NCBI GenBank assembly: GCA_963707955.1 | Contig: OY970176.1 | Location: forward strand, 1,120,001 to 1,184,000 | From: Candidatus Bathyarchaeota archaeon | GTDB taxonomy: Archaea; Thermoproteota; Bathyarchaeia; Bathyarchaeales; Bathycorpusculaceae | Direction: 5' to 3' | DNA: 64,000 nucleotides | In this document: positions 1-64,000 of the stretch, piece after piece | Position numbering within the stretch: the first letter of the stretch is position 1 | Layout of the letters: the number at the start of each line of letters is the position of its first letter | Program-made: the position numbers and the translations under genes | Notes under the pieces: model-generated | Told to the model about the DNA's origin: nothing | Database searches by the model: none | The model's input: the letters and a program-made list of their open reading frames with translations, nothing else

Positions 1-1
1 C

Positions 2-120
2 GACCCCGACGTGCACCTAGAACTGGACGAAAACGGCAAAATCATGGGAATAGAAATCTGGAACGCAGGAAAAAGCGGCTCATAAAGCAAGTGGCAAAAG
101 CCATAGCCGAAACAGCCTGA
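2..120 (+). CDS. DUF2283-family small protein, 3' part (5' end outside window; possible 1-nt deletion near 79)
   Basis: Frame 2 reads DPDVHLELDENGKIMGIEIWNAGKSG (D..G.I.GIEI signature). It stops at 83-85, or continues LIKQVAKAIAETA* to 120 if one base is restored. Confidence 0.65.
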   Translation, partial: PRRAPRTGRKRQNHGNRNLERRKKRLIKQVAKAIAETA

Positions 121-149
121 AAGAAACGCAAGACTAAGTATTCCTTTTT

Positions 150-264
150 TGGTGCCGGGGGCGGGATTCGAGCCCGCGACCTCTGGACATCAGGCGCTCA
201 ATGCCCCGTTCTTTGTTCTCCAGATTATGAGTCTGGCGCCCTGGCCAGGCTAGGCTACCCCGGC
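150..264 (-). tRNA. tRNA-Met(CAT), elongator type, with a 37-nt intron at non-canonical position 45/46 (intron 181-217)
   Basis: GCCGGGG/CCCCGGC acceptor stem, A73-CCA, intact anticodon arm CCAGA-CTCATAA-TCTGG, T arm GCGGG-CTCGAAT-CCCGC. The extra 37 nt lie in the variable loop with helix CTGG/CCAG, bulge AG|A and inner helix ACA/TGT. Confidence 0.88.
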
Positions 265-673
265 TGTCCTGCCTTGGCAATTTGGATTAGCTAAGCCTTG
301 ATTTAAGGGTATTTGGTTCTTCGCTTTTCCCGAAACCGTTTATCTATGTTTGCTTCTGAGACGGCTTTTGCCCCCGTTTGAAGTCACTGTTCTTGGTGGA
401 CACTGCTGGCTCTGCAGATTGTCGCTTAAGGTTTTCTTTTTTTGGGAATATTGCGATCACAGAATAAATCATTCTTTATTCGGTTAACAGAATTCGTTAC
501 AAAACGAGCCTGATTCTTGAGCTATAGCACAATTCCAGCCTAAACCGAGTCCCCCCACCCTTTCACGTTCAATTAGGCCACGAATGTCACCGCTCAGTCC
601 TTGCACTATGGAGCGGCGAAATTGGGACCCTAGAGGGACCCTTCAGTCTAAGTTTTCCGCTCGTAGCTTTCTT

Positions 674-895
674 TCAGCTTACAAGATATTTATCTAAATA
701 TTTCCTTAGGAGTCTATATTCTTCTTTCATGAAATATGGGTTTATTGCTGGGTCAAGTGCTCGATTTCTCGCTGGGTCAAGTTCTGGGTTAGTTTGTGGA
801 TTAAGTTCGAGATTGCTGTCTGGGTCAAGTGCTGGATAGAGTGATGGTGAAGTTTTTTTTATTTTTTTCAGAAACTCGTCAAGTAGTGTTGCCAT
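674..895 (-). CDS. Small hypothetical protein with four 8-aa tandem repeats (xxL[DN]PxxN)
   Basis: ORF preceded by a GAGGTT RBS in the repeated promoter module; repeats PALDPDSN/LELNPQTN/PELDPARN/RALDPAIN. Confidence 0.65.
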   Translation of the reverse strand: MATLLDEFLKKIKKTSPSLYPALDPDSNLELNPQTNPELDPARNRALDPAINPYFMKEEYRLLRKYLDKYLVS

Positions 896-898
896 GTC

Positions 899-953
899 TT
901 TTTGAACCTCTAATTTGTCTTCTGTCGCTGTGCAGATTTAAAGTTGCTGTCTT
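899..953. repeat. Promoter/RBS module copy 1 (family also at 1504-1573, 2160-2250, 7801-7867, 8538-8606)
   Basis: TTTGAACCTCTAATTTGTCTTCTGTCGCTGTGCAGATTTAAAGTTGCTGTCTT aligns by eye with the other copies. Confidence 0.8.
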
Positions 954-993
954 CTTTATACTGCATGACTTAGGCTAGAAAAAGAGAGTGGGT

Positions 994-1512
994 TTAGTAG
1001 TAGTATGTTATGGTTACGTTTGCTGTCTCTGTCAAAGGTGGATTAGGGTCAAAGAAATATACAACAAAGCCTGAAGGCAGGACAGGGAAAATTGCCGTTC
1101 CATTGTTGCCCAAGTTAAAATCATTTTGATACCTCAGAATTGGATAATAGTCCCAGACAACCGTGATGGTAACTGTCTCATTAAGTGTTGAGGAAACTTG
1201 GACAGAAACGTATCCTGCATATGGTGTGCTTTCCTCCAGACTTGCGGGTTCAACTGTGGGGAATGTGGATACTGTTCCATTATACAAGGTCGCAGATTCA
1301 CTGAGGTTGAGAACACCCATCAAATTATTCATTTGATTTTGCAGATTTGTATTGTTAGCTTGCAGTTGCTTGTTTTGGTTTTGGAGATTGTTATAGCTGT
1401 TTTGTGCTGATATGCCAGTTATCGAAAAGTATGCTATAACAGCTATCAAGAGAATGCAGATTATTCCTAATGAAATAGCCACACTTCTTCTAACCATTTT
1501 CTTTTCACTCAT
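994..1512 (-). CDS. Membrane-anchored protein with N/Q-rich coiled coil and beta-rich C-terminal domain
   Basis: N-terminal TM (VAISLGIICILLIAVIAYF), heptad LQNQNKQLQANN, RBS upstream. Confidence 0.75.
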   Translation of the reverse strand: MSEKKMVRRSVAISLGIICILLIAVIAYFSITGISAQNSYNNLQNQNKQLQANNTNLQNQMNNLMGVLNLSESATLYNGTVSTFPTVEPASLEESTPYAGYVSVQVSSTLNETVTITVVWDYYPILRYQNDFNLGNNGTAIFPVLPSGFVVYFFDPNPPLTETANVTITYYY

Positions 1513-1573
1513 TTTTGAACCCCTAGTTTGTTCTATATTGCTATGCGGAGATTAAGATTTTGCCTTTTGAGGT
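1504..1573. repeat. Promoter/RBS module copy 2
   Basis: TTCACTCATTTTTGAACCCCTAGTTTGTTCTATATTGCTATGCGGAGATTAAGATTTTGCCTTTTGAGGT. Confidence 0.8.
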
Positions 1574-1652
1574 AAAAAATCGAAACAAATCTAAAAATAC
1601 GGATTAGTTCTGCAAAATCGTTATATTTCATTCAGGAAGTCTATTCTGAGAA

Positions 1653-2141
1653 GTGCTCGGATTGAAAGCTGTTGAATCAAAACTAATAAGCGAGCTTATG
1701 AAGGACAGTCGAAGAAGTGACAGAGAACTAGCTAGGTCTATAGGCGTTTCTCAACCGACAGTCACAAGATTAAGGGCTAGACTCGAAAAAGAAAAAGTCA
1801 TAAGAGAATACACTGTGATACCAGACTTTCAGAAATTGGGGTTTAAAATCTTGGCGATAACCTCTCTTGCCATGGTTAAAGAACCTGATTCGAAAGAGTT
1901 TGAAAGGGCACTAGGCACTTTCTCAAATATTCTAATGTTTGAAAGGGGCTTAGGCTTGAAGTCTTCGCATATGGTCGTTTCGCTTCATGAAGACTTCTCT
2001 TCCTATGCAGAATTTAAAAGAAAACTTGAAAAGAATGAGTTTTGGGAAGTGACGCATTCGGCAAGTTTCTTAGTGAATCTCAATGAAGATTCTGGTTTTC
2101 TGTCATTCTCAAATTTAGCAAAAGAGTTAGTGAAGATGTAG
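1653..2141 (+). CDS. Lrp/AsnC-family transcriptional regulator
   Basis: N-terminal HTH KLISELMKDSRRSDRELARSIGVSQPTVTRLRARLEKEKVIREYT, linker PDFQKLGF. Confidence 0.9.
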   Translation: MLGLKAVESKLISELMKDSRRSDRELARSIGVSQPTVTRLRARLEKEKVIREYTVIPDFQKLGFKILAITSLAMVKEPDSKEFERALGTFSNILMFERGLGLKSSHMVVSLHEDFSSYAEFKRKLEKNEFWEVTHSASFLVNLNEDSGFLSFSNLAKELVKM

Positions 2142-2159
2142 AAATTCTCTCTTGTCATC

Positions 2160-2250
2160 TTCACTCATTCTTTAACCTCTAGTTTGTTCTATATTGCTGT
2201 GCAGATTAAAGATTTCTGTCTTTGAGGTTTTGCGGAAAAGTTATAGCTGA
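2160..2250. repeat. Promoter/RBS module copy 3 (retains the ATGAGTGAA start of a lost minus-strand gene)
   Basis: TTCACTCATTCTTTAACCTCTAGTTTGTTCTATATTGCTGTGCAGATTAAAGATTTCTGTCTTTGAGGTTTTGCGGAAAAGTTATAGCTGA. Confidence 0.8.
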
Positions 2251-2270
2251 ACCGAAAGTAACTTTGTGGA

Positions 2271-2834
2271 TTGGTGTTCGGATTGCTTGAAGGTAAGACG
2301 GTAAATCTGAGGATTGCTGAGAAGGAAGACCTGGATTTCATAGGCGAACATGCTAATGACATTAATTGTATGGGTGAGTACTGGTCTAATATTGAACAGG
2401 TTTCAAAGTCTGAATTAATGAAAGGATATGACAATCCTTCAAACTTGGTCATCTTACTTGAGGCTAAGAAGTTTATCATTCAGAAGAAAGATGGGACTAG
2501 GATAGGGGAGATTCGTCATTTTCTAGATTTACCCCACCAATTGATGGAGCTTGCTTGCTGGTTGGTGCCGAGTGAAAGGAAGAAAGGATATGCAACCGAA
2601 GCAACTCGGTTGATGGTTGACTATCTGTTTCTGTCAAGAGAACTTGCGAGGATTCAGGCAATAGTTGACGTAAGACACATAGCATCTCAGAGAGTTTTGG
2701 AAAAAGCAGGTTTCCAGAGAGAGGGGACGATGAGAGATGAAACCTTCGACAGAGGAGAATGGAGAGATTTCTACCTCTACAGCATTCTTAGAAGAGAGTG
2801 GAAAGAACCAAAGATACTGACAAAAACCGCTTGA
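2271..2834 (+). CDS. GNAT N-acetyltransferase, RimJ/RimL-like
   Basis: ERKKGYATEA acetyl-CoA loop, ASQRVLEKAGFQREG, WRDFYLYSILRREW. Confidence 0.9.
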   Translation: MVFGLLEGKTVNLRIAEKEDLDFIGEHANDINCMGEYWSNIEQVSKSELMKGYDNPSNLVILLEAKKFIIQKKDGTRIGEIRHFLDLPHQLMELACWLVPSERKKGYATEATRLMVDYLFLSRELARIQAIVDVRHIASQRVLEKAGFQREGTMRDETFDRGEWRDFYLYSILRREWKEPKILTKTA

Positions 2835-2967
2835 AACACTGAGTAGCTTTTTTCTGTTCTGAGCCTTCCCTTTTTCTGTTTCGGAATAGCTCAAGGCTCG
2901 GAATAACGCCTTTTTAATCAGTTGATTAACTAATTCATTTTGAGGCATGAAAAGCGGTGTCTTGATA

Positions 2968-3002
2968 AATACTATATTCGCTATTTTGGCGAATAGAGTA
3001 TT
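2968..3002. promoter_or_regulatory. 14-bp inverted repeat (1 mismatch, 7-bp spacer) abutting the TATA box of the 3045 gene
   Basis: AATACTATATTCGC-TATTTTG-GCGAATAGAGTATT; the TATA-like TTATATATTA begins at 3001. Confidence 0.55.
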
Positions 3003-3044
3003 ATATATTAATATACCCTGTATGCCTTAAGAAGGCACAGCAAG

Positions 3045-3353
3045 ATGTTGAAAAAAACGGAGATAGGCGAGCACACCGACCAAGATGAAGAGACCGACAT
3101 AAGAGAGAAGATAGAAATCACCCTGCGCAGGCTGCAAGAATTGAAAGGAAGAGTGGCGGAACTGAAACGCAGATGCGAAGAACTCCGACAGATGGAGTTA
3201 GAGCACACGGAACAGGAAGCCGTGGAAAACACGCTGCTGTGTGATAAGTGTGGACGCGCGTTGGACCCAGAGCAGCAAGTTGCGGTCAAAGATTCTGACG
3301 GCGTGGAGCGAAGCCACTACCACAAAGAGTGCTTCCAGACATTATTCAAGTGA
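3045..3353 (+). CDS. Hypothetical protein, coiled coil plus CxxC...HxxC zinc finger
   Basis: CDKC and HKEC motifs; TATA box upstream. Confidence 0.7.
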   Translation: MLKKTEIGEHTDQDEETDIREKIEITLRRLQELKGRVAELKRRCEELRQMELEHTEQEAVENTLLCDKCGRALDPEQQVAVKDSDGVERSHYHKECFQTLFK

Positions 3354-3379
3354 CAAGGCTCAGTTCGAGAACGGAAAAT

Positions 3380-4087
3380 CTATTCTTTCTCCAGCTTCTC
3401 TACGCCAGAACTCTTTCCAACGTACACTATGTCTGCCATTCCAACAAAGAGCCCCGTTTCCACAACTCCTGAAACAGCTTTTAGGTCTCGCGCCAAGTCA
3501 GCAGGCCTGCGTATGAGTCCAAAATCCACGTCGAGGATCACGTTGCCGTTGTCCGTTATGACGGGCCCAACCTTTCCCGTCCCTTCCCTGATAATAGGCG
3601 TTCCACCGATCTCTTTCAGTCTGCGTATCACGAAAGGCACTGCGAAAGGCAGCACTTCTATCGGCACTGGCTGACCGTTTTCACCGAGTACTCTAACCTT
3701 TTTACTCGCATCTGCAACGATGATGTTCTGTTTGGAGGCGCAGGCAACAATCTTCTCGCGCGTAAGGGCCCCGCCCATCCCTTTGATCAGGTTCAGGTGC
3801 GCATCAACCTGGTCTGCACCGTCAATCGTCACATCCAACACAGGGTGCTCATCAAGCGTCGTTATTGGAATCCGATGCTTGACGGCAAACATGAAAGCCT
3901 GGTACGATGTTGGGACGCCGAGAACGTGCAGTTTCTTGCGCGCAATTTCGTTTCCGATCTCTTCGATAGCGTAAGCCGCTGTGCTTCCGCTTCCCAAGCC
4001 CACGATGAAACCGTCTTTCACGTGTTTGACGGCTTCCAAGGTCGCCATTTTCTTGGCCTTTTCAGCCCATTCGCTCTTAGGATTCAA
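3380..4087 (-). CDS. rpiA: Ribose-5-phosphate isomerase A
   Basis: GLGSGST, DGADQVD, KGMGGALTREK, GVVETGLF motifs. Confidence 0.97.
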   Translation of the reverse strand: MNPKSEWAEKAKKMATLEAVKHVKDGFIVGLGSGSTAAYAIEEIGNEIARKKLHVLGVPTSYQAFMFAVKHRIPITTLDEHPVLDVTIDGADQVDAHLNLIKGMGGALTREKIVACASKQNIIVADASKKVRVLGENGQPVPIEVLPFAVPFVIRRLKEIGGTPIIREGTGKVGPVITDNGNVILDVDFGLIRRPADLARDLKAVSGVVETGLFVGMADIVYVGKSSGVEKLEKE

Positions 4088-4775
4088 TCTCCATCTGTCC
4101 CAGCCTGTCTAGAACCTTTTCCACTTCTGACCGGATTTCCTCTATCCTTTTTTCAGCTTCAGTCCTTGGAGTGGCCTTGGCCGGCGCTTGTTTCTTCTTT
4201 CTCTTAGCCTTTTCCTCGGCGCCAGCTTTCTCCTCCGAACCCGATGTCTCAGCTTCCGCAGTTCTAGGTCCGACAGCTATCTCCTTTATCGGTCTTACCT
4301 CTGTTTTGGACCGCAGTTCATCGATTTTTGAAGTGAGTTCGTCGAAGCGGTCGCTGAACAGTTTCATCAAGTCTTCCTGCATAGTTTCAAGCTCATGCAG
4401 AGCAACTAGAGACTCGTCCTTCGAAATAGCGTCCTTCACAGTCATCATTCTGGACTTGTACGTCTGTGCAAGTCTCTCCCTCTCTTCCTCGGTTATTTTT
4501 CCTTCGGCATGAGCCTCGTACAGCCTTCGGATAGCGTCGCTTAAGATTTCCCTCTCCAAGTCCAGTATTCGCAGCTCGTCCCTAGCGTGTGAAGCATCTT
4601 CTGTTTGAACACTCTTAACGACCTTGAAGGGGTAGCCTCTAAGTTCAGGCGGAACTATTGCCTCTTTGGAGATTCTCTCCTTCTTCGGCCGCCTTCTCAT
4701 CCCGAAAATCACGATCACACAGACGATAATTGCCCCTACTGTGATCAACGTGATGGTTATGGGATCAAGGGGCAA
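4077..4775 (-). CDS. Membrane-anchored coiled-coil hypothetical protein
   Basis: Single N-terminal TM followed by RRRPKK and long charged helices; overlaps the rpiA start. Confidence 0.75.
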   Translation of the reverse strand: MPLDPITITLITVGAIIVCVIVIFGMRRRPKKERISKEAIVPPELRGYPFKVVKSVQTEDASHARDELRILDLEREILSDAIRRLYEAHAEGKITEEERERLAQTYKSRMMTVKDAISKDESLVALHELETMQEDLMKLFSDRFDELTSKIDELRSKTEVRPIKEIAVGPRTAEAETSGSEEKAGAEEKAKRKKKQAPAKATPRTEAEKRIEEIRSEVEKVLDRLGQMEIES

Positions 4776-4896
4776 TACCCAATTCCCTCTCTATCTTCTT
4801 TGCTTACTGTCCATATATAAATTGTTTAATCGAAGCGCACGGAACGTTCCGCCCCAGAGCAAAAAAGATTTCAGCCGAGACTATCAGTTTCCACTG

Positions 4897-5140
4897 TTAT
4901 TTGACGAGGACGCCGACGAGCTTAACCCTCTCAACAACGTCATCTCCGTGAGGCGCGAGCGCCATCTCTTCCGTCAAGTCTCTCCCAGACCGCGTGCTCA
5001 CCCTGATGGTCACCTCCTGCCCAAAGAAAATCATCAGTGACATCGTAGACCTTGCCTTTGTAAGCTATGTAAGCCGGCCTTCCATCCTTCCCATCATAGT
5101 TCCTCAGCTCTTCCAGCGTGAACTTTCTCTCAGCACTCAT
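4897..5140 (-). CDS. Cytochrome b5-like heme/steroid-binding protein (1-nt frameshift near 4989)
   Basis: FTLEELRNYDGKDGRPAYIAYKGKVYDVT; removing one base restores HAAGRDLTEEMALAPHG...VGVLVK*. Confidence 0.85.
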
Positions 5141-5223
5141 GACATCATCGCTCTGACGAATTAGACGAGCGAAGGTTATTTGAGATTTTCGGACCGAAGC
5201 AGAGGACCGCCATGAAAGAAACA

Positions 5224-5301
5224 TGGAGCCTCGGGCGGGATTTGAACCCGCGACCCCCGCCTTACCAAGGCGGAGCCCCAACCGAGCTAGGCTACCGAGG
5301 C
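5224..5301 (-). tRNA. tRNA-Thr(GGT)
   Basis: GCCTCGG/CCGAGGC acceptor stem, CCGCC-TTGGTAA-GGCGG anticodon arm, GGTTCAAATCC, encoded CCA. Confidence 0.95.
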
Positions 5302-5404
5302 ACGTGCGCACACCCTATTAGTGACGAACGGTTTTTTATGTTTTGAGGCTTCCGGAACCCTGCAGGCCAAGAGCCGATCCTTGTAGCAGACGCAGAAAGG
5401 AATA

Positions 5405-5776
5405 ATGCAGCCGCATTCAGGTTTGGAAGTCATTATTTGCAAGTGTTATAGTCTTGTAATGATTCAACATGTGCCCACACCGCCATACTCTTACCAGTGG
5501 TACTTGGGCACGAACCCCTATCCAAGCGCAACGTTGGCCTCATGGACTTTTACTCCACCATCAGTCGGCATTTACTTTGTGTACTTAAACGTAACAGACT
5601 TCAGAGGCCGAATAGCCATATCCAACACTGCTAGAGTCGTCGTAACTTCCCTCCCAGTCGGAGGGTACTCCGTTTCGCTGGAGAGAACAACGTCAACACT
5701 TCCGATCTTCTGCTACGGCGCACTCATCGCAGCCTTTGGAGCTACAACAACCATAATCAGACGCAAGAAGAAGTGA
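5405..5776 (+). pseudogene. C-terminal fragment of a PKD/Ig-like cell-surface protein with PVGG-TM-basic tail
   Basis: PPYSYQWY...WTFTP...YFVYLNVTD PKD-like strand pattern lacking its N-terminus and a signal peptide; ends LPVGGYSV...hydrophobic...RRKKK. Confidence 0.6.
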
Positions 5777-6017
5777 CAGCTCCAATCGCTCCAGAACGAT
5801 GCTGCTTTCGTAGCGAGAACAAACCAAGCAGAGACGAAGCCCAAATTTCTCAAGAAACCTGTCGACAGCCAGCCTAAATGGTGCCTCGTCATATGGCTGA
5901 TGATTTTTGACTCTTCGCTTGCAACGCAGACCGTTTCTTGGGCTGCAAGAATTCCTGAGCTCTACAACTAAACAAATATAAAAGAAACTACAGTTTCACC
6001 ATCTGAAGACCACCATT

Positions 6018-6135
6018 GCGGGGGTGTCCGAGTCTGGCCAAAGGAGACAGGCTTAGGAAAGCGTCGACGTTGAACGAGCTTTATGAAACCTGTTGCCGCA
6101 GGGCTGCGTGGGTTCAAACCCCATCCCCCGCACCA
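6018..6135 (+). tRNA. tRNA-Leu(TAG) with a 30-nt intron at canonical 37/38 (6058-6087)
   Basis: GCGGGGG/CCCCCGC acceptor stem, ACAGG-CT-TAG-G|intron|A-CCTGT, long variable arm, encoded CCA; relaxed BHB with inner helix AAGC/GCTT. Confidence 0.93.
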
Positions 6136-6432
6136 CAATTTCACGCATGATTTGAGCTTATTTAGGCAAAAAGAACCCAATTTAGGATATTAGGAGAGAG
6201 GGTTGAAAATTGAACACGCGTTTACCGGCAAAAGTGCTTTTCATCCGCAGCGCTCGCGCTTCGGTTTTTCCCACGTCATTTTTGAAGAACTTTTTGACTT
6301 TTGAAACTGTAACCAATTCTCAAAAACCCCTGCTCAAGAACGAAGCCAGTAATGAACACGTGCTGTACGCCGAAGAAAGGTTGAAGCTCACGCGTTCAGC
6401 TTTTTAAGGCCAGCGTTCTCCATTGTTGTGCT

Positions 6433-7677
6433 GTGATAGTCTCAATAATCGTTCTTGTAATAGTCCTAGTTCTCATTGCAACTAGACGGATAGGAAATAT
6501 CAGGCTGCAGATTTGGCAGGTAATGCTTTTTGGAGCAATCCTCGTCCTGGTGACTGGGCAAATATCTCCGGCAAACGCTTTGACGTCGATAAACCTTGAT
6601 GTGATGCTTTTTCTGTTTGGAATGTTTGTTGTGGGAACAGCTCTTGAAGAAAGCGGCTACCTGGCACACCTCTCTTACAAGCTTTTTAAGAAAGCGAAAT
6701 CACCAAGCCAGCTACTATTGACCGTCCTGTTCGGCATGGGCGTGGCATCGGCTTTTTTGATGAACGATACTCTGGCAATAATGGGTACACCAATTGTTCT
6801 GCTTCTAGCAAGACAGCACCAAATGCCTCCGAAACTCATGCTCCTCACCTTAGCTTTCGCAGTGACGATCGGAAGCGCAATGAGCCCCATAGGAAACCCA
6901 CAAAACGTTCTGGTGGCGATTAATGGCAATATCCCGAACCCCTTTGTCACTTTTTTTGGTTTTCTCCTACTGCCGACCATCATAAACCTTTTCCTAGCCT
7001 TCCTTCTGCTAAGATTCTTCTATGGTAAAGACCTCCATGAGAACAAACTGGTCCATTACGAAGAACCAGTAAAAGATCCCAAGTTGGCAAAAGTTTCGAA
7101 GTTTTCACTCATTCTAATTGCTGCTTTGGTCATCGCAAAGATCATGACAGTATTCTTGAGCATTCAAATAGATTTCAGACTGACCTATATCGCACTAATA
7201 CCAGCACTTCCGATTATAGCATTGAGTCCGAGAAGGTTCGAAATAGTTAGAAAGATAGACTGGCGTACGCTGATATTCTTTGCCGCAATGTTCATTTTGA
7301 TGCAAAGCGTTTGGGAATCAGGATTTTTCCAGTCAATAATAACCGGGCTGAACTTGAACATAACCTCCACGGTCATGATCTTGCCGATCAGCACGCTTCT
7401 GAGTCAACTGATTTCCAATGTACCCCTAGTCGCATTGTATTTGCCAATGCTTTTGAAGGCTGGAGCCTCCACGGGAGAGATGATGGCTTTAGCAGCAGGA
7501 AGCACAATCGCGGGCAACCTTTTCATCCTCGGAGCCGCAAGCAACGTAATAATAATACAGAACGCAGAAAAGAAATTCGGAGAAACCATCACATTTTTGG
7601 AATTTGCAAAAATCGGTGTTCTTCTAACAGCTGTTAACGTGCTTGTTTATTGGCTGTTCTTGTCTGCACACCTTTAA
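6433..7677 (+). CDS. ArsB/NhaD/SLC13-type anion permease (YbiR-like)
   Basis: About 11 TMs; SAFLMNDT, SPIGNPQN, SQLISNVP, GAASNVII motifs. Confidence 0.88.
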   Translation: MIVSIIVLVIVLVLIATRRIGNIRLQIWQVMLFGAILVLVTGQISPANALTSINLDVMLFLFGMFVVGTALEESGYLAHLSYKLFKKAKSPSQLLLTVLFGMGVASAFLMNDTLAIMGTPIVLLLARQHQMPPKLMLLTLAFAVTIGSAMSPIGNPQNVLVAINGNIPNPFVTFFGFLLLPTIINLFLAFLLLRFFYGKDLHENKLVHYEEPVKDPKLAKVSKFSLILIAALVIAKIMTVFLSIQIDFRLTYIALIPALPIIALSPRRFEIVRKIDWRTLIFFAAMFILMQSVWESGFFQSIITGLNLNITSTVMILPISTLLSQLISNVPLVALYLPMLLKAGASTGEMMALAAGSTIAGNLFILGAASNVIIIQNAEKKFGETITFLEFAKIGVLLTAVNVLVYWLFLSAHL

Positions 7678-7714
7678 GGATATGAAGGAATTTATCGCGT
7701 AGATGTGCTTCTTT

Positions 7715-7798
7715 AGCGCGCGCTCTTCTAATAGCGGACGAACGAAGTCTCCGCACCGTTAGGACTAGGAATTGCGCCGTGTCTTCGTAGCGCGCGCT
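7715..7798. repeat. Pair of AGCGCGCGCT palindromes (7715-7724, 7789-7798)
   Basis: Read directly; 7715-7730 AGCGCGCGCTCTTCTA is identical to 42870-42885. Confidence 0.9.
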
Positions 7799-7874
7799 GT
7801 CCAGCTATAGCTTTTCCGCAAAATCGAAACTGGGTTTTTGGTTTGGTTGTAGTTGGACAAACTCTAGTCGTGTG

Positions 7875-8480
7875 CTATAACTTGATTTCTTTTGAACTAA
7901 CGGTTTCTACAAAGACATCATTTAATGGTGCGTTTATGTGCAGAGATCTGCCTACTTTCACGATTATTTTGTCTAGAAATAGTCTGTCAACAGTGTCAAA
8001 GCTGCTTATGTTTAGGGATTTCGCTTCTTTTAGTGCTTGGGAATACAGTTTTTCATCGAAGTCAACTTTTTTTGGGTCTAGAACATTATATCCAGCGTCT
8101 TTTCTCACAAACAAACCGATACCAATATGCGGAATATACTCGATGTCTTTCCTTAGATAAGGAGACAACATGCCAGTGTACAGTTCATCGTGCAAGACAA
8201 TAGCTTCTTCATTTCCTTCCTTTAGCAAAAGGAGCAACCAGTGGTCCCAAGATTTCGCGAAGCCTTCTATATGAATCGGAAAAGGTTTCCAATTCTTCAA
8301 CACTGTTTCAATATGTTCTGTCAGTTTCGTTTCTTCAACGTTACCGCAAGGCACTGGGAATACGAATGGTATGTGTGGTTTCAAAGAACCTGCAAAAGGG
8401 TTATATTTCCTGCGAAAAGAGCCAATATCCTCTTCAGTTTTCTTATCAAGCTTTGGATAATAAAGCAACGCGTAATACAT
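7875..8480 (-). CDS. 2H phosphoesterase / 2'-5' RNA ligase family protein (YjcG-like)
   Basis: FRRKYNP...KPHIPFVFP and YIPHIGIG: two His motifs about 80 aa apart. Confidence 0.8.
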   Translation of the reverse strand: MYYALLYYPKLDKKTEEDIGSFRRKYNPFAGSLKPHIPFVFPVPCGNVEETKLTEHIETVLKNWKPFPIHIEGFAKSWDHWLLLLLKEGNEEAIVLHDELYTGMLSPYLRKDIEYIPHIGIGLFVRKDAGYNVLDPKKVDFDEKLYSQALKEAKSLNISSFDTVDRLFLDKIIVKVGRSLHINAPLNDVFVETVSSKEIKL

Positions 8481-8537
8481 AATGTAAGAAGATAGCCACC
8501 TTTGTTTTTAAAACCTAGTCCGCACAGTCTTTCAACC

Positions 8538-8606
8538 CGCTACAACTTTTTCCGCAAAACCTCAAAGACAGAAATCAAATCTACTCAGCAACAGAGGACA
8601 AACTAG
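8538..8606 (-). repeat. Promoter module copy 4 (inverted), cut at AGCGCGCGCC (8605-8614)
   Basis: Reverse complement CTAGTTTGTCCTCTGTTGCTGAGTAGATTTGATTTCTGTCTTTGAGGTTTTGCGGAAAAAGTTGTAGC matches 2179-2247. Confidence 0.8.
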
Positions 8607-8629
8607 CGCGCGCCAAGATGTAAGGGATA

Positions 8630-10492
8630 TTAGGATGAATCTCCATACTCGATGTTAATTCCCGCCTCTTCTTTAAACTGCATCCTATAGAAAGAGGAGT
8701 ATATTCCGCCCGTCTCCATCAGCTCTCCATGAGTCCCTCTCTCCACTATCCGCCCATGATCGATCACTACGATTTCGTCGCAGAGCCTTATGGTCGAGAG
8801 CCTGTGGGCGATGATGATGACTAGTCTGTTCGACAGCAGATTTTTCAGGGCATTCTGTATAACGAGCTCAGTGTAGGGGTCGATGCTAGATGTGGCCTCG
8901 TCCAGGATGAGGATGTCCGGGTTAGTGAGGATCGCCCTCGCGAAGCTGATCAGCTGCCTCTGGCCGATGGAGATGTTTGAAGATCCCTCCTGGAGGATGT
9001 AGTCGTATCCTCCAGGGAGGTTCATAATGAACTTGTGAGCTCCCACCATCTTCGCTGCTTCGATGACCATCTCATCGGTCGCCCCGGGTATCCCGAAGCG
9101 GATGTTGTCCCTGATGCACATTGGGAATAAGTAGGAGTCTTGGAGGACAATGCTTTCGTGGCTCCGCAGGTCGGAGATCTTTAGGTTCCTGATGTCACGG
9201 TCATTCAGTTTAATACTGCCGTCGAGCGGGTCGTAGAACCTTGATATCAGGTTGATGATCGTGCTCTTCCCCGCGCCGGTGGGCCCAACTATTGCGAGCT
9301 TCGGTGTCTGGTGGCCTATCTCGAAGTTGATATCGTTTATGACAGGTATCTTAGGGTCGTAGCCGAAGGCGACATTCTCTGAGCTGAGCTTCTCCGACTT
9401 TCCCACCTGAACTGCCGTGTCATCCGGCGGATCTTCTACCTCTGGTTTTGTGTCGATGAGGTCGAACATCCTCTCGGTCGCGGACATGGCCTGCTGGTAC
9501 TGATCGTATGCCTGGACGAGTGCTAGTATCGGGTTGAAGAACATAATCTGGAACGCAGTGAAGGCGATGAATGTCCCCAGGGTTATCTGGCCGTTCATCG
9601 TCATGATCGCCCCGTACCAAAGGACCACGGCTGTTCCAGCGACCCTGATAGCATAGGCGACCGGCTGGTAGATTGATGAGACGAGCACAGCTAGGATCCG
9701 CTGCTTAACGACCTTGTCCTGCTCGTCGTTGAAGTGTTTGTTGAATCTGTCGACCTGGACGAATGACTTGATGACCTTCATCCCTGAGAGGCTCTCCTGC
9801 ATGGTTGAGATCATTCCCGACGTGTTCAGGAAGGCGGCCCTATTGTATTTCCTCGACAGCAATCCGAGGTAGTAGGTTGCTATCGCCGCTATGGGCATGA
9901 CCACTATGGCGAGTAGGGCGAGTTTCACGTTTAGGAAGAATATTATTGCGATGCCTAAGAAGAGGGATCCCGCGTTCTGTACAATACTAGTGAACCCCAT
10001 CCTGAAGAATATCCTGACGTTGTTTGCGTCGTTAATGGGCCTGGCTATTATTCTCCCCGTCTCTCCCTCGGAGAAGTACCTAAGGGAGATAATTTGCAGC
10101 CTAGACATTATGTCTTGTCTTATCCTGGCGACAGTGTTCTCGCCGAGGATCCTTATCTGCCACGTCGAGACGTACTGTGTGTAGTAGTAGGCAACTGTTA
10201 TGACTAGGAAGAGGGGAATCCACCAGATGAAGCCGGCCATGTTCCCGGGAGTGATTATGTCGTCCACCACGAGCTTACTCATGTAGGGCACCATCACAGT
10301 CGTTGCCGAGCTGGCGATGAGGGCCATGGACGCTAGGACAAAGTTTCTCCGGTTAGCGACCGCGTACCTGTAAAGCCTGACAAGAAGGTTCCTGTCTCTG
10401 TTGTTTCGCTTCTTTTGGGCTTCGCCTATCGTCGAGAAGACGCCGTAGCCGCTAGGTCCTCCTCCGCCCCCTCCACCGGTACCTATCGACAT
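8630..10492 (-). CDS. ABC exporter half-transporter (TMD+NBD), heterodimer subunit
   Basis: GPTGAGKS, degenerate signature ISIGQRQ, ILDEATS, AHRL. Confidence 0.95.
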   Translation of the reverse strand: MSIGTGGGGGGGPSGYGVFSTIGEAQKKRNNRDRNLLVRLYRYAVANRRNFVLASMALIASSATTVMVPYMSKLVVDDIITPGNMAGFIWWIPLFLVITVAYYYTQYVSTWQIRILGENTVARIRQDIMSRLQIISLRYFSEGETGRIIARPINDANNVRIFFRMGFTSIVQNAGSLFLGIAIIFFLNVKLALLAIVVMPIAAIATYYLGLLSRKYNRAAFLNTSGMISTMQESLSGMKVIKSFVQVDRFNKHFNDEQDKVVKQRILAVLVSSIYQPVAYAIRVAGTAVVLWYGAIMTMNGQITLGTFIAFTAFQIMFFNPILALVQAYDQYQQAMSATERMFDLIDTKPEVEDPPDDTAVQVGKSEKLSSENVAFGYDPKIPVINDINFEIGHQTPKLAIVGPTGAGKSTIINLISRFYDPLDGSIKLNDRDIRNLKISDLRSHESIVLQDSYLFPMCIRDNIRFGIPGATDEMVIEAAKMVGAHKFIMNLPGGYDYILQEGSSNISIGQRQLISFARAILTNPDILILDEATSSIDPYTELVIQNALKNLLSNRLVIIIAHRLSTIRLCDEIVVIDHGRIVERGTHGELMETGGIYSSFYRMQFKEEAGINIEYGDSS

Positions 10493-12322
10493 CTAGGGCA
10501 TCTCCTGGCCGCGCGCACTCGGGGTCTTCTCGAGGAACTGGGTCTCGTACACCCTCTTATAGATGCCCGCCCTGGCCATGAGTTCGCTGTGGGTGCCGAA
10601 TTCTGCGACCCTGCCCTCCTCAAGGACCAGTATCTTATCAGCGTTCTTGATCGTGGAGAGCCTCTGGGCGATAATAAAGGTCGTCCGCCCCTTCATCGCC
10701 TCCTCAAGTGCCTGCTGGATCTCCTGCTCCGTCCTGGCATCGACGAAGGATAATGAGTCGTCGAGGATCAGTATCTTTGGGTTCGTCAGGATCGCCCTGG
10801 CAATGGTTATCCTCTGCTTCTGCCCACCAGAGAGGGTTACGCCTCTCTCCCCAACCAAGCTATCGTACTTGTCAGGGAGGGAGTCGACGAAGTCGTGTAT
10901 CCTCGCGAGCTTCGCAGCGTTTATGACCTCCTCTATGGTCGCGTCAGCCTTGCCTAACGATATGTTGCTGTAAATAGTGCCTGTAAAGAGGAGGACATCC
11001 TGCAGTACTGATCCGATCTGTTTTTGGAGGGAGGTAAGCTTGTACTCCTTGATGTCTACGCCATCGATCTTTATGCTTCCTGACTTAACGTCGTAGAACC
11101 TAGGAATGAGGTTGATGAGAGAGGTTTTGCCAGAACCAGTGGACCCGAGTATGGCTATCTTCTCCCCGGCTTCCGCTTTGAAGCTGATGTCAGTGAGTAC
11201 ATTGGTGCCGCTAGTGTAACCGAAGTTGACGTTATTGAACTCGACTTCACCCCGCTCGATGGCGATGTCCCTGGCGTTAGGCGAGTCCCTGACATCGATT
11301 GGGGTATCTTCCATCTCCTCTATTCGTTCGAGGCTCGCGGAGGCGTTTACCCAGGAACCAATGACGTTGGCAAACGAGTTGAGCTGAGGGACGATCCTCT
11401 GCATGTATGTGGCAAATAGTATGAGGCTGCCGACGAGGAGGATTGGGTTCGGCCCAAGGAGAAGGCTCGTGCCGTATACGTAGACGAACGTCATGCCGAT
11501 CTGGAGGATGGTTTGAGGTGAGGGCGTGTAGAAGGCCTGCAGCCTCCCAGCGGCGATGGCGGTTTCGACGTACTTCGACTCTACCTGCTTGAAGCCATCC
11601 TTCATCTCCGTCTCCTTCTCGAATATCCTTACATTCTTCATGCCAATGATGTTCTGCTGGATGTAGGCCCCGAGCTTGCCGAGGATGAGCATCATCTTCA
11701 TGAATAGGGGGCGGACCTGGGTGAACTGCCTAAACTGGAGGTACATGATGAGGGGCATAGGGGCGAGGGTCAGCAGTGTCAAGACAGGGTTTATTGGGAC
11801 CATGATCAGCAGGCAAGCGGCCACTATGAAGACAGAGTCGGTGACGCTGGTCGGCCAGTTACCGGCGAAATTGTTTACGGCCTGGAGGTCCATCGTGGCG
11901 CGAGAGACGAGGTCGCCGACTGCGTTGGAGTCGAAGAACCCGAAAGACTTCTCCTCAAGCGACTTGAAGTAGTCCGACCTGATGTCTCTTGTCTGCCACT
12001 CGGCGACGTAGCTGTTCATGAACGACTCAGCGAAGGTTAACAGTCCGACGCCCATGACGACGAGGATCGTACTGAGGACAAGACCTGGGAGGAGGGCCCG
12101 CTGGCCTCCGATGATTACCTTGTCGATGATCAGGGCTAGGTAAAGGGGCTCGAAGGCGAAGAGGATAGCCCTGACACCGCTTAGCCCGGTCATGATTATA
12201 TAGTGCTTGATGTAGGGCCTGTTGTACTTCATGAAGGTCCTAAATTCTTTCCCTGAGCTCAAGATGTCCCGTTTGACTTTCATCTTGGCTATCCAATCTA
12301 GCACCGGTTTAGCAACGCTCAT
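10493..12322 (-). CDS. ABC exporter half-transporter (TMD+NBD), heterodimer subunit
   Basis: GSTGSGKT, LSGGQKQ, degenerate Walker B ILDDS and Q-switch AQRL, as in TM287/288-type heterodimers. Confidence 0.95.
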   Translation of the reverse strand: MSVAKPVLDWIAKMKVKRDILSSGKEFRTFMKYNRPYIKHYIIMTGLSGVRAILFAFEPLYLALIIDKVIIGGQRALLPGLVLSTILVVMGVGLLTFAESFMNSYVAEWQTRDIRSDYFKSLEEKSFGFFDSNAVGDLVSRATMDLQAVNNFAGNWPTSVTDSVFIVAACLLIMVPINPVLTLLTLAPMPLIMYLQFRQFTQVRPLFMKMMLILGKLGAYIQQNIIGMKNVRIFEKETEMKDGFKQVESKYVETAIAAGRLQAFYTPSPQTILQIGMTFVYVYGTSLLLGPNPILLVGSLILFATYMQRIVPQLNSFANVIGSWVNASASLERIEEMEDTPIDVRDSPNARDIAIERGEVEFNNVNFGYTSGTNVLTDISFKAEAGEKIAILGSTGSGKTSLINLIPRFYDVKSGSIKIDGVDIKEYKLTSLQKQIGSVLQDVLLFTGTIYSNISLGKADATIEEVINAAKLARIHDFVDSLPDKYDSLVGERGVTLSGGQKQRITIARAILTNPKILILDDSLSFVDARTEQEIQQALEEAMKGRTTFIIAQRLSTIKNADKILVLEEGRVAEFGTHSELMARAGIYKRVYETQFLEKTPSARGQEMP

Positions 12323-12516
12323 TTAAACCACCAGACCCATTTCTTCTCCACACAGTTACTGTGACTTATTTTTCATCGCGAGCGCGCGAGCAAAGCAACT
12401 TTTGTCGCGCGCGCTACGTTCCAAAGGCAACTCGGAACGTACAGCAGACATAGCTATCTTTCGCATCGAAAAATCACTTAACGCGCGCTCGCCCTATTGT
12501 CAGGATAGGCATGGTC

Positions 12517-12978
12517 TTACTTCGCCACAGCTCTTAGTTGTTGGCCAGTTGTGAAGACTGAGCGCAGAACTCCCATGGCTTTGACGACGACTTCCCTATC
12601 CTCAGCGCTGACATCTCTGAGTTTGTCTGCGAGATATGCCATGTTTTTCTGTCTGGAGGCTTCCAAAATCGTTATTCCACGAAGTGTGGCGGCTAATCTC
12701 ACACGTCGTCTGTCAGCGGGATTATCTTGCCGCGTCATCATACCACGTATTATGAGGCCGTCCACAAGCCTACACGTGGAAGGGGGAGTCAGACCCATAT
12801 GATTTGCCACGTCCAAAAGCGAAGAACCTTCATTGCGGTTCACAAAGGCCAATGTTCGGAACTGAGGAACGGTTAAGTCAGGTGACCTTCGACTGCGCAT
12901 CTCAGATCGTATGTCCCTCATAACGATTGGAACCACTTCAAGCAATTCACGGGCGGCTTCTTCTAAAGTAGCGGTCAT
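12517..12978 (-). CDS. MarR-family transcriptional regulator
   Basis: LTVPQFRTL, RLVDGL, DRRRVRL...GI motifs; upstream of the ABC pair. Confidence 0.92.
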   Translation of the reverse strand: MTATLEEAARELLEVVPIVMRDIRSEMRSRRSPDLTVPQFRTLAFVNRNEGSSLLDVANHMGLTPPSTCRLVDGLIIRGMMTRQDNPADRRRVRLAATLRGITILEASRQKNMAYLADKLRDVSAEDREVVVKAMGVLRSVFTTGQQLRAVAK

Positions 12979-13153
12979 GTTAATTGCACTTTCTAATAAT
13001 TAGATAATAGAACTATTTAACCCTTAACGCGCGCGCTTTGCGAGCGGACTCGAACCCATTTGGGTTTAAGTCCAGGCGGGCCGCCATAGTCATGGTCTTT
13101 TTACGGTAAAGTTGGGTGGGGGCCCCATCCCCCGCACCTTCAATGCGCCACTT

Positions 13154-15362
13154 TTATGTACTGTCTGGCGATAACAGGTGTTCAGGCATATTCGCCCAGA
13201 CTTTTTCTCTTTCCTCCGGGCAAGGCTGAATGGGAAGGGTTACAATGAATGTGCTTCCTTTGCCAACAGTGCTTCTTACATGGATTTTGCCGCCGTGTGC
13301 CTCAACGAAGCGCTTGCAGATAGGCAAGCCGAAACCCATTCCCTTCGCTTTGGTGGTGAAAAGGGGCCTGAAAATATTTCTCAAAGTGTTCTCGGACATA
13401 CCAGCCCCCGTGTCTGAGAAAACAATTTCCAAGTCACCGTTTGATTCCCTGCTTTCTATCGTCAGTTTGCCGCCCTTAGGCATGGCATCGACAGCGTTTT
13501 TGACTATGTTCACAAACACTCTCTTCATCTTGTCTGTGTCAACTTCCATCTTCGGCTTGTCTCTTGTCAGATCTGTTACCCGAACTTTTTTGGGAATCTT
13601 AACAGCGGACAAGGCTTCCTTCACCATTACTCGAGGGTTGCTCTCATTCAAATCAAGCTTTATGTCTCTTGAGTATTCTAAGAGGTCGTTTATGATCTTG
13701 TTCGAATATTGAACATCCTTCTCGATAACCTTGAACATTTCTTTCAATTTGCTGTCCATTTTCGGGCTGCATTTTGCCTTTAGGTAGTAAGCGGCACCTG
13801 CGATGCCCGTTAACGGGTTGCGCAGGTCGTGACCAATCATGGCTGCTAACTCGCCGATGGCAGCAAGTCTCTCAGACTTGACAAGCTGCTGCTGAGACCT
13901 CCTTCAGTTGTTTGGTTCGCTCCTCCACCTTTTCCTCCAAGCGCTGCGCGTATTCCCTGACCTGTTGTATCAGTTTCCCGTTTTCTATGGCTGTGGCAGC
14001 TTGATGAGCAAACAGTTCAAGGGGAGCAAGTGACGCTCTCGTCGGACGCCGGCCATCTTGCGGATCATCCATGCTCATTATGCCAACAACTCTTCCGCCT
14101 GGCAGTCGCAATGGTATGTACAACAGGTCGTCAGGGTTCCAACCAAAAGCATTCTTTTTCTGCATCTTGCTCGGAACTGCATACTTGAACTGCTCCTGAA
14201 CAAGCGGGTCGCTCCAAGGCAGATAGTAGAATTCGCCTAAGCGATAATGTTCAAACATAGAACTCAAACGCTTACGCATTACTTTGCCAGGTGGCTGATG
14301 ACCCCTCAGATGCTCTTCTTCTTCCTTGGTTAATCCTGCTGCGACAATGTCGGTTGTTTCCAGGTTTTCGTCCTTCAAGGTTATGACTGCTCTTCTCCAT
14401 CCCTGCTCGCAAACAACTTCTAGAATCGTTTGCAGTCGCTTGTGGAGATCCGTTGAGCTGAGCAGTACGGCAGAGCTTTTCATTAAACCTGACATCTTCT
14501 TGGATATGTTCCGATAGTTTTCCTCGCTTTCTCGCAAAGCATTTTCCATCTGCTTTCTATCGGTAATATCCCAGAAAGTGCCCAGTATGCCAACAACATT
14601 GCCCTTTTCATCTTTTACAGGAGTTTTGACCGTATGCACATACACTCTTTTCTTATCCTGGACATATTCCTCATCTATGCCTTCGGCGTTCCCTGACTCC
14701 AAGATTCTCTTGTCATCGGCTCTGTATTTTTCAGCCAACTCCTTAGGATAAAAATCAAAATCTGTTTTGCCTTCAATCTCATCGCTCCTCATTTTTAAGT
14801 CTTGAGCGTACTTCTTGTTGCAGAATATATAAACCGAATTTCTATCCTTGAAGAAGACTTTCCGCGGAAGGTTTTCAAGCAATGTTTTGGCCTTTCTTTC
14901 GCTTTCATGCAGTGAATCAGAGGCTTTTTTCTTCTCTACTACTTGCAGTATTCCACGGGCCAGTTCACCATAAACTGTTTCTGGTGCACCAGATTTTACG
15001 AAGTACCCGTTCGCGCCAAGGTTCAGCGCTTCAATGGCCACTTCTTCTCTCCCCTTGCCAGTGAAAATGACAAAAGGAGTATTGTCGCCTTTCTTTCTTA
15101 GCTCCTTCAAAAATACAAGTCCATCTTTTCTAGGCATCTGGTACTCTGAAACGATCACATCAAATCTTTCCTTTTCCAGTTTCCCTAAGGCTTCCTCAAC
15201 AGACTCTGCAGTGTAGATTTGGAACGGGCCTTGCGTCTCCAAACATTGCTTCGCAACCTTCAAGAAAGAAGGCTTATCGTCAACTTGCAAGACACGCAAC
15301 TTCACCTTCTCAGCAGAACCTAGGACTATCTCAGCTGCAGACGGAACGACAGATTCAACCAA
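13154..15362 (-). CDS. Hybrid sensor histidine kinase REC-PAS-GAF-HisKA-HATPase (1-nt frameshift near 13897)
   Basis: Removing one base fuses ORFs 13872-15362 and 13154-13840 via [30 protein letters not shown]; N, G1, F and G2 boxes present. Confidence 0.88.
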
Positions 15363-15680
15363 GAACGATACCCCTCATACTCACCATTACACGTATGTGC
15401 ATCATCAGCAATGTGTTGGAAGGCTTTCCTGATTAAACAATTATGAATACACTGTCAATATTCAAAAACAGGTTTCGATGATAACTTTGCATCGAACATA
15501 TTTCTACTGATTTGAAAAAAGATTATGGATATAACCTATGAGCAGGTTTACCAAAAATGGATTCTGCCGATAAGGCTGGTGAGGTCTCCATCCTTCTCAC
15601 CGCGGCAACGCTGGCTAAAAAGTTTAATGCTGTCATCAACATCTATTTTGGCCGAAATGACCATCCGCATTTGAGGGTTT

Positions 15681-16064
15681 CTAAATCCATCTTGTTTCTA
15701 TTTCTTTGATGGCTTGAAAATGAGGGTCATCTGAAACGCAGCTTGCTTTCAGGTGTGATGCTGTAGCTGCTATCATGCTGTCGGCCATGGAGAGCTTGTA
15801 CTTGTGCCTCAGCTCAGCCGAGCCCTTTGCGATTTCTGCATCTACCCCTACTATCTTGAAATCTTTCTCCAGCAAGGTCGTCCTCAGCATTGCGGACTCG
15901 CGCCCCTCGCGCGCCAGCGTAAGCTGATAAACCTCGTGGATCACGATCGCTGAGACATATTTTTCCCGGCCTCTCAATTCTTCCTTAGTTCTTTGAAGCA
16001 CTTTCTCATCCTTAGAGTAATAATGTTCGATGAAGAACCTAGTGTCATAAACCGTTCGAGACAT
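15681..16064 (-). CDS. vapC: VapC-type PIN-domain toxin
   Basis: VYDT, SAIVIHE, LSMADSMIAATA, SDDPHF acidic PIN residues. Confidence 0.9.
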   Translation of the reverse strand: MSRTVYDTRFFIEHYYSKDEKVLQRTKEELRGREKYVSAIVIHEVYQLTLAREGRESAMLRTTLLEKDFKIVGVDAEIAKGSAELRHKYKLSMADSMIAATASHLKASCVSDDPHFQAIKEIETRWI

Positions 16065-16296
16065 CTTCTTCCCTGAGTTTATCCAGAAGTTTCTTCATTT
16101 CTTTAGGAGTTCCATACTGGGATCCGGAACCAGCAAGGTCCAACGTCGATTTCTCGGGTTTGAACAGTATCCCCTCTTCGGTTTCGATGACCTGAAGCCT
16201 CGTTCCCTCTTCAATCTTGTACTTCTCACGGAGTCGCGCTGGAATTGTGGTCTGACCTTTCCTGGTTACTACAACCTCGTGTTCCAACTCTATCAC
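16045..16296 (-). CDS. vapB: AbrB/MazE-type antitoxin
   Basis: VTRKGQTTIPARLREKYKIEEG; overlaps the PIN gene. Confidence 0.9.
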   Translation of the reverse strand: MIELEHEVVVTRKGQTTIPARLREKYKIEEGTRLQVIETEEGILFKPEKSTLDLAGSGSQYGTPKEMKKLLDKLREEDVSNGL

Positions 16297-16297
16297 T

Positions 16298-16323
16298 GTA
16301 GTACATTCGTACAGTAGTACATT
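16298..16323. promoter_or_regulatory. Probable vapBC autoregulatory operator (GTAGTACATT direct repeat x2)
   Basis: Identical 10-mers at 16298-16307 and 16314-16323, between the TATA-like element and the start codon. Confidence 0.5.
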
Positions 16324-16426
16324 TAAGTCTTCCTACTCAAACCACCAGCCATCTCTTCTATGCCAGATTTTATATTCTGACTACTAGTAACCATTAAGCC
16401 GATCGCGGTCTTCGGGAGGTATACGA

Positions 16427-17719
16427 GTGAGTGCTTGTGTTCACCGTTTGCCCGGTTTGGTACTAGTTGATCACGAATTCAACGTGCCACTCGATTACGG
16501 CCGGCCTGAGGGCGAGACAATTAATGCATTTGCACGTGAGGTGGTTGCAACTGACAAGGAAAAACAGGATCAGCCGTGGCTAATCTTCTTTCAAGGCGGT
16601 CCTGGCTCGTCAGCGCCGCGCCCAGAAGACAAGAGTGGCTGGTTGAAACGGGCACTGCAAGAATATCGCGTGTTGCTACTCGACCAGCGCGGCACGGGTC
16701 GCAGCTCACCCATCAACCACCAGACATTGGCACGCTTTGCCACGCCTAGAATGCAGGCTGATTACCTGAAAAACTTCCGCGCCGACTCCATCGTCCGCGA
16801 CGCTGAACTGATCCGACGCAAGTTAGTCGGAGCGGAAAAGCCCTGGACCGTGCTGGGGCAAAGCTACGGCGGTTTCTGCATAACGCACTATTTGTCCGCT
16901 GCACCAGACGGCTTGAAAGAGGCGATGATAACTGGTGGTTTACCGCCTCTGAATCGTCCAGCGGACGATGTTTACCGCGCCACTTATCAACGTGTAAGCG
17001 AAAGGAACAGGCTCTACTATGAGCGTTACCCCGATGACGTTGAGCGCGCCCGCGAAATCGTCGACCATTTAGCATCTCACGAGGTAAACCTGCCGAACGG
17101 TGACCGCGTCTCATCACGACGTTTTCAACAACTCGGCATGGCCTTCGGGATCAGCACCGGTTTCGAGCGAGTTCACTATTTGCTTGAAGACGCGTTTCTG
17201 CAAGGCGCAACCGGCCGAGAGATTAGTTACACTTTCCTGCGCGGCTTCGAAAACTCTCTGTGGTTTGAAACCAACCCGATTTACGCGATCCTGCACGAGT
17301 CAATCTACTGCGAAGGGGCTGCGTCGAATTGGTCGGCCCAGCGTGTCCGTTCGGAATACCCGGAATTCGAGGTCACGCCTAGTCAGCCTGTGTTCTTCAC
17401 GGGCGAGATGGTGTACCCGTGGATGCTCGATGAGTACAGGTACCTCCGCCCGTTGAAAGAAGCTGCGGAGATTCTGGCGGCATACGACGGCTGGCCGTAT
17501 CTCTACGACAAATCAACCCTGCAATCGAACACTGTTCCGTGTGCAGCGGCTATTTACTATAACGACATGTACGTTGAGCGCAGCCTTTCAGAGGAAGCCG
17601 CCCGAAATATTCGAGGGATCAAACTGTGGGTCACCAGCGAATACCAACATGACGGCCTGCGCGTCGACGGCGACAAGGTGCTGGGCCGCTTGCTCGGCAT
17701 GCTCCACGGCGAGATATGA
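16427..17719 (+). CDS. pip: Proline iminopeptidase (alpha/beta hydrolase, S33), bacterial-like
   Basis: FQGGPG, LDQRGTGRS, GQSYGG, DMYV, EYQHDGLR; GC-rich codon usage. Confidence 0.9.
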   Translation: MSACVHRLPGLVLVDHEFNVPLDYGRPEGETINAFAREVVATDKEKQDQPWLIFFQGGPGSSAPRPEDKSGWLKRALQEYRVLLLDQRGTGRSSPINHQTLARFATPRMQADYLKNFRADSIVRDAELIRRKLVGAEKPWTVLGQSYGGFCITHYLSAAPDGLKEAMITGGLPPLNRPADDVYRATYQRVSERNRLYYERYPDDVERAREIVDHLASHEVNLPNGDRVSSRRFQQLGMAFGISTGFERVHYLLEDAFLQGATGREISYTFLRGFENSLWFETNPIYAILHESIYCEGAASNWSAQRVRSEYPEFEVTPSQPVFFTGEMVYPWMLDEYRYLRPLKEAAEILAAYDGWPYLYDKSTLQSNTVPCAAAIYYNDMYVERSLSEEAARNIRGIKLWVTSEYQHDGLRVDGDKVLGRLLGMLHGEI

Positions 17720-17864
17720 CAACTGGGCATCGACCATTTCGAGACAAGAACTTTGCGCACGCGCTTCTTCGACGCTCTTACATGTGAGGAGCATCAGCGA
17801 CATCTCGGAAACGATGTGCTGCTTATCACATCAATCTCTGATCGAAGTGCGACCGAAACGTACT

Positions 17865-18423
17865 CTACGTATTGATCTTCTTTATTAGCCAAGCGAGTCT
17901 TTGCCCAAAGTCTTTCACCGTGTTAATTCCTTCCTCGTCTTTCAGAACATCTCCCTTTGAGCGGCCAAAAGCCACGGTCCAATATGATGAGCCGGGAACG
18001 ATCATTTCAGAGATCATGAAGAAGAACATGAGCTGCGCAAGAGTGAAATTGTGCCCAGCTCGACGGGCGACAACGATCGGTCCGCCCACCTTGTTTTTCA
18101 ACGGTTTTCCGCGTTTACTGTAGAATCTGCTGATCAAGGTAACTATCTGCGGTGTCGCTGCACCGAAGTAGACTGGAGTGGCGAGTATGATCCCATCGGC
18201 TTCTTTCATCTTCTTGAATATGGATTCAAAATCGTCTCTGATATGACATTTGCCAGTTTTCGAACAGCTTCTGCACCCATCGCAAGGCTCTATTTTCTTT
18301 CCCGCCAAGCTTACTAGTTCTGTTTCAAGCCCCTCCTTCTGTACTTCGTCCAGCGCTATGCGAGTCAAAATCTCAGTGTTTCCTCCCAGACCTTGCACTA
18401 CCAACTATGCCCACAACCTTCAT
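17865..18423 (-). CDS. Iron-sulfur flavoprotein (Isf)/flavodoxin family (1-nt frameshift near 18390)
   Basis: MKVVGIVGSAR joins LGGNTE after removal of one base; CxxCxxCxxxxxC and ATPVYFG motifs. Confidence 0.88.
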
Positions 18424-18523
18424 TCTTCGGTCACTCTCACCTTCGGAAACTCCTTTAGAGAATAAAATTCTATCTGAAACTGGTCTCCGACATTGATTGA
18501 TTTGGATTAGGACTTCGCGCGCG

Positions 18524-18922
18524 CTAGACACACCTAACAGACTCGCTGACCACGCAGAGTTCGCACTTTTCAATGTCGACCAACGGGTCAAAGGTCTTGT
18601 GCAGCTTACACAGCAAACCCTTCGCCCTAATTGTCCTGCACACTCCGCAGTACATGACGATCAAGTCCCGATGCGAAGAACCACCCTTAGCCAATGACTC
18701 CGACATGTTGGTCACCAAACGCTTAACGTCACAGTCGTTCTCCAGGTCGATGGCTTTTCCCCTGATGTTTCTGCAGTACAAGCTTATCGCCGGCTGGCTG
18801 ACGCCGAGAAGCTTGGCCGCCTCAACCTGCCTAAGCCCGTGGTTGGCCATAAGCTCTTTGGCTATCATAGCGCGGACTACTGGCAAGACGCATTTGACGG
18901 CAACTTCACATGGAACAGACAT
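18524..18922 (-). CDS. Archaeal HTH transcriptional regulator (COG2522-like, Cys-containing)
   Basis: PCE...LPVVRAMIAKEL...QVEAAKLLGVSQPAISLY; divergent from fprA. Confidence 0.85.
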   Translation of the reverse strand: MSVPCEVAVKCVLPVVRAMIAKELMANHGLRQVEAAKLLGVSQPAISLYCRNIRGKAIDLENDCDVKRLVTNMSESLAKGGSSHRDLIVMYCGVCRTIRAKGLLCKLHKTFDPLVDIEKCELCVVSESVRCV

Positions 18923-19003
18923 TGATGAGGCTTCCGACTAGTAGTTGTAGAAAGGCATAAATATACTTTATTACAATCGTCATATTCGCTTCAAGGTGAA
19001 AAA

Positions 19004-20191
19004 ATGAGCTGGAGAAACGTTGCCGAGATCTCTAAACAAGTCTACTGGGTAGGCATAAGAGACTGGAACAGAAGACTCTTCGACGCGCTGATTCCGCTTC
19101 CCAGAGGGACAACATACAATTCGTACTTAGTGATTGGATCTGCAAAAAAAGCGGTGATTGACACTGTCAACCCTGGTTTTGAAAAGGAATGGCAAGAAAA
19201 AATCAGCAAAGTTGTGAACCCTGCTGACATCGATTATGTGATAATGAATCATGCCGAACCTGACCACGCAGGCTCAATTCCGCACATGATGGCAATCAAC
19301 AGCAAGGCCATGCTCGTTACAACAAGCCAGGGGGCAAAGATGGCACGCGTCTTTTACAAGGTGCCTGAAAACAGGATAAAGGCCGTTGCAAACGGAGATT
19401 CGCTCGATCTTGGTGGCAAGACGCTGAGGTTCATCGAGGCCCCGATGCTTCACTGGCCCGAAACAATGTTCACATACCTTCCAGAGAACAAGACCCTGTT
19501 TCCATGCGACTTCTTCGGGTCACACGTCGCACAGGGACTGTTCGACGATGAAATAGAAGACTTACTCGTATTCGCCCAGAAGTATTTCGGCGAAATTATG
19601 ATGCCTTTCAGGTTCAACGCTCAAAAAGGCATGGAAAAAATCAAAGACCTAGAGATCAACATGATCGCACCGAGCCACGGCCCCATACATAGAAACCCAG
19701 AACGAATTCTGTCTGCTTACCGAAAATGGGTAAACGGAGAAACTAGACAGAAGACAATCATAGTCTACGCGACCATGTGGAACAGCACAGAGAAAATGGT
19801 CAAAGCAATTGAAGATACCTTAACCTCCGAAGGAATAGAAGTGGCAAAGCACAACCTAGCCGTGGGAGACATAGGTGAATTGGCAAGAGACTTGGTTGAC
19901 TCGCGAGCCATCGTATTAGGGGCGCCCACGGTGCTCGGCGGGGCTCATCCGCTGGCGATGTACGCGACGTACTTGGCAAGGGTTCTTCGTCCACCGACAA
20001 AGTTTGCGGTCGTGCTCACCTCGTACGGCTGGAGCGGAGGGGCGATAAAACACATTCAGGAAACGCTGGGACCGACAAAAATGGAAATCGTTGGAGCCCT
20101 AGAGATCAACGGTCCACCAACAGAAGCCGACATCGACAAGATAGTGGAGTATGGGAAGATTCTTGCAAAGAAAATCAAGGAACAAGGCTAA
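19004..20191 (+). CDS. fprA: Flavodiiron protein (A-type flavoprotein)
   Basis: GTTYNSY, HAEPDH, HWPE, PCDFFG, PSHG, C-terminal flavodoxin domain. Confidence 0.95.
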   Translation: MSWRNVAEISKQVYWVGIRDWNRRLFDALIPLPRGTTYNSYLVIGSAKKAVIDTVNPGFEKEWQEKISKVVNPADIDYVIMNHAEPDHAGSIPHMMAINSKAMLVTTSQGAKMARVFYKVPENRIKAVANGDSLDLGGKTLRFIEAPMLHWPETMFTYLPENKTLFPCDFFGSHVAQGLFDDEIEDLLVFAQKYFGEIMMPFRFNAQKGMEKIKDLEINMIAPSHGPIHRNPERILSAYRKWVNGETRQKTIIVYATMWNSTEKMVKAIEDTLTSEGIEVAKHNLAVGDIGELARDLVDSRAIVLGAPTVLGGAHPLAMYATYLARVLRPPTKFAVVLTSYGWSGGAIKHIQETLGPTKMEIVGALEINGPPTEADIDKIVEYGKILAKKIKEQG

Positions 20192-20260
20192 AAGATCTGC
20201 GCCGCTATCTTTTTAATACCTGTAATGAGTGAACCTACGGGCTGAGAAGGTGCAAACAGT

Positions 20261-21487
20261 ATGAGCGGGATGGATGAAACTAAGAAAAAGCTGTTGAAGG
20301 AGATAATCCAGCAGTTGCCGGGGGGAGCGTCGCCAGAGGAGGTTAAAGAAAGGTTCAGGGAAACCCTCAAGGGCGTAACCTCCGAGGACATCGTCAAGGT
20401 TGAACAGGAACTCGTCAAGGAAGGAATGCCACGCGAAGAACTGCAGAAGCTCTGCGACATACACATGGCAATCTTCGGCGAACAACTGCAGGAGCAGGAG
20501 TTACTCATTTCACGTGGACACCCCGTCAGCATTCTCATCGAAGAGCACAGTATTATGCTTCAACGCGCTGAGAGACTGGAAACGCTATTGGGCATGGTTG
20601 AAGAGGCGTGCGACTCCGTTTACGTTGGAGACGTCTTGACTGAACTGCAAAACATAGCAAAGGAATTTCAGGATTCGGAAAAACATTACCTGAGGGAGGA
20701 GAACGTCCTCTTTCCCATGGTGGAGAAGCATGGAATCACAGAACCTCCGGCTATCATGTGGATGGAACACGACAAGATAAGAGAGGTCAAGAAGAAGTTC
20801 ACCAACCTTGTTGAAAAATGGAACACCATGACTTACGAAGAGTTCAAGAAAAGACTGAGCGACGCGACGAAACCATTGTGCAGTTTGCTTCCATCTCACT
20901 TTTACAAAGAAAACAACATACTGTTCCCAGCGGCTCTGGAATCAGTTTCGATCGAAGAGTGGGAAGAGGTTAGGAAAGAGTTCGACGAGATAGGCTACTG
21001 CTGCTTCACACCTCCAGCCGCAACGGTGAGAATGCAGGTTGGAGAGCCAAGAGGCAAAGCGGAACCCTTGACTGAGGAAACACTGAAGTTTGAGACCGGA
21101 AGCCTTTCAAAAGAAGAAGTTGAGGCTATTCTTGACTCGCTTCCCATAGACATATCGTTCGTCGACAGGAATGACAGCGTGAAGTACTTCAACAAGGCTG
21201 AAAAGAGGATCTTCGTGCGCACAAAAGCCGTGATCGGCCGAAAAGTGCAGATGTGCCACCCGCAGAAAAGCGTCCACATAGTGAACAAGATCGTGGATGC
21301 CTTCAAAAAAGGCAGGAAAGATTCGGCTGAATTCTGGATCACGATGGGCGGTCGATTCGTTCACATCAGATACTTCGCAGTCAGAGATAAGAGCGGAAAA
21401 TACCTTGGAACGATGGAAGTGACACAGGACTTGACTGACATAAAAAAGCTTGAGGGCGAAAAGAGACTTCTCGACTGGACAGAATAG
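20261..21487 (+). CDS. DUF438 + hemerythrin + PAS domain protein
   Basis: EQELVKEG..LCDIH, HYLREENVLFP, MWMEHD, CHPQKS, EVTQD. Confidence 0.9.
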   Translation: MSGMDETKKKLLKEIIQQLPGGASPEEVKERFRETLKGVTSEDIVKVEQELVKEGMPREELQKLCDIHMAIFGEQLQEQELLISRGHPVSILIEEHSIMLQRAERLETLLGMVEEACDSVYVGDVLTELQNIAKEFQDSEKHYLREENVLFPMVEKHGITEPPAIMWMEHDKIREVKKKFTNLVEKWNTMTYEEFKKRLSDATKPLCSLLPSHFYKENNILFPAALESVSIEEWEEVRKEFDEIGYCCFTPPAATVRMQVGEPRGKAEPLTEETLKFETGSLSKEEVEAILDSLPIDISFVDRNDSVKYFNKAEKRIFVRTKAVIGRKVQMCHPQKSVHIVNKIVDAFKKGRKDSAEFWITMGGRFVHIRYFAVRDKSGKYLGTMEVTQDLTDIKKLEGEKRLLDWTE

Positions 21488-21503
21488 TTCGACAGAATAA
21501 GCG

Positions 21504-21830
21504 TTATTTTTTCTTTCTGTTTTTTTTGTTGTCAAGTTTCTTGGTTCGCTTCTTCTTGAAGAACCAAGGATATCGCTGCATGTCCTCGTAGATGGGTCTA
21601 GGCATTCGTCCAGTATAGATGTCCGGATGCCCTTCAGGGGACACAATGGGATACTTCAGTCGGACGTTCTTGATTGTCATCCGATACACTACGTAAATCG
21701 AAAAGACGAAGGCCGCTAAGACAATCGCCAAGGGCCAAACCCACCCAGCATACGCAAAACCGGCAATGGGAAGCGAATACATGACAACGACAAAAAGGAA
21801 ACCTAACCAGAACCTGGCCTTCCTGTCCAA
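21504..21830 (-). CDS. Small two-TM membrane protein with basic tail
   Basis: Likely TTG start at 21830 (MDRKARFW...); two hydrophobic helices and a K-rich C-terminus. Confidence 0.6.
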   Translation of the reverse strand: MDRKARFWLGFLFVVVMYSLPIAGFAYAGWVWPLAIVLAAFVFSIYVVYRMTIKNVRLKYPIVSPEGHPDIYTGRMPRPIYEDMQRYPWFFKKKRTKKLDNKKNRKKK

Positions 21831-22220
21831 CTCTTTCCCTGAAAGAACAAACAGACAAATCTCACTTATACACTTTGTTCGCAGACCTGGAGCATGTACG
21901 CCTAGATTGTTGGGCAGGATAACATCGGCTTGCAAAATCAAGAAAAAGGAAAGTCTAGCTCGCGTTCGCGGTCGCGAGAGCTTGTTCTGCCACAGACTCG
22001 AGGGAACCAGTTCAAAAAGCGTTCCTGTGTGGAAAGAAGAACAAGACGATGAAAATGAGGCGTTCGCCCACATGGCCTACTTTTCGCAACAATGGGCGAA
22101 ATCTTTCGAAGGCCGAAATATGGACTCAGATTAAAAAGAGTTTCAAATAGGAAAGGTTTTTAGTTTAGTTGTCATATGAAAGACTGCAACAGATTAGGAT
22201 AGATTGTGAGGAATGTATGA

Positions 22221-22949
22221 ATGTCCGTATTTGCAGCACCAGGCGCTTACGACCGTGCCATAACTGTTTTTTCACCAGACGGCCGGCTTTTTCAAGTTGA
22301 ATACGCGATGGAGTTGGTCAACCGTGGAGCTACGATCTTGGCCATCCGCTGCTCGGGAGGAGTCGTTTTGGGAGCGGAAGAGACGGCTGACCCCCTTGAA
22401 GAATCAGAATACTCTTGGAAAATCTTCAAGATAGATGACCATGTGTGCGCAGGCATCGTGGGCTTGAGCTCAGACGCGCGCATACTGATAGACCAAGCAA
22501 GGGTTTACGCTCAGTCGAACAAGCTGACGTACGACGAGCCGATCGACACGGAAGTCGTGACCAAGAGAATATGCGACATAAAGCAACTCTACACGCAACA
22601 CGCGGGCGTGAGACCCTTCGGAGTCTCCATGATCTTCGCCGGAGTCGACAAGACTGGAAGCCGCGTGTTCGGAACCCACCCAAGCGGAACCTACAGGGGA
22701 TACAAGGCAAGAGCAGAGGGCGCTGGGAGAGAAACAGTCTTCAATATACTGAAAGAAGAGTACAAGGAAGAAATAGACCTCAAAGAAGCCACAAAGCTTG
22801 CCGTGAAATGCCTGGCAAAAGCCCTAGAGGCAAGGCAGCTTCCTCCAAGGGTAAAAGTTGCACTGATCCCATCGGAGACCCAGAGAATGGAGATCTTGGG
22901 CGACGAAAAAGTCGATGCTATCATAAAAGAGCTAGGCGTTGGCAAGTGA
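22221..22949 (+). CDS. psmA: Proteasome subunit alpha
   Basis: YDRAITVFSPDGRLFQVEYA, RPFGVS. Confidence 0.98.
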   Translation: MSVFAAPGAYDRAITVFSPDGRLFQVEYAMELVNRGATILAIRCSGGVVLGAEETADPLEESEYSWKIFKIDDHVCAGIVGLSSDARILIDQARVYAQSNKLTYDEPIDTEVVTKRICDIKQLYTQHAGVRPFGVSMIFAGVDKTGSRVFGTHPSGTYRGYKARAEGAGRETVFNILKEEYKEEIDLKEATKLAVKCLAKALEARQLPPRVKVALIPSETQRMEILGDEKVDAIIKELGVGK

Positions 22950-22956
22950 AACGTCG

Positions 22957-23646
22957 ATGAGTGATAAGTACACCGTTGCACGCATGACAAAGGACAACGA
23001 ACACTTTGAGGTCCTCGTCAAACCCCAAAAGGCCCTAGACTACCGCATGGGGAAAACGGCCTCAGTAACCGAGGTCTTGGCTGCCGAAACAATATTCTCA
23101 GACGCGAACAAGGGCACGAAGGCTTCGGAGGAAAACCTGCGCAAAGCGTTTGACACGACTGACGCGTTGAAAATAGCAGAAGCGATACTGACCAAGGGAA
23201 CCTTGCAGCTTACGACAGAGCAACGTAGAAAGATGACCGAGGACAAGAGGAGACAGATCGTCGACTTCATATCGAGGCAGAGCGTTGACCCCAAGACAAA
23301 CCTTCCGCACCCGCCTGCACGCATAGAAAACGCCATGGAACAGGTACGCTATTCGATAGACCCGTTCAAGCCCGTGGAAGAGCAGGCAAAAGAAATCATC
23401 AAATCGTTGCGAGCTATTCTGCCACTCAAAATGGAGCAAATATCGCTGGGCGTCACGATACCGGCAACGTACTCAGCAAGAGCCTACGGGTCTATCAAGG
23501 GTTTCGGAACGATAAAACACGAAGAATGGCGCGCAGACGGCTCATGGTACGGCATTCTTGAAATGCCTGCAGGTACCTACGCCCCCTTCCTAGATAAACT
23601 CGGTGAATTGACGAAGGGAAGTGGGGAAGCAAAAATAGTTCGTTAA
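22957..23646 (+). CDS. Ribosome maturation factor SBDS/SDO1
   Basis: HFEVLV, IFSDANKG, PHPPARIENA; superoperon position. Confidence 0.96.
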   Translation: MSDKYTVARMTKDNEHFEVLVKPQKALDYRMGKTASVTEVLAAETIFSDANKGTKASEENLRKAFDTTDALKIAEAILTKGTLQLTTEQRRKMTEDKRRQIVDFISRQSVDPKTNLPHPPARIENAMEQVRYSIDPFKPVEEQAKEIIKSLRAILPLKMEQISLGVTIPATYSARAYGSIKGFGTIKHEEWRADGSWYGILEMPAGTYAPFLDKLGELTKGSGEAKIVR

Positions 23647-23674
23647 GAGTTTTATGAACGATCAGGTGTAGAAC

Positions 23675-24382
23675 ATGCCAATACTTTTAGAAAGAAAACA
23701 ACTTGTGACTCCTGGAGACTTGATCGCAGAAGGCGAGTACATCGCCGGAGAGAACACATTCGCAGAAAACAACAAAATCTACGCAACACGCGTTGGAATA
23801 GTTGAATACGAAAACAAGAGAGTGGACGTAGTGGCCCTAAAAGCCTTCTACATCCCAAGAGCCGGAGACATAGTCATAGGAACGATCACAGAAGTCGGAT
23901 TCAACGGGTGGACAGTGGACATAAACTCACCATACATCGCCCTCTTGAGAGCATCAGACGTCCTCAGTAGGCCTTTCAAGCCTCAGAAGGACGACCTTCC
24001 CCAAGTCCTCGACGCGGGAGACCTGGTGGTTGCAAAAATAGTCTCCTACGACAGAACACACGACCCGCAGCTGACCGTTGCAGAACCAGGATTGGGAAAG
24101 ATCACCCGTGGACAAATAGTCAAAATCACACCGACAAAGATCCCACGTGTGATCGGAAGAAAAGGCTCGATGATATCCATGATAAAGCAGGAAACAGGAT
24201 GCAACATAATCCTGGGACTCAACGGAGTCGTTCTGGTCACGGGGAAAACATTAGAAGACGAACAGCTCGCGCTGAGAGCGATCCTTAAAATTGAGTACGA
24301 GTCACACACCAGCGGCCTAACAGACCGCATAACCCAGATGCTTCGAGAAGAAAAATCAAAAAGGGAGGAAAACCAAAAATGA
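23675..24382 (+). CDS. rrp4: Exosome RNA-binding subunit Rrp4
   Basis: VTPGD, S1 domain, KH motif [10 protein letters not shown]. Confidence 0.96.
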
Positions 24383-25128
24383 ATGATAAACCTGAAAAGT
24401 TAATCGATAAGAAAGGCCTGAGACTGGATGGAAGAAAACCAGACGAGTTGAGGCCTGTAAAGCTTGAAGTAGGCGTCATATCGAACGCCGACGGTTCAGC
24501 GTACATTGAACATGGAAAAAACAAGATTCTGGCAGCCGTGTACGGCCCAAGAGAAGTGCATCCTAAACACTTGGCGCTTCAAGACCGAACAGTCGTGAAG
24601 TGCCGCTATCACATGGCACCATTCTCTGTCCAAGAACGCAAATCGCCCGCACCTTCAAGAAGAGAAGTTGAACTCTCAAAAATGATAAGAGAATCTCTTG
24701 AACCCGCTATCTTCATGGAATACTACCCCCGAACAATGATAGATGTACTCATAGAAGTGCTGCAGGCTGACGGGGGAACAAGATGCGCAAGCATAACAGC
24801 CGCGGCCTTAGCCCTCGCAGATTCAGGAATTCCAATGAGGGACCTGGTCGTAGCATGCGCAGCGGGCAAAATTGACAACACGGTGGTGCTCGACCTCATG
24901 GACACCGAGGACAAAGTAGGCTCCGCAGATGTCCCTGTGGCTCTGATGCCCAACCTGAACGCTGTGACACTTCTGCAGATGGACGGCAATCTGACACGTG
25001 AAGAGTTCGAGACCGCTGTTAACATGGCCCTTGAAGGATGCAGAAAGATCTACGCCATGCAGAAGGAGGCACTGAAGACGAAGTACGTCAACGTTGGCGA
25101 AGACATCAAGGAGGAGGCTGAAGATTGA
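24379..25128 (+). CDS. rrp41: Exosome exonuclease Rrp41
   Basis: RLDGR, ADGSA, QADGGTR, EDK.GSAD. Confidence 0.97.
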
Positions 25129-25919
25129 TGGCGCAAATAATCACGCGTGTAAAGCAGAAGCAGATTACACAGATGATAGACAAAGAAAAACGTATGGACG
25201 GCCGCGACCTGACAGATTATCGCGAGATGAAAATCGAGCAAGGCATCATCGAACGCGCTGAAGGCTCTGCCAGAGTGCTCCTAGGCAAAACAGAGGTCGT
25301 GGTCGGAGTGAAGATTGAGATGGGCGAACCGTTTCCAGACACCCCTAACGAAGGCGTCTTGACAGTCAACGCGGAACTCACGCCAATAGCCTCACCGGCT
25401 TTCGAGGCGGGACCACCAGGCGAGGATTCCATAGAACTTGCAAGAATCGTTGACAGGGGAATAAGAGAGTCAAAGGCCATCGACACGGAGAAACTCGTCA
25501 TCGAAGCCGGAAAGAAGGTCTTCGTAGTCTTCGTGGACATCTACGTCCTCAACCACGATGGAAACCTGATAGACGCGTCAGCGTTGGCTGCAGTGGCCGC
25601 CTTGCTCAACACGAAAATGGCCAACTACGAAGTCAAAGAAGGAGAAGTCAAAATCAAACCCGGCTACGAAAAACTTCCAATAAACAAGCGTCCGATAACA
25701 GTTACCGTTGCGAAGATAGGGAACAAGCTTGTCGTTGACCCGATGTTAGAGGAGGAACAGGTCATGGACGCAAGGATCTCGATGGCTATTGATGACGATG
25801 GCCACATATGCGCCATACAGAAGGGCGGCAGCGGGTACTTCGAACCAAACCAGGTGCTGGAAGCAGCGAAGATAATTGAACAAAAAGCCAAGGAAATGCG
25901 CAAGAAACTGAACTGGTGA
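25125..25919 (+). CDS. rrp42: Exosome subunit Rrp42
   Basis: [33 protein letters not shown]. Confidence 0.97.
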
Positions 25920-25927
25920 TACCCCTC

Positions 25928-26233
25928 ATGCCAAGAACTAAGAAAGTCGGACCCACAAGAGGCCTAGGACCTCGCTATGGCTCCACAGTCAGAAAACGCT
26001 ACATCAAAGTACTGGAAGAAATGAGAAAACCTCACAAGTGCCCACAATGCGGATTTCTCAGAGTCAAGAGAGAAAGCGTCGGCGTCTGGAAGTGCAGAAA
26101 GTGCGGGTTCACCTACACGGGCGGAGCTTACACACCGGTCACAAAGCTCGGCGTAGTGGCGAAACGCTCAGCCAAGGGATTACCAGCCGAAGAAACGATG
26201 AAAACAGCAGAAGAAGAGCCAGAAGCCGCCTAG
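25928..26233 (+). CDS. rpl37ae: 50S ribosomal protein L37Ae (eL43)
   Basis: GPRYG, CPQC, WKCRKC, GGAY. Confidence 0.96.
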   Translation: MPRTKKVGPTRGLGPRYGSTVRKRYIKVLEEMRKPHKCPQCGFLRVKRESVGVWKCRKCGFTYTGGAYTPVTKLGVVAKRSAKGLPAEETMKTAEEEPEAA

Positions 26234-26302
26234 TTTCTCCCATTTCACTATTCTGTTCAAAACCCATTTTTGATCACTAATAGTGGGTATGGAGCCGTAG
26301 CG

Positions 26303-26554
26303 GTGAAGACAAAGGCAACCGTACGTTTAAAGTTCCCTTCAGAACAAAAGCTACAAACGGTTCTCAACTCTTTGAAGCCGGAAACCAGCAGCCCTGCCAC
26401 CACCCGCGCTCGAACGATCTTGAAGGAAGAAGATGGGTCCCTGGTTTTAAGGGTCGAAGCCAACGACACCGTAGCCTTGCGCGCGTCTCTGAACGCTTAC
26501 CTGAGATGGATAAACTCCATCTTGAACGTCCTCGAAGTTCTAGAAGCACGATAA
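26303..26554 (+). CDS. pcc1: KEOPS complex subunit Pcc1
   Basis: LKPE, ALRASLNAYLRW; superoperon position. Confidence 0.88.
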   Translation: MKTKATVRLKFPSEQKLQTVLNSLKPETSSPATTRARTILKEEDGSLVLRVEANDTVALRASLNAYLRWINSILNVLEVLEAR

Positions 26555-26761
26555 TCTCACCCTCCATTGAGAAGTACTCGTTCAGAGCTCTGATCACCAA
26601 GTGTGTGTAGAAGACGAGACTATTGCTGAGCGCATCGAACGCTTTCTAAGCCTCACCCAAAACCTTCTGCCAAGCCCTCCTCACGCGCTCGCTTTCAAGC
26701 CCGCGCAAAGTCAGAAGGGCCTTCCCCAACACCTACAGAGAGGACTCACCCCCTAGAGGGG

Positions 26762-26828
26762 GAGGGTGAAATAGACGGGGTCAAAACGCGAATACAGGGA
26801 CGTTAAGCCTTCCGTTAAAACGCGAACA
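26762..26828 (+). repeat. Dispersed ~65-bp intergenic repeat, copy 1 (copy 2 at 53863-53930)
   Basis: GAGGGT...TAGACG..GT.AAAACGCGAA(T)ACAGGGA..GTTAA...AAACGCG is shared by both sites. Confidence 0.6.
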
Positions 26829-26921
26829 CGGGCAACAGCAATGACAGCGATGGTTCATGAGGCGCTGAGAAAATGTTAATTAACAGCTCGGCTTATTGCA
26901 GTCCAGACGGAAGGAATAAAG

Positions 26922-27290
26922 GTGAGTGATGAAGAGTCAACGCTTCCGCCCCAAGTTCAAGAGCGTCTGCTGAGACTTCAGCAGCTTCAACAAACGCTCC
27001 AATCAGTCGTGGGGCAGAAGCAGCAAGTGCAACTGGAACTGATGGAGATCGACCAAGCCTTGAATGAACTGCAAAAACTAACCGATGACGCAGTCATTTA
27101 CAAGGCAACAGGCTCACTTCTAGTTAAATCTGAAAAAACCAGGGTAACAACAGACCTGAACGAACGAAAAGAACTGCTCAACACGCGAGTAACTGTCCTC
27201 GGAAAGCAAGAAGAGCGCTTACGAGGCCAACTGAAAGACGTCCAAGCCAAGCTTCAACAGGACCTGAACCCCGTTTCCCCAACCGCCTAG
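26922..27290 (+). CDS. pfdB: Prefoldin beta subunit
   Basis: LPPQVQ, Q-rich coiled coils, IYKATGSLLV hairpin. Confidence 0.95.
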   Translation: MSDEESTLPPQVQERLLRLQQLQQTLQSVVGQKQQVQLELMEIDQALNELQKLTDDAVIYKATGSLLVKSEKTRVTTDLNERKELLNTRVTVLGKQEERLRGQLKDVQAKLQQDLNPVSPTA

Positions 27291-27310
27291 CGGCAAAAAC
27301 GGGTGAAAAC

Positions 27311-27613
27311 GTGGAAGAGCTCGGCTTACCAGACTTAACCAGCGAACAGGTCGAGCAACTGTGCTCGACGGCAGAAGAAGCAGCGAGGAAGCACGTTCTA
27401 AGGCGGGTCCCATCAAAGAAGATAGAAACCCTGAACATAAGCGCTGAAGCAGACCGCACAAAACCCCTGAGACTAGCAGTGGACGTAGACATTCGGCTGT
27501 CAACGCGCGAAGAAAGTTTTAACATACAAAAACTCGCTGACGAAGCCGTGAGAGAAGCATTCGCCTCGGCTGAAAAATACCTGAGGGAACTGGCTTGTCA
27601 TACGCGGAAATAG
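27311..27613 (+). CDS. DUF3194-family protein
   Basis: GLPDLT.EQ...AEEAAR pattern; usual position after pfdB. Confidence 0.75.
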   Translation: MEELGLPDLTSEQVEQLCSTAEEAARKHVLRRVPSKKIETLNISAEADRTKPLRLAVDVDIRLSTREESFNIQKLADEAVREAFASAEKYLRELACHTRK

Positions 27614-28590
27614 CCAAACTCTTAGAAACACTGGATGCAAGACTAGTCGTTCTTCTATGTCACCACAACGCTGACCCGGACGCAATCTGCTCCTCGTACG
27701 CCTTCGCAAGCCTGGTCAAACAGACACGCCCGCAAACAGAAATCGAGGTCGGAGCCGCCCAAGGAATAAGCCGACTCTCAAAACATCTTCTACAATACTT
27801 ACCCATAAACGTTAAGCCACAACCCAGCGTCGAGAAAGCAGACGTAATCGTGCTGCTCGACACCAACACGATCCAGCAGTTGGACACCCTCTCGGAAAAA
27901 GTAAAAGACTCAAGAGCTCCAATCATAGTGATCGACCATCACGCAAGCCACCCCGAAACAGAAAGCCTCGCAAAAATCTGTATAACCAACGAAGAATCAT
28001 CATCAACATGCGAAATCATCTACAACTTCTACAAGGAAACGGGCATAAAGCCCGGCGAAACCGAAGCCAAAGCACTGTTCCTAGGCATAACATTCGACAC
28101 GCGACACTTCGTCCTAGCCAGCTCAACCACACTGAAAAACATCGCAGAACTCATCGACGCCGGCGTGAACGCACAGGAAACCTTAGCGATGCTCTCCCTG
28201 CCGATGGACTTCTCCGAACGAGTAGCAAGACTCAAGGCCTCGCGAAGAACCAAACTCTTCAAGATCAACGAATGGATAATAGCCCTCTCCCACGTCAGCG
28301 CCTACGAAGCCTCAGCAGCCCGAGCCCTCATCGAACTGGGCGCCCACGTCGCAGCCGTCGCAGGAACAAAAAACGGCAAGATCGAAATCAGCCTACGAAG
28401 CTCCCTTGAGTTCCACAAAAAGACCAACATACACTTGGGAAGAGACATAGCGAAACCGCTGGGCGAACACCTCCACGGCATGGGCGGAGGACACGCCACG
28501 GCCGCCGGAGTAAACGGCGAAGGAGACATAGAAATCGGGCTTAAATGGTGTTTTTCCCTTCTTAAGGAAAGGCTTGGTAGCCACAATTAA
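27595..28590 (+). CDS. DHH/DHHA1 phosphoesterase
   Basis: HHNADPDA, LLDT, IDHH, GGGHATAAG. Confidence 0.93.
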   Translation: MSYAEIAKLLETLDARLVVLLCHHNADPDAICSSYAFASLVKQTRPQTEIEVGAAQGISRLSKHLLQYLPINVKPQPSVEKADVIVLLDTNTIQQLDTLSEKVKDSRAPIIVIDHHASHPETESLAKICITNEESSSTCEIIYNFYKETGIKPGETEAKALFLGITFDTRHFVLASSTTLKNIAELIDAGVNAQETLAMLSLPMDFSERVARLKASRRTKLFKINEWIIALSHVSAYEASAARALIELGAHVAAVAGTKNGKIEISLRSSLEFHKKTNIHLGRDIAKPLGEHLHGMGGGHATAAGVNGEGDIEIGLKWCFSLLKERLGSHN

Positions 28591-28646
28591 GTAGCTACTC
28601 TTAAATGAGCCGAAAACCCGCTTCAAGACAGGCAGGCATCGGTTCT

Positions 28647-29498
28647 ATGGCCGTCATCGAAACAAAAGAACTTACGTACACCTACCCAGGCGCAACAAGA
28701 CATTCTATCGAGGACATTTCCATAAAAATAGAGAAAGGCGAGTTCACACTGATCACTGGACCAAGCGGCTGCGGAAAAACAACCCTATGCCGATGCTTCA
28801 ACGGCCTAATCCCTCACTTCTACCAAGGCGAAATCAAAGGTCAGGTTTTTCTCGCCGGACTGAACGTTGCTGACCACCAGATCTATGAACTAGCTAAACA
28901 CGCAGGGCTCGTCTTCCAAAACCCGGAGAACCAGCTCTTCGCGCTTTCCGTCGAAAAAGACGTGGCGTTCGGGCTTGAAAACCTAGGAGTCCCAAGGGAA
29001 GAAATGCGCAAAAAAGTGGACTGGGCCCTAGAGTTAACAGGGATCTACGGTCTGAGGGAAAGAGCTCCACACGAGCTTTCAGGCGGACAGCAACAACGCG
29101 TTGCGATAGCCTCCGTCCTAGCGATGCAGCCTGAGGTGATAGTCCTGGATGAACCGACCTCCTTCCTCGACCCCCTGAGCGCAAGAAGAATATTCGAGAC
29201 GATCCACCAGCTGAACAAAACTCTGGAAATAACAGTGGTACTGGTGGAACACAGGCTAGACTTGACAGCCAGGTTTGCGAACCACATAATCATAATGAAC
29301 GAGGGAAAGGTCGTCTCCGACGGCGACCCTCACGATATTCTACAGTCAGAAGAAACACGTCTAATCGGAGTTGGAATTCCAAAAGCAACGCGTCTCTATG
29401 AGATGCTGCGAAAGGCCGGAGTGAAACTGGGCAACAAACTTCCGCTGTCTTCGGAAGAAATGGCAACTATGCTCAAGGAGGCTCTCAAAACCGAATGA
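28647..29498 (+). CDS. ecfA1: ECF transporter ATPase A1
   Basis: GPSGCGKT, FQNPENQ, LSGGQQQR, LDEPT. Confidence 0.92.
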   Translation: MAVIETKELTYTYPGATRHSIEDISIKIEKGEFTLITGPSGCGKTTLCRCFNGLIPHFYQGEIKGQVFLAGLNVADHQIYELAKHAGLVFQNPENQLFALSVEKDVAFGLENLGVPREEMRKKVDWALELTGIYGLRERAPHELSGGQQQRVAIASVLAMQPEVIVLDEPTSFLDPLSARRIFETIHQLNKTLEITVVLVEHRLDLTARFANHIIIMNEGKVVSDGDPHDILQSEETRLIGVGIPKATRLYEMLRKAGVKLGNKLPLSSEEMATMLKEALKTE

Positions 29499-30319
29499 TC
29501 GAAGTGAACGACATCCACTATACGTACCCAAACGGCGTGGAAGCATTGAAAGGGGTATCTTTGAAGATTGAAATCGGCGATTTTTTGGCAATTATGGGGC
29601 AGAACGGCGCTGGCAAGACGACGCTTGTGAAGCATTTCAACGGCTTACTCAAACCAAGTCAAGGAAGTGTGCTCGTTGGCGGGGTTGACACTGCAAAAAC
29701 AAGCGTGGCTAAGCTGTCTCGAAACGTCGGATTCGTCTTCCAAAACCCAGATCATCAGCTCTTCAGTGAAACAGTGGAAGAAGAAATCGCCTTCGCACTG
29801 AGAAATTTCGGGTTTGACGAAGACATAACTGAAAAACGGATAACTTGGGCCCTTAACCTTCTAGGCCTGACCCAGTACAGAAAAACCTCACCCTTCATGC
29901 TCAGCGGCGGAGAAAGAAAACGTGTGGCCTTGGCCTCAGTGTTAGCCTGGGACCCTGAAACGCTGATACTAGACGAGCCAACGATAGGGCAGGATTATGA
30001 GCAGAAGGAGAAACTGAGACAGTTCATCCTGCAAATGAAAACTCAGAGGAAAACAACGATCATCGTTACGCATGATGTCGAGTTTGTGGCTGAATGCAAC
30101 CCAAGAGTCGTGCTCATGCTGGACGGAAAAATCATCGCTGACGGAGAGGCTGGAAAAATCCTGACCGATGCACAAACCTTGGAACGAGCATCAATCGTGC
30201 CGCCGCAAATAGCTCAAATTTTCTTGGACCTGCCTGGTCTAGACCTTCCGAAGAACGTGATCGACGTTTACGAGGCGCAGAGAATCCTCCTTCAGATTCT
30301 GGAGAAACGCTCAACATGA
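29495..30319 (+). CDS. ecfA2: ECF transporter ATPase A2
   Basis: GQNGAGKT, FQNPDHQLF, LSGGERKR. Confidence 0.92.
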   Translation: MIEVNDIHYTYPNGVEALKGVSLKIEIGDFLAIMGQNGAGKTTLVKHFNGLLKPSQGSVLVGGVDTAKTSVAKLSRNVGFVFQNPDHQLFSETVEEEIAFALRNFGFDEDITEKRITWALNLLGLTQYRKTSPFMLSGGERKRVALASVLAWDPETLILDEPTIGQDYEQKEKLRQFILQMKTQRKTTIIVTHDVEFVAECNPRVVLMLDGKIIADGEAGKILTDAQTLERASIVPPQIAQIFLDLPGLDLPKNVIDVYEAQRILLQILEKRST

Positions 30320-31143
30320 GCGTTTTCACCGGACTCAAGTTTCGAAAAATCTACTCACCCATCCACAACCTAGACCCGAGAATAAAGTTTCTCTACGTTT
30401 GCGCAATCTTCGTCGCCGCGATCATCTTTTGGGAACTGCTACCTCTAATCGTGCTCTTCCTGATCCAGGTCCCATTCGTAATTATTGCAGGCGTCAGACG
30501 CGAGTGGGTGCGCTCAATGCGCGGAGCGGCCTTCTTGGCCATCGTGATTTTCCTCACAAACTTCATCTTCTCATTCATCGGAGCCGGCTACACGGTCACA
30601 CCTAAGAACGCTGAAGGGGCCATAGCCCTGACTCTCCGCTTCATAGTACTTGTTGAGTCATTCTCAGTCTTCTTCCTTACGACCTCGCCTGACCACTTGG
30701 GTCTAGCGTTGGAACAGACACACGTGCCTTACGAGTTCGTCTTCGCCTTCACAACCGCAGTGCGCTTTGTCCCTGTGCTGGCTGAGGAGGCACAGACAAT
30801 AATGGACGCCCAAAAAGCAAGAGGATTGGAGCTTGAACGCGGAAACTTTCTAAAAAGGATCAGAAACTACATTCCGATCCTTATACCGCTGATCGTAAGC
30901 GCGATCCGAAGAAGCTTGGAATTAGCCGAAGCCATGGAATCCCGCGCTTGGGGAGCCACAAAAAACCGCACCAACCTTTACGTGCTCAGAATGCACAGGG
31001 GCGATTTCATCCTCATAATCCTAACGATCGTAATTTTAGTGACAGCAGTCTACGTTCGCTTATTCGTAGGAATTCCGTCAGTATACGACCTCCTAAGAAG
31101 AACTCTCGGAGACACAAAGTTTTCAATCTTGACTCTTGCGTGA
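30316..31143 (+). CDS. ecfT: ECF transporter transmembrane component T
   Basis: LDPRIK, AQKARG, AMESRAW motifs. Confidence 0.93.
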   Translation: MSVFTGLKFRKIYSPIHNLDPRIKFLYVCAIFVAAIIFWELLPLIVLFLIQVPFVIIAGVRREWVRSMRGAAFLAIVIFLTNFIFSFIGAGYTVTPKNAEGAIALTLRFIVLVESFSVFFLTTSPDHLGLALEQTHVPYEFVFAFTTAVRFVPVLAEEAQTIMDAQKARGLELERGNFLKRIRNYIPILIPLIVSAIRRSLELAEAMESRAWGATKNRTNLYVLRMHRGDFILIILTIVILVTAVYVRLFVGIPSVYDLLRRTLGDTKFSILTLA

Positions 31144-31290
31144 AGGGCGTTTCGATTAACGAACCAGTCGAAACGGTCAGCAGCAGAGGAGAGAGCGCCG
31201 TCGGCTTAGACGAATTCAGGAAGACCTGAAGCGCAGACACACGACAACAGAACAAAAACTCGAAACGACGCTTTAAAGCACAGCAAGCTT

Positions 31291-31614
31291 TTATTCTTTT
31301 GCGGTCCTTTTCCCATAATTCTCTCTGACTTTCTCTGCAAGCTTGCCACTTCTGACAATGAAAGCTCCACGATATCCACAGTTCTTGCATTCCCAGATGG
31401 ACCAAAGATGCGGCAGGCCAGAAGCCCAGAAGAGGTTAGTTGAACCACACTGTGGACAAAACAACATGCCTCGCTTGTAACCAGTCCGTTTTGGCTTGAT
31501 CTCTTGTCCATCGTCATGGGCACAGTTGAACCTCTTTCTCTGCCTTCTGAGCAATCTTCGCTTTGGCAGCTTTGGTCTTCGCACACGCTCGGCGTCTTTT
31601 GTGACCCCGCTCAT
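31291..31614 (-). CDS. Small zinc-ribbon protein (start uncertain)
   Basis: FCPQCGS...WECKNCGY. Confidence 0.7.
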   Translation of the reverse strand: MSGVTKDAERVRRPKLPKRRLLRRQRKRFNCAHDDGQEIKPKRTGYKRGMLFCPQCGSTNLFWASGLPHLWSIWECKNCGYRGAFIVRSGKLAEKVRENYGKRTAKE

Positions 31615-31672
31615 CCGAGGCCCAAAAACAACACTTGAGCTTTGCTTCTATTAAGGTTGACCCGCGTTAAGT

Positions 31673-33331
31673 GTGGTAAGGATTGGGCGTGCATATAACT
31701 TATTAAGACTCACTACACAATATATATTCAACACCACTATAGACTGTAAACCCGAAAGGGCAGTGAAAACTACGACAGAACAGGCAAAGCTTTCAAACAG
31801 TCGAGAGGAAGCGTCGGCAGGCGTCATCATAGAGGGCCAAACAAAGAAGCTAGCTCTCTTTAGAGAGGCCTATCCGATACAAGAACCATACGTGTACGCG
31901 GCAATTATCAAAGACCCAGAGACCCAGAAAGTACGCTACGAAATCATAGAACCAACACTTCAAGAAGAAGAAGAGAAACAACTGAAAGAGCTAAAGAGCT
32001 TATTGATGCAGGAAGTTGACGTAAACTCGAATGAAATAGAAACTAAAGAGAAAGCAGAAGATTACCTTAAAGAAAGGACGAAGGAAATAGTAAAGAAGTA
32101 CAGAATAAAGATCGTGCCAGAAGCGGTCGACAAGCTGGTTTACTACGTTGTAAGGGACTTCATAGGCTACGGAAGAATTGACCCTTTAATGAAGGACCAT
32201 CTCATTGAAGACATATCAGCGGACGGCGTGAACATACCGATCTATGTCTGGCACAGAATGTATGAATCAATACCGACAAACATCATATTCAAAGAAGAAT
32301 CAGAACTAGACTCATTCATAGTTCGTATGGCATACCTATCTGGAAAAAACGTTTCCATAGCATCACCAATGCTAGACGCTTCGCTTCCAGACGGCAGCCG
32401 AATTCAGCTAACGTATGGGAAAGAGGTCACAAGAAGAGGGTCAACGTTCACTATTCGACGCTTCAGGGTAGACCCGTTAACAATCTCAGACCTAATCGCG
32501 TTCAACACTATTTCTTCGGAAATGGCCGCATACCTGTGGTACATAATAGAAAACAGAGCCTCAGTGCTCGTGGCTGGCGGTGTGGCCTCCGGAAAAACAA
32601 CCATGCTCAATTGCCTATCAATGTTCATAAAACCTGAAATGAAAGTAGTGAGTGTGGAAGACACGCAAGAACTCAATCTCCCACACGAAAACTGGATACC
32701 ATCAGTTGTAAGGTTAGGCTTTGGACATGAAGATAAGAGAAGCGGCACGATAACCCTGTTCGATCTCCTGAAAACTGCTGTTAGACAGAGACCCGACTAC
32801 ATCATCGTGGGCGAGGTTCGCGGAGACGAGGCATACACCCTTTTTCAAGCGATGGCAACAGGACACCTAGGAATGTCTACCATACATGCAGAATCGGTTG
32901 AAGCTACCATAAACCGGCTTGAATCCGAACCGATGAACATTCCGAAACCGCTTATCGCAATGACAAGCGTCATCATGGTCATGACCAGAACAGAGATTGA
33001 CGGAAGACCAGCAAGAAGAGCTGGCGCAACCGCAGAAATCGTTGAACTGAACCCTGAGAAAAGCAATATTTCAACGAAAGAGGTGTTCAGTTGGAATCCC
33101 AAGTTTGACAAGTTCTCATCTCTCGGCAACAGCGTCCTTCTAGAGAGACACATGAACAAGTTGGGCATCAATCAAGAAGATGTTAAGCGCGAGCTGAAAC
33201 GAAGACAGATGGTTCTGGAATGGGCGACTCGCGAAGGCATTCGACGATACACAGACGTTGCAAACATAATCAGAGAGTATTACGCTAATCCGGAGAGGGT
33301 TTTCCAAAAAGCCAGAGTTGGCCTCAAATGA
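31673..33331 (+). CDS. Type IV pilus/secretion ATPase (VirB11/ArlI family); true start probably slightly downstream
   Basis: GGVASGKTT, VEDTQEL, RQRPDYIIVGEVRG, TGH...TIHA. Confidence 0.95.
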   Translation: MVRIGRAYNLLRLTTQYIFNTTIDCKPERAVKTTTEQAKLSNSREEASAGVIIEGQTKKLALFREAYPIQEPYVYAAIIKDPETQKVRYEIIEPTLQEEEEKQLKELKSLLMQEVDVNSNEIETKEKAEDYLKERTKEIVKKYRIKIVPEAVDKLVYYVVRDFIGYGRIDPLMKDHLIEDISADGVNIPIYVWHRMYESIPTNIIFKEESELDSFIVRMAYLSGKNVSIASPMLDASLPDGSRIQLTYGKEVTRRGSTFTIRRFRVDPLTISDLIAFNTISSEMAAYLWYIIENRASVLVAGGVASGKTTMLNCLSMFIKPEMKVVSVEDTQELNLPHENWIPSVVRLGFGHEDKRSGTITLFDLLKTAVRQRPDYIIVGEVRGDEAYTLFQAMATGHLGMSTIHAESVEATINRLESEPMNIPKPLIAMTSVIMVMTRTEIDGRPARRAGATAEIVELNPEKSNISTKEVFSWNPKFDKFSSLGNSVLLERHMNKLGINQEDVKRELKRRQMVLEWATREGIRRYTDVANIIREYYANPERVFQKARVGLK

Positions 33332-34338
33332 AAACGGCACACACTCTTTTAGAAAGAATCAAAACAGTTTTCAACAGGCTCAAAGCAAGATTAAGACCTT
33401 CCGCTTTCAAGGTGCCCAGTAACACATCCGATGCCCCGCAAGCAAAGGTCAAGCTGACCTTCGGCAGCCTCCAAAGGATAGCCTACGAACTCTTCGGAGA
33501 AAAGACAGGACGTATCTTGCCGCTTTTCAAGGATCTCGACACAAACCTGCAAAGATCAGGGCTAAAGGTCAACTTCAAAGCTTACGTCACCCTAACAATG
33601 TTTTGCACAATCTCGCTCTCTCTTGCAATCCTGACCGCTGTTCCATGCCTACTCTTCTTTCTATTCAACGTGAGCCTCATACCAGCCATTTTGTTCGGAC
33701 TAGGTGGCGGCCTTCTAGCAATTGCCTCCACAACCATAGGATTCTACGTTTACCCCATTTATCGTGCAGACGCTACAAAAAGACAGTTAGAAGACGAGCT
33801 ACCATTCACAACGGGGTACATGGCGATCCTCACAAGTGCAGGCGTTTCTCCTGAGAACATTTTCAGCTCCCTCGCAAATCTTCCCGTTGCTCTAGCCATC
33901 TCCACGCAGGCCAAAGATGTTGTAAGAGACGTAAACCTATTTGGTTGCGACATAATCTCTGCCCTCGAAGACGCCTCGAAACGAACACCTTCCGCAAGAT
34001 TCCGCGAGATGATTGAAGGATTTATCTCGATGATTCACTCTGGCGGCAATTTATCAAGTTACCTGCGCGAAAAATCCGCGCAGTACATGAAGCTGAAAAG
34101 GATAGGTCTCAAGAAATATGCGGACACCTTGTCAATGTTGTCAGAGTTTTACGTAGCCGTTCTTCTCACAGGCCCTCTGATGCTAGTCATCATGTTGACA
34201 GTAATGGCCATGCTTGGTAATAGCAGCCTTGGATTTCTGAGCCCAGACCTCCTGCTGAGCCTGCTCACGTACGTAGGAATACCGTTAGGCTCTGTAGTAT
34301 TCCTAATTATCCTTGATGCAACATCGCCGAAATGGTAG
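33328..34338 (+). CDS. Pilus assembly membrane platform protein (TadC/ArlJ-like)
   Basis: T2SSF-type pattern ELPF..YMAIL.SAG, multiple TMs, follows the ATPase. Confidence 0.88.
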   Translation: MKTAHTLLERIKTVFNRLKARLRPSAFKVPSNTSDAPQAKVKLTFGSLQRIAYELFGEKTGRILPLFKDLDTNLQRSGLKVNFKAYVTLTMFCTISLSLAILTAVPCLLFFLFNVSLIPAILFGLGGGLLAIASTTIGFYVYPIYRADATKRQLEDELPFTTGYMAILTSAGVSPENIFSSLANLPVALAISTQAKDVVRDVNLFGCDIISALEDASKRTPSARFREMIEGFISMIHSGGNLSSYLREKSAQYMKLKRIGLKKYADTLSMLSEFYVAVLLTGPLMLVIMLTVMAMLGNSSLGFLSPDLLLSLLTYVGIPLGSVVFLIILDATSPKW

Positions 34339-35159
34339 TGAAAATGCCAAAAATAGAGACAAAGGTCAAGCAAATCACATGGATCATCTCAGCTGCGCTA
34401 GCCATAGCCATATTTGCATTCGACGTTTTCGTATTCTGGGGAACCGCAACATTCGACGAGTTGGTGTTCTCCGCGATCACTGCGGGCATCTCTCCTCCCG
34501 CAATCCTGACCTACATTGATTACAGGTGGAGAAAGGCCATAGATGAACACTTGCCAGACCTGTTCAGAACAATAGTTCAAGCGCAAGAAACAGGCATGAC
34601 ACTTCCTCAAGCCTTAGAGGAAGCTGCAAAAAGAGACTATGGACCCCTCACTGCAGAGTTGAGAAAAATGACCGCGCAAATCTCGTGGGGAATGAGTTTT
34701 GAAGATGCTCTTGTGGCCCTGGGAAAACGCGTCAGCACGGTACTAGTGCAAAGAACAGTGCCCATGATAATCGAAGCAAGCCGTTCTGGAGGACACGTTG
34801 AAAAAGTCCTTGAACCGATGGGAAAATTCATACAGACAACACTTCTACTCGACAAGGAGCGCAAGACTCAAGCAAGACCCTACATAGCAATAGTCTACGT
34901 GGCTTTCTTCGTTTTCATCTTCACAATACTGCTACTCTTTAGGTCGTTCTTCGTAAGCATAGAACAGTTGCCAACGCTGGGAACAGCGCTTATGTCACCT
35001 GAAGATATGAAGCGCATGTTCTTGAACATGACATTAGTGCAAGCCTTTTTCGGAGGACTTGTAGCTGGAAAAATGGGCGAAGGGACAATCAACGCTGGGT
35101 TGAAACATTGCTTAATACTGATGATCTGTGGTTACCTGGCCTTGAAACTCTTCTTGTAG
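34332..35159 (+). CDS. Pilus assembly membrane platform protein (TadC/ArlJ-like)
   Basis: LPDLFR, YGPLT.EL, GLVAGKMGEG...GLKH. Confidence 0.88.
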   Translation: MVVKMPKIETKVKQITWIISAALAIAIFAFDVFVFWGTATFDELVFSAITAGISPPAILTYIDYRWRKAIDEHLPDLFRTIVQAQETGMTLPQALEEAAKRDYGPLTAELRKMTAQISWGMSFEDALVALGKRVSTVLVQRTVPMIIEASRSGGHVEKVLEPMGKFIQTTLLLDKERKTQARPYIAIVYVAFFVFIFTILLLFRSFFVSIEQLPTLGTALMSPEDMKRMFLNMTLVQAFFGGLVAGKMGEGTINAGLKHCLILMICGYLALKLFL

Positions 35160-35169
35160 AGGTAAGAAA

Positions 35170-35586
35170 ATGCAGACATTGTTTAAGATCTTCAGCGATA
35201 AACGAGGTATAACTCCTGTTCTGAGCAGTCTCTTGCTCACAGTCGTCGCTGTTGCTGCAATGGCGATTGCTACGTCAGCAACTTATGTCATAACGACTAA
35301 TCTGCGTGAGACCATGAGTGAACGCGTAATCGTGGAAGATGTGTGGTTCAACAATTACACCAATAGCATTGACATTTACGTTCGGAATGTTGGAGAGGTT
35401 ACAGTATACATTCTTGCAGTCTATGTCAATCACACCTCTCAATCTTTCACCAACCCTTTCACGCTGGAAATCGGTGAACACCAGTGGCTGAACATTTCTC
35501 AAAATTGGGTTCCAAATAGCTCTTACTACATTGATGTTTTGACCACAAGGGGGACGCATGTTGCTGCTTACTATGAAGCGCCTTAG
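35170..35586 (+). CDS. Archaeal type IV pilin
   Basis: Class III signal peptide DKRG|ITPVLSSLLL; YVRNVG; TTRG. Confidence 0.88.
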   Translation: MQTLFKIFSDKRGITPVLSSLLLTVVAVAAMAIATSATYVITTNLRETMSERVIVEDVWFNNYTNSIDIYVRNVGEVTVYILAVYVNHTSQSFTNPFTLEIGEHQWLNISQNWVPNSSYYIDVLTTRGTHVAAYYEAP

Positions 35587-35986
35587 ACTGGACAAGCGTG
35601 GAATAAGCAACGTGATAGTCGTCATGCTAAGCCTGGTTCTAGTCGTGATCATTGTTTCTAACGTGATCTTGACGAGTTACCAGATGAATCAATTCGACTG
35701 GGAAAGAATGCAAGAAAATGTTGAAATCGTTAACGTAGCCAACACAGTTGATGGAACAACATTTACATTGCAGAACAAGGGCTCCGTGACTGCTCATCTG
35801 GTTTCTCTGTGGGTAGATAGCACGGCAATCCATCAGAGATATGACATGAACTTATACATCAACGCTGGAGATTCAGTCAATTACACTCTCAGCGATATGG
35901 GCTTAGTCGATAACGCGTCCATTGTTAAGGTCATTACTGAAAGAGGAACCGTTTCAGTGTTCAACTCTTCTTGGCAAAACCCCTAG
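35573..35986 (+). CDS. Archaeal type IV pilin
   Basis: Class III signal peptide DKRG|ISNVIVVML; NKG; VITERG. Confidence 0.85.
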   Translation: MKRLRLDKRGISNVIVVMLSLVLVVIIVSNVILTSYQMNQFDWERMQENVEIVNVANTVDGTTFTLQNKGSVTAHLVSLWVDSTAIHQRYDMNLYINAGDSVNYTLSDMGLVDNASIVKVITERGTVSVFNSSWQNP

Positions 35987-36002
35987 TTTCAGCTTGACCT
36001 TT

Positions 36003-36989
36003 CTATTTCTTGGTATGCAGCTCTTCTTTGAGAATCTTCGTTGCGTCTTTCTGGTCCTTCACTTCAATCAGATGAATCTTGTATAATTCCGCCATTCTTC
36101 TTCCGTTGTCGTTTATTTTCGGAATTGCGATGAGGTATGCATCCTCTGGCGAAACGTCAAACATCTTGGCAAACAATGCGATGACAGGCTGTTCCGTCAC
36201 GCCAGTATCGGTTGAAGTTGCCAAATCAATGACTGTCACTTTCTCTGCAGCGTCTCCCTTACGAGCCACTATGTCGAACATGTGATTAGCCCCGGATTTG
36301 CCTTTCAGAAAGGCGGGGCCTTCAACTTGAAACCCATTTTCTGCAAGAAACTCTTTTATCGGCGCAATCAGAACCCAGCCCAAAGCAGCTTCTTCTTTAG
36401 CTTCTTTCTTCAGCTTGAACACATACGCATCTTTGACCTTCACATCTTCATAAGTGAAGTTCCCATGGCAGTCCCGGCAAAAAAGTGCGGCGACTGGGAT
36501 GTCAAAACTCTTGCCGCAGTCCTTGCAAGTGCACCATATTCCAGCTCTTCTGTAATCAGCATCGGGTTTTCTCAGTTCATCTTTGCATTTTGGACAGATG
36601 AGCTTGTCATCTTTGTGAAAGTTTTCCTCGACATCCATGTATCCACACTTAACGTGCTCGATCAGGGAACTTTTCCGTATGTCGAAAGATTTGCAGTAAG
36701 GACAACAATAATGGATGGAAATACTTGCTGAATCGCATTTTGGGCAGAAGATAACTTTGTCAAAGAGTATTCTTTCAAGTATTCCACCTTCGTAAAGCTT
36801 CTTGAGAAATGACTCAGCGCTTGACGCGTCTCCAACAATTGCCTCAATCGTCGGGTATCGATATCTTAGCTTAGAATCACAGACCGGTTCAAGTTCGCTT
36901 ATCTCACCGTTCAAGAACTTGTTCAGTAGGACTTGCGTATTTCGATCCTTGTAGAGTTCCATCCTTTCTGCTTTACCAGACGTGTGCAA
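36003..36989 (-). CDS. TackOD1-like multi-zinc-ribbon protein with C-terminal restriction-endonuclease-like domain
   Basis: Seven CxxC/HxxC pairs (CPKC, CPYC, HVKC, CPKC, CKDC, CRDC and related) followed by GKSGANHMFDIVA. Confidence 0.7.
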   Translation of the reverse strand: MHTSGKAERMELYKDRNTQVLLNKFLNGEISELEPVCDSKLRYRYPTIEAIVGDASSAESFLKKLYEGGILERILFDKVIFCPKCDSASISIHYCCPYCKSFDIRKSSLIEHVKCGYMDVEENFHKDDKLICPKCKDELRKPDADYRRAGIWCTCKDCGKSFDIPVAALFCRDCHGNFTYEDVKVKDAYVFKLKKEAKEEAALGWVLIAPIKEFLAENGFQVEGPAFLKGKSGANHMFDIVARKGDAAEKVTVIDLATSTDTGVTEQPVIALFAKMFDVSPEDAYLIAIPKINDNGRRMAELYKIHLIEVKDQKDATKILKEELHTKK

Positions 36990-37336
36990 TCCACTCCAAG
37001 TTAACCAAGACGCTTAGTTCCTTTCACAGTTTATTTCTAATTCCACTCGTTTAAACATATCCAGAAAAGCTTTTAAAATTTGTTTGATCGGTTGACGTGG
37101 ATAAAGTGATTGGAGTGAGCGGTGGTCCCAGACGAATGATTTCGCTGTCCAAGATGCGGTTTCGCATTTGACATAACCTACGGTAGAGCTTTCGCCTGCT
37201 CAGGCTGCTCTTCTTCAGTGCACTGCGCAGGGGCAAAATGCCCGAGGTGTGGACGCGAATTTCCTTTGACCGAAACCTAAGATTGTGACGTCATCTCTTC
37301 CACATTCACGGCGGGCTGTCACAGTCACATTTTTTA

Positions 37337-38266
37337 ATGAGAATCTTCTTAATTGAACCAAAATGCTGCCAAGAACATGCGGTGAAAAATTTGCAAACGC
37401 AGTCTGAACAAAAGCCGCGAGTGATCCGCTGGACCACACTGAAAGGATTGACTACAGTGATCCTGTTTCTCGCAGTGGCAGCATTAATCGAGTTTCTTGT
37501 CATTCTCTACGCTATGCGATTGGGCGTCGAGGACACGTCAGTCTTGCAATGGAGTTTCAACTTTCCAGGGACAGGTTGGCCAGTGACGATTGCGATAAGC
37601 CTAGCGTTCCTCTTGGTCCCCATTTGCGTCATAATCACGCTTGCACTCAGCTGGATGTACCTCACTAAAAAAGTATCATTGAGGCGGCAAGAAATACGAA
37701 GAGGAAAGGTGGAAACCTTCCCAAGGAAGAGGGTTGAAAAGAGGGGACTGGTATCAAGAATAAGTCGCGCCGCAAGGAACTATGCGAGGAGGATAAAGTC
37801 AAGGTTGCCGAAAACCAAGAGGTTTTCTGATCTTTCCCAAAGAATACACTTTCCAAGACCCACAATCAGAAGCGCCTTTATTGTATTGCTGGCTTTTGTA
37901 GCTTTCACCTTGCTTTTCTCTCTTGTGGCCTACCCGCAGGCAATCTTTAGGTTTGTGTCGAACGCTTATCAGACCGACCCCTCGCTGCGCCACTTTGTCA
38001 TCTCAGTGGGCAACTGGGCGAAGGGAGTGGCCCAAGCTTTGGGGCCCATAGGCTGGCTCAGCACTTCTATAAACAACGCCCTGATTGCTGCTGCACCAGG
38101 GGTCAGAAATGTTGGAGTTGGTCTTGGGGGCTTGATCAGTCCAATAGCAACCCTAGGCAATATTGACAAGTTCTTGCTTTTCCAAAACGCTGCAGCCTGG
38201 ATTTCTGTGCTATTAGTCATGATTTACGGAGAGCGAACCGGGAAAGGCTACCGGTACAAGAAATAG
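37337..38266 (+). CDS. Hypothetical polytopic membrane protein with basic cytoplasmic loop
   Basis: Four or more hydrophobic segments and an R/K-rich loop; start uncertain. Confidence 0.7.
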   Translation: MRIFLIEPKCCQEHAVKNLQTQSEQKPRVIRWTTLKGLTTVILFLAVAALIEFLVILYAMRLGVEDTSVLQWSFNFPGTGWPVTIAISLAFLLVPICVIITLALSWMYLTKKVSLRRQEIRRGKVETFPRKRVEKRGLVSRISRAARNYARRIKSRLPKTKRFSDLSQRIHFPRPTIRSAFIVLLAFVAFTLLFSLVAYPQAIFRFVSNAYQTDPSLRHFVISVGNWAKGVAQALGPIGWLSTSINNALIAAAPGVRNVGVGLGGLISPIATLGNIDKFLLFQNAAAWISVLLVMIYGERTGKGYRYKK

Positions 38267-38285
38267 CCAGATTCACGGGATTTCT

Positions 38286-39152
38286 ATGGATCGACGCCCC
38301 AGGTTCGGTCCAGCTGGGGTTCCCCCATTGTTCAAGTTTATGAAGGCTACTTTGTCGGACATTCCGAGACTTCTACGCGAAGAGGGACTTGACGCTTTCG
38401 AGTATGAAGCCGTTCAATGGGGAAAGAAGCCCCAAATGAGGAAAGAAGAGGCTCAGAAACTAGAGCTGGAAGCTAAGCGAAACGATGTTTGGCTCAGTCT
38501 CCACGGTTCTTACTTCATCAACTTCTGCGGCGAAAGAGCAATCGTTGAAGCAAGCAAACAACGCTTGATAGCGTGTGCAACGGCCGCTGAATGGATGAGT
38601 GCTCATGTTGTGGTTTTCCATCCCGGTGTCTACGGCAAGAAATCACCTATGGAAGCTCTCAAAACGTGCTCAGAAGCCTTGGAAGACGTTGTTGAAAATA
38701 TGCGGAGCTTGGGGATTAGGAACGTTAGAATAGGACCAGAAACGATGGGCAGGACTTATCAGCTGGGAAGCCTCGACGAAACCTTGAATCTGTGCGAGAC
38801 GGTTGAACGCACGCAGCTGGTTGTTGATTGGTCCCATCTTCACGCAAGAGACAGAGGGCGTTTCAGAACCGCCGAGGATTTCCGCAAGGTTGCGGGGCGC
38901 ATTGAGAACCAACTTGGAACTGACGCTCTCAAGAACTTGCACTGTCACTTCACAAAGATCGAGTTCACTGACAAGGGTGAAAGACGCCATCACACGCTGC
39001 AGGAAGCACTTTATGGACCAGACTTCCGATTGCTTGCAAGGGTCATCATTGAATTCGAGTTGAAACCAGTCATCATAAGCGAAAGTCCAATCCTGGATCT
39101 GGACGCAATGAAGATGCGTGACATACTTCAAGAAGAGTTGGACAAGAGTTAA
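38286..39152 (+). CDS. nfo: Endonuclease IV / AP endonuclease family TIM barrel
   Basis: LHGSYFIN, FHPG, PETMG, DWSHLHAR, HCHF, GERRH, ESP. Confidence 0.9.
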   Translation: MDRRPRFGPAGVPPLFKFMKATLSDIPRLLREEGLDAFEYEAVQWGKKPQMRKEEAQKLELEAKRNDVWLSLHGSYFINFCGERAIVEASKQRLIACATAAEWMSAHVVVFHPGVYGKKSPMEALKTCSEALEDVVENMRSLGIRNVRIGPETMGRTYQLGSLDETLNLCETVERTQLVVDWSHLHARDRGRFRTAEDFRKVAGRIENQLGTDALKNLHCHFTKIEFTDKGERRHHTLQEALYGPDFRLLARVIIEFELKPVIISESPILDLDAMKMRDILQEELDKS

Positions 39153-40455
39153 GAAAGTGCGATACGTTTTTTACGCTGGCCTGTGGTGCTGTTCAAGGGG
39201 ACATGTTTTGGTTCGATTGAGAGGATTTCAGAAACTAGTCTCAGTAGAAACCGCGTTGCAAACGTTTCTCGGAACGTTGCGGATCAAACCGAAAGAAACG
39301 TCTAGTCCCTTGCACTTAGCTCTAAATCGTGTCCTAGCCGAACAAATAATCGCAAGGACGGATTTGCCGAGGACTAACAGGTCAGCAGTTGATGGATACG
39401 CTGTAAACGCCGACAGCACTGCACAAGCAACACAGCAAAGACCAGAAACTCTCAAGATCGTCTGCAAGGACGTGATAAACGAGAACCAAGCAAAGCAGGT
39501 GTGGACTGGCAACTCGGTAGCCAGTCGCGCAAACGCCGTCGTGATGCTGGAAAATGTTAAACTGGATGGAGACAAGATCGCTGTGTTGAGCCCTGTTACT
39601 CGATGGGAAAACGTTTCGAAAAAGGGTGAAGACGTGCGAAAAGGGCAGGTCGTTGCCGAAGCAGGAACTCGTTTGAAGCCTCAGCATCTGGGACTGATAG
39701 CTGCTTTCGGCGATGCCGAAGTAAAGGTCTTCCGAAGGCCCAGGATCGCCATTTTGGCAACTGGAAATGAGCTCGCTGAGTTGGGTGGTAAACTGCGAAG
39801 AGAACAGGTATTTGACACCAACAGAACTGTTCTATGTGCATTATGCAGTGAGCTAGGAGCACAGACTCTAGATTTGGGCATTGCAAGGGATGATGTGGAC
39901 GAAATCTCGGAAAAGCTGAGGCTAGGCCTTATGAAAGCTGATGGTGTAATTAGTTCTGGCGGAACTAGTGTCGGGGGGCTAGATCTCGTTCCAGAAACTG
40001 TCAACAAGGTTGGAAAGCCAGGCGTCATTGTTCATGGCGTAGCAATGCGTCCAGGCATGCCAACGGCGCTGGCAGTCGTGAAAGACAAGCCCATCATCGT
40101 ACTCCCAGGCAACCCTGTTGCTGCTATGCTGAGCTTTGAGGTTTTTGGCAGACCGTTAGTGAGCAGGATGCTTGGGCTTAAACGGGCAGAGGCGAGACCC
40201 ATGTTGAGGGCAAGAATGACTAGGAGAATCGCCATCACTCTAGGAAGGAAGAATTTCGTTCGTGTCCGCGTTCTTCAAAAGGATGATGATTTCTTCGCTG
40301 AACCTATCAGCGCTCGCGGTTCAAGTCTGATTTCCACTATGACAAGAGCTAACGGTTATGTGGTCGTGCCAGAAAACGTAGAAGGCTTAGAAGAAGGAGA
40401 CATTGTCTCGGTGCACATGTTTGACGATTTAGAGGCCATTAGAGATTATGTTTAG
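39118..40455 (+). CDS. moeA: Molybdopterin molybdotransferase MoeA (start probably TTG at 39208)
   Basis: RSAVDGYAV, TGNEL, SGGTSVG, RPGMP, LPGNP. Confidence 0.93.
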   Translation: MTYFKKSWTRVKKVRYVFYAGLWCCSRGHVLVRLRGFQKLVSVETALQTFLGTLRIKPKETSSPLHLALNRVLAEQIIARTDLPRTNRSAVDGYAVNADSTAQATQQRPETLKIVCKDVINENQAKQVWTGNSVASRANAVVMLENVKLDGDKIAVLSPVTRWENVSKKGEDVRKGQVVAEAGTRLKPQHLGLIAAFGDAEVKVFRRPRIAILATGNELAELGGKLRREQVFDTNRTVLCALCSELGAQTLDLGIARDDVDEISEKLRLGLMKADGVISSGGTSVGGLDLVPETVNKVGKPGVIVHGVAMRPGMPTALAVVKDKPIIVLPGNPVAAMLSFEVFGRPLVSRMLGLKRAEARPMLRARMTRRIAITLGRKNFVRVRVLQKDDDFFAEPISARGSSLISTMTRANGYVVVPENVEGLEEGDIVSVHMFDDLEAIRDYV

Positions 40456-41689
40456 GAAACTGTTGACCTTTGAAGAGGCAAAAAAAGTCATTCTAGAACG
40501 ATGCAGACCTACGCCTTTGGGCATTGAAGAGATTTCGCTTCTGGAGGCTAGCAGCCGTGTTCTAGCACAAGACGTAACGGCCAGCAGAGACATTCCACCA
40601 TTTGATCGGTCAACAGTTGACGGATACGCTGTGAGGGCGCAGGACACGTTTGGTGCCGAGGAAAACAGACCGATTACGCTGGTGGCCCACGGGGCAGTGC
40701 GCGTTGGCGAAACTCCTAAGATAGTTGTCAGAAAGAAAGAAGCAGCAGAAATAGTCACAGGAGCACCTATTCCCGAAGGTGCAGACGCTGTTGTCATGGT
40801 TGAGCAGACTGAAAGAAAGGCTGACCGTGTTCGTGTTTTCAGCGCAGTTGCAAGGCATGAGAACATAATGAAGGCAGGACAGGACATCGGAAAAGGCGAG
40901 ATTGTCCTTAAATCTGGCAAACTGCTGGGTTCGAGAGAAGTCGGTGTTCTAGCTGCCTTGGGCATGGCGAAAGTCAAGGTCTACGTGGTTCCTCGAGTAG
41001 CAGTTTTTTCGACAGGAGCTGAGGTAACCGAGCCGGGCAGAAGTCTGCTCAATGGGAAGATTTATGACATCAACGCGTACAGTCTGAGCGCAGCTGTGCT
41101 CGAAAGCGGGGGGAAGCCTATTTTTCTCGGCGTTTTCCCTGATGACCTCGTCAAGCTTCAGAAAGCGTTGAGGCATGCTTTGGCCTCCGCCGACGTTGTG
41201 GTAACCTCTGGCGGTGTCTCTGTGGGCCCAAAAGATGTTATGCCAAAAGCGTTGGCTTCTCTCGGAAAACCTGGCACGATCATATCTGGAATCGCTATCA
41301 AGCCTGGAAAACCCACGACGATAGGGCTGATCTGCGATAAACCAGTGTTTTCACTTCCTGGACATCCTACATCTGCATTGCTGGTTTTCCATCTACTTGC
41401 CCGCCCGATAATACAGGCAATGGGAGGGAGAAGAGCAGAAGAAGACTTAGAAGTGAAGGCTATCACAATGGCAAGGATGTTCCCGGCAAAGGGAAGAAGA
41501 ACATTTGTCATGGTGGCCCTGAAGCGCGATAAGCTAAACCGGACTGTGGCCGAGCCTATTCTAGCAGGGGATTCTGGAGCGATAACGACCCTCACGAGAG
41601 CAGATGGTTATGTTGAGATACCTGAAAACGTGCAATTCGTGGATGCAGACGAGGAAGTCGCGGTGCGACTTTTTCGAAAAATGCCGTAA
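40448..41689 (+). CDS. moeA: Molybdopterin molybdotransferase MoeA, second paralog
   Basis: PPFDRSTVDGYAV, TGAPIP, SGGVSVG, KPGKP, LPGHP. Confidence 0.95.
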   Translation: MFRKLLTFEEAKKVILERCRPTPLGIEEISLLEASSRVLAQDVTASRDIPPFDRSTVDGYAVRAQDTFGAEENRPITLVAHGAVRVGETPKIVVRKKEAAEIVTGAPIPEGADAVVMVEQTERKADRVRVFSAVARHENIMKAGQDIGKGEIVLKSGKLLGSREVGVLAALGMAKVKVYVVPRVAVFSTGAEVTEPGRSLLNGKIYDINAYSLSAAVLESGGKPIFLGVFPDDLVKLQKALRHALASADVVVTSGGVSVGPKDVMPKALASLGKPGTIISGIAIKPGKPTTIGLICDKPVFSLPGHPTSALLVFHLLARPIIQAMGGRRAEEDLEVKAITMARMFPAKGRRTFVMVALKRDKLNRTVAEPILAGDSGAITTLTRADGYVEIPENVQFVDADEEVAVRLFRKMP

Positions 41690-41752
41690 ACGACAAAGAG
41701 AATTTGAGAAGACGAATGTTGGTGCGATTACATAAAACGAGAAAAGATGTCC

Positions 41753-42110
41753 TCATTCTTCAAGAACTTTTCTCTTGTTTGCGGCGTATGCCGTGAAGAC
41801 CCATGTTAGAATGAGATAGAAAATCATTCCGACGCTGAGAAGATAATTGCTTGTCAAAACACTGTAAATGACATAGAATGCGAAAGTTGTGCTAGCAAAG
41901 AACAAGATTATGATAAACCAGAATGACCAAGCTCTCTTCCTAAACATGCCATAGGCAGCAATCAGGCTGAGTATGCCGAGGATCCCAACGTGCGGCGGGA
42001 AGCCACTCAATGGCAAAAGGGCAATGAATGCTATTCCGACGATTGCGTAGAAAGCGGATGTTGCGAAAATTCCCCAGTCTCTCAATCCTCAGCCTCGACC
42101 CGAGTGACAT
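41753..42110 (-). CDS. Four-TM membrane protein (probable 1-nt frameshift near 42078; ATG at 42110)
   Basis: Hydrophobic ORF 41753-42085; upstream ATG TCA CTC GGG (MSLGSRLRIE) joins after removal of one base; TATA-like TTTATTAA at about 42150-42157. Confidence 0.65.
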
Positions 42111-42115
42111 TTTCC

Positions 42116-42190
42116 ATACGCCTTTAACCCTAATGCATTGACGGTAACATTAATAAATCTAATGTTCTACTTTCCTTTCTAATGACACTC
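42116..42190. repeat. att-like repeat copy 1 containing AACATTA-ataaatc-TAATGTT (other copies 42769-42843, 44248-44289)
   Basis: TAATAAATCTAATGTTCTACTTTCC is identical in copies 1 and 2; ATAAATCTAATGTTC is also in copy 3. Confidence 0.85.
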
Positions 42191-42263
42191 CTGTAAACCA
42201 TAGCGTGAAAAAGAAAGCCCGCCCTAAAAAATAGGAAGTTCTTTTTTCATTACCTCGCACGCG

Positions 42264-42656
42264 CTATTTCTTGGCAGCCTTGCTAAGGTATGCGCCTATT
42301 TGTTCTGTCTCTTTAGCAAAGGTCTCGTACGGATAGTGTTGACCATGGATCATAGCACTCCATCTAGAAGTGTAGCTGGCCAGAAATGCAATTTCTGCAA
42401 GTTCTTCCTTCGTGGCACCGTACATTTTGGCTGCGCTTATGTGGAAGAGCGCGCAGTATGGACACCTTATGTTTGCTGCAACTGCTAATCCCATCAGCTC
42501 CCTGTACTTTGCGGGTATCTTACTCTCCCCCAAGGTGTACTTTTTGAAAAGAGGCCAGTCATGTATAAGGACATCCTTTGGTAGAGCCTCCATGAAGCCA
42601 GGAACAAGACCGAGGCTTTTCTTAATGTCATTCAGCGTATCTTCATATTCTCCCAT
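42264..42656 (-). CDS. Carboxymuconolactone decarboxylase/AhpD family protein
   Basis: IPAKYRELMGLAVAANIRCPYCALFH; GGAGGTGA SD before the ATG at 42656. Confidence 0.9.
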   Translation of the reverse strand: MGEYEDTLNDIKKSLGLVPGFMEALPKDVLIHDWPLFKKYTLGESKIPAKYRELMGLAVAANIRCPYCALFHISAAKMYGATKEELAEIAFLASYTSRWSAMIHGQHYPYETFAKETEQIGAYLSKAAKK

Positions 42657-42893
42657 TGATATCACCTCCGATCTTGAGTGATTTACAACTGATAACTCGC
42701 TTTTAGCCACCTATCGAACAGGAAGTATAATACTGAATTGCATATAGCACGGCCGGATTGCGCGCGCTATAGCGTTAACCTTAATGCTTTTTCAGTACCA
42801 CTAATAAATCTAATGTTCTACTTTCCCGTTTAAACTCACACTCACGGATAGCACTTCTAGAAAAGGAAGAGCGCGCGCTCTTCTAGCCAATCA

Positions 42894-43346
42894 TCACTTT
42901 TTCGTCGTGTATTTCTCTGACTCTTCCTGAAGTTCTTTCGTCCAATCCTTAGTAGGCATCGGACTGTTGATTTCGATAAGGTTTCCATCAGGGTCTCTCA
43001 GGTAAACCACTCGCATACCCCAATCTGGACGTTCTTGAAGCTCAGTAATGAATCCAATATTCCTTTCTTTTAACCTTTTGATGGTAGTGTCAAGGTCATC
43101 CACGGTGAATATCAATGCTATTCTGTCTTGGGCAACTGCACTCTCAGGAAGGTTGGACGTGCCTAAGGCTTTTGCTTGGGCTTCTCTCTTAAAAAGTGAA
43201 AGTTGGGCTCCTCCTTCTGAAACGTAGCTTGCATATGCACCCTTTTCTTCTCCCCACGTTACCCTCAAGCCCATGGCGTCTCTGTAGAAGCGGAAGCAAG
43301 CCTCAAAATCGACAACTAACAGTCTCACATGATCCAAATGTAACAT
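42894..43346 (-). CDS. VOC/glyoxalase family protein
   Basis: HVRLLV, FYRDAMG, WGMRVVYLRDPDGNLIEI. Confidence 0.92.
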   Translation of the reverse strand: MLHLDHVRLLVVDFEACFRFYRDAMGLRVTWGEEKGAYASYVSEGGAQLSLFKREAQAKALGTSNLPESAVAQDRIALIFTVDDLDTTIKRLKERNIGFITELQERPDWGMRVVYLRDPDGNLIEINSPMPTKDWTKELQEESEKYTTKK

Positions 43347-43439
43347 AGCTTAACTCCTCGGAAAAAACTTGTTTTTCACACATATAATTATTCCTCTAAC
43401 GAAGAAGAATTTTGTCAAAAAGTGGTTGTGGTTGGGGTA

Positions 43440-43740
43440 AAGTTTCTGAACATCATCAACATTTCTAGCGATGGCTGAATGATAAATATCAGACTCTTCA
43501 AACTCCACCAATTGTGTATAGATTAATGTGTTGGCAATGTTCTTATGTCCCAATAACGTCATTACATATAGAATGTCTTTAGTCCTATGATTTTGTCGCT
43601 TTCCAATGGCGAAATGTATGGAAATGGATCTTCAATAATCTTGGATTCCCAAGCTTCTTTGCAGAGCGTTTTCTCTGAGGGTTGAAATTGTTAAACATTG
43701 TTTGCCATGAATTGGCTCCAAAGACCTTATCGCTATCTCT
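43440..43740 (-). pseudogene. Tyrosine recombinase/integrase C-terminal fragment, frameshifted and truncated at both ends
   Basis: Translates QRKRSAKKLGNPRLLKIHFHTFRHWKAT / HRTKDILYVMTLLGHKNIANTLIYTQL, with HxxR, LLGH and catalytic Y. Confidence 0.85.
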
Positions 43741-44087
43741 GCGCGCGCGCTAAAAGCCAAGAAGATCTATGAAGCAACCGACAAGCCGGCCACAAACTCA
43801 TACAAGAGGGACGAATATCCAAGCGACTCCTCAGAATCATCAGTCAACCACTCATTTCGAGACAGAAACGGCTGCGTTCCTGAGCTTTTGGAAAACGTGC
43901 GCTAACCAACCACTAGTTGACACGCAAGATTGAAATGCCCAAAATGGCCGCTTCCGGTTGTCATGAGGTCGGCGCACGCGCTCTTTTTGACGTGGGCATA
44001 TTTGGATCCAAATATCCATGGTACGTTGAAACCGAGGAGGGGCAGGTTCCTCAGCCTAGCAAAGACTTCTCAACCCACCAAAATCTA

Positions 44088-44112
44088 GGAGCCGGGGATG
44101 GGAGTTGAATCC
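44088..44112 (-). other. tRNA 3'-end fragment (T loop to discriminator U; Cys/Thr-like), probable att remnant
   Basis: Reverse complement GGATTCAACTCCCATCCCCGGCTCC; no 5' half upstream. Confidence 0.55.
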
Positions 44113-44336
44113 TAGGCTAATGGAGACATCACCCGCCCACTCTGCCGTTTCTCTCTGCATCAATGTATTCTGGCCACTTTGCACTAACATGTGCGACCCA
44201 CCGTCAAACCAGCCCGGTTTAACTGGCATCGTCCGACTATGGACCCGATAAATCTAATGTTCCATTCCAAACACTTAACTTCACACTCAAATTGAACTCA
44301 AAGCGTGCGCTTTCATCTTCACCGTCAATACGGGCG

Positions 44337-45392
44337 CTATTGAAATTCTGCCACCATCGCATCCATTACAAGAACCTCTCTGAATCCTAAATTCTTCACT
44401 GTTTCTATGAGTTCTTGCCTTGCTGTAGGAGCCGCTAGGCGAATTCTTCTTACGCCGCCTTCGGCAATTTCGTTGTTTGCTGCTTCTATGAGTAGTTTCT
44501 CGATGCCGAGCGACCTGTCTTCAGAGTTTACCTGTATAGAACCGATACGGCCTGCTTCTTTGGCCGTGGTGTACGATGCCTCAGCATACCCAACTATCCT
44601 GCTACCCAGCACAGCAACCAGCTTCTTCTGAGTCGCGAAACCGAATATCCGCTGTAGGAATGGTGTTTTCAAGTCTTTCTTCGTGAAATCGAAGATCCTT
44701 AGGCTGTTCGGGTCTTCTGAGGCTTCTATTAGGTTGTAGACCTCGTCCAAGTCATCTTTCTGGAATTCTCTGATTTTGACTCCGGAGGCGTTTTCTGGCG
44801 CACGCATGGAATTTGTCTCTCTGACGAAATAGGCCAAATGCTCAAATGTTTTGAACCCCAGCTTGACGTAGACGCTTTTTGCAGAGTCATTCGTAGAATC
44901 TACGTGAAGGACTGCTCTCGCCTTTTTTCTTCTTCGAATGTAGTTGAGGGCATTTGTCATTAGTGTGGTCGCGATTCCTTTTCTTCTGTAGTCTGGGTGC
45001 ACCATGACTGATGATATGTAGCCGGATTTTCCTCGGTTATTGATGATTGTTGTGCCGACAATTTTGCCGTCTGCTTCTGCAACGAGAAACTTTGCTGGTT
45101 CTTTTCCACTGAGCCGCAGCAGCCCTAGGATGAGCGTGCCAGTTCTTCCGAATGCGCGATTGACCATGTCAGCTACATGATCTGGATCAAAGCCTGAAAT
45201 CTCGAACTCCTTGGCAAAACACATTGTAAAAAGACCCAGCAAATCACTCAAATCAGACTTGCGGAGGTCTCTAATCAGAATGTGGCCATTCGTTTTGTCG
45301 AGTTCTGTGTTTTCCATATCCGAAGCTTCCAATATCTGTATCCTCGATTTCGATGTATTTGAAATTTTTCCACAGTTATTATCATGGCGCAT
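44337..45392 (-). CDS. Tandem GNAT acetyltransferase (start may be 45317)
   Basis: VHPDYRRKGIAT, AKSVYVKLGF; second degenerate GNAT domain (EDRSLGIE, KNLGF). Confidence 0.88.
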   Translation of the reverse strand: MRHDNNCGKISNTSKSRIQILEASDMENTELDKTNGHILIRDLRKSDLSDLLGLFTMCFAKEFEISGFDPDHVADMVNRAFGRTGTLILGLLRLSGKEPAKFLVAEADGKIVGTTIINNRGKSGYISSVMVHPDYRRKGIATTLMTNALNYIRRRKKARAVLHVDSTNDSAKSVYVKLGFKTFEHLAYFVRETNSMRAPENASGVKIREFQKDDLDEVYNLIEASEDPNSLRIFDFTKKDLKTPFLQRIFGFATQKKLVAVLGSRIVGYAEASYTTAKEAGRIGSIQVNSEDRSLGIEKLLIEAANNEIAEGGVRRIRLAAPTARQELIETVKNLGFREVLVMDAMVAEFQ

Positions 45393-45643
45393 GAGGAAAA
45401 TCCGCGCGCATTCACTTTCTTAGACACAGTAATCAACATAGCCCAAACGACTGGTCACTACCCTAGGTGTTCTGTGCAAAGTGATCAATCCAAGATTCGC
45501 AGAGCGAGGAGCAATTTTGAACGAATGGGCAAGAGATAACAACTCAAAGCGCATGCTCTAGAAAAGGAAGAGCGCGCATTACGCTTATTAGTGAGCAATT
45601 TTGAGAGGTCTAGCACACGGTGCACTCAAGGAGCTTAACCGCA

Positions 45644-46375
45644 ATGGGAACAGCTGAAGAAGAAAACGTTGACGAAGTCAATTACAAGCATGAAATCAAA
45701 GTCACCAAGAATGGCCCATACCTTGTTTCTGGCAAACTCCCCATATCCGAACAAATAATCATCGTCAACAAGGATAGGGTTCCGGTCGAATGGCGTTCGG
45801 GCAAGAAATATCCTTTGCAGGAAAAATGCGGTCTTTGCCGATGTGGAGAATCAAAAAACAGACCTTTCTGTGATGGAACACATACAAAAATCGGTTTTGA
45901 TGGTACTGAGCGGGCCAGCAGTGAACCCTACCTGAAACAGGCAAAAATCATACAGGGCCCAACGCTTAAGCTAACCGACGTTGTGGATCTTTGTGCCTCT
46001 GCGCGTTTCTGTCATAGAGCAGGCGAAATTTGGAACCTTATTCCAAAATCAGATGACATGGACGCTAAACGTGCGGCAATCGAAGAAGCAGGAGACTGCC
46101 CGTCAGGTCGCCTTGTGATTTGGAACAAGAAAACAGGGGAGGCAATTGAACCAAAATTGGAAAAATCAATCGGGTTAATTGAAGACCCTCAGATGGAGTG
46201 CAGTGGTCCGATTTGGGTACGAGGAGGCATCCCGATTAGGTCTGTAGATGGAAAAATCTATGAAGTTCGCAATCGCGTTACTCTCTGTCGCTGCGGCAAG
46301 TCCTCCATCAAACCATTTTGTGATAGCAGTCACTTCCCTGAGCATCGCTACGAAGAAATGATGTCTCGTAAGTAA
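45644..46375 (+). CDS. CDGSH iron-sulfur domain protein (two CDGSH motifs plus divergent 4Fe-4S domain)
   Basis: LCRCGESKNRPFCDGTH, CASARFC...CPSG, LCRCGKSSIKPFCDSSH. Confidence 0.92.
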   Translation: MGTAEEENVDEVNYKHEIKVTKNGPYLVSGKLPISEQIIIVNKDRVPVEWRSGKKYPLQEKCGLCRCGESKNRPFCDGTHTKIGFDGTERASSEPYLKQAKIIQGPTLKLTDVVDLCASARFCHRAGEIWNLIPKSDDMDAKRAAIEEAGDCPSGRLVIWNKKTGEAIEPKLEKSIGLIEDPQMECSGPIWVRGGIPIRSVDGKIYEVRNRVTLCRCGKSSIKPFCDSSHFPEHRYEEMMSRK

Positions 46376-46487
46376 AATCAACATGATCCTATATTTTGTA
46401 GCGCGCAGTGAGAAAAACAGAGAGCCACCTACTGTCATATTTTTCGCACCAAGTATTCGAGGTAATGCTAGTAAGCTTCAACATTGA

Positions 46488-46919
46488 TTACATTAGTCCT
46501 AGCTGTTTCATCATTCCGACTACGTCGTAGAAAAGGCGTTCCTCTTTGATTTCGTTGTTTTTCCAAGTGGCAACGGTGCAGAACTCGAGCTTAGCCGTTT
46601 TGTGCGTAGGTTGAACGATTTTTCCATCTGGCCCTTTCATTGGTCCTATCATGGTTGCTGTCCAGTCAGCGACAGAACAAGTGTAGTTGCCATCGCCGAA
46701 AAGAATTTTGTAAGGATTATTAACCAGCTTATTATCAAATGTTTTGAAGAATTCGACAGATTCCTTGTAATGTGCTTCTCGACCTCTCGTCGGTTCCGGC
46801 TGACCAGGCCAGTAAACTGCGACGTTTGCTGCGTGGCGTTTCTTGAATGTCTCCCAATCCTGATTGTTCCAAGCATCATCCAAAGTCATCATCAATTTCA
46901 TGTTTTCCTTCACACCCAT
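46488..46919 (-). CDS. SnoaL-like ester cyclase (NTF2 fold)
   Basis: DDAWN, PTRGREA, IKEERLFYD...QLGL; GAGGTGA SD. Confidence 0.88.
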   Translation of the reverse strand: MGVKENMKLMMTLDDAWNNQDWETFKKRHAANVAVYWPGQPEPTRGREAHYKESVEFFKTFDNKLVNNPYKILFGDGNYTCSVADWTATMIGPMKGPDGKIVQPTHKTAKLEFCTVATWKNNEIKEERLFYDVVGMMKQLGLM

Positions 46920-47007
46920 CACAATCACCTCAACAGTCCGAAGTCATTGCTAGGATAATAAAATTGCGAAAGCTGCTAAGGAAAGCGCGCCAAAAAATGA
47001 GAAAAAT

Positions 47008-47346
47008 CTACGGATTCTTTGTGAGTTCTGATAGTTGTTTTTTGGTTAACCCAACCCCAGGCTCGGCATCAAGCCTCTTGTGCACCTTTCCTTTTTTGAA
47101 AAGAAGCACAGTGGGGTAGTACTCAATCGCGTATTCCTCACACAAATCTGGTCTTTCATCAACTATGACGCGCATGCACTCTTGCGGATTGCCTCTGGCG
47201 TACTCTTCAAATACTGGTAGGAACCTTTGGGAAAATGGGCACCAAGTAGTGTAGAAGAGGACAAAAGCCCTGTCCTTGTTTTCTATTTCTCTCCCTAGAC
47301 TGCTACTTCTGGAGACTTCTATTTTACGCTTTTCAGCTTTGCTCAT
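47008..47346 (-). CDS. Thioredoxin-fold protein with CxxS motif
   Basis: FYTTWCPFS, YYPTVLLFKKG. Confidence 0.85.
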   Translation of the reverse strand: MSKAEKRKIEVSRSSSLGREIENKDRAFVLFYTTWCPFSQRFLPVFEEYARGNPQECMRVIVDERPDLCEEYAIEYYPTVLLFKKGKVHKRLDAEPGVGLTKKQLSELTKNP

Positions 47347-47692
47347 TCATCTTTCACCCCTCTTTTATATCGCGTCTTAGCCTGTATACCAGCAACCATT
47401 AAAGTTTTTCGCGTTTTGAAAGCACGCATGCTAAAATACAATCTTGGGTTCATGCAGCAACCTGCCCAGCGCGCGCTATCCCAGTTGGACCGCGTCTTGA
47501 TCAATGTTTACTTCCGATTAAGCCCGCGTATGATTTCTTTTCTAGGTAATCGTAATACCTCATAATGTTCTGGCGTTAACATAAATGCATTCAATGTTGA
47601 CGGTTTGGCAGCCTTGCGGAATTTTTAATATTAGGTGGCGGCCTACAAGTGGTAAGTACAGAAGGAAATGTCTAGCAAGCGGATGAAGACAG

Positions 47693-48592
47693 ATGAGCTA
47701 TCGTGAGGTTTTTGTTTCGCCTTCAAACATCTTTAGCGGTTTTCAAAAACCATTCGGCAAAGCAGACTATGCAATACTGGGAGTGCCGTTTGACGTTACG
47801 AGTACATACCGCACTGGAGCCAGGTTTGGACCCATCGCAATTCGGCAAGCGTCGCTTAACATAGAAACCTACAGTTTTCGCACGGGCGTAGATGTAGAAG
47901 ACCTGAGTCTCCACGATCTGGGTGATTTGCATGTGTCTTCTGACACAGCGAAAACCTTGGAAATGCTCGAGCTTGTCATTAGGGACATCCTGAAAACGGG
48001 GAAGGTTCCTGTAACGATTGGCGGGGAACACACCATAACTTTTGGCATAGCAAAAGGCCTTGCAAAAATGGCTTCCACAACAGCAATAGTAAGCTTCGAC
48101 GCCCACCTTGACATGCGTAACGAGTTCTTAGGACTAAAAATGTCGCACACAACCTTCATGCGCAGAATAAATGAAGAAGTGAGACCCGCAAAAATCGTCG
48201 AGGTCGGCACACGGGCAGTCTGCAGAGAAGAGCTAAGGTACGCAAGAAAGGCAGGAATAGAGTTTTTGACGACGCAACAGATCAGAAAAGAAGGAACCAA
48301 ACGCACAATAAAACAGCTGGAGGAAACGCTGGCGAACCACAAGCACATCTACCTATCGGTCGACATGGACATACTTGACCCGGCTTTCGTGCCTGCCGTA
48401 CAGAACCCAGAGGCTGACGGTTTAGAAATGCACTCTCTGCTTGACATTCTGGCAGGCGTATGTGATAAGCGTGTAGTCGGCTTTGATGTCCTAGAGATAG
48501 CGCCTGACTACGATCGAGGAGTCTCAGCGATCCAGACAGCAAAAGTCATTTTCGAAATGCTTTGCCAAATAGAAAAGTCAAGGACAGCCTAG
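47693..48592 (+). CDS. speB: Agmatinase
   Basis: GARFGP, GGEH, DAHLD, SHTT, DMDILDP. Confidence 0.93.
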   Translation: MSYREVFVSPSNIFSGFQKPFGKADYAILGVPFDVTSTYRTGARFGPIAIRQASLNIETYSFRTGVDVEDLSLHDLGDLHVSSDTAKTLEMLELVIRDILKTGKVPVTIGGEHTITFGIAKGLAKMASTTAIVSFDAHLDMRNEFLGLKMSHTTFMRRINEEVRPAKIVEVGTRAVCREELRYARKAGIEFLTTQQIRKEGTKRTIKQLEETLANHKHIYLSVDMDILDPAFVPAVQNPEADGLEMHSLLDILAGVCDKRVVGFDVLEIAPDYDRGVSAIQTAKVIFEMLCQIEKSRTA

Positions 48593-48797
48593 TCGCAAAT
48601 CAAAGAAGTCAAAGAGTGCCTCGACGAGAAGTCGGAGGATACGAAAGGAGACCTATGCCAAGAAGGATTACCCTCAAGAACTATTCGACAGAATACTTGA
48701 ATATGAGCTTGCTTTTGTTTAAGAAGCCCGATGCCCCGACATTAGCAGAACGCTTCTGGGAAGGAACACGCAAGCTAAGCCTTTTTCAATGAGTTCT

Positions 48798-50171
48798 TCA
48801 ATCCTTGCTTTTCACAAGCTTCGCTATGAACAGACCGCTGCACTGATGAATGTGCGGATACAGTCTCTGGCACTTGTCAAGTCCTCTTAAGCCTCCTAAG
48901 CCTATTCTCGGCAGTATTTCGGTCAGCGAAAACTCAGGATGACATTTCAGAAACCTTTCAATGAGCATCTCATTTTCTTCAACTGTTATGCTGAATGTGG
49001 AATAGACCAATGCGCCCTCAGGCCTGACGTATTGCGAGCAGTTGTCCAACATCTCCCATTGAATTTGAGCCATTCTGTCCACGGAACTTGGCGTCAGCCT
49101 CCATTTGAACGAGGGCAGTCTACCAAAGATGCCTGTTGCTGTGCACGGTGGGTCCAACACCACCAGGTCTGCTTCTACGTCGAAAGGCAATGGGCTGCGA
49201 GCATCAGCGATGATTGGCTCGGCAATCTTCACGCCCATGCGCTTCACCTCGCTCTTCCAAGAGACCATTCTGCGCCTAGAATAGTCCACAGAAAGGATAC
49301 GGCCATCGTTTTGCATCAGCTGCCCCAAGTATGTCGTCTTTCCTCCGGGAGCGGAACAGACGTCCAAGACGGTCATACTTGGAGCTGGATTTGCCGCTTC
49401 AGCTGCAAAAGAGCTTGCTTTGTCCTGGATGTAAACAAGGCCTTCTTTGAAGCAGGAGGTTTCTGTTATGGGTTGTCTTGCATTCTTGACCTCGTACGCG
49501 AACATTAAATCTTTAACTTTATGAGCTTCAACTCCGTCTTCAGCGAACTTCTTCAGAATTCCATCTTGTTCAGAATTAAGCGTGTTTAACCTTACGTAAG
49601 TTGGCATGGGCGATCTGTTCGATTCCAGCATCGCTATGGCGTCTCTTCTACCAAAAAGTCTGAAACAGTATTCGACAAACCATGTCTGATGAAAAGTGCA
49701 CAGTGCGACTCGAGCTTCATCATTTTTCTGCTCTAAGACCACCTCAGGTCTTTGCGTTAGCAGCATGCCTAGAAAAGGCTCGATGGATCGCAAGGTTTTC
49801 CATCCTAGAACGGAGCGTGCCAGTTTGACTATGTTTTCAGCCTCTTCAACGTCAATTTCAGACCAGTGCTTCGCTATTCTCGTTTGATACACGTAAAGCC
49901 TCAGGAAAGCTTGAACGCCAAGGTTGAATTGACCTAGGTCTGCAGGCTTAATAGCGTTGTTTACAAAAGCATCTATGAAGTTCTGTCTCCGAACAGTTTC
50001 GTACACAAGCAAGCGAGCAAGTCGGACAGCATCTGGATCTCGCATTCTCAGCTGGTTAACGGTCCTCGCCAAAGCTGAAGGTTCACTCAGCCTTCGCATT
50101 TGCATCCAGCTGAGAGTCTCAATCGCAACCGCCCAAGCTTCCCTGAGCAAAGTGTCCACACAGTCGGACAT
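48798..50171 (-). CDS. RsmB/NOP2-family RNA m5C methyltransferase (motif VI Cys reads as Phe)
   Basis: IQDKAS, DVCSAPGGKT, LDPPCT, YSTFS...ENE. Confidence 0.9.
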   Translation of the reverse strand: MSDCVDTLLREAWAVAIETLSWMQMRRLSEPSALARTVNQLRMRDPDAVRLARLLVYETVRRQNFIDAFVNNAIKPADLGQFNLGVQAFLRLYVYQTRIAKHWSEIDVEEAENIVKLARSVLGWKTLRSIEPFLGMLLTQRPEVVLEQKNDEARVALCTFHQTWFVEYCFRLFGRRDAIAMLESNRSPMPTYVRLNTLNSEQDGILKKFAEDGVEAHKVKDLMFAYEVKNARQPITETSCFKEGLVYIQDKASSFAAEAANPAPSMTVLDVCSAPGGKTTYLGQLMQNDGRILSVDYSRRRMVSWKSEVKRMGVKIAEPIIADARSPLPFDVEADLVVLDPPCTATGIFGRLPSFKWRLTPSSVDRMAQIQWEMLDNCSQYVRPEGALVYSTFSITVEENEMLIERFLKCHPEFSLTEILPRIGLGGLRGLDKCQRLYPHIHQCSGLFIAKLVKSKD

Positions 50172-50374
50172 ATGTAAGGTTCTACATAAAAATTGAAGGC
50201 ATTCCGCGTCCAGCTTGAAATTAATGTCCTTAAAGAACAGGCGCTTGACCGTTGCTGAGGCTATCGGCGAAGCTAAAAACTATTCCAATTATGAGAGACG
50301 ACGTGGTCAACAGCATCTGAGGACAAGAGATTTTAAGCAATCCAATCCATAAAAGCATTCAGGTCAAGACCTAG

Positions 50375-53062
50375 ATGACACAGAAACAACTGGAAGATTT
50401 TCCGTCCAAGGAACACAGACCTTCGACTGGAAAGAAAGTTGACTCTGGGCCATTGGCAATCGGCGAACTCGGAACGAGAGAAGGGAGAAAGCGCGTCTTT
50501 CCCCCGCTTGCTCCTGAGAACTTACCATGCTCATACTTTGTCTCAGCCACCTATGACGGGAGGGCTGGCAAGGCAGTAATCAAACTCTATGAACCAATTT
50601 CGGGCCAGATCTACTTCTGGTATGACAACACAGGCCACCAACCGTACTGTCTCACAAACCTTTCGCAGTACGAGCTTGAAAAAATCAGCCGTGTAATTCA
50701 ACACCCAGGTTTCGACCGTTTTGAGATTGTGGAAAAATTTGACCCGCTGCTAGACAAGAAGGTGAAGGTCACGAAAATAGTGACCAAAGACCCGTTGGCT
50801 ATCGGCGGCCGACCTACGGGATGCATTAGAGACATAATTCCAGAGGATTTCCCAAACGTCTCGGACTCGCCGGTTGCATCGCAAGAAATCAAAGTCTGGG
50901 AGTCAACGATAAAGTACTACCAATCCTACATTTACGACCGGCAACTTCTGCCTGGAATGATGTATGAAATAAGAGACTGCAGCCTCATCCTGAAAAGGCT
51001 GGAAGAAACCGACAAGACCGTGAGTCAGATTCGAGGAACCTTCAAGGACGCCACTGATGAAGAGTTGGAATTCATCGAAGAATGGGCAAGACTGCTGGAA
51101 TACCCTGCTCCCAAGTTTCGCCGCGTGGCCCTCGACATAGAAGTGTTGGCTCCAATCCCTACGAGAGTACCTGACCCCCGGGAAGCGGCTTACCCAATTG
51201 TATGTGTTTCACTCTACAGTTCAGATGGACTGAAGAAAGTCTTGCTCCTGAAACGCGAAGGAGTCCGCGAGGGCACGGAGCACCTGTCCACGGATGTGAG
51301 GCTTGAAAGTTTTGATTCAGAGGAGAAACTACTAAGGTCTGTTCTTGACGCGGTGTGGGACTATCCTTTCGTCCTAACTTTCAACGGGGACGACTTTGAC
51401 CTGCCATATTTGTTCAACCGCGCTCTGAACCTTGGCATCAGACGAAACGAGATCCCTATAGAAGTTGGTAAAAGATCCTGCTCGCTGAGTTACGGAGTTC
51501 ACGTTGACCTGTACAAGTTTTTCTTCAACCGTTCAATTCAGATTTACGCTTTCAACAACCGTTACAAAGACGTGACGCTGAATGACATTGGAAAAGCTCT
51601 GATCGGACTTGAAAAAGTGCCACTTGACAAGACTCTAGGCGAGTTAACTTACACAAAGCTTGCTGAGTATTGCCTCAGAGACTCTGAAATCACTTTCAGG
51701 CTTACAAGTTTTGAAGACGAACTCGTCATGAAGCTGATCCTAGTTCTTGCAAGAATCAGCAGCATGCCAATGGAAGACGTGAGTCGACAAGGCGTCTCTC
51801 GTTGGATAAGAAACTTTCTGCAGCGAGAGCACCGCAGGAGGAACATGCTCATCCCGAGTCCCAACGACATACTGGCAACGAAGGGCAAAACCGCAACGAA
51901 AGCAATCATAAAGGGCAAGAAGTACAAGGGAGCAATAGTCGTCGAGCCTGTGCCAGGAGTGTACTTCAACGTTGCTGTCATGGATTTTCCAAGCCTGTAT
52001 CCATCAATCATCAAGGTGTGGAACCTAGGTTACCAGTCCATATTGTGTCCGCATCCGGAATGCCGCGGCAACGTCGTTCCAGGTACGCCACACTGGGTTT
52101 GTATTAAGAAACGAGCTTTAGAGAGCCTGTTGATCGGTTCGTTGAGAGATTTGCGTGTGCAGTGGTACAAGCCTAAGGCGAAAGACAAGTACCTCAGCGC
52201 AGATTTGAGAAGCTGGTACAACATCACTCAGGGAGCTCTTAAAGTCATCCTGAACGCGAGCTACGGAGTCTTCGGAGCTGAAAGCTTTGACCTCTACTGC
52301 CCACCGGTGGCTGAGGCAACAGCGGCCATCGGAAGACACTCAATAACACAGATACTCAACAAAGCAGAACAGCTGAGCATCCAAGTGCTCTATGGAGACA
52401 CGGACAGCCTCTTTCTGAAAAACCCTTCAAAACAGCAAACTGAAGAACTGGCACGCTGGACAGAACACGAGCTTAAAATGAGCTTGGATGTTGACAAGGT
52501 TTACAGGTACGCCGTTTTCAGCTCTCGCAAAAAGAACTATCTCGGAGTCTTTGAAGATGGGACGGTTGACGTCAAGGGGTTGACTGGCAAGAAGAAACAC
52601 ATTCCAATTCTCATCAAGAAAGCCTTCGACAAAATGAAGGACCGCCTCGCACGGGTCAAGACTCCGACAGATTTTGAAAGAGCAAAGAAGAACATCTGCG
52701 AAATTGTCCGCGAATGCTACATACAATTGAAGAGGCGAGAATGGGAGAACCTCAACGAACTAGCGTTCAACGTGGTCCTAGGCGAAGAAATCGGGCACTA
52801 CACAAAGACAACTCCTCAACACGTCAAAGCCGCAAAGATTCTACAGGAGAATGGAGCTGAGCTGAAAGCCGGGGACCTCATAAGTTTCGTTAAAACGACT
52901 AGGGAACCGCACGTGAAACCAGTTGGGTTGGCGACTAAAAACGAGGTTGATGTTGACAAGTACGTAGCCTACTTGCATTCGACGTTTGACCAAGTCCTAG
53001 ATGCGTTGGGTCTTGACTTTGACGAAATAATAGGACTGACGAAACTGGAGAGATTCATGTAA
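50375..53062 (+). CDS. polB1: Family B DNA polymerase, PolB1 type
   Basis: DIE, FNGDDFD, DFPSLYPS, KVILNASYG, YGDTDS, KKNY; N-terminal YFWYDNTGH.PY. Confidence 0.95.
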   Translation: MTQKQLEDFPSKEHRPSTGKKVDSGPLAIGELGTREGRKRVFPPLAPENLPCSYFVSATYDGRAGKAVIKLYEPISGQIYFWYDNTGHQPYCLTNLSQYELEKISRVIQHPGFDRFEIVEKFDPLLDKKVKVTKIVTKDPLAIGGRPTGCIRDIIPEDFPNVSDSPVASQEIKVWESTIKYYQSYIYDRQLLPGMMYEIRDCSLILKRLEETDKTVSQIRGTFKDATDEELEFIEEWARLLEYPAPKFRRVALDIEVLAPIPTRVPDPREAAYPIVCVSLYSSDGLKKVLLLKREGVREGTEHLSTDVRLESFDSEEKLLRSVLDAVWDYPFVLTFNGDDFDLPYLFNRALNLGIRRNEIPIEVGKRSCSLSYGVHVDLYKFFFNRSIQIYAFNNRYKDVTLNDIGKALIGLEKVPLDKTLGELTYTKLAEYCLRDSEITFRLTSFEDELVMKLILVLARISSMPMEDVSRQGVSRWIRNFLQREHRRRNMLIPSPNDILATKGKTATKAIIKGKKYKGAIVVEPVPGVYFNVAVMDFPSLYPSIIKVWNLGYQSILCPHPECRGNVVPGTPHWVCIKKRALESLLIGSLRDLRVQWYKPKAKDKYLSADLRSWYNITQGALKVILNASYGVFGAESFDLYCPPVAEATAAIGRHSITQILNKAEQLSIQVLYGDTDSLFLKNPSKQQTEELARWTEHELKMSLDVDKVYRYAVFSSRKKNYLGVFEDGTVDVKGLTGKKKHIPILIKKAFDKMKDRLARVKTPTDFERAKKNICEIVRECYIQLKRREWENLNELAFNVVLGEEIGHYTKTTPQHVKAAKILQENGAELKAGDLISFVKTTREPHVKPVGLATKNEVDVDKYVAYLHSTFDQVLDALGLDFDEIIGLTKLERFM

Positions 53063-53075
53063 GGCTTTGCAGTCG

Positions 53076-53630
53076 TTAATTCTCTGAAAGCGTTTTCAAC
53101 CCATGTGATCTTAGGGGTTCAATGATGCTGGGTCTGCTCAGTATTCGCAGAACCGCGTAACCTATGACTGCGATAGCTACTAGACTGCTGACCAAAAGGC
53201 TGATCAGCGTCGTGATCCAAGCTGGCAAGAACGCGAGCTCTGCAGGTTGATAAGGATAGTATATCCACAGATACCCGCCGCCAACGATGATTCCTATGGG
53301 CAAAGCACCTGCGATGCACGCTAGCAACTTATGCTTCTTCAGTAACAATACGAGGCTTGCCGCCACAAGATTGGCTAGGGAACCGAAGACTACGTCAATG
53401 AATCCTATGGGTCCGAAAACATTAACAACAGCGCATCCGGCAGTGACTCCGATAACGACAGGCCATCCTAACAAAGCAGTCAATGCAATCAGAAAGTCTG
53501 AAAGGCGCAATTGTATAGGTCCGTAGATTGAAGGGTTTCCGAAAGGAGAAAACGATTGCGCCACGTTGATCGTGGCGTATAATGCTGCAAAAACGGCTGT
53601 CAACGCCACATCTCTAGTGTCAAATCTTAT
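53076..53630 (-). CDS. queT: QueT-family ECF S component (7-deazaguanine precursor transporter); start probably the ATA at 53630, alternatively GTG at 53681
   Basis: AVFAALYA, YGPIQLRLSD, GCAVVN, DVVFGS; GGAGGTGA SD ends 4 nt before the in-frame ATA. Confidence 0.8.
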   Translation of the reverse strand: MRFDTRDVALTAVFAALYATINVAQSFSPFGNPSIYGPIQLRLSDFLIALTALLGWPVVIGVTAGCAVVNVFGPIGFIDVVFGSLANLVAASLVLLLKKHKLLACIAGALPIGIIVGGGYLWIYYPYQPAELAFLPAWITTLISLLVSSLVAIAVIGYAVLRILSRPSIIEPLRSHGLKTLSEN

Positions 53631-53697
53631 CCTTTCACCTCCTGCGCCGGGATTTCTATGGCGGAACGGGTGGAGGCCCACTCACCCGCCTAGCACC
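53631..53697 (-). ncRNA. Candidate riboswitch-like 5' leader of queT
   Basis: Stem CGGGTG/CACCCG; loop GCCTC complementary to SD GAGGT; hairpin CGCC/GGCG just before the SD; TATA TTTAATAA at about 53716-53723. Confidence 0.5.
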
Positions 53698-53862
53698 TAA
53701 GAAGACGACAGATGTTTATTAAATATTACTGAGACTCGCATACTAGTATTCATCGCACGAGCGTTCAGGATAGAAAATCGGGCGCGAGGCCATCGAGAAG
53801 ACTTCACAAGTAGTCGCCGCGCGCGAAGATCGCATCAAAGTATTTGCTGCAGAAAAAGCCGA

Positions 53863-53930
53863 GAGGGTAGACGTGTTAGACGAGTAAAAACGCGAAACAG
53901 GGAATGTTAACGGATCGATGGAGAAACGCG
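53863..53930 (+). repeat. Dispersed ~65-bp intergenic repeat, copy 2
   Basis: Aligns by eye to 26762-26828. Confidence 0.6.
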
Positions 53931-53985
53931 TAGCAAGAAGTAGCTGTGGGGCATCAATAAGCGCCGTAAAAACACGTTTCAAACA

Positions 53986-54858
53986 CTATTTCGACATTAA
54001 CAATCTGAGAACGAGAGCAACAGAAGTTGAGGTTGCGACTATAAGCGAGATCAGCAACACCACCTGCCGCTCGGTCAAGGAACGATGAAACGTGAGAAGG
54101 GTGATCAAACTCCGCCTGTGATCTGAGGACAGTTTTTTACCATCAAAAGAGACAGCTGCCTTGGCTCTATAGATGAAGAAGGTTAGCAATATCAACGCAG
54201 AATTGAAGATATAGGGCAGAACAGACACTACCATGTCCAGCTTCAAATCTGATATGATCCCGAAAGAAGCCAACGTCATCCCTATGGTGAAAGATCCCGT
54301 GTTGCCAACAAAGATCTTCCCCTCAAAGTTTAGGGCAGCAAGGATAAGCCACGCGGCCAGAGGTCCATAAAGCAACACTCCATTTGACCCTGACATAGCC
54401 ATCAACCCCATCATAATTATCGCCGGACAGACCGTTTCCAAACCGTTCAACCCGCCCAGCTGATTCACCGTATTCGTCACTATAGTGACAAGCACCGGAA
54501 CTATCACAAGGTAGTACCAGACACCGAAGTTGATCGTACCCAACAACGGAATTGCCATATACGTGCGAATATGTATATTATACGCGAACGCGGCAAGAGG
54601 CATTGCAGCAACCAGAGGAAGAAACGCTTTGAAACGCCACTTGAGATCTATCCAGTCATCAAGCAACCCCATGAAGCCACCGAACAACACGCACACGGCC
54701 AGCGTCAAGGGCGGAGAAACCCCGTTTGAGACTTTGACGATGTTTAAAGAGTACAGGAGAAACAAGTACACAACGCTGATCAGAACGTAGAAGATACCGA
54801 GGCCGTTAGGAACCAAAGGCTTGTTTGGTTTGTGCAGGTCAGGAGCCCTAGGAAACAA
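53986..54858 (-). CDS. UDP-GlcNAc:dolichol-phosphate GlcNAc-1-P transferase (MraY/GPT family, AglH-like)
   Basis: DLHKP, GLLDD, NQLGGLNGLE, KIFVGNTGS; directly downstream of aglB. Confidence 0.85.
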   Translation of the reverse strand: MFPRAPDLHKPNKPLVPNGLGIFYVLISVVYLFLLYSLNIVKVSNGVSPPLTLAVCVLFGGFMGLLDDWIDLKWRFKAFLPLVAAMPLAAFAYNIHIRTYMAIPLLGTINFGVWYYLVIVPVLVTIVTNTVNQLGGLNGLETVCPAIIMMGLMAMSGSNGVLLYGPLAAWLILAALNFEGKIFVGNTGSFTIGMTLASFGIISDLKLDMVVSVLPYIFNSALILLTFFIYRAKAAVSFDGKKLSSDHRRSLITLLTFHRSLTERQVVLLISLIVATSTSVALVLRLLMSK

Positions 54859-54870
54859 GGACGTTCCTCT

Positions 54871-57156
54871 TTAAGCATTCGGATAATCCTGGTAATATTT
54901 TTGCCAGTCGATCTTGTAGAGACACACAAGTGGAACAATTCCGCCGTAGTTGCTCTGTGACTCACTGGGCGTCAACGTCTCCCCTGAGAAGAACTCTTCC
55001 TGGAAGTATATGGGCCCATTGGTGCCACCCATGGACGCGGTAACGTTGTCCTGGTCGGGGTCCGTAACGCCGTTGGTGGTACACCAAACGTTTTTGCCCC
55101 AAGCCATAAGCTTATAAATTGTGGTTTGTAACCCAACATCGTTCCACACCCATGCGTTGGTCGTGTTGCTAACTGAACCGAAGGTAGTCTCATTCTGCCA
55201 AGAAGATGCCTTGTCTATAAAGCCGCTGTCTATCAATCGCTGCATTCCGGCTCCGGAGATCTCTGCCATCCAAGTCCATTTTCCGTTGTCGCCGCCCGCC
55301 CAGTTAACCCAGTTTCCATAATAGTCAAAAGTATCAAACACGAGTATGTATTCCGCTCCGTACTGCTTCAACATATTCATCGAATAAGTCTCGTTTGCCA
55401 TAAAAGTGAAACCAACATTTTCTATTTGTGTTTCGTTAATCGTGGCGTTGTCTGAAAGCGTGGTGACATTTCCTAGAATGCTCAGCCAGTATCCATAGTC
55501 CCACCAACTAACGACAATTGTAGAAGAGTTTTGGAAATCATTCAAGTATTTCAGCATGTCAAACCACTCTGTCACAGGCTGATTGGGGCTTATTGACATA
55601 CTGCCTCCGGTGATCGTAAGTGGCTGGTAAGCTTGGCTGTAGACTGTCGGCACACCACCAGATTGCGGCGAAAATGCCAAGTTTGTCACCAAAACTAAGA
55701 ATATTAGGAAAATGGCAACCCCGCTGAACTCTTTTCCTACATGTTCCAAGGCTTTCCTCGTTCCAGTCAATCTCGGCGGTTCCTTCAACAGTGTCACGAA
55801 CGGTTTGGACAGACCCACTATTCCGATAGCTGCCACAAGAGCGAACGCCGGGGCCAAAATGACCATTACACGCACCATGGACGCAGCAAAGTAGACAGAG
55901 CTTAAAGCAAAGAGTAACATGAAAAGATTCTTCGTCGTGAGGTTTCTTGCAATAAAGAATAGACCAACGACGAAGAAGAGTATCGCAATGCCAACGTCGT
56001 AGTAAATTGAAGCCCAAGTAGAAATCCTCTGTTCAGCCACAGACTCTATAAGCGGGTTAACTCCCCGCACGAGTGGATCTATAACAACCAAGAACTTTGC
56101 CCCTATGGCTCCTAAGAAGCCAGCCAGCGTGAGCACGATGAAGCTGCCGATTATCCCGGCCACGAACACTACGACAAACATGAACTTTTCCCTAGCAGAA
56201 ATCAAATTGCTCACGATCTCATTCAGGCAAAGAAGACCAAAGACTCCTGTAGCAGGTAGGACGGCTGTGGAAACTAGGAAACTGGGTCCGACTTCAGTTC
56301 GGGTGCTTATGGCTAGGAGCAAGCCCGGGCCAAAGGTCAAACCGTACACTAGGAAAAGACGTCGCGAGTATCTTTTGAGCAGAAGTAGAACGAAAACGAA
56401 GAGGGCGGCCAGGTCAATCATGTAGTATGATGCGCCCCATCCGAGAATGAAGTACGTTAAGACAGCAGCCGACCCAAGCGAGTAGACAACCGTTGAATTG
56501 ATCGGCCTTTCTTCTTCAACGGCTCTGAGGAAAAAAAGACAGAAAGCCGGAATTGCAAAGATGCCAACGTTTTCGGTCGTAAAGAAGCCGAACGTAATCT
56601 TCGTGATAACGGTTGGGCTTATCGCCAAGATGAGTGCTGCAAGCAAGCCGACAGGCTTTCCCCCTAAGTCTTTTCCGAGGAAGTAGAGCAGAAAGACGCC
56701 AAGCGCAGCCATTAATGGAGGGATAAACGCAAGAAAGGTCATCAAGTCAACGTTGAAGCCCAGGAACCTAACGATGTCGTAGGAAAGAGCTCCAACAAAT
56801 ACCAATGCTGGATAGGAGCCCCCCAAGTCTATTCCGCCTGGGTACCATTCCTGCGTGTCAACCCAATGCGTAGGCCAAAAGGGTGACAGCAAGCCTTGCT
56901 GTGTCATTCGTTGCACCAGATTGTACTGGTAGTACGGGTCAAATTCATTAAGATGGATTGCGCCCACCTGTATCTCCCAGCGCAGTGGCAGTATGCGTAT
57001 GGTGAATGCCAAGAAAACGCAGAGCACCAAGGCTGAAACCGTAAGGACTGAACTGTGGTTCACTTTGGGTCTTAGTTTTCCCAGACTCTTTATGCCGTTG
57101 ACAAAACTTTCCTTGGATAGGACGCTGCGGAGCTTCACTTTAGGTTCATCTCTCAC
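54871..57156 (-). CDS. aglB: Oligosaccharyltransferase AglB/STT3
   Basis: EFDPYY, SVAEQ, WWDYG, DNAT, DNGKWTWM; about 13 TMs. Confidence 0.95.
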   Translation of the reverse strand: MRDEPKVKLRSVLSKESFVNGIKSLGKLRPKVNHSSVLTVSALVLCVFLAFTIRILPLRWEIQVGAIHLNEFDPYYQYNLVQRMTQQGLLSPFWPTHWVDTQEWYPGGIDLGGSYPALVFVGALSYDIVRFLGFNVDLMTFLAFIPPLMAALGVFLLYFLGKDLGGKPVGLLAALILAISPTVITKITFGFFTTENVGIFAIPAFCLFFLRAVEEERPINSTVVYSLGSAAVLTYFILGWGASYYMIDLAALFVFVLLLLKRYSRRLFLVYGLTFGPGLLLAISTRTEVGPSFLVSTAVLPATGVFGLLCLNEIVSNLISAREKFMFVVVFVAGIIGSFIVLTLAGFLGAIGAKFLVVIDPLVRGVNPLIESVAEQRISTWASIYYDVGIAILFFVVGLFFIARNLTTKNLFMLLFALSSVYFAASMVRVMVILAPAFALVAAIGIVGLSKPFVTLLKEPPRLTGTRKALEHVGKEFSGVAIFLIFLVLVTNLAFSPQSGGVPTVYSQAYQPLTITGGSMSISPNQPVTEWFDMLKYLNDFQNSSTIVVSWWDYGYWLSILGNVTTLSDNATINETQIENVGFTFMANETYSMNMLKQYGAEYILVFDTFDYYGNWVNWAGGDNGKWTWMAEISGAGMQRLIDSGFIDKASSWQNETTFGSVSNTTNAWVWNDVGLQTTIYKLMAWGKNVWCTTNGVTDPDQDNVTASMGGTNGPIYFQEEFFSGETLTPSESQSNYGGIVPLVCLYKIDWQKYYQDYPNA

Positions 57157-57271
57157 ACAGTTCTTTGAGGTGCTTTATTTTCCTTGCGGTTAGATGACGT
57201 CTAGGAAGTGTTGACAAGAGAAACGCCGTTCATATATACCTTTCCGAATTTCAAACAAACTCAAAAAGACA

Positions 57272-58420
57272 TTACGCTCGTTCAATTTTCCGCTTGTAAC
57301 CATATTTTTCAGGGTCGTAGAGCGGAAATGCTTTTACCTTGCCCTTTGTCATCCTGCTGCGTATGTTTACTTTTACCAGTTCACCATCTTGGGCATTTGA
57401 TGTTTGGACGTATCCCATACCTACGCCGCACTTGAGAAGTGGCGAAAAAGTACCACTCGTAATCTGACCAATCTTTTCCCCAGTGGCTGAGTGAATTTCG
57501 AAACCAGGTCTAGGTATTCCTTGATCTGTCATTTCAATCCCAACACGTTTTCTTTTCCATCCTTCAGTTTTCTGTTTAAGCAACGCTTCTTTTCCAATGA
57601 ACTCCCCCTTCTGCAGCTTCACGACAAAGCTTAGCCCTGCCTCTAGGGGCATTGTGTTCTCGTCGATGTCATTTCCGTAGAGGCACAGGCCAGCTTCAAG
57701 TCGGAGTGTGTCTCTGGCTCCTAAGCCGCAGGGTTCTATTCCGAAGTTCTTGCCGGCTTCAAGAATGGCATTCCACACTTTCACTGCCAAGTCCGGCTTC
57801 TCCAGTGATGTGTTCCATACGAAGACTTCGAAACCGTCTTCGCCAGTGTAGCCTGTTCGAGAAACAAAAACGTCTGTGTCTGCCAGACGCGAATGACCAC
57901 ACTTAAACCTTCCAATTTTGCTCAAGTCCTCACTGGAGATTTTCTGGAGTGTTTTCTCCGCGTTCGGACCTTGAACTGCAAACATGGCCACGTTGCCAGA
58001 TAAGTCCTCGATCCTCACGGTAAAGCCCTTCGCATTCTTGGTAAACCAGTCGTAATCTTTCTCACGGTTGCTCGCATTGAAAACTACTAGGAACTTTTCC
58101 ATTTCCAGCCGGTACATGACAAAGTCGTCTACTATGCCGCCCGTTTGAGTGCACATGACCGAATACTGGGCACTGTTCGGTGCGAGGGTGGAGACATCGT
58201 TCGTTATCACGTAGTTCAGAAAACGCTCTGAATCAGAGCCCGTGACGATCACGCGCCCCATGTGGCTGATGTCAAAAATGCCGACGCTGTTGCGCACAGC
58301 CATGTGTTCAGGTGCTATGTCTTTGTAGTAAACTGGCATTTCAAAGCCTGCGAAGACTATCAGTTTGGCTGTTTTCAGGTGCACCTGGTACAGTTGTGTT
58401 CTGCGGGTTGTTTCGTTCAA
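57272..58420 (-). CDS. gcvT: Glycine cleavage system T protein
   Basis: FAGFEMP, FDISHMG, SRTGYTGEDGFE, ARDTLRLEAG. Confidence 0.96.
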   Translation of the reverse strand: MNETTRRTQLYQVHLKTAKLIVFAGFEMPVYYKDIAPEHMAVRNSVGIFDISHMGRVIVTGSDSERFLNYVITNDVSTLAPNSAQYSVMCTQTGGIVDDFVMYRLEMEKFLVVFNASNREKDYDWFTKNAKGFTVRIEDLSGNVAMFAVQGPNAEKTLQKISSEDLSKIGRFKCGHSRLADTDVFVSRTGYTGEDGFEVFVWNTSLEKPDLAVKVWNAILEAGKNFGIEPCGLGARDTLRLEAGLCLYGNDIDENTMPLEAGLSFVVKLQKGEFIGKEALLKQKTEGWKRKRVGIEMTDQGIPRPGFEIHSATGEKIGQITSGTFSPLLKCGVGMGYVQTSNAQDGELVKVNIRSRMTKGKVKAFPLYDPEKYGYKRKIERA

Positions 58421-58440
58421 GCTTCTGTCCTCTTTGAAAA

Positions 58441-58605
58441 CTACTTGTAAGGCTTCACGTCCACGTCAATGGGTATGAGGGAGAGCTTCTTCCCGCACTT
58501 TGGGCATTTTCCCTCGAGCTCGTGCAATATTTCATCGGGAGGTCGCAGTTCGGCACCTTCATACAATACGTGACCGCATCCAACACAAGCAACTCGTTGA
58601 GGCAT
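58441..58605 (-). CDS. 54-aa zinc-ribbon protein (below the ORF-track cutoff)
   Basis: MPQRVACVGCGHVLYEGAELRPPDEILHELEGKCPKCGKKLSLIPIDVDVKPYK*; two CxxC motifs, GGAG upstream. Confidence 0.8.
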   Translation of the reverse strand: MPQRVACVGCGHVLYEGAELRPPDEILHELEGKCPKCGKKLSLIPIDVDVKPYK

Positions 58606-59201
58606 GATAGCTGTGCTCCTTGTTGTGACAAAAGAACTAAATGGCCATGACGTATTTATCGGTTGCTAGGCAAGAAAACTGTGAACTGTTTTAAGAAGGA
58701 TGAAAACGCGCCAGCCCGCTGGCCACTGAATGTGATCCCATCCAATATCAGCATGGGCAGTCCAGGATGCCTGACTCTGTATAGCACGCATGCTGCCTGT
58801 ACTCGCATTCTCACCAATCCATTTTGCCTTCCCACCTCCACCTAGGCTTTTTCTGCAGCTAGCACTGGCGACACGGCCTCAAGGCGATAATGGTGGAGTC
58901 TTTTCGTTAGTTGAGTTGCCATAACCATCGAGGTCGAACCGTGTGCTACTTTGCCATCTTCATTAGTTTCCTGCAACAGACGAGGAAGCTCGAAGCGTCC
59001 AAACTTTGACCTTGTTAATGCATGTTTCACGGAGACAAGACCCACGCAATTTCGTTATTTTTCAGCCTTCTTCACTCGTGCCAGTCTCCGAAAAAGACGC
59101 CATTGAATAATGAAGCCGCCAGCGCAGGCAAAATCTTAATCTCCCCTCAACCCTTACTTCAAACAAGACGCTGTAAGAAACATCAGCAGCTGGCACTGTG
59201 A

Positions 59202-61281
59202 ATGGATAATTACACTCTGATCATAGCCGAGAAGCCGGATGCTGCACAAAGAATCGCCTTGGCCCTCGACAAAAGGGAAAAGCCTAGGAAACTGTCGGAA
59301 AATGGCGTGCCCTACTACGTAGCTAAGCGTAACGGCAAGGAAATAGTCGTAGTTCCAGCTTTGGGTCATTTGTACACGATCGCTGCTGAGCGAAAGGGGA
59401 GAAACTACTACCCAGTTTTCAGTTTTAAATGGGTGCCGCGATACGTTGCCGACAGAAAAGCGACGCGGATTCGCAGCTTGGCTTCAGACCATCACGACAT
59501 TGGCAAAGAAAGCTGAAGCTTTTGTCGACGCTTGTGACTTCGACGTGGAAGGGTGCGTCATAGGATATTGCATACTTAAATATGCTTGCGGCGCCAAGGA
59601 GCATGAATCCAAACGCATGAAATTCTCCACTCTAACTAAGCAGGAACTCGAAAAAGCCTACGCTGAACCGTTACCGCAACTAGATTTCGGCCTGATAGAA
59701 GCCGGGCTTACGAGGCACGAAATCGATTGGCTGTGCGGTATAAACCTTTCAAGGGCCCTTACTGCGGCAACCAGAAAATGGAGCGGGAAATACGTAACAT
59801 TAAGCACGGGAAGAGTTCAGGGCCCAACTCTAAAGTTTCTAGTTGCAAGAGAAGAGGCCATCAGAAGCTTCGTGCCAACGCCATACTGGAAAATCAGAGC
59901 CCAAGTCGAAACGGACGGCCGAGTGTTTGAAGCGAGATACGTAAAGGAAAGAATTGAGAACAAGAAAGAAGCGGAGACCATAGCAAATTCCTGCAAAGAT
60001 AAGAAAGGACAGATTGAAAAAATCGGCATCAGAGAATTCAAGCATCCACCACCGTTTCCATTTGACCTGGGCACCCTGCAAAGTGAGGCTTACAGTCTGT
60101 TCGGCTTTGCGCCACGACGCACCTTGAACTTAGCACAACAGCTGTACCTGGACGCGCTGATCTCTTATCCAAGAACCGACAGTCAGAAGCTTCCATCGAC
60201 TATAGACTATGCAACCATAGTGAAAAACCTGGGAAAAGCCGAAGAATACTACAAGCTTACGTCAGAACTTCTCTTGAAGCAGACACTCAAACCTAACGAG
60301 GGATACAAGGAAGACCTAGCACACCCAGCCATCTATCCGACTGGAAACTTACCGCGGCGAGCTCTTGAAAACTCTAAAAGGAAAGTCTGGGATCTAGTCG
60401 TCCGAAGGTTCTTAGCAGTTTTCGGCGAACCCGCGGCAAAGCAGAACATGAAAGTCTACGTCAAGATCAACGGCCACCGCTTTCACTTCAGCGGAAGACG
60501 AATTTTGGCCCAGGGATGGATGCGCTACTACGAACCTTATGTCAAGTTTGATGAAGTGCTTCTACCGCCAACAAAAAAGGGACAGATTGTCAACGTCAAA
60601 AAAACACTTCTAGAAGAAGTGTTCAAAGAACCACCTCCACGGTACAATCCAAGCAGTCTGCTCAAGGATATGGAAGAAGCAAGAATTGGCACGAAAGCGA
60701 CCAGAGCCGACATAATGCAAACGCTCTATGACCGGAGATACATTGAAGGCGAAAGAATAACTGTGACCAGCCTAGGGTTCGAAGTTTTCGATGTCCTAGA
60801 AAAACATTGTCCACAAGTCGTTTCCACAGCTTTGACGAGAAGACTCGAAGAGAAGATGGACAGAATTCGAGAGAACAAAGAAAAAAGGGAAGATGCCTTG
60901 ACTGATGTCATCGGAATGCTTCACCCGTCGTTGGCAGCCTTCAAGGAAGAGGAGGAGGTCGTAGGAGAACAACTAAACGATGCTTTGGAAAGGTCAAAGC
61001 TAGAAGAAAGGATAATTGGCACTTGCCCGGTGTGCAAAACTGGAAAACTCGTTATAAACTACTCAAGGAAAACTGGAAAACGTTTCGTCGGCTGCACAAG
61101 CTATTTTAAAGGGCTGTGCAAAACCTGTTTCCCGCTACCACAGAGAGGCAAAGTAGGGTCAACTGGGAAAAACTGCCCTGCATGCGGTTGGCCAACTGTT
61201 GAAGTCTCCATGAAGAGACACCCATGGGTTTTGTGTTTCAACCTTGAATGTCCGTCAAAAACAGGAAATGAAAAAAGTTGA
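59202..61281 (+). CDS. topA: DNA topoisomerase IA (1-nt frameshift near 59475)
   Basis: IIAEKP and ALGHL in ORF 59202-59516; ACDFDVEG, GRVQGP, ISYPRTDS and Zn ribbons in ORF 59446-61281. Confidence 0.93.
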
Positions 61282-61511
61282 AATGTGCAATATGCAACAG
61301 AAAATCGCACACAGGCAAGTATTGTAGGTCGCACGAGAAAGCCTGCGAAAACATCTTTAGAAGTTATGAGCAGTGGAGAAAGGCATTAGAGATTTCTTGG
61401 AAAGAGTATTTAAGTCAGATTGCCAACAATCCATTAACAGGAGAATGGACGAAAGAAGTCGTCCAACATCTGTTGAAAAGTGGAGAGCAGGCAAATGTCA
61501 AGGACGGTTAA
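61278..61511 (+). CDS. Small hypothetical protein (CxxC...CxxH) coupled to topA
   Basis: MKCAIC...YCRSH; start overlaps the topA stop. Confidence 0.7.
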   Translation: MKCAICNRKSHTGKYCRSHEKACENIFRSYEQWRKALEISWKEYLSQIANNPLTGEWTKEVVQHLLKSGEQANVKDG

Positions 61512-61926
61512 GAAAAGCATCTCGTCGTTGTCATTTTCACTAAACAAACTTTATAGGATGATCTCAACGACAAAACCATCAGATCTCTTAATTCCACTAC
61601 TCTCGATAGCTTTTGCCGTATTCTGTTTCGGAGGCGGGCTGTACGACTGGATAGTGAAACCGCTTCCAGCCGTCTATTACAGTGGGCGATTCCTGTTTCT
61701 CTACCCGTCGCTTTCCGACCAGTTCATAGGCGACACCGTTGTTGCCATAACTTGCTACGCCCTTGGAATTATCGGCTTGCTGGCAGTATATCAGAGCACC
61801 AAGTACGTGTACAAGCCAAGACAAGCCTACATGATGCTGATCATAGGAATCGTTCTCGTGCTGTTGGCATACATACTTCTCCAAGCCTCACTACAGTTTA
61901 AGTTGAGCGGAGGAGCAAGTTATTAA
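61495..61926 (+). CDS. OST3/OST6/OSTC(DC2)-like three-TM oligosaccharyltransferase accessory subunit
   Basis: GGGLYDWIVKP...FLYP..SDQFIGD.......ALG..GL pattern recalls OSTC/OST3; near aglB. Confidence 0.65.
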   Translation: MSRTVKKSISSLSFSLNKLYRMISTTKPSDLLIPLLSIAFAVFCFGGGLYDWIVKPLPAVYYSGRFLFLYPSLSDQFIGDTVVAITCYALGIIGLLAVYQSTKYVYKPRQAYMMLIIGIVLVLLAYILLQASLQFKLSGGASY

Positions 61927-61946
61927 AGAGAGTACATCGCCAACCA

Positions 61947-62444
61947 CTACCAAGGATTGCTTTTTAGCCTCAACTTGTACGCAAAGAAGTTTGTTAACAG
62001 ATGAACTGGAGGAGTAATTATTAGAACTGTAACAAACAGCTGCCAACTCCACGGCATATAAAGAGGAAGCGAGAAAAGAATCGCACCCATTATGAAGTCC
62101 AGTTGATCTACAACTGGCAACAATCCGCCTGGAGGAATGGCAAGTCTCCGTTTTACAAAGGCTCCAGCCAAGTCTCCCAACAGAGCGCCCAAAGACAGCA
62201 GTAAACCAAACATGATATGATAATTGAAGACCAGACTCTCTGCCAAACCTGCTACCGTTCCGACAGCCAGCCCGGCAAAAAAACCTCGAAAAGTCTTGTT
62301 TTTCCCGAACACGGGCCTTCCATCAGAAAGCTTTTTCCCAAAATCCATAGCTGGCCCACCACCAGCAAGAACAGGAACGGCGTTCGCACAATACGCAGGA
62401 AATATAAACTCTAACGCTCGAGAGACTATCTGAACTAAGTCCAT
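61947..62444 (-). CDS. carS: CDP-archaeol synthase
   Basis: PAYCANA, D.G....DGRPVFGKNKTFRG, GDLAGAFVKRR, DQLDF, K..PW. Confidence 0.93.
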   Translation of the reverse strand: MDLVQIVSRALEFIFPAYCANAVPVLAGGGPAMDFGKKLSDGRPVFGKNKTFRGFFAGLAVGTVAGLAESLVFNYHIMFGLLLSLGALLGDLAGAFVKRRLAIPPGGLLPVVDQLDFIMGAILFSLPLYMPWSWQLFVTVLIITPPVHLLTNFFAYKLRLKSNPW

Positions 62445-62474
62445 TCTACATACTCCCGTTTATTAAAGCTGATA

Positions 62475-63170
62475 CTAGTGTATTCCACGTTCTTCAATTC
62501 TTAAGCTGCAAGTCATTGGAGGAAGGTTTGCCGGGTTCTTTTCCACCGTTGCCTCGATTGCTTGAGGATTTTCAGTGAGCTTCATAGCAATAACCGTGTC
62601 AGCCCAGAACTTTAGGACTCTCGTAGCAACAGGCGCGATGCTCACAGGAACTTCATCCAGAACGCTGTGAACCTGACTGGTCAGCAAAACCACAATTCTC
62701 TGGGTCCTAGCAGCCTGTGCTAGGCTTGCCAACTGTCTGTTCAGTTCTCGGTTAAGCTCAAACGTTTTTGGCGGAGACTCTGCAATCCTAAGGCGATACA
62801 GTGACGTTATTGTGTCGAAGACGACGAGCTTGAAATTCTGGTTTACATAATCAGTCAACTGATCTACGACGGTAGTTTGCTCACGAAAATCATTCGGTCT
62901 GGCTAGAATTATCAGTTCCGGAACTTTGGACTTTTCAGGAACGATTTGAGAAAGCCTTTGAGCTGAAAATGTTCTGTCAGAATCCACGAAGAGCGTTTTG
63001 TAGCCTTGCTTCCCGCAGCTTGTGGCACACTGCATGGCTAGTGTTGTTTTTCCAGTTTCAGCCTCGCCGTAGATGAGGGCAACAGTGTCAACTGGGAAAC
63101 CCCCTTTCAGGAACTCGTCAATTGGTCTGCAATTTGTTGGAATTTCTTTAAGCAAGTCCGTGCACGTCAA
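62475..63170 (-). CDS. radB: RadB-like RecA-family ATPase
   Basis: IDEFLKGG, YGEAETGKT, VFDTITSLYR, short core-only length. Confidence 0.85.
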   Translation of the reverse strand: MTCTDLLKEIPTNCRPIDEFLKGGFPVDTVALIYGEAETGKTTLAMQCATSCGKQGYKTLFVDSDRTFSAQRLSQIVPEKSKVPELIILARPNDFREQTTVVDQLTDYVNQNFKLVVFDTITSLYRLRIAESPPKTFELNRELNRQLASLAQAARTQRIVVLLTSQVHSVLDEVPVSIAPVATRVLKFWADTVIAMKLTENPQAIEATVEKNPANLPPMTCSLRIEERGIH

Positions 63171-63236
63171 CAGATATAAACGGCCGAACTATAATGTGTT
63201 TTTGTGTTCAAAAGTCCCGAGCGTCTTGATAGTTGT

Positions 63237-63890
63237 ATGAAAGCGAAGATAGCGGTTGCAACAGTTTCAGGGAAAGCCTACTTTCTTATCGTAAGCGAGC
63301 TTAAGAGAAGGAATGTTCCTTTTCTAAGCTTAACTCCATGTGAACCTGTTCCAATAGAGATCAAAGTTGTCATAACCACCGAAGAGGAAAAAGAATTGAT
63401 AAACCATGAAGAAGTACTGGCCTACAAGAATGGAATGGAAACAGAAGCCTTCATAAACGAAGCCTTGCAAATTGTTCAGGGAAAGGGATCGTTTGAAAAA
63501 GTGACCATAGGTGTCGACCCAGGTGAGGTTTTTGGACTGGCAGTTCTAGCAGGCGGCAGAGTGGTTGAAACAGGAAACTGTTACAGCCTAGAAGAGACTC
63601 TGCACAAAATAGAGACGATAATCAAGGGTCTTGAGAACACTCCAGTCTCAACGATTTCAGTAAAGGTCGGCGATGGAGTTCCTGCGTGCAAAGAAAGACT
63701 CTTGCGAGACTTGGACAACGCACTGCCACCCAACGTGGTATTAGAAAGCGTGAGAGAAGCTGGTACAAACCGTCGGCTGAACGAAGCGAAACACAGAAGA
63801 GGGTTAAGAGATATTGTTTCGGCGATTCAGATAGCAGGGAGAAGCGGACATTCGTTTCAAAGGAGGAAGCCATGTGAATCGCACGGTTGA
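63237..63890 (+). CDS. Hypothetical protein with RNase H-like (GVDPG) domain
   Basis: IGVDPG..FGLAV, VKVGDG, E..T, D..SA..IA. Confidence 0.7.
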   Translation: MKAKIAVATVSGKAYFLIVSELKRRNVPFLSLTPCEPVPIEIKVVITTEEEKELINHEEVLAYKNGMETEAFINEALQIVQGKGSFEKVTIGVDPGEVFGLAVLAGGRVVETGNCYSLEETLHKIETIIKGLENTPVSTISVKVGDGVPACKERLLRDLDNALPPNVVLESVREAGTNRRLNEAKHRRGLRDIVSAIQIAGRSGHSFQRRKPCESHG

Positions 63891-64000
63891 AAATGGCAAG
63901 ACTCTTCTAGTTGATGGCCCGGCCTCGGTCACTCTGAATTCAGGCAAAGTGGAAGTTTTCGGGTCAGCGATAAGTGAAAAAGGTAAAGTTGTTATACGTG
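63874..64000 (+). CDS. Clp1/Grc3-like polynucleotide kinase, N-terminus (runs off window)
   Basis: GTG after GGAGG; MNRTVENGKTLLVDGPASVTLNSGKVEVFG resembles the N-terminus of archaeal Clp1-family proteins. Confidence 0.55.
   Translation, partial: MNRTVENGKTLLVDGPASVTLNSGKVEVFGSAISEKGKVVIR

Follow-up and report, generated by a model that had tools for sequence, protein, structure and literature searches.

A GC palindrome that looks like the joint of a cut-and-rejoin system for gene-sized DNA in a Bathyarchaeia genome

GC runs at the locus

The stretch of DNA analysed here (the window, 64,000 nucleotides of the genome under study, G000) contains two variable patches, which lie at the two ends of a 29-kb segment inverted in the congener G001. 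An earlier note on this DNA had listed copies of a palindrome in its intergenic DNA, and we recovered the exact sites as 8-mers at 7716, 7790, 8606, 12407, 13029, 18517, 42760, 42871, 43741/43743 and 47469. The variant sites at 6250, 17755, 42257, 43972, 44303, 45402, 45570 and 53817 were also found (one mismatch); those near 43895, 45548 and 47421 are weaker and were left uncounted. Equally, the flanks shared between distant copies are present: AGCGCGCGCTCTTCTA at 7715 and 42870, TCTAGAAAAGGAAGAGCGCGC at 42856 and 45557, and AACTCAAAGCG at 44295 and 45541. Exact 6-mers lie at 12382, 12483, 45404, 45572, 46401, 46985 and 53819. The features are listed below (a strand is given for the tRNA gene only).

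6018-6132, plus strand: tRNA gene missed by ARAGORN (Rfam tRNA 39.4 bits, gathering score 29)
7716-7723: GCGCGCGC run in the spacer past a CitMHS transporter gene (family by Pfam), left variable patch; exact match in the G001-unaligned block 6164-13103
7790-7797: second GCGCGCGC run in the CitMHS-side spacer; exact match in the G001-unaligned block
8606-8613: GCGCGCGC run in the spacer between a 2'-5' RNA ligase-like gene and an ABC transporter pair (Pfam); exact match
12382-12488: three runs in one ABC transporter/MarR spacer (6-mer at 12382, 8-mer at 12407, 6-mer at 12483)
13029-13036: GCGCGCGC run, exact match; in the alignment, G001 homology resumes 68 bp on, at 13104
13104-42175: conserved 29-kb segment, inverted in G001 (minus strand at C7:38309-69616, plus strand for its flanks)
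18517-18524: GCGCGCGC run, a three-state hot spot; HSP ends at distance 0 (G001) and 1 (G007), junction sequences of events e1 and e17
42760-42878: two GCGCGCGC runs (42760, 42871) in one spacer of the right variable patch, with the CMD gene on one side and the VOC (glyoxalase-family) gene on the other; G001-unaligned block 42176-47475
43741-43750: (GC)5 run in a 990-bp spacer, a 10-mer giving two 8-mer matches (43741/43743)
45572-45577: GCGCGC at the left edge of a CDGSH unit, 15 bp from the G007 edge and 3 bp from the G009 edge
46401-46990: SnoaL single-gene unit with GCGCGC at 46401 and 46985; indel against G007, and a joint in sequencing run X4
47469-47476: GCGCGCGC run, the exact right end of the variable patch; G001 and G007 homology both start at 47476, distance 0
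53817-53824: CCGCGCGC in a conserved spacer; exactly six bases (CGCGCG) are missing in G001, a bare-motif indel

At site 18517, G001 has a 1.78-kb insert starting with the motif, the congener G007 has the motif directly, and G000 has 59 other bases beside it. The CDGSH unit has G007 homology from 45557 and a 90%-identical copy in G009 from 45569, G009 being otherwise about 70-78% identical. G007 lacks bases 46590-46979 of the SnoaL unit (event at G000 1166589/1166980), and a related strain (sequencing run X4; one contig, depth 5.9) skips 46400-47005, with a joint from 46399 to 47006. The last 16 bases of the tRNA gene (6119-6134) recur at 13123-13138 as a direct repeat and the pair brackets the left patch, which is additionally a tRNA-att-flanked island.

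Abundance and placement of the run

The 8-letter palindrome GCGCGCGC occurs 464 times in the 2.35-Mb G000 genome, which is that of a sediment archaeon, against 26-34 expected under Markov models of order 1-3. The window holds 11 exact matches (0.76 expected), a number reached by none of 100 shuffles; with one mismatch allowed, its 53 matches (19.8 expected) were likewise equalled by none of 100. Maximal (GC)n runs number 6133, 570, 374, 45 and 0 for n = 2, 3, 4, 5 and 6, a distribution with a shoulder at n = 4 that then ends abruptly (peak length 8, longest 11), unlike the smooth decay with length seen for other dinucleotide repeats. The flanks carry information only at A(-1) and T(+1) and none further out.

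Of 419 runs of length 8 or more, 362 are intergenic by our own, crude gene calls. The intergenic density is 0.78 per kb and the coding density 0.023 per kb, and tandem, convergent and divergent spacers are alike in density. With two close congeners as reference, non-alignable intergenic DNA is 5-11 times richer in the motif than alignable DNA (1.28-1.34 per kb when strain-variable versus 0.12-0.27 per kb when conserved). The first comparison set gave 61 runs in 45.5 kb of variable spacers versus 5 in 41.3 kb of conserved spacers (P about 1e-12); across 816 kb of genome the figures were 75 in 58.7 kb versus 24 in 89.9 kb (P about 2e-13), so that conserved spacers still hold 24 runs. The clustering in accessory patches reported in the earlier note is confirmed in the window, where all ten runs of at least 8 lie inside the blocks unaligned with G001 (6164-13103, 42176-47475) or exactly at a block boundary (distance 0 for 18517 and 47469), although the 19-42 kb region consists of operons with almost no spacer and the local contrast is therefore partly a lack of opportunity. 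The genome-wide density tests remove this caveat, and core intergenic DNA does not share the density of accessory DNA. Within aligned DNA of 94%-identical genomes just 4 sites are common among about 23 runs and most others differ by point substitutions, so mutation creates or erodes some of the copies.

In each of the 10 further genomes of the genus AGCGCGCGCT is found 7-92 times; in 20 genomes from neighbouring genera the count is 0-1. The motif recurs patchily elsewhere in the phylum: among 150 other genomes, high counts were also found in G209 (30), G170 (22) and seven species of the genus g85 (16-118), the seven remaining g85 species having 0-3. At g85 loci the runs are likewise clustered between short genes.

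Breakpoints and events at the runs

Ends of HSPs fell within 5 bp of a G000 8-mer in 14 of 123 cases for G001 (P = 3e-9) and 10 of 119 for G007 (P = 8e-6), the baseline being random intergenic positions, 1.4% of which lie within 5 bp of an 8-mer. Similarly, 27 of 207 intergenic repeat ends within G000 itself were this close (P = 4e-18). Homology breakpoints with the two congeners and internal repeat ends thus coincide with the motif at 6-9 times the rate of random intergenic positions, in line with the earlier claim, and low-complexity filtering, on or off, left the breakpoint results unchanged. The positional profile of 199 junction ends shows 16 runs within +/-5 bp (9.2 per kb); the interior of variable segments has about 0.9 per kb, and the conserved flanks have 0-0.5 per kb. 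Among 130 collinear indel or replacement events, an 8-mer lay within 12 bp of a junction end in 32 and a 6-mer or longer in 47; the other 83 had no motif within 12 bp, so motif-bearing junctions are a minority. Further processes, tRNA-att integration among them, are clearly at work too.

Empty sites often have one copy and filled sites have copies at one or both ends: the empty site G007 C1:208570 is one run, the filled G000 1559002-1560753 has runs at both ends, and event e35 is alike. Content is swapped between the same two runs in e16 and e36, and three different contents lie beside one run at window 18517 and in e10/e39. A 585-bp unit is duplicated in G000 (715099-715683 and 1421017-1421601) with GCGCGC flanking both sides. 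The cargo consists of ordinary genes, mostly single transcription units and not transposases, and includes the cassette-type families named earlier (GNAT, VOC, SnoaL, CMD and others).

Runs also mark sites of loss. At G000 1702081-1703185 a run stands in place of 1.1 kb, its left joint lying within a 306-codon ORF kept in two genomes. One locus underwent two independent deletions, closed by GCGCGCGC in one case (G001) and by CCGCGTGCAAAG in the other (G007), and of the 133 small indels in 807 kb of aligned sequence 5 are bare GC runs. Some joints fall at ancestral GC or GCG (e13, G000 1702081). Event polarity was taken throughout from three genomes that recombine, and ancestral states are therefore not certain. 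In many replacement events the junction run is in only one of the two genomes. Among about 22 simple insertion/deletion events, classified by eye, there are 7 in which neither end of the filled allele has a run; a model in which the runs are purely unit ends would not predict this.

Part of the motif signal is due to a family of MITEs of about 200 bp, of which 18 paired copies were found, most with GCGCGC at both tips. The MITE is polymorphic between genomes, its empty site being run-free in e44 and ACGCGC in e42.

Interpretation and known systems compared

The motif looks like the joint of a cut-and-rejoin system for gene-sized DNA. We give a probability of about 0.5 to the reading in which mobile DNA units of this genus physically end, or are joined, at the GC run. 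Gene-sized segments and the MITEs bear (GC)3-4 at one or both ends; such run-ended units vary in presence, or have been exchanged, moved or duplicated, both from one close genome to another and inside G000, breaking exactly at the run; and a site that lacks its unit often retains a lone (GC)3-5 run. A putative activity, for which a transposase-like or restriction-like nuclease is a candidate, would cut in or at the run. The ends being self-complementary, any two could anneal again, whichever way round, in registers that differ by two bases, which would yield 6-, 8- or 10-base joints but no 12-base ones and would permit insertion, excision, exchange and inversion without long homology. Each lone run would be a new usable end, so that motif and cassettes would spread together. 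Sealing could be done by the complete end-joining operon of the genus, which unites Ku, LigD primase-polymerase and ligase-phosphoesterase; against this, the motif also occurs in a lineage in which Ku was not found (g85), and Ku is present in a motif-poor genus (G038).

The 'crossover site or scar' proposed in the earlier note is borne out by the density, breakpoint and contig data, on all three of which the outcome was opposite to the one that the note named as refuting it; the MITE share of the signal and the tRNA-att island on the left qualify it. No recombinase, transposase or methyltransferase tracking the motif was found: none of the candidates profiled for their distribution follows it, and three transposase families are absent from G000.

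Integron-like conservative site-specific recombination, with a tyrosine or serine recombinase, the palindrome as crossover core and circular single-gene cassettes moving in and out, seems to us unlikely. It would account for the one-run empty and two-run filled sites (G007 208570; e35), the exchanged contents (e16, e36) and the run with three neighbours in three genomes, and since a recombination core of this kind is palindromic, inversions would be possible too. In dense arrays single-gene units are parted by runs, and one array (G000 845-874 kb) has two tyrosine recombinase genes inside; G000 has 9 tyrosine recombinase matches in all. However, an 8-10-bp site without conserved arms is far below any recombinase site length known to us. 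De novo bare runs at deletion joints and small indels are impossible by conservative recombination, and a junction run present, in many replacement events, in only one of the two genomes also argues against it. Tyrosine recombinase numbers (0-22 per genome over 40 genomes of the family) do not follow the motif, the array integrase is not conserved in the genus (best G001 match 31% identical), and gene orientation in the arrays is mixed.

It is rather improbable that one cut-and-paste family explains everything, the MITE and an unseen autonomous partner inserting at or creating GCGCGC, excision leaving (GC)4-5 and gene rearrangements being repair by-products. The GCGCGC tips, the MITE polymorphism and bare-run indels, a run length ending below 12 (twice 6) and the A/T flank preference common to MITE ends and lone runs are consistent with it, as are 9 MITE-end matches in motif-rich G209. 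Yet the motif-rich G090 and G120 (both g85) and G170 have 0 matches each, only 57 of 252 fuzzy TIR-core matches adjoin a run, while the runs of 8 or more number 419, and random insertion and excision would mark all spacers alike, contrary to the 5-11-fold density gap. Duplicated or relocated gene units end exactly at runs without subterminal MITE sequence. PF07282 (TnpB), PF01797 (Y1 transposase) and PF13358 (IS630-type DDE) each have 0 matches in G000, and a search of G000 and of 1.3 Mb from relatives turned up no long element with MITE ends.

Illegitimate recombination favours GC-rich microhomologies, and the run could be a passive one that owes its abundance to something else (protein binding, insulation of transcription units from each other, DNA uptake or biased repair) and is favoured by ordinary joining; we hold this to be quite unlikely. 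As the most stable self-complementary 8-mer common to many spacers, the run would tend to attract end joining or illegitimate recombination. The full Ku/LigD operon occurs in 8 of 11 genus genomes versus 2 of 151 in the phylum sample, joints lie at the GC/GCG of e13 and G000 1702081, and excerpts of a recent report propose that cyanobacterial HIP1 aids uptake and recombination (PMC13756078). Nevertheless, passive joining leaves the existence of the motif, its stop at 10-11 and its 5-11-fold rarity in conserved spacers unexplained, and the run at a joint is often in one partner only. Ku was not found in any of 14 g85 genomes, a genus that includes motif-bearing species. A C5 methyltransferase is also absent (PF00145, 0 matches in G000).

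A HIP1-type palindrome, upheld by methylation-linked repair or selection and only secondarily associated with junctions, is very improbable. The hyper-abundant, lineage-specific octamer and five N6_N4-type methyltransferase genes in G000 speak for it. Against it, the motif is nearly missing from coding DNA and weakly conserved (the 4 shared sites noted above), the C5 family is lacking, and a methyltransferase-Mrr fusion is missing in 9 of the 10 further genus genomes and in 14 of 14 g85 genomes; HIP1 is conserved and quasi-periodic in the excerpts of PMC13756078, and our motif is not.

An artefact of assembly or alignment can practically be dismissed: comparators are metagenome-assembled genomes and BLAST segment ends can be imprecise, yet G000's own repeats show an equal signal, filtering has no effect, eight bases are far under assembler word size, and independent contigs of the probable source run (the read-level evidence being contigs only, from a single study) cross every motif junction in window 38000-52000, breaking only at a dispersed repeat unrelated to the motif, so the junctions are not assembly chimeras.

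Among known systems, pdif modules of Acinetobacter plasmids, bounded by 28-bp XerC/XerD sites, similarly place gene modules between short recombination sites in varied contexts, but no extended 28-bp-type site surrounds the archaeal run. REPs are imperfect palindromes of 20-40 bp with a cognate Y1 transposase; REP/BIME sequences with RAYT are likewise intergenic, palindromic and highly repeated, whereas the archaeal motif has 8-10 bp and PF01797 is unmatched. Cut-and-paste transposons such as Tc1/mariner leave footprints, which the lone runs resemble in being short, length-bounded, A/T-flanked and clean indels, with GCGCGC at MITE tips; unlike MITEs and their transposons, most runs and junction units have no subterminal inverted repeat, no transposase was found, and a distant motif-bearing genus is without the MITE.

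An attC is a folded site of 57-141 bp. Integron cassettes, reported in Archaea in the excerpts of PMC9668308, share with our units the mostly single-gene arrays, presence/absence and exchange at a repeated boundary, and typical cargo; the archaeal boundary, in contrast, consists of an 8-10-bp palindrome alone, each unit retains its own spacer, units stand in both orientations, no conserved integrase lies beside the arrays, and runs arise de novo at deletions. HIP1 (GCGATCGC) of cyanobacteria is also an 8-bp, lineage-specific palindrome tens of times over expectation, and has recently been linked to gene transfer, again as excerpted (PMC5861425; bioRxiv 10.1101/2024.09.10.611283; PMC13756078). 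Unlike HIP1, for which conservation, quasi-periodicity and a tie to two methylases are described, the archaeal motif is confined to spacers, turns over fast, is concentrated in strain-variable DNA, lies on rearrangement joints, and has no C5 methylase. The system is neither an integron nor HIP1-like.

A GC palindrome in the spacers of the genome

The earlier note had described the palindrome GCGCGCGC as a mark of junctions between accessory gene modules, and its motif coordinates and shared flanks in the window proved correct. The window holds 11 copies of this word against 0.76 expected from dinucleotide-preserving shuffles, and 53 against 19.8 when one mismatch is allowed. The count against a Markov expectation that the note had proposed gave a similar picture genome-wide. 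In the whole genome holding the window (G000; one contig of 2.35 Mb, 47.9% G+C, with the window at bases 1,120,001-1,184,000) there are 464 overlapping occurrences in 419 runs, that is, maximal (GC)n stretches, against 26-34 expected under Markov models of order 1-3, and the 10-mer AGCGCGCGCT occurs 114 times against 2.0-2.5 expected under the same models. Relatives detected through a conserved window protein carry the title Candidatus Bathyarchaeia.

Maximal (GC)n runs with n from 2 to 6 number 6133, 570, 374, 45 and 0, respectively, in G000. Run lengths have their peak at 8 and none exceeds 11, in contrast to the smooth decay of AT, AC, AG, CT and GT repeats; microsatellite slippage was therefore rejected in favour of a specific motif. 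The 30 bases on each side of the 464 sites carry ~0.01-0.06 bit per position, except for A at -1 and T at +1. As the logo holds no further flank information, the bulk of the copies do not lie within a longer repeat, which is true only of the MITE subset described below. TA target duplication was also rejected, with TA...TA flanks at only 19 of the 114 AGCGCGCGCT copies.

Genes were called with our own crude codon-usage ORF picker (2225 genes, 80% coding). On these calls, in which 'intergenic' may include small unannotated genes, 362 of the 419 runs lie wholly between genes, 44 within coding DNA and 13 across a gene edge; spacers have 0.78 runs per kb and coding DNA has 0.023. Density is similar whether the spacers are tandem, convergent or divergent (0.66, 1.08 and 0.79 per kb, respectively), and the runs keep no sharp distance from starts or stops, so a promoter or terminator signal was rejected. 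We read the run as a joint at the level of DNA rather than as a regulatory word. Between neighbouring intergenic (GC)3+ runs less than 6 kb apart (585 pairs), no gene is enclosed in 250 cases, one in 172, two in 71 and three or more in 92.

The densest array of GC runs lies at G000 845-874 kb (stretches L076-L077). Its single-gene units include a TBP paralogue with an SSB-like gene, in a 3.3-kb unit partly duplicated elsewhere in G000. Two paralogous GT4 glycosyltransferases also lie there, as do two tyrosine recombinases that share 73% identity.

Variable DNA and the anatomy of joints

Shared blocks are 88-95% identical between G000 and two congeners, G001 and G007. Over 452 kb syntenic with the fetched G001 contigs, the non-alignable spacers of G000 hold 61 runs in 45.5 kb and the alignable ones 5 in 41.3 kb (P ~1e-12); over 816 kb compared with either congener, the figures are 75 in 58.7 kb and 24 in 89.9 kb (P ~2e-13). 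Strain-variable spacers are 5-11 times denser in the motif, conserved spacers still being above expectation, and the similar density in core intergenic DNA that the earlier note had named as speaking against its own claim was not seen. Inside DNA aligned with G001 there are ~23 runs, of which only 4 sites are common to both genomes; most others differ by 1-3 substitutions.

Breakpoints between genomes fall on the motif more often than by chance, in line with the earlier prediction. For G001, 14 of 123 BLAST segment ends (segments >=500 bp) lie within 5 bp of a G000 8-mer, compared with 1.4% of random intergenic positions (P = 3e-9). Similarly, 10 of 119 G007 segment ends lie this close to a G000 8-mer, or 17 of 119 when runs of either genome count. 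These results were unchanged with the BLAST low-complexity filter on or off. At the 199 junction ends of G000-specific segments, 16 runs were found within +/-5 bp, equal to 9.2 per kb of spacer; the variable segment further in has ~0.9 per kb and the conserved flank 0-0.5. The run's own length inflates this narrow bin about two-fold, which leaves a true excess of roughly five-fold over the interior. Among 130 collinear insertion, deletion or replacement events (>=30 bp), an 8-mer lies within 12 bp of a junction end in 32 and a 6-mer or longer in 47, and no run lies within that distance in 83.

Repeats inside G000 (>=250 bp, >=70% identity), which need no other assembly, gave an equivalent result: 27 of their 207 intergenic ends lie within 5 bp of an 8-mer (P = 4e-18). 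Copied units in G000 with runs at their ends include the following.

715099-715683 and 1421017-1421601: copied unit of 585 bp, GCGCGC on both sides
870337-873678: copied unit of 3.3 kb, 8-mers on both sides
918944-919522: copied unit of 0.57 kb, bounded by a run

The joints take several forms. G007 has one 8-mer (C1:208570) as the empty counterpart of 1.75 kb held between a 6-mer and an 8-mer in G000 (1559002-1560753), and a second difference, event e35, sets 6-mer ... 6-mer against a lone 6-mer. Content is exchanged between two runs at G000 1699553-1700620 relative to G001 (~1.07 kb each) and at G000 1256972-1257116 relative to 7.1 kb in G007. At window 18517 and G000 1885473 one run has three neighbours, one side differing among G000, G001 and G007. 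Relocation is seen for a 3.4-kb piece at ~1.68 Mb in G000, which in G007 lies inside the window's right patch, inverted and with 8-mers at both ends. Insertions into runless sites brought a run at one end (G000 1414420-1427855, 13.4 kb; 1318919-1332235, 13.3 kb). Simple insertion/deletion events were split by run position by eye, not by script, into ~11 with runs at the empty site and at least one insert end, 7 with the empty site only and 4 with the insert only.

Runs also replace segments whose ends carry none. At G000 1768847 a run stands in place of ~1 kb common to G001 and G007. In G007, GCGCGCGC stands in place of G000 1702081-1703185, a segment kept in G001; the left joint falls within an ORF of 306 codons without a Pfam family, which suggests a deletion closed by a newly made run. 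Across G000 2018221-2019025, G001 has GCGCGCGC in place of ~790 bp and G007 independently has CCGCGTGCAAAG in place of the inner 517 bp. Among the small indels (4-16 bases; 133 over 807 kb of alignments), 5 consist of a bare GC run, one of them at window 53817. Together, the runless-end replacements and bare-run indels show that runs can be created at a joint.

A subset of runs forms the outer tip of a MITE end, a ~24-base inverted repeat consisting of GCGCGC, four variable bases and TGTTCCTRAATTC. G000 has 18 paired copies of 110-293 bp, mostly ~180-200 bp, with GCGCGC at both ends in most. This ~200-bp family has the inverted ends, small size, many copies and insertion polymorphism of a MITE or TIR transposon: copies in G000 are absent from G007 at events e42 and e44, the empty sites being ACGCGC and no run, respectively. 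Only 57 of 252 fuzzy matches to the MITE core adjoin a run. No long element with MITE ends was found in G000 or the fetched relatives, and an Rfam search of MITE-bearing loci found nothing. The end sequence has 9 matches in motif-rich G209, from another genus of the family, and none in three further motif-rich genomes of the phylum (G090, G120, G170), which counts against one MITE as sole cause; the MITE shares the run's end chemistry but cannot alone explain the motif.

Read evidence consisted of contigs only, from four sequencing runs of one study, one of them possibly the source. Contigs of run X1 span every GC junction in window 38000-52000, which argues against the assembly chimeras that the earlier note had considered, and break only at a 46-bp dispersed repeat. 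This element (window 43997-44042), at which independent contigs break, has an internal palindrome and a GGAGG box (CATATTTGGATCCAAATATCCATGG...GAGGAGGGG), with ~10 copies in G000 and many in every searched genome of the genus; it looks like a shared operator/promoter with a ribosome-binding site. In run X4 a related strain skips the SnoaL unit with a clean joint, 46399 -> 47006, and a contig departs from the window at 47049, continuing with GCGCGCGCG as a loose end. A weak rearranged joint that goes back, with GCGCGCGCG between its sides, has depth 2. The X4 joints are too thin for a claim of circular intermediates. Runs X5-X20 contain only minor parts of the window and form no part of this evidence.

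Several other features of the window were recorded. A tRNA gene at 6018-6132 (+) was missed by ARAGORN and default Rfam filters and scored 39.4 bits with laxer filters. As its last 16 bases (6119-6134) are repeated 7 kb downstream (13123-13138), the left patch is bracketed like an element integrated in a tRNA gene, yet without an integrase. Elsewhere in G000, several strain-specific inserts of 3.5-9 kb start exactly at tRNA 3' ends, with the tRNA end repeated (1791492, 2015975 and 1924202; L006-L020 comparisons), so classical integrase-type islands coexist with GC-run junctions. The 29-kb conserved block at window 13104-42175 is inverted in G001 relative to both flanks and has the window orientation in G007; the two variable patches lie at the two ends of this inversion. 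An AT-rich stretch, TAATAAATCTAATGTTC..., is found in three right-patch spacers (window ~42140-42170, 42790-42820 and 44262-44285) perhaps as a promoter that adjoining units have in common. At window 45569-47016, the CDGSH and SnoaL units are 90% identical to C32:4315-5752 of the genome G009, which is otherwise ~67-78% identical here, and this suggests a recent transfer of the two-unit piece, the left edge of which lies 3 bp from GCGCGC.

Distribution of the motif and candidate enzymes

The word AGCGCGCGCT is present at 7-92 copies in 10 of 10 other genomes of the genus and at 0-1 copies in 20 genomes taken from other genera within the family and order. We then sampled 150 further genomes of the phylum, in which reversed-word controls were low in the motif-rich ones. 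G209 has 30 copies and G170 has 22. Seven species of the distant genus g85 have 118, 88, 70, 33, 32, 18 and 16 copies, and seven other g85 species have 0-3. In the sampled g85 loci the runs are clustered between short genes, as in G000, and no nucleotide similarity to G000 was seen except for one 67% match; flank counts at these loci (A 19/22, T 20/22) are not evidence, the loci having been picked by AGCGCGCGCT matches. All 11 genomes sampled from one genus have the marker, which reappears in a patchy way in at least one distant genus of the phylum; the uneven g85 counts (16-118 against 0-3) make the question accessible to phylogenetic profiling.

The earlier note had proposed a search for a recombinase or methyltransferase that tracks the motif, and no profiled candidate does so. 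Tyrosine recombinases number 9 in G000 and 9-15 across those genomes of the genus that are near-complete, with 0-22 in the family's other genera; being equally numerous in motif-free genera, their number was rejected as a correlate. The integrase at G000 853339-854286, within the dense array, is not conserved in the genus, its best G001 match being 31% identical. C5 methyltransferase (PF00145) gave 0 matches in G000 and G002, so C5 methylation with short-patch repair was rejected as the motif source; PMC4390886 makes no mention of GCGCGC, archaea, very short patch or intergenic. G000 has five PF01555 (N6_N4 methyltransferase) genes. The distribution of the one that was profiled, a methyltransferase-Mrr_cat fusion (G000 1265660-1267033), does not follow the motif: 9 of the 10 other genomes of the genus lack it, as do all 14 g85 genomes, and motif-rich G209 has a 67%-identical ortholog. 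This fusion is one of two paralogous N6_N4 methyltransferase and Mrr-type nuclease fusions, L092 3660-5033 (-) and L093 4006-5184 (+), the latter at G000 993006-994184; an IS240-like DDE transposase gene adjoins the L092 fusion.

TnpB (PF07282), Y1 transposase (PF01797) and IS630-type DDE (PF13358) gave 0 matches each in G000. A complete end-joining operon lies outside the window at G000 957178-960233 (L177 5178-8233) and encodes a LigD primase-polymerase, Ku and a fusion of an ATP-dependent ligase with a 3'-phosphoesterase. Of the 11 genomes of the genus, 8 have Ku, compared with only 2 of 151 in the phylum sample. As a correlate of the motif Ku was rejected, since motif-poor G038 has it too and none was found in the 14 g85 genomes.

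Possible mechanisms and comparison with known systems

The most economical mechanism is one of cutting and rejoining, and we put the probability that GC runs delimit cassettes in this way at about 0.5. Cutting in or at a GC tract would leave self-complementary ends, and any two such ends could pair in either orientation, in registers two bases apart. This would account for the palindrome and for the length classes 6, 8 and 10 with no 12. Cutting and rejoining would also explain the lone run at empty sites, runs at one or both insert ends, exchange, relocation and inversion, as well as the joint increase of motif and accessory genes. A more specific form, offered tentatively and as one we would bet against, is an undescribed archaeal gene-shuffling system: a lineage-hopping enzyme would cut a minimal, self-complementary GC tract, any two tracts would define a movable single-gene cassette, the ends would be rejoined either way, and motif and accessory genome would spread together.

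An integron-like recombinase is unlikely; the creation of runs at joints counts against purely conservative recombination. The same observation favours a footprint or end-joining component, and the runs could be footprints of one transposon family with the rearrangements as by-products. A lone run as an excision footprint needs a matching autonomous element and a transposase, and none was found (long elements; PF07282, PF01797 and PF13358), and we consider this reading slightly more doubtful still. Passive microhomology ranks a little lower again, as an improbable source. HIP1-like maintenance and artefact jointly take the small remainder.

Bathyarchaeia are abundant and uncultured, and their gene gain and loss are largely unknown. 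The motif is a base-resolution, statistically strong marker of joints between accessory genes and the chromosome. A dedicated enzyme behind it would mean a novel route to gene islands, with a recognition element of only 8-10 bp, and would be of interest to the study of genome evolution and as a possible tool; the motif, if a transposon footprint, would record cut-and-paste excision in a prokaryote with unusual clarity.

Literature searches yielded no paper on GCGCGCGC or on any similar palindrome at junctions between archaeal genes; supplementary tables of over-represented palindromes could bear on novelty. Integron attC sites are 57-141-bp imperfect inverted repeats with conserved core sites, whereas the flanks of the run are nearly free of information beyond A(-1) and T(+1). 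Integron arrays stand beside a conserved integrase; of the two tyrosine recombinases within the 845-874 kb array, the one tested has no close ortholog in most of the genus. Integron cassettes are mostly promoterless and co-oriented, whereas both orientations occur in the window patches and in the array at 845-874 kb. In some respects the motif behaves as integron cassettes do, yet it lacks the defining attC, co-orientation and conserved integrase.

Sites of a resident Type II restriction system are as a rule avoided in the genome, whereas GCGCGCGC is 14-18 times enriched. A DNA uptake sequence would be marked by preferential uptake of the DNA that bears it and by enrichment in core genes; this motif, being rarer in conserved DNA, differs in distribution from the uptake sequences of Neisseria or Haemophilus. 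With no Y1 (RAYT) transposase (PF01797) matched in G000, this is not a REP/RAYT system. HIP1 is likewise an octameric palindrome many-fold over expectation (here 464 against 26-34). HIP1 sites are described, in part by PMC13756078, as evolutionarily conserved and spread through the genome including genes; here 44 of 419 runs are coding and 4 of ~23 sites are common with G001. HIP1 has cognate DNA methyltransferases; in G000, PF00145 was unmatched and five PF01555 genes are present, the one profiled not tracking the motif. The gene-shuffling system proposed here would instead follow the logic of 'restriction-ligation in vivo' or of minimal-end transposition, and would be distinct from integrons, Xer modules and known IS families.

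What the first reader, a model, noticed from the sequence alone, without database searches (positions are those of the whole stretch)
53628..53723. Candidate archaeal riboswitch upstream of queT with preQ1-II-like pseudoknot topology
Seen (minus strand): TATA TTTAATAA, then a ~66-nt GC-rich leader GGTGCTAGG-CGGGTG-AGTGGGCCTC-CACCCG-TTC-CGCC-ATAGAAATCCC-GGCG-CA-GGAGGTGA-AAGG-start. A 6-8 bp stem has a loop (GCCTC) complementary to the SD (GAGGT), and a second hairpin ends 2 nt before the SD. A competing GGCGG/CCGCC helix is also possible. Established: bacterial preQ1-II riboswitches control queT-type genes with this stem / extra hairpin / SD-pseudoknot arrangement, and archaea use preQ0 for archaeosine. 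Inference: a preQ0/preQ1-sensing translational switch in an archaeon. The primary sequence does not match bacterial consensus by eye, and I know of no described archaeal example.
Basis: partly seen in the sequence, partly recalled or inferred. Interest (0 to 1): 0.75.

Follow-up and report, generated by a model that had tools for sequence, protein, structure and literature searches.

The report
New archaeal riboswitch candidate before queT
A 60-base RNA leader in front of a transporter gene for a tRNA-modification precursor is almost unchanged across several classes of archaea and can fold to hide the ribosome-binding site, so it is probably a new metabolite-sensing switch of a kind rarely seen in archaea.

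Summary
The same ~60-nt leader was collected 215 times (199 distinct) in Bathyarchaeia, Nitrososphaeria-type, Methanomethylicota and unclassified archaea. The first gene behind it is QueT in 203, QueE in 4 and a QueT-like membrane protein in 3 (5 too short to tell). QueC follows on the same strand in 55.

Comparative data re-assign the helices. A short hairpin P2 (GUGG/CCAC) also covaries. The loop-to-Shine-Dalgarno pairing is confirmed and extended into helix P3: at least 5 contiguous bp in 199 of 199 sequences, 74 distinct helices. P3 overlaps the 3' strand of P2, so the two exclude each other.

No Rfam family matches, including preQ1-I, -II and -III. No paper found describes it.

Best reading: a new, archaeal class of translational OFF riboswitch for a 7-deazaguanine, most likely preQ0. 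It would form an H-type pseudoknot (P1 + A-rich tail + P3) that buries the SD. Ligand binding is untested.

The parts
53716..53723 (-). TATA-box-like TTTAATAA; 25-26 nt lie between it and the first base of P1, so the transcript should start at or just before P1
   Evidence: Read. A strict TATA-like 7-mer was found upstream of 80 of 198 leaders, and 75 of those 80 lie 21-29 nt before P1. The start site is inferred, not mapped.
53685..53690 (-). P1 5' strand GGCGGG
   Evidence: Pairs with 53660-53665. Terminal pair covaries (G-C 162, U-A 10, G-U 10, A-U 8, C-G 4, unpaired 5 of 199); the other five pairs are invariant.
53682..53684 (-). J1, UGA, conserved unpaired junction
   Evidence: UGA 162, UAG 25, UAA 7, UGG 5 of 199.
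53678..53681 (-). P2 5' strand GUGG (competitor of the SD for the anti-SD strand)
   Evidence: Pairs 1-3 are paired in 192-193 of 194; pair 2 occurs as U-A 182, C-G 6, G-C 3, U-G 1. RNAalifold predicts it.
53672..53677 (-). anti-SD GCCUCC: loop of P2 (53677-74) plus the first two bases of the P2 3' strand
   Evidence: Complementary to GGAGGU 53642-37. At least 5 contiguous bp in 199/199 relatives; 74 distinct helices with changes on both strands.
53670..53673 (-). P2 3' strand CCAC (overlaps the anti-SD by two bases)
   Evidence: The overlap makes P2 and P3 mutually exclusive, which the sequence shows directly.
53666..53669 (-). J2, CCGU; its CC can pair with GG 53648-47 (P3a)
   Evidence: CCCGUU 169, CCCGAU 15, UCCGUU 12 of 199. 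Where the base before CC is U, the third linker base is A or G in 12 of 13. This is weak support only.
53660..53665 (-). P1 3' strand UCCGCC
53649..53659 (-). third loop: A-rich tail AUAGAAAU plus C-run CCC, 11 nt
   Evidence: The length from P1 to the end of the C-run is 11 nt in 118 of 199 and never under 10. AAA and the C-run are nearly invariant. No pairing partner was found for the C-run.
53643..53648 (-). GG plus variable linker CGCA
   Evidence: GG follows the C-run in 194 of 199.
53635..53642 (-). Shine-Dalgarno GGAGGUGA, 3' strand of P3
   Evidence: The spacing from the SD to an in-frame start peaks at 7-8 nt in relatives.
53628..53630 (-). probable start codon, ATA (non-canonical), 7 nt after GGAGG
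   Evidence: Relatives have ATG, GTG or TTG at the aligned codon. The Pfam QueT match begins 8 codons later. GTG 53681 lies inside the leader. This is an inference.
53076..53627 (-). queT coding sequence (ECF-type S component for queuosine/archaeosine precursors)
   Evidence: PF06177 QueT, E 2.4e-24, 86.7 bits against a cut-off of 33.7.

Best explanation
The 5' untranslated leader of queT (about 53692-53631, minus strand) is one member of a widespread and, as far as my searches reach, undescribed class of archaeal cis-regulatory RNA. It is most likely a riboswitch for a free 7-deazaguanine, with preQ0 the best candidate.

Shown:
- An invariant closing stem P1 (GGCGGG:UCCGCC).
- Two mutually exclusive helices that use the same strand, CCUCCAC. 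One is a short hairpin P2 (GUGG:CCAC). The other is a long-range helix P3, in which the P2 loop plus part of its 3' strand pairs with the Shine-Dalgarno sequence.

Inferred:
- With P1 and P3 formed, the RNA is an H-type pseudoknot. Its third loop is the conserved 11-nt A-rich tail plus C-run.
- The ligand binds at the P1/P3 junction, formed by the conserved J1 UGA, J2 CCGU and the C-run, and stabilises P3. The SD is then buried and translation of queT is shut off. In other lineages the same would shut off queT-queC or queE-queC.
- Without ligand, P2 captures the anti-SD strand and the SD is free.
For: (1) Conservation.
- 28 of 30 QueT loci from relatives carry the motif directly upstream. The other two carry it about 1.2 kb upstream, before a queT-queC-queT row.
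- The core is 89% identical while the proteins are 41-63% identical.
- There are 28 invariant columns in 28 sequences found through the protein alone.

(2) Structure.
- P1+P2 are paired in 99.8% of 647 cells, and 15 cells carry changes on both sides (0/500 shuffles reach this).
- The P1 terminal pair has 5 pair types and P2 pair 2 has 3 Watson-Crick types.
- G-U pairs, including one invariant in P1, fit this strand only.

(3) P3.
- At least 5 contiguous bp in 199/199 sequences. Mean length is 6.45 against 6.01 for swapped partners (maximum 6.17 in 200 permutations).
- Duplex energy is -14.59 against -13.41 kcal/mol, with 0/5000 permutations as low.
- Changes occur on both strands, for example UUCCGA:UCGGAA, UCAUCUCC:GGAGAUGA, CUUCCUAC:GUAGGGAG, CUCCCA:UGGGAG, UCCUCC:GGAGGA.

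(4) Gene association.
- The first gene is QueT in 203, QueE in 4 and a QueT-like protein in 3; 5 of the 215 are too short to tell.
- QueC lies directly behind on the same strand in 55.

(5) Specificity. The covariance model finds only 2 places in the 2.35-Mb genome at E<=1, both directly before QueT genes.

(6) Non-coding. Leader length mod 3 is 52/56/56, and 123 of 164 leaders have an in-frame stop.

(7) Position. The leader lies 21-29 nt after a TATA-like box where one is recognisable.

(8) Balance. In the window P2 adds about -6.9 kcal/mol to P1, and the P3 duplex is about -8 to -11. The two are close enough for a ligand to tip (rough).
Against: - No binding, probing or expression experiment exists, so the ligand and the direction of the switch are inferred from gene context and from analogy with bacterial preQ1 switches.
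- The single-sequence fold is no better than shuffles (z 0.00).
- Only 2 of the 10 P1/P2 pairs vary on both sides. By number of such pairs the structure is not exceptional (132/500 shuffles reach it), nor by number of pair types (48/500). Five P1 pairs never vary and so say nothing.
- 159 of the 215 instances were fetched with DNA patterns that fix most P1, J1 and J2 letters and the 5' strand of P2, so invariance there is partly by construction. The sequences are related, so permutation figures overstate significance.
- P2 has exceptions, listed: L201 C-A, L237 and L093 G-G, and pair 4 is A-C in 13.
- L093 has a poor P3.
- In L182/L183, and perhaps L179/L181, the element lies 35-150 nt before the QueT domain, so SD burial cannot be the whole story there.
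- No partner or role was found for the conserved C-run.
- The window's own genome has queC-queE without the motif.
Confidence: 0.6

Rival explanations
1. It is a riboswitch of this architecture, but the ligand is not preQ0. It could be another purine-like compound of the pathway or its surroundings: 7-carboxy-7-deazaguanine (the QueC substrate), preQ1 or queuine taken up from bacteria, the archaeosine base, or guanine.
For: 55 instances are motif-transporter-queC rows. This would fit uptake of the QueC substrate rather than of preQ0. Bacterial preQ1 aptamers bind preQ1 more tightly than preQ0, and preQ0 more tightly than guanine (passages of PMC11625349), so related ligands are plausible for such pockets.
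Against: An end product is the usual effector, and preQ0 is the last free base before tRNA insertion in archaea (established pathway knowledge; PMC5372724 passages). queE-queC operons are also under the motif, which fits feedback by their joint product.
Confidence: 0.15
2. The leader is the binding site of a trans-acting protein that represses translation, for example a pathway enzyme such as the archaeosine tRNA-guanine transglycosylase, or an unknown regulator. No small molecule touches the RNA.
For: Nothing here distinguishes RNA-ligand from RNA-protein recognition. Riboswitches are rare in archaea (PMC5473149 passages). The genome encodes arcTGT (575 bits).
Against: No candidate gene travels with the motif other than the regulated genes. 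The two competing helices, the invariant junctions and the A-rich third loop are the usual anatomy of small pseudoknot riboswitches. The element is the same across at least three archaeal classes with very different gene neighbourhoods.
Confidence: 0.12
3. It is a constitutive structured leader with no specific effector. It sets a low translation rate or mRNA stability, or acts as a thermometer.
For: SD-anti-SD pairing alone can throttle translation. The window's start codon is weak (ATA), which also lowers output.
Against: This would not explain about 20 invariant unpaired bases kept across classes, or selection for both of two exclusive helices. It would not explain restriction to one metabolic pathway in 210 of 210 assessable cases.
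Confidence: 0.05
4. The region is coding: QueT starts at GTG 53681 and the conserved stretch is an N-terminal extension or a leader peptide.
For: In the window the frame is open from GTG 53681 (201-aa ORF).
Against: Leader length mod 3 is 52/56/56, and 123 of 164 leaders have an in-frame stop. Insertions of 1-6 nt occur in the P2 loop and the tail. Relatives have ATG, GTG or TTG with a proper SD at the aligned codon 53630. The Pfam match begins at residue 26 of that ORF.
Confidence: 0.01

Closest known systems
preQ1-I riboswitch (Rfam RF00522; H-type pseudoknot, types I-III)
   Same: - A short closing stem, followed by an A-rich 3' tail that runs back along it, then a second helix made by the 3' end with the loop of the first.
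- The second helix contains SD bases in the translational members (passages of PMC11625349).
- It controls queT, yhhQ and que biosynthesis genes.
- This is the best functional and topological analogue.
   Different: - No sequence or covariance-model similarity.
- About twice as long.
- The second helix is 5-9+ bp and covers the whole SD.
- The loop holds a competing hairpin (P2) that has no counterpart.
- A conserved C-run ends the tail.
- It is found in archaea, whereas every example named in the passages read from that review is bacterial, and the review never uses the word archaea.
preQ1-II riboswitch (RF01054, COG4708/queT motif of Lactobacillales; HLout pseudoknot)
   Same: It lies before queT and gives full SD occlusion in a pseudoknot helix.
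   Different: - No model match.
- The tail is A-rich rather than the U-rich strand that forms the U-A-U triples described for class II.
preQ1-III riboswitch (RF02680)
   Same: The anti-SD sits in the loop of an internal hairpin, and the SD at the 3' end docks onto it (helix P5).
   Different: - Class III is about 100 nt, with five helices and a separate HLout aptamer.
- Here the SD helix invades the hairpin stem and competes with it.
- No model match.
Riboswitch classes already known in archaea (TPP, fluoride; a few FMN, Mg2+-I and guanidine-II examples)
   Same: These are cis-acting metabolite or ion sensors in archaeal 5' leaders (passages of PMC5473149).
   Different: They are bacterial classes that also occur in archaea. 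This motif was found only in archaeal records among the hits I could name: 39 of 39 true hits carry archaeal titles.

Membership tests
preQ1-I (RF00522) | Scores against the family's covariance model | tested here: not met
   No Rfam match at E<=10 in window 53400-54000 or at E<=1 in 8 diverse loci.
preQ1-I (RF00522) | H-type pseudoknot: P1, an A-rich tail as third loop, and a 3' end that pairs with the P1 loop | tested here: met
   P1 and P3 are supported by covariation. The tail is A-rich, with a modal length of 11 nt. This is a likeness of topology only; the tertiary contacts are unknown.
preQ1-II (RF01054) | Scores against the family's covariance model | tested here: not met
   no match.
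preQ1-II (RF01054) | Extra hairpin (P4) between the first stem and the SD strand | tested here: not met
preQ1-II (RF01054) | SD fully inside a pseudoknot helix, upstream of queT | tested here: met
   P3 covers GGAGG in 199/199 sequences. QueT is the first gene in 203 of 215.
preQ1-III (RF02680) | Scores against the family's covariance model; ~100 nt with five helices | tested here: not met
   no match. The motif is about 60 nt with three helices.
Riboswitch (general) | Conserved structured element in the 5' leader, with covariation | tested here: met
Riboswitch (general) | Association with genes of one pathway across distant lineages and different gene families | tested here: met
   QueT 203, QueE 4, QueT-like 3 of 215; QueC next in 55. 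Found in Bathyarchaeia, Nitrososphaeria-type, Methanomethylicota and unclassified archaeal records.
Riboswitch (general) | Alternative, mutually exclusive structures linking the sensor to the expression signal | tested here: met
   P2 and P3 share the strand CCUCCAC, and both are supported.
Riboswitch (general) | Direct, selective binding of a small molecule that changes expression | not testable with these tools
   This needs in-line probing or ITC and reporter or toeprint assays.

The most novel reading that the evidence does not exclude
This is the first riboswitch class that is native to and confined to archaea. It would be a fourth, structurally independent RNA solution for sensing 7-deazaguanines, tuned to preQ0 (the archaeosine precursor) rather than preQ1. 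It would be old enough to be shared by Bathyarchaeia, Nitrososphaeria and Methanomethylicia, and it would govern both salvage (queT) and synthesis (queE, queC).
Probability: 0.5. Interest if true: 0.88.

Novelty: new variant of a known kind. Interest (0 to 1): 0.82.

Why it matters
Archaea are thought to use very few riboswitches, all of them borrowed from classes defined in bacteria (PMC5473149, passages read). A class that is abundant in Thermoproteota and absent from Rfam would change that picture. It would also show that SD sequestration by a metabolite-stabilised pseudoknot works on archaeal ribosomes.

It would give a handle on how archaea balance making and scavenging the archaeosine precursor. 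It would also mark unstudied transporters as belonging to that pathway: the two QueT subtypes and the 277-aa QueT-like family.

The RNA is only about 60 nt long and about 200 natural variants are already in hand. The hypothesis is therefore directly testable by standard in-vitro methods and attractive for structure determination.

Tried and rejected
- **Single-sequence folding.** MFE -29.3 kcal/mol against a shuffle mean of -29.29 (z 0.00), so it has no discriminating power. The MFE also pairs the SD region with coding sequence that is not conserved.
- **RNAalifold's third hairpin.** It pairs the C-run with GG-GG of the SD. I rejected it as the main sequestrator: it needs a bulged A and breaks in the CCAC variants.
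The 6-bp stem and the second hairpin show no covariation.
- **Partners for the conserved C-run.** I tried the 5' strand of P2 (GGG), CGGG of P1 and CCG of J2. None is consistent across the variants seen by eye. L047 fits GUGA:UCAC, but L093, L111, L017 and L020 do not. It is left unexplained.
- **P3a (GG with CC of J2).** Both sides are nearly invariant, so there is only the weak association.
- **tRNA-like or arcTGT decoy idea.** A resemblance of AGUGG to a D-loop is recalled from memory only. It was not tested or pursued.
- **Expression.**
  - One RNA-library contig (run X20, 645 nt, 40 differences) lies on 53036-53680. It covers queT plus the leader up to P2.
  - It comes from a relative, is a contig, and could be DNA carry-over. 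I use it neither for a start site nor as proof of transcription.
  - Parts without cover prove nothing.
  - DNA contigs break inside 53647-53691, and depth there rises to 213-431 against about 11. The conserved core is shared by many organisms in those samples, so I read this as an assembly effect and not as a finding about this genome.
- **Supplements.** These were closed and not consulted. Supplementary motif lists of riboswitch-discovery papers could hold this motif without my seeing it.
- **Literature.** No paper on an archaeal queT, queE or preQ0 leader was found. The library lacks most subscription journals.
  - Seen as passages: PMC5372724, PMC5473149, PMC11625349.
  - All other papers were seen as search listings only.
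- **Limits of the distribution claim.**
  - 81 of the 120 genome hits were chance matches in GC-rich bacteria. They have no A-rich tail, C-run or SD and were dropped.
  - L026 (broken queT, degenerate motif) was left out of all counts of distinct sequences and out of A2.
  - L062 and L252 lie at contig ends and could not be parsed.
  - L186 (E 0.0039, 21.7 bits, unrelated gene) was dropped as a false hit.
  - The five sequences with J1 = UGG were left out of the P2 count.
Full report
**What is in the window.** All of the following lies on the minus strand.
- TATA-like box TTTAATAA, 53723-53716.
- GGCGGG (53690-85), UGA, GUGG (53681-78), GCCU, CCAC (53673-70), CCGU, UCCGCC (53665-60).
- AUAGAAAU, CCC (53651-49), GG, CGCA, GGAGGUGA (53642-35), AAGG, ATA (53630-28).

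Then comes a frame that Pfam calls QueT (PF06177, E 2.4e-24, residues 26-182 of the ORF counted from GTG 53681). The neighbours are a family-B DNA polymerase (50375-53062, +), a GT4 glycosyltransferase (53986-54858, -) and an STT3/AglB homologue (54871-57156, -). Rfam has nothing on 53400-54000 on either strand, even at E<=10. Folded on its own, the 101-nt leader is no more stable than its shuffles (z 0.00).

**Conservation.**
- I searched the window's QueT in 61 related genomes; 52 have a match.
- Of the 30 best loci, 28 carry the same leader directly upstream of the gene.
- In the other two (L024, L028) the matched QueT follows a QueC gene. The leader sits about 1.2 kb upstream, before a first, shorter QueT. 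The order there is motif-queT-queC-queT, with QueT 74.6 bits, QueC 209.5 bits and QueT 94 bits in L024.
- In these protein-selected sequences 28 alignment columns are invariant (A1, 28 sequences).
- The core from P1 to the GG is 89% identical to the window's (minimum 83%) in 24 loci whose proteins are 41-63% identical. The 39 nt upstream are 60% identical and the first 45 coding bases 69%.
- One locus with a frameshifted queT (L026) has a degraded copy.

**More copies.**
  - 39 have the full anatomy (A-rich tail, C-run, SD, gene), and all 39 carry archaeal titles: 30 Bathyarchaeia/Bathyarchaeota, 6 Nitrososphaerales/Nitrososphaerota/Nitrososphaeria/Thaumarchaeota, 1 Methanomethylicota and 2 'archaeon'.
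  - The other 81 are bare chance matches in GC-rich bacteria.
- A covariance model built from 65 sequences (R1) gave these results.
  - Two places in the window's 2.35-Mb genome at E<=1. One is the window copy (79 bits). The other is at 820429-820485 (51.4 bits), directly before a second QueT paralogue (92.2 bits).
  - Matches in 28 of 151 genomes sampled across the phylum.
  - Matches in 22 of the 62 genomes of another class of that phylum.
- A stricter pattern over metagenome contigs again filled its 120 rows. All 120 show the full anatomy, although one is cut by a contig end.
- Together this makes 215 instances and 199 distinct sequences.
- Eight diverse loci gave no Rfam match at E<=1.

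**Helices.**
  - Its inner five pairs never vary.
  - Its terminal pair occurs as G-C 162, U-A 10, G-U 10, A-U 8, C-G 4 and not paired 5, of 199.
- *P2* (GUGG:CCAC) is paired in 192-193 of 194 at its first three pairs. The second pair occurs as U-A 182, C-G 6, G-C 3, U-G 1.
- *P1+P2 on alignment A2*
  - They are paired in 99.8% of cells, against 49-67% when the partner is slid.
  - 15 cells are changed on both sides, and 0/500 shuffles reach this.
  - The count of covarying pairs (2 of 10) and the count of pair types are not exceptional (132/500 and 48/500).
Its last pair fails in 14 of 65, namely in the sequences whose J1 reads UAG or UAA. It is also incompatible with P1.
- Most of P1, J1, J2 and the 5' strand of P2 were fixed by my search patterns in 159 of the 215 instances. 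The 56 instances found through the protein or the model show the same invariance.

**The SD helix (P3).**
- The loop of P2, together with the first bases of its 3' strand, is complementary to the SD in every sequence. All 199 have at least 5 contiguous pairs (5 bp in 30, 6 in 80, 7 in 62, 8 in 23, 9 in 4), and there are 74 distinct helices.
- When the partner strands are swapped among sequences, the mean length falls from 6.45 to 6.01 (maximum 6.17 in 200 permutations). The duplex energy rises from -14.59 to -13.41 kcal/mol, and 0/5000 permutations are as low. The first set of 89 sequences gave -14.55 against -13.25.
- These figures ignore relatedness. The individual cases are clearer:
  - GCCUCC:GGAGGU in the window;
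  - UCCUCC:GGAGGA;
  - GCCUCCG:CGGAGGC;
  - CCUCCC:GGGAGG, a length change on both sides;
  - CUCCCA:UGGGAG;
  - UCACCUCC:GGAGGUGA;
  - UCAUCUCC:GGAGAUGA;
  - CUUCCUAC:GUAGGGAG;
  - UUCCGA:UCGGAA.
- P3 uses two to all four bases of the P2 3' strand, so P2 and P3 cannot coexist.
- Rough energies for the window: P1 -9.2, P1+P2 -16.1, and P3 about -8 as a lone long-range hairpin or -11.3 as a duplex. The two states are close.

**What remains conserved and unpaired.**
- J1 (UGA 162, UAG 25, UAA 7, UGG 5).
- J2 (CCGU or CCGA).
- The tail, whose length from P1 to the end of the C-run is 11 nt in 118 of 199 and never less than 10.
- The C-run (CCCC 147, CCC 47, CAC 5).
- The following GG (194 of 199).

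With P1 and P3 formed, the RNA is an H-type pseudoknot. Loop 1 is J1 plus the freed GUGG, loop 2 is one or two bases of J2, and loop 3 is the A-rich tail with the C-run. The conserved junction bases then surround the P1/P3 junction. In the bacterial preQ1-I pseudoknots the ligand sits at this junction and an A-rich tail lines the first stem (passages of PMC11625349). That the ligand binds there in this RNA is inference.

**Not coding; promoter position.**
- The distance from P1 to a canonical start is 50-75 nt (median 63). Its remainders mod 3 are 52/56/56, and 123 of 164 leaders have an in-frame stop.
- The start codon lies mostly 7-8 nt after GGAGG (55 and 34 cases).
- In the window, and in about 20 other sequences listed, the codon at that place is ATA, ACG, CTG or ATT.
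- A strict TATA-like 7-mer was recognised in 80 of 198 upstream regions and lies 21-29 nt before P1 in 75 of them. In the window the gap is 26 nt.

**Genes under the motif.**
- By tblastn, the first gene is QueT in 203 of 215, QueE in 4 (L069, L087, L195, L213), and a 277-aa membrane protein family in 3 (L143, L230, L291). Five loci are too short to tell.
  - The two QueE proteins scanned (L069, L087) carry Pfam Radical_SAM. Their best NCBIfam hits are the QueE families at 90-108 bits, below the curated cut-offs of 200-300. L195 and L213 were assigned by tblastn alone.
  - L143, the one member of the 277-aa family scanned, has no Pfam or NCBIfam hit, and its similarity to the QueT N-terminus is weak (E 7e-4).
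- QueC follows on the same strand, directly after the first gene, in 55 of 215; 143 have at least 1500 nt to look at. Pfam confirms QueC in L087 (119.7 bits) and L024 (209.5 bits).
- The element therefore governs salvage (queT) and synthesis (queE-queC, queT-queC) of the same compound family in at least three classes.
- The window's genome has queC (179.9 bits) next to a QueE homologue (116.5 bits, below cut-off), and an archaeosine tRNA-guanine transglycosylase (575 bits). It makes and uses preQ0. Only its two QueT genes carry the motif.

**Mechanism and ligand.**
- In archaea, preQ0 is the last free base of the pathway before insertion into tRNA (established knowledge; PMC5372724 passages). 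It is the joint product of the regulated enzymes and the presumed cargo of QueT.
- An OFF switch in which preQ0 stabilises P1+P3 and buries the SD explains all the gene contexts. It also mirrors the three bacterial preQ1 classes.
- The many transporter-queC rows leave room for 7-carboxy-7-deazaguanine as cargo or effector.
- A protein effector cannot be excluded.
- In a few lineages (L182/L183, perhaps L179/L181) the element lies 35-150 nt before the QueT domain. There P3 pairs with a G-rich stretch that is not an obvious SD of that gene. This is unexplained.

**Known or new.**
- No Rfam family matches.
- Nine literature searches found no description.
- The 2024 review of the preQ1 family never uses the word archaea, and every example named in the passages I read is bacterial.
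- The 2017 census lists only TPP, fluoride and a few FMN, Mg2+-I and guanidine-II examples in archaea.
- Supplements and subscription journals were not visible to me.
- I therefore class the element as a new structural class within a known kind of regulator. It works like preQ1-I (H-type, A-rich tail, SD in the second helix) and, in its loop-SD docking, like preQ1-III. It is a member of neither.

**Verdict.** I take it as near certain that this is a real, conserved, structured cis-regulatory RNA tied to 7-deazaguanine metabolism. I put the chance that it is a small-molecule riboswitch at about 0.75. I put the chance that it is an OFF switch for preQ0 working as described at about 0.6.

Noticed in passing
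window 53628-53630 (-); also L017, L019, L027, L030, L141, L170, L201, L216, L243, L258, L268, L288, L301: At the SD-proper distance the queT start codon is non-canonical in the window (ATA). In about 20 relatives it is ACG, CTG, ATT or ATA, where most have ATG, GTG or TTG. Near-cognate initiation seems tolerated, or is used to lower output.
   Followed up: partly
G000:C1:820429-820485 (-), outside the window (locus L152 1501-1557): There is a second, more divergent copy of the motif (51.4 bits; P1 A-U terminal pair, shortened J1 and J2). It lies directly before a second QueT paralogue (36% identical to the window's; PF06177 92.2 bits).
   Followed up: partly
L143 5727-6557 (-); L230; L291: A 277-aa membrane protein family sits behind the motif in the place of QueT. 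L143, the one member scanned, has no Pfam or NCBIfam match, and its likeness to the QueT N-terminus is faint (E 7e-4). It is followed by queC in L143 and L291. It may be an undescribed 7-deazaguanine transporter.
   Followed up: partly
L024 278-2028 (+); L072; 55 loci in all: Operons in the order motif-queT(short, ~160 aa)-queC, sometimes followed by a second queT, are common. Pairing a transporter with QueC suggests uptake of the QueC substrate (7-carboxy-7-deazaguanine) rather than of preQ0. L277 has a 387-401-aa frame that may be a QueT-QueC fusion.
   Followed up: partly
L026 (G027:C2:89416-92754): The queT gene is split by a frameshift, and its leader has lost P2 pairing (GUGAACCUCCAACC). 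Gene and motif appear to decay together.
   Followed up: no
window 53647-53691: In four public metagenome assemblies the contigs break inside the motif, and word depth rises from about 11 to 50-431. The core is shared by many co-occurring organisms, so it is a hazard for assembly and binning around queT.
   Followed up: no
L182 339-399, L183 1501-1562, L179 244-298, L181 1501-1555: In two GC-richer lineages the motif lies 35-150 nt before the QueT domain. The frame stays open as a long N-terminal extension, and P3 pairs with GGUGG or UCGGAA next to an ATG rather than with a standard SD. The mode of control may differ there.
   Followed up: no
window 53986-57156 (-): Upstream of the queT promoter lie a GT4 glycosyltransferase (PF00953) and a 761-aa STT3/AglB oligosaccharyltransferase homologue (PF02516, 112 bits). 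This looks like an N-glycosylation gene pair and is unrelated to the finding.
   Followed up: no
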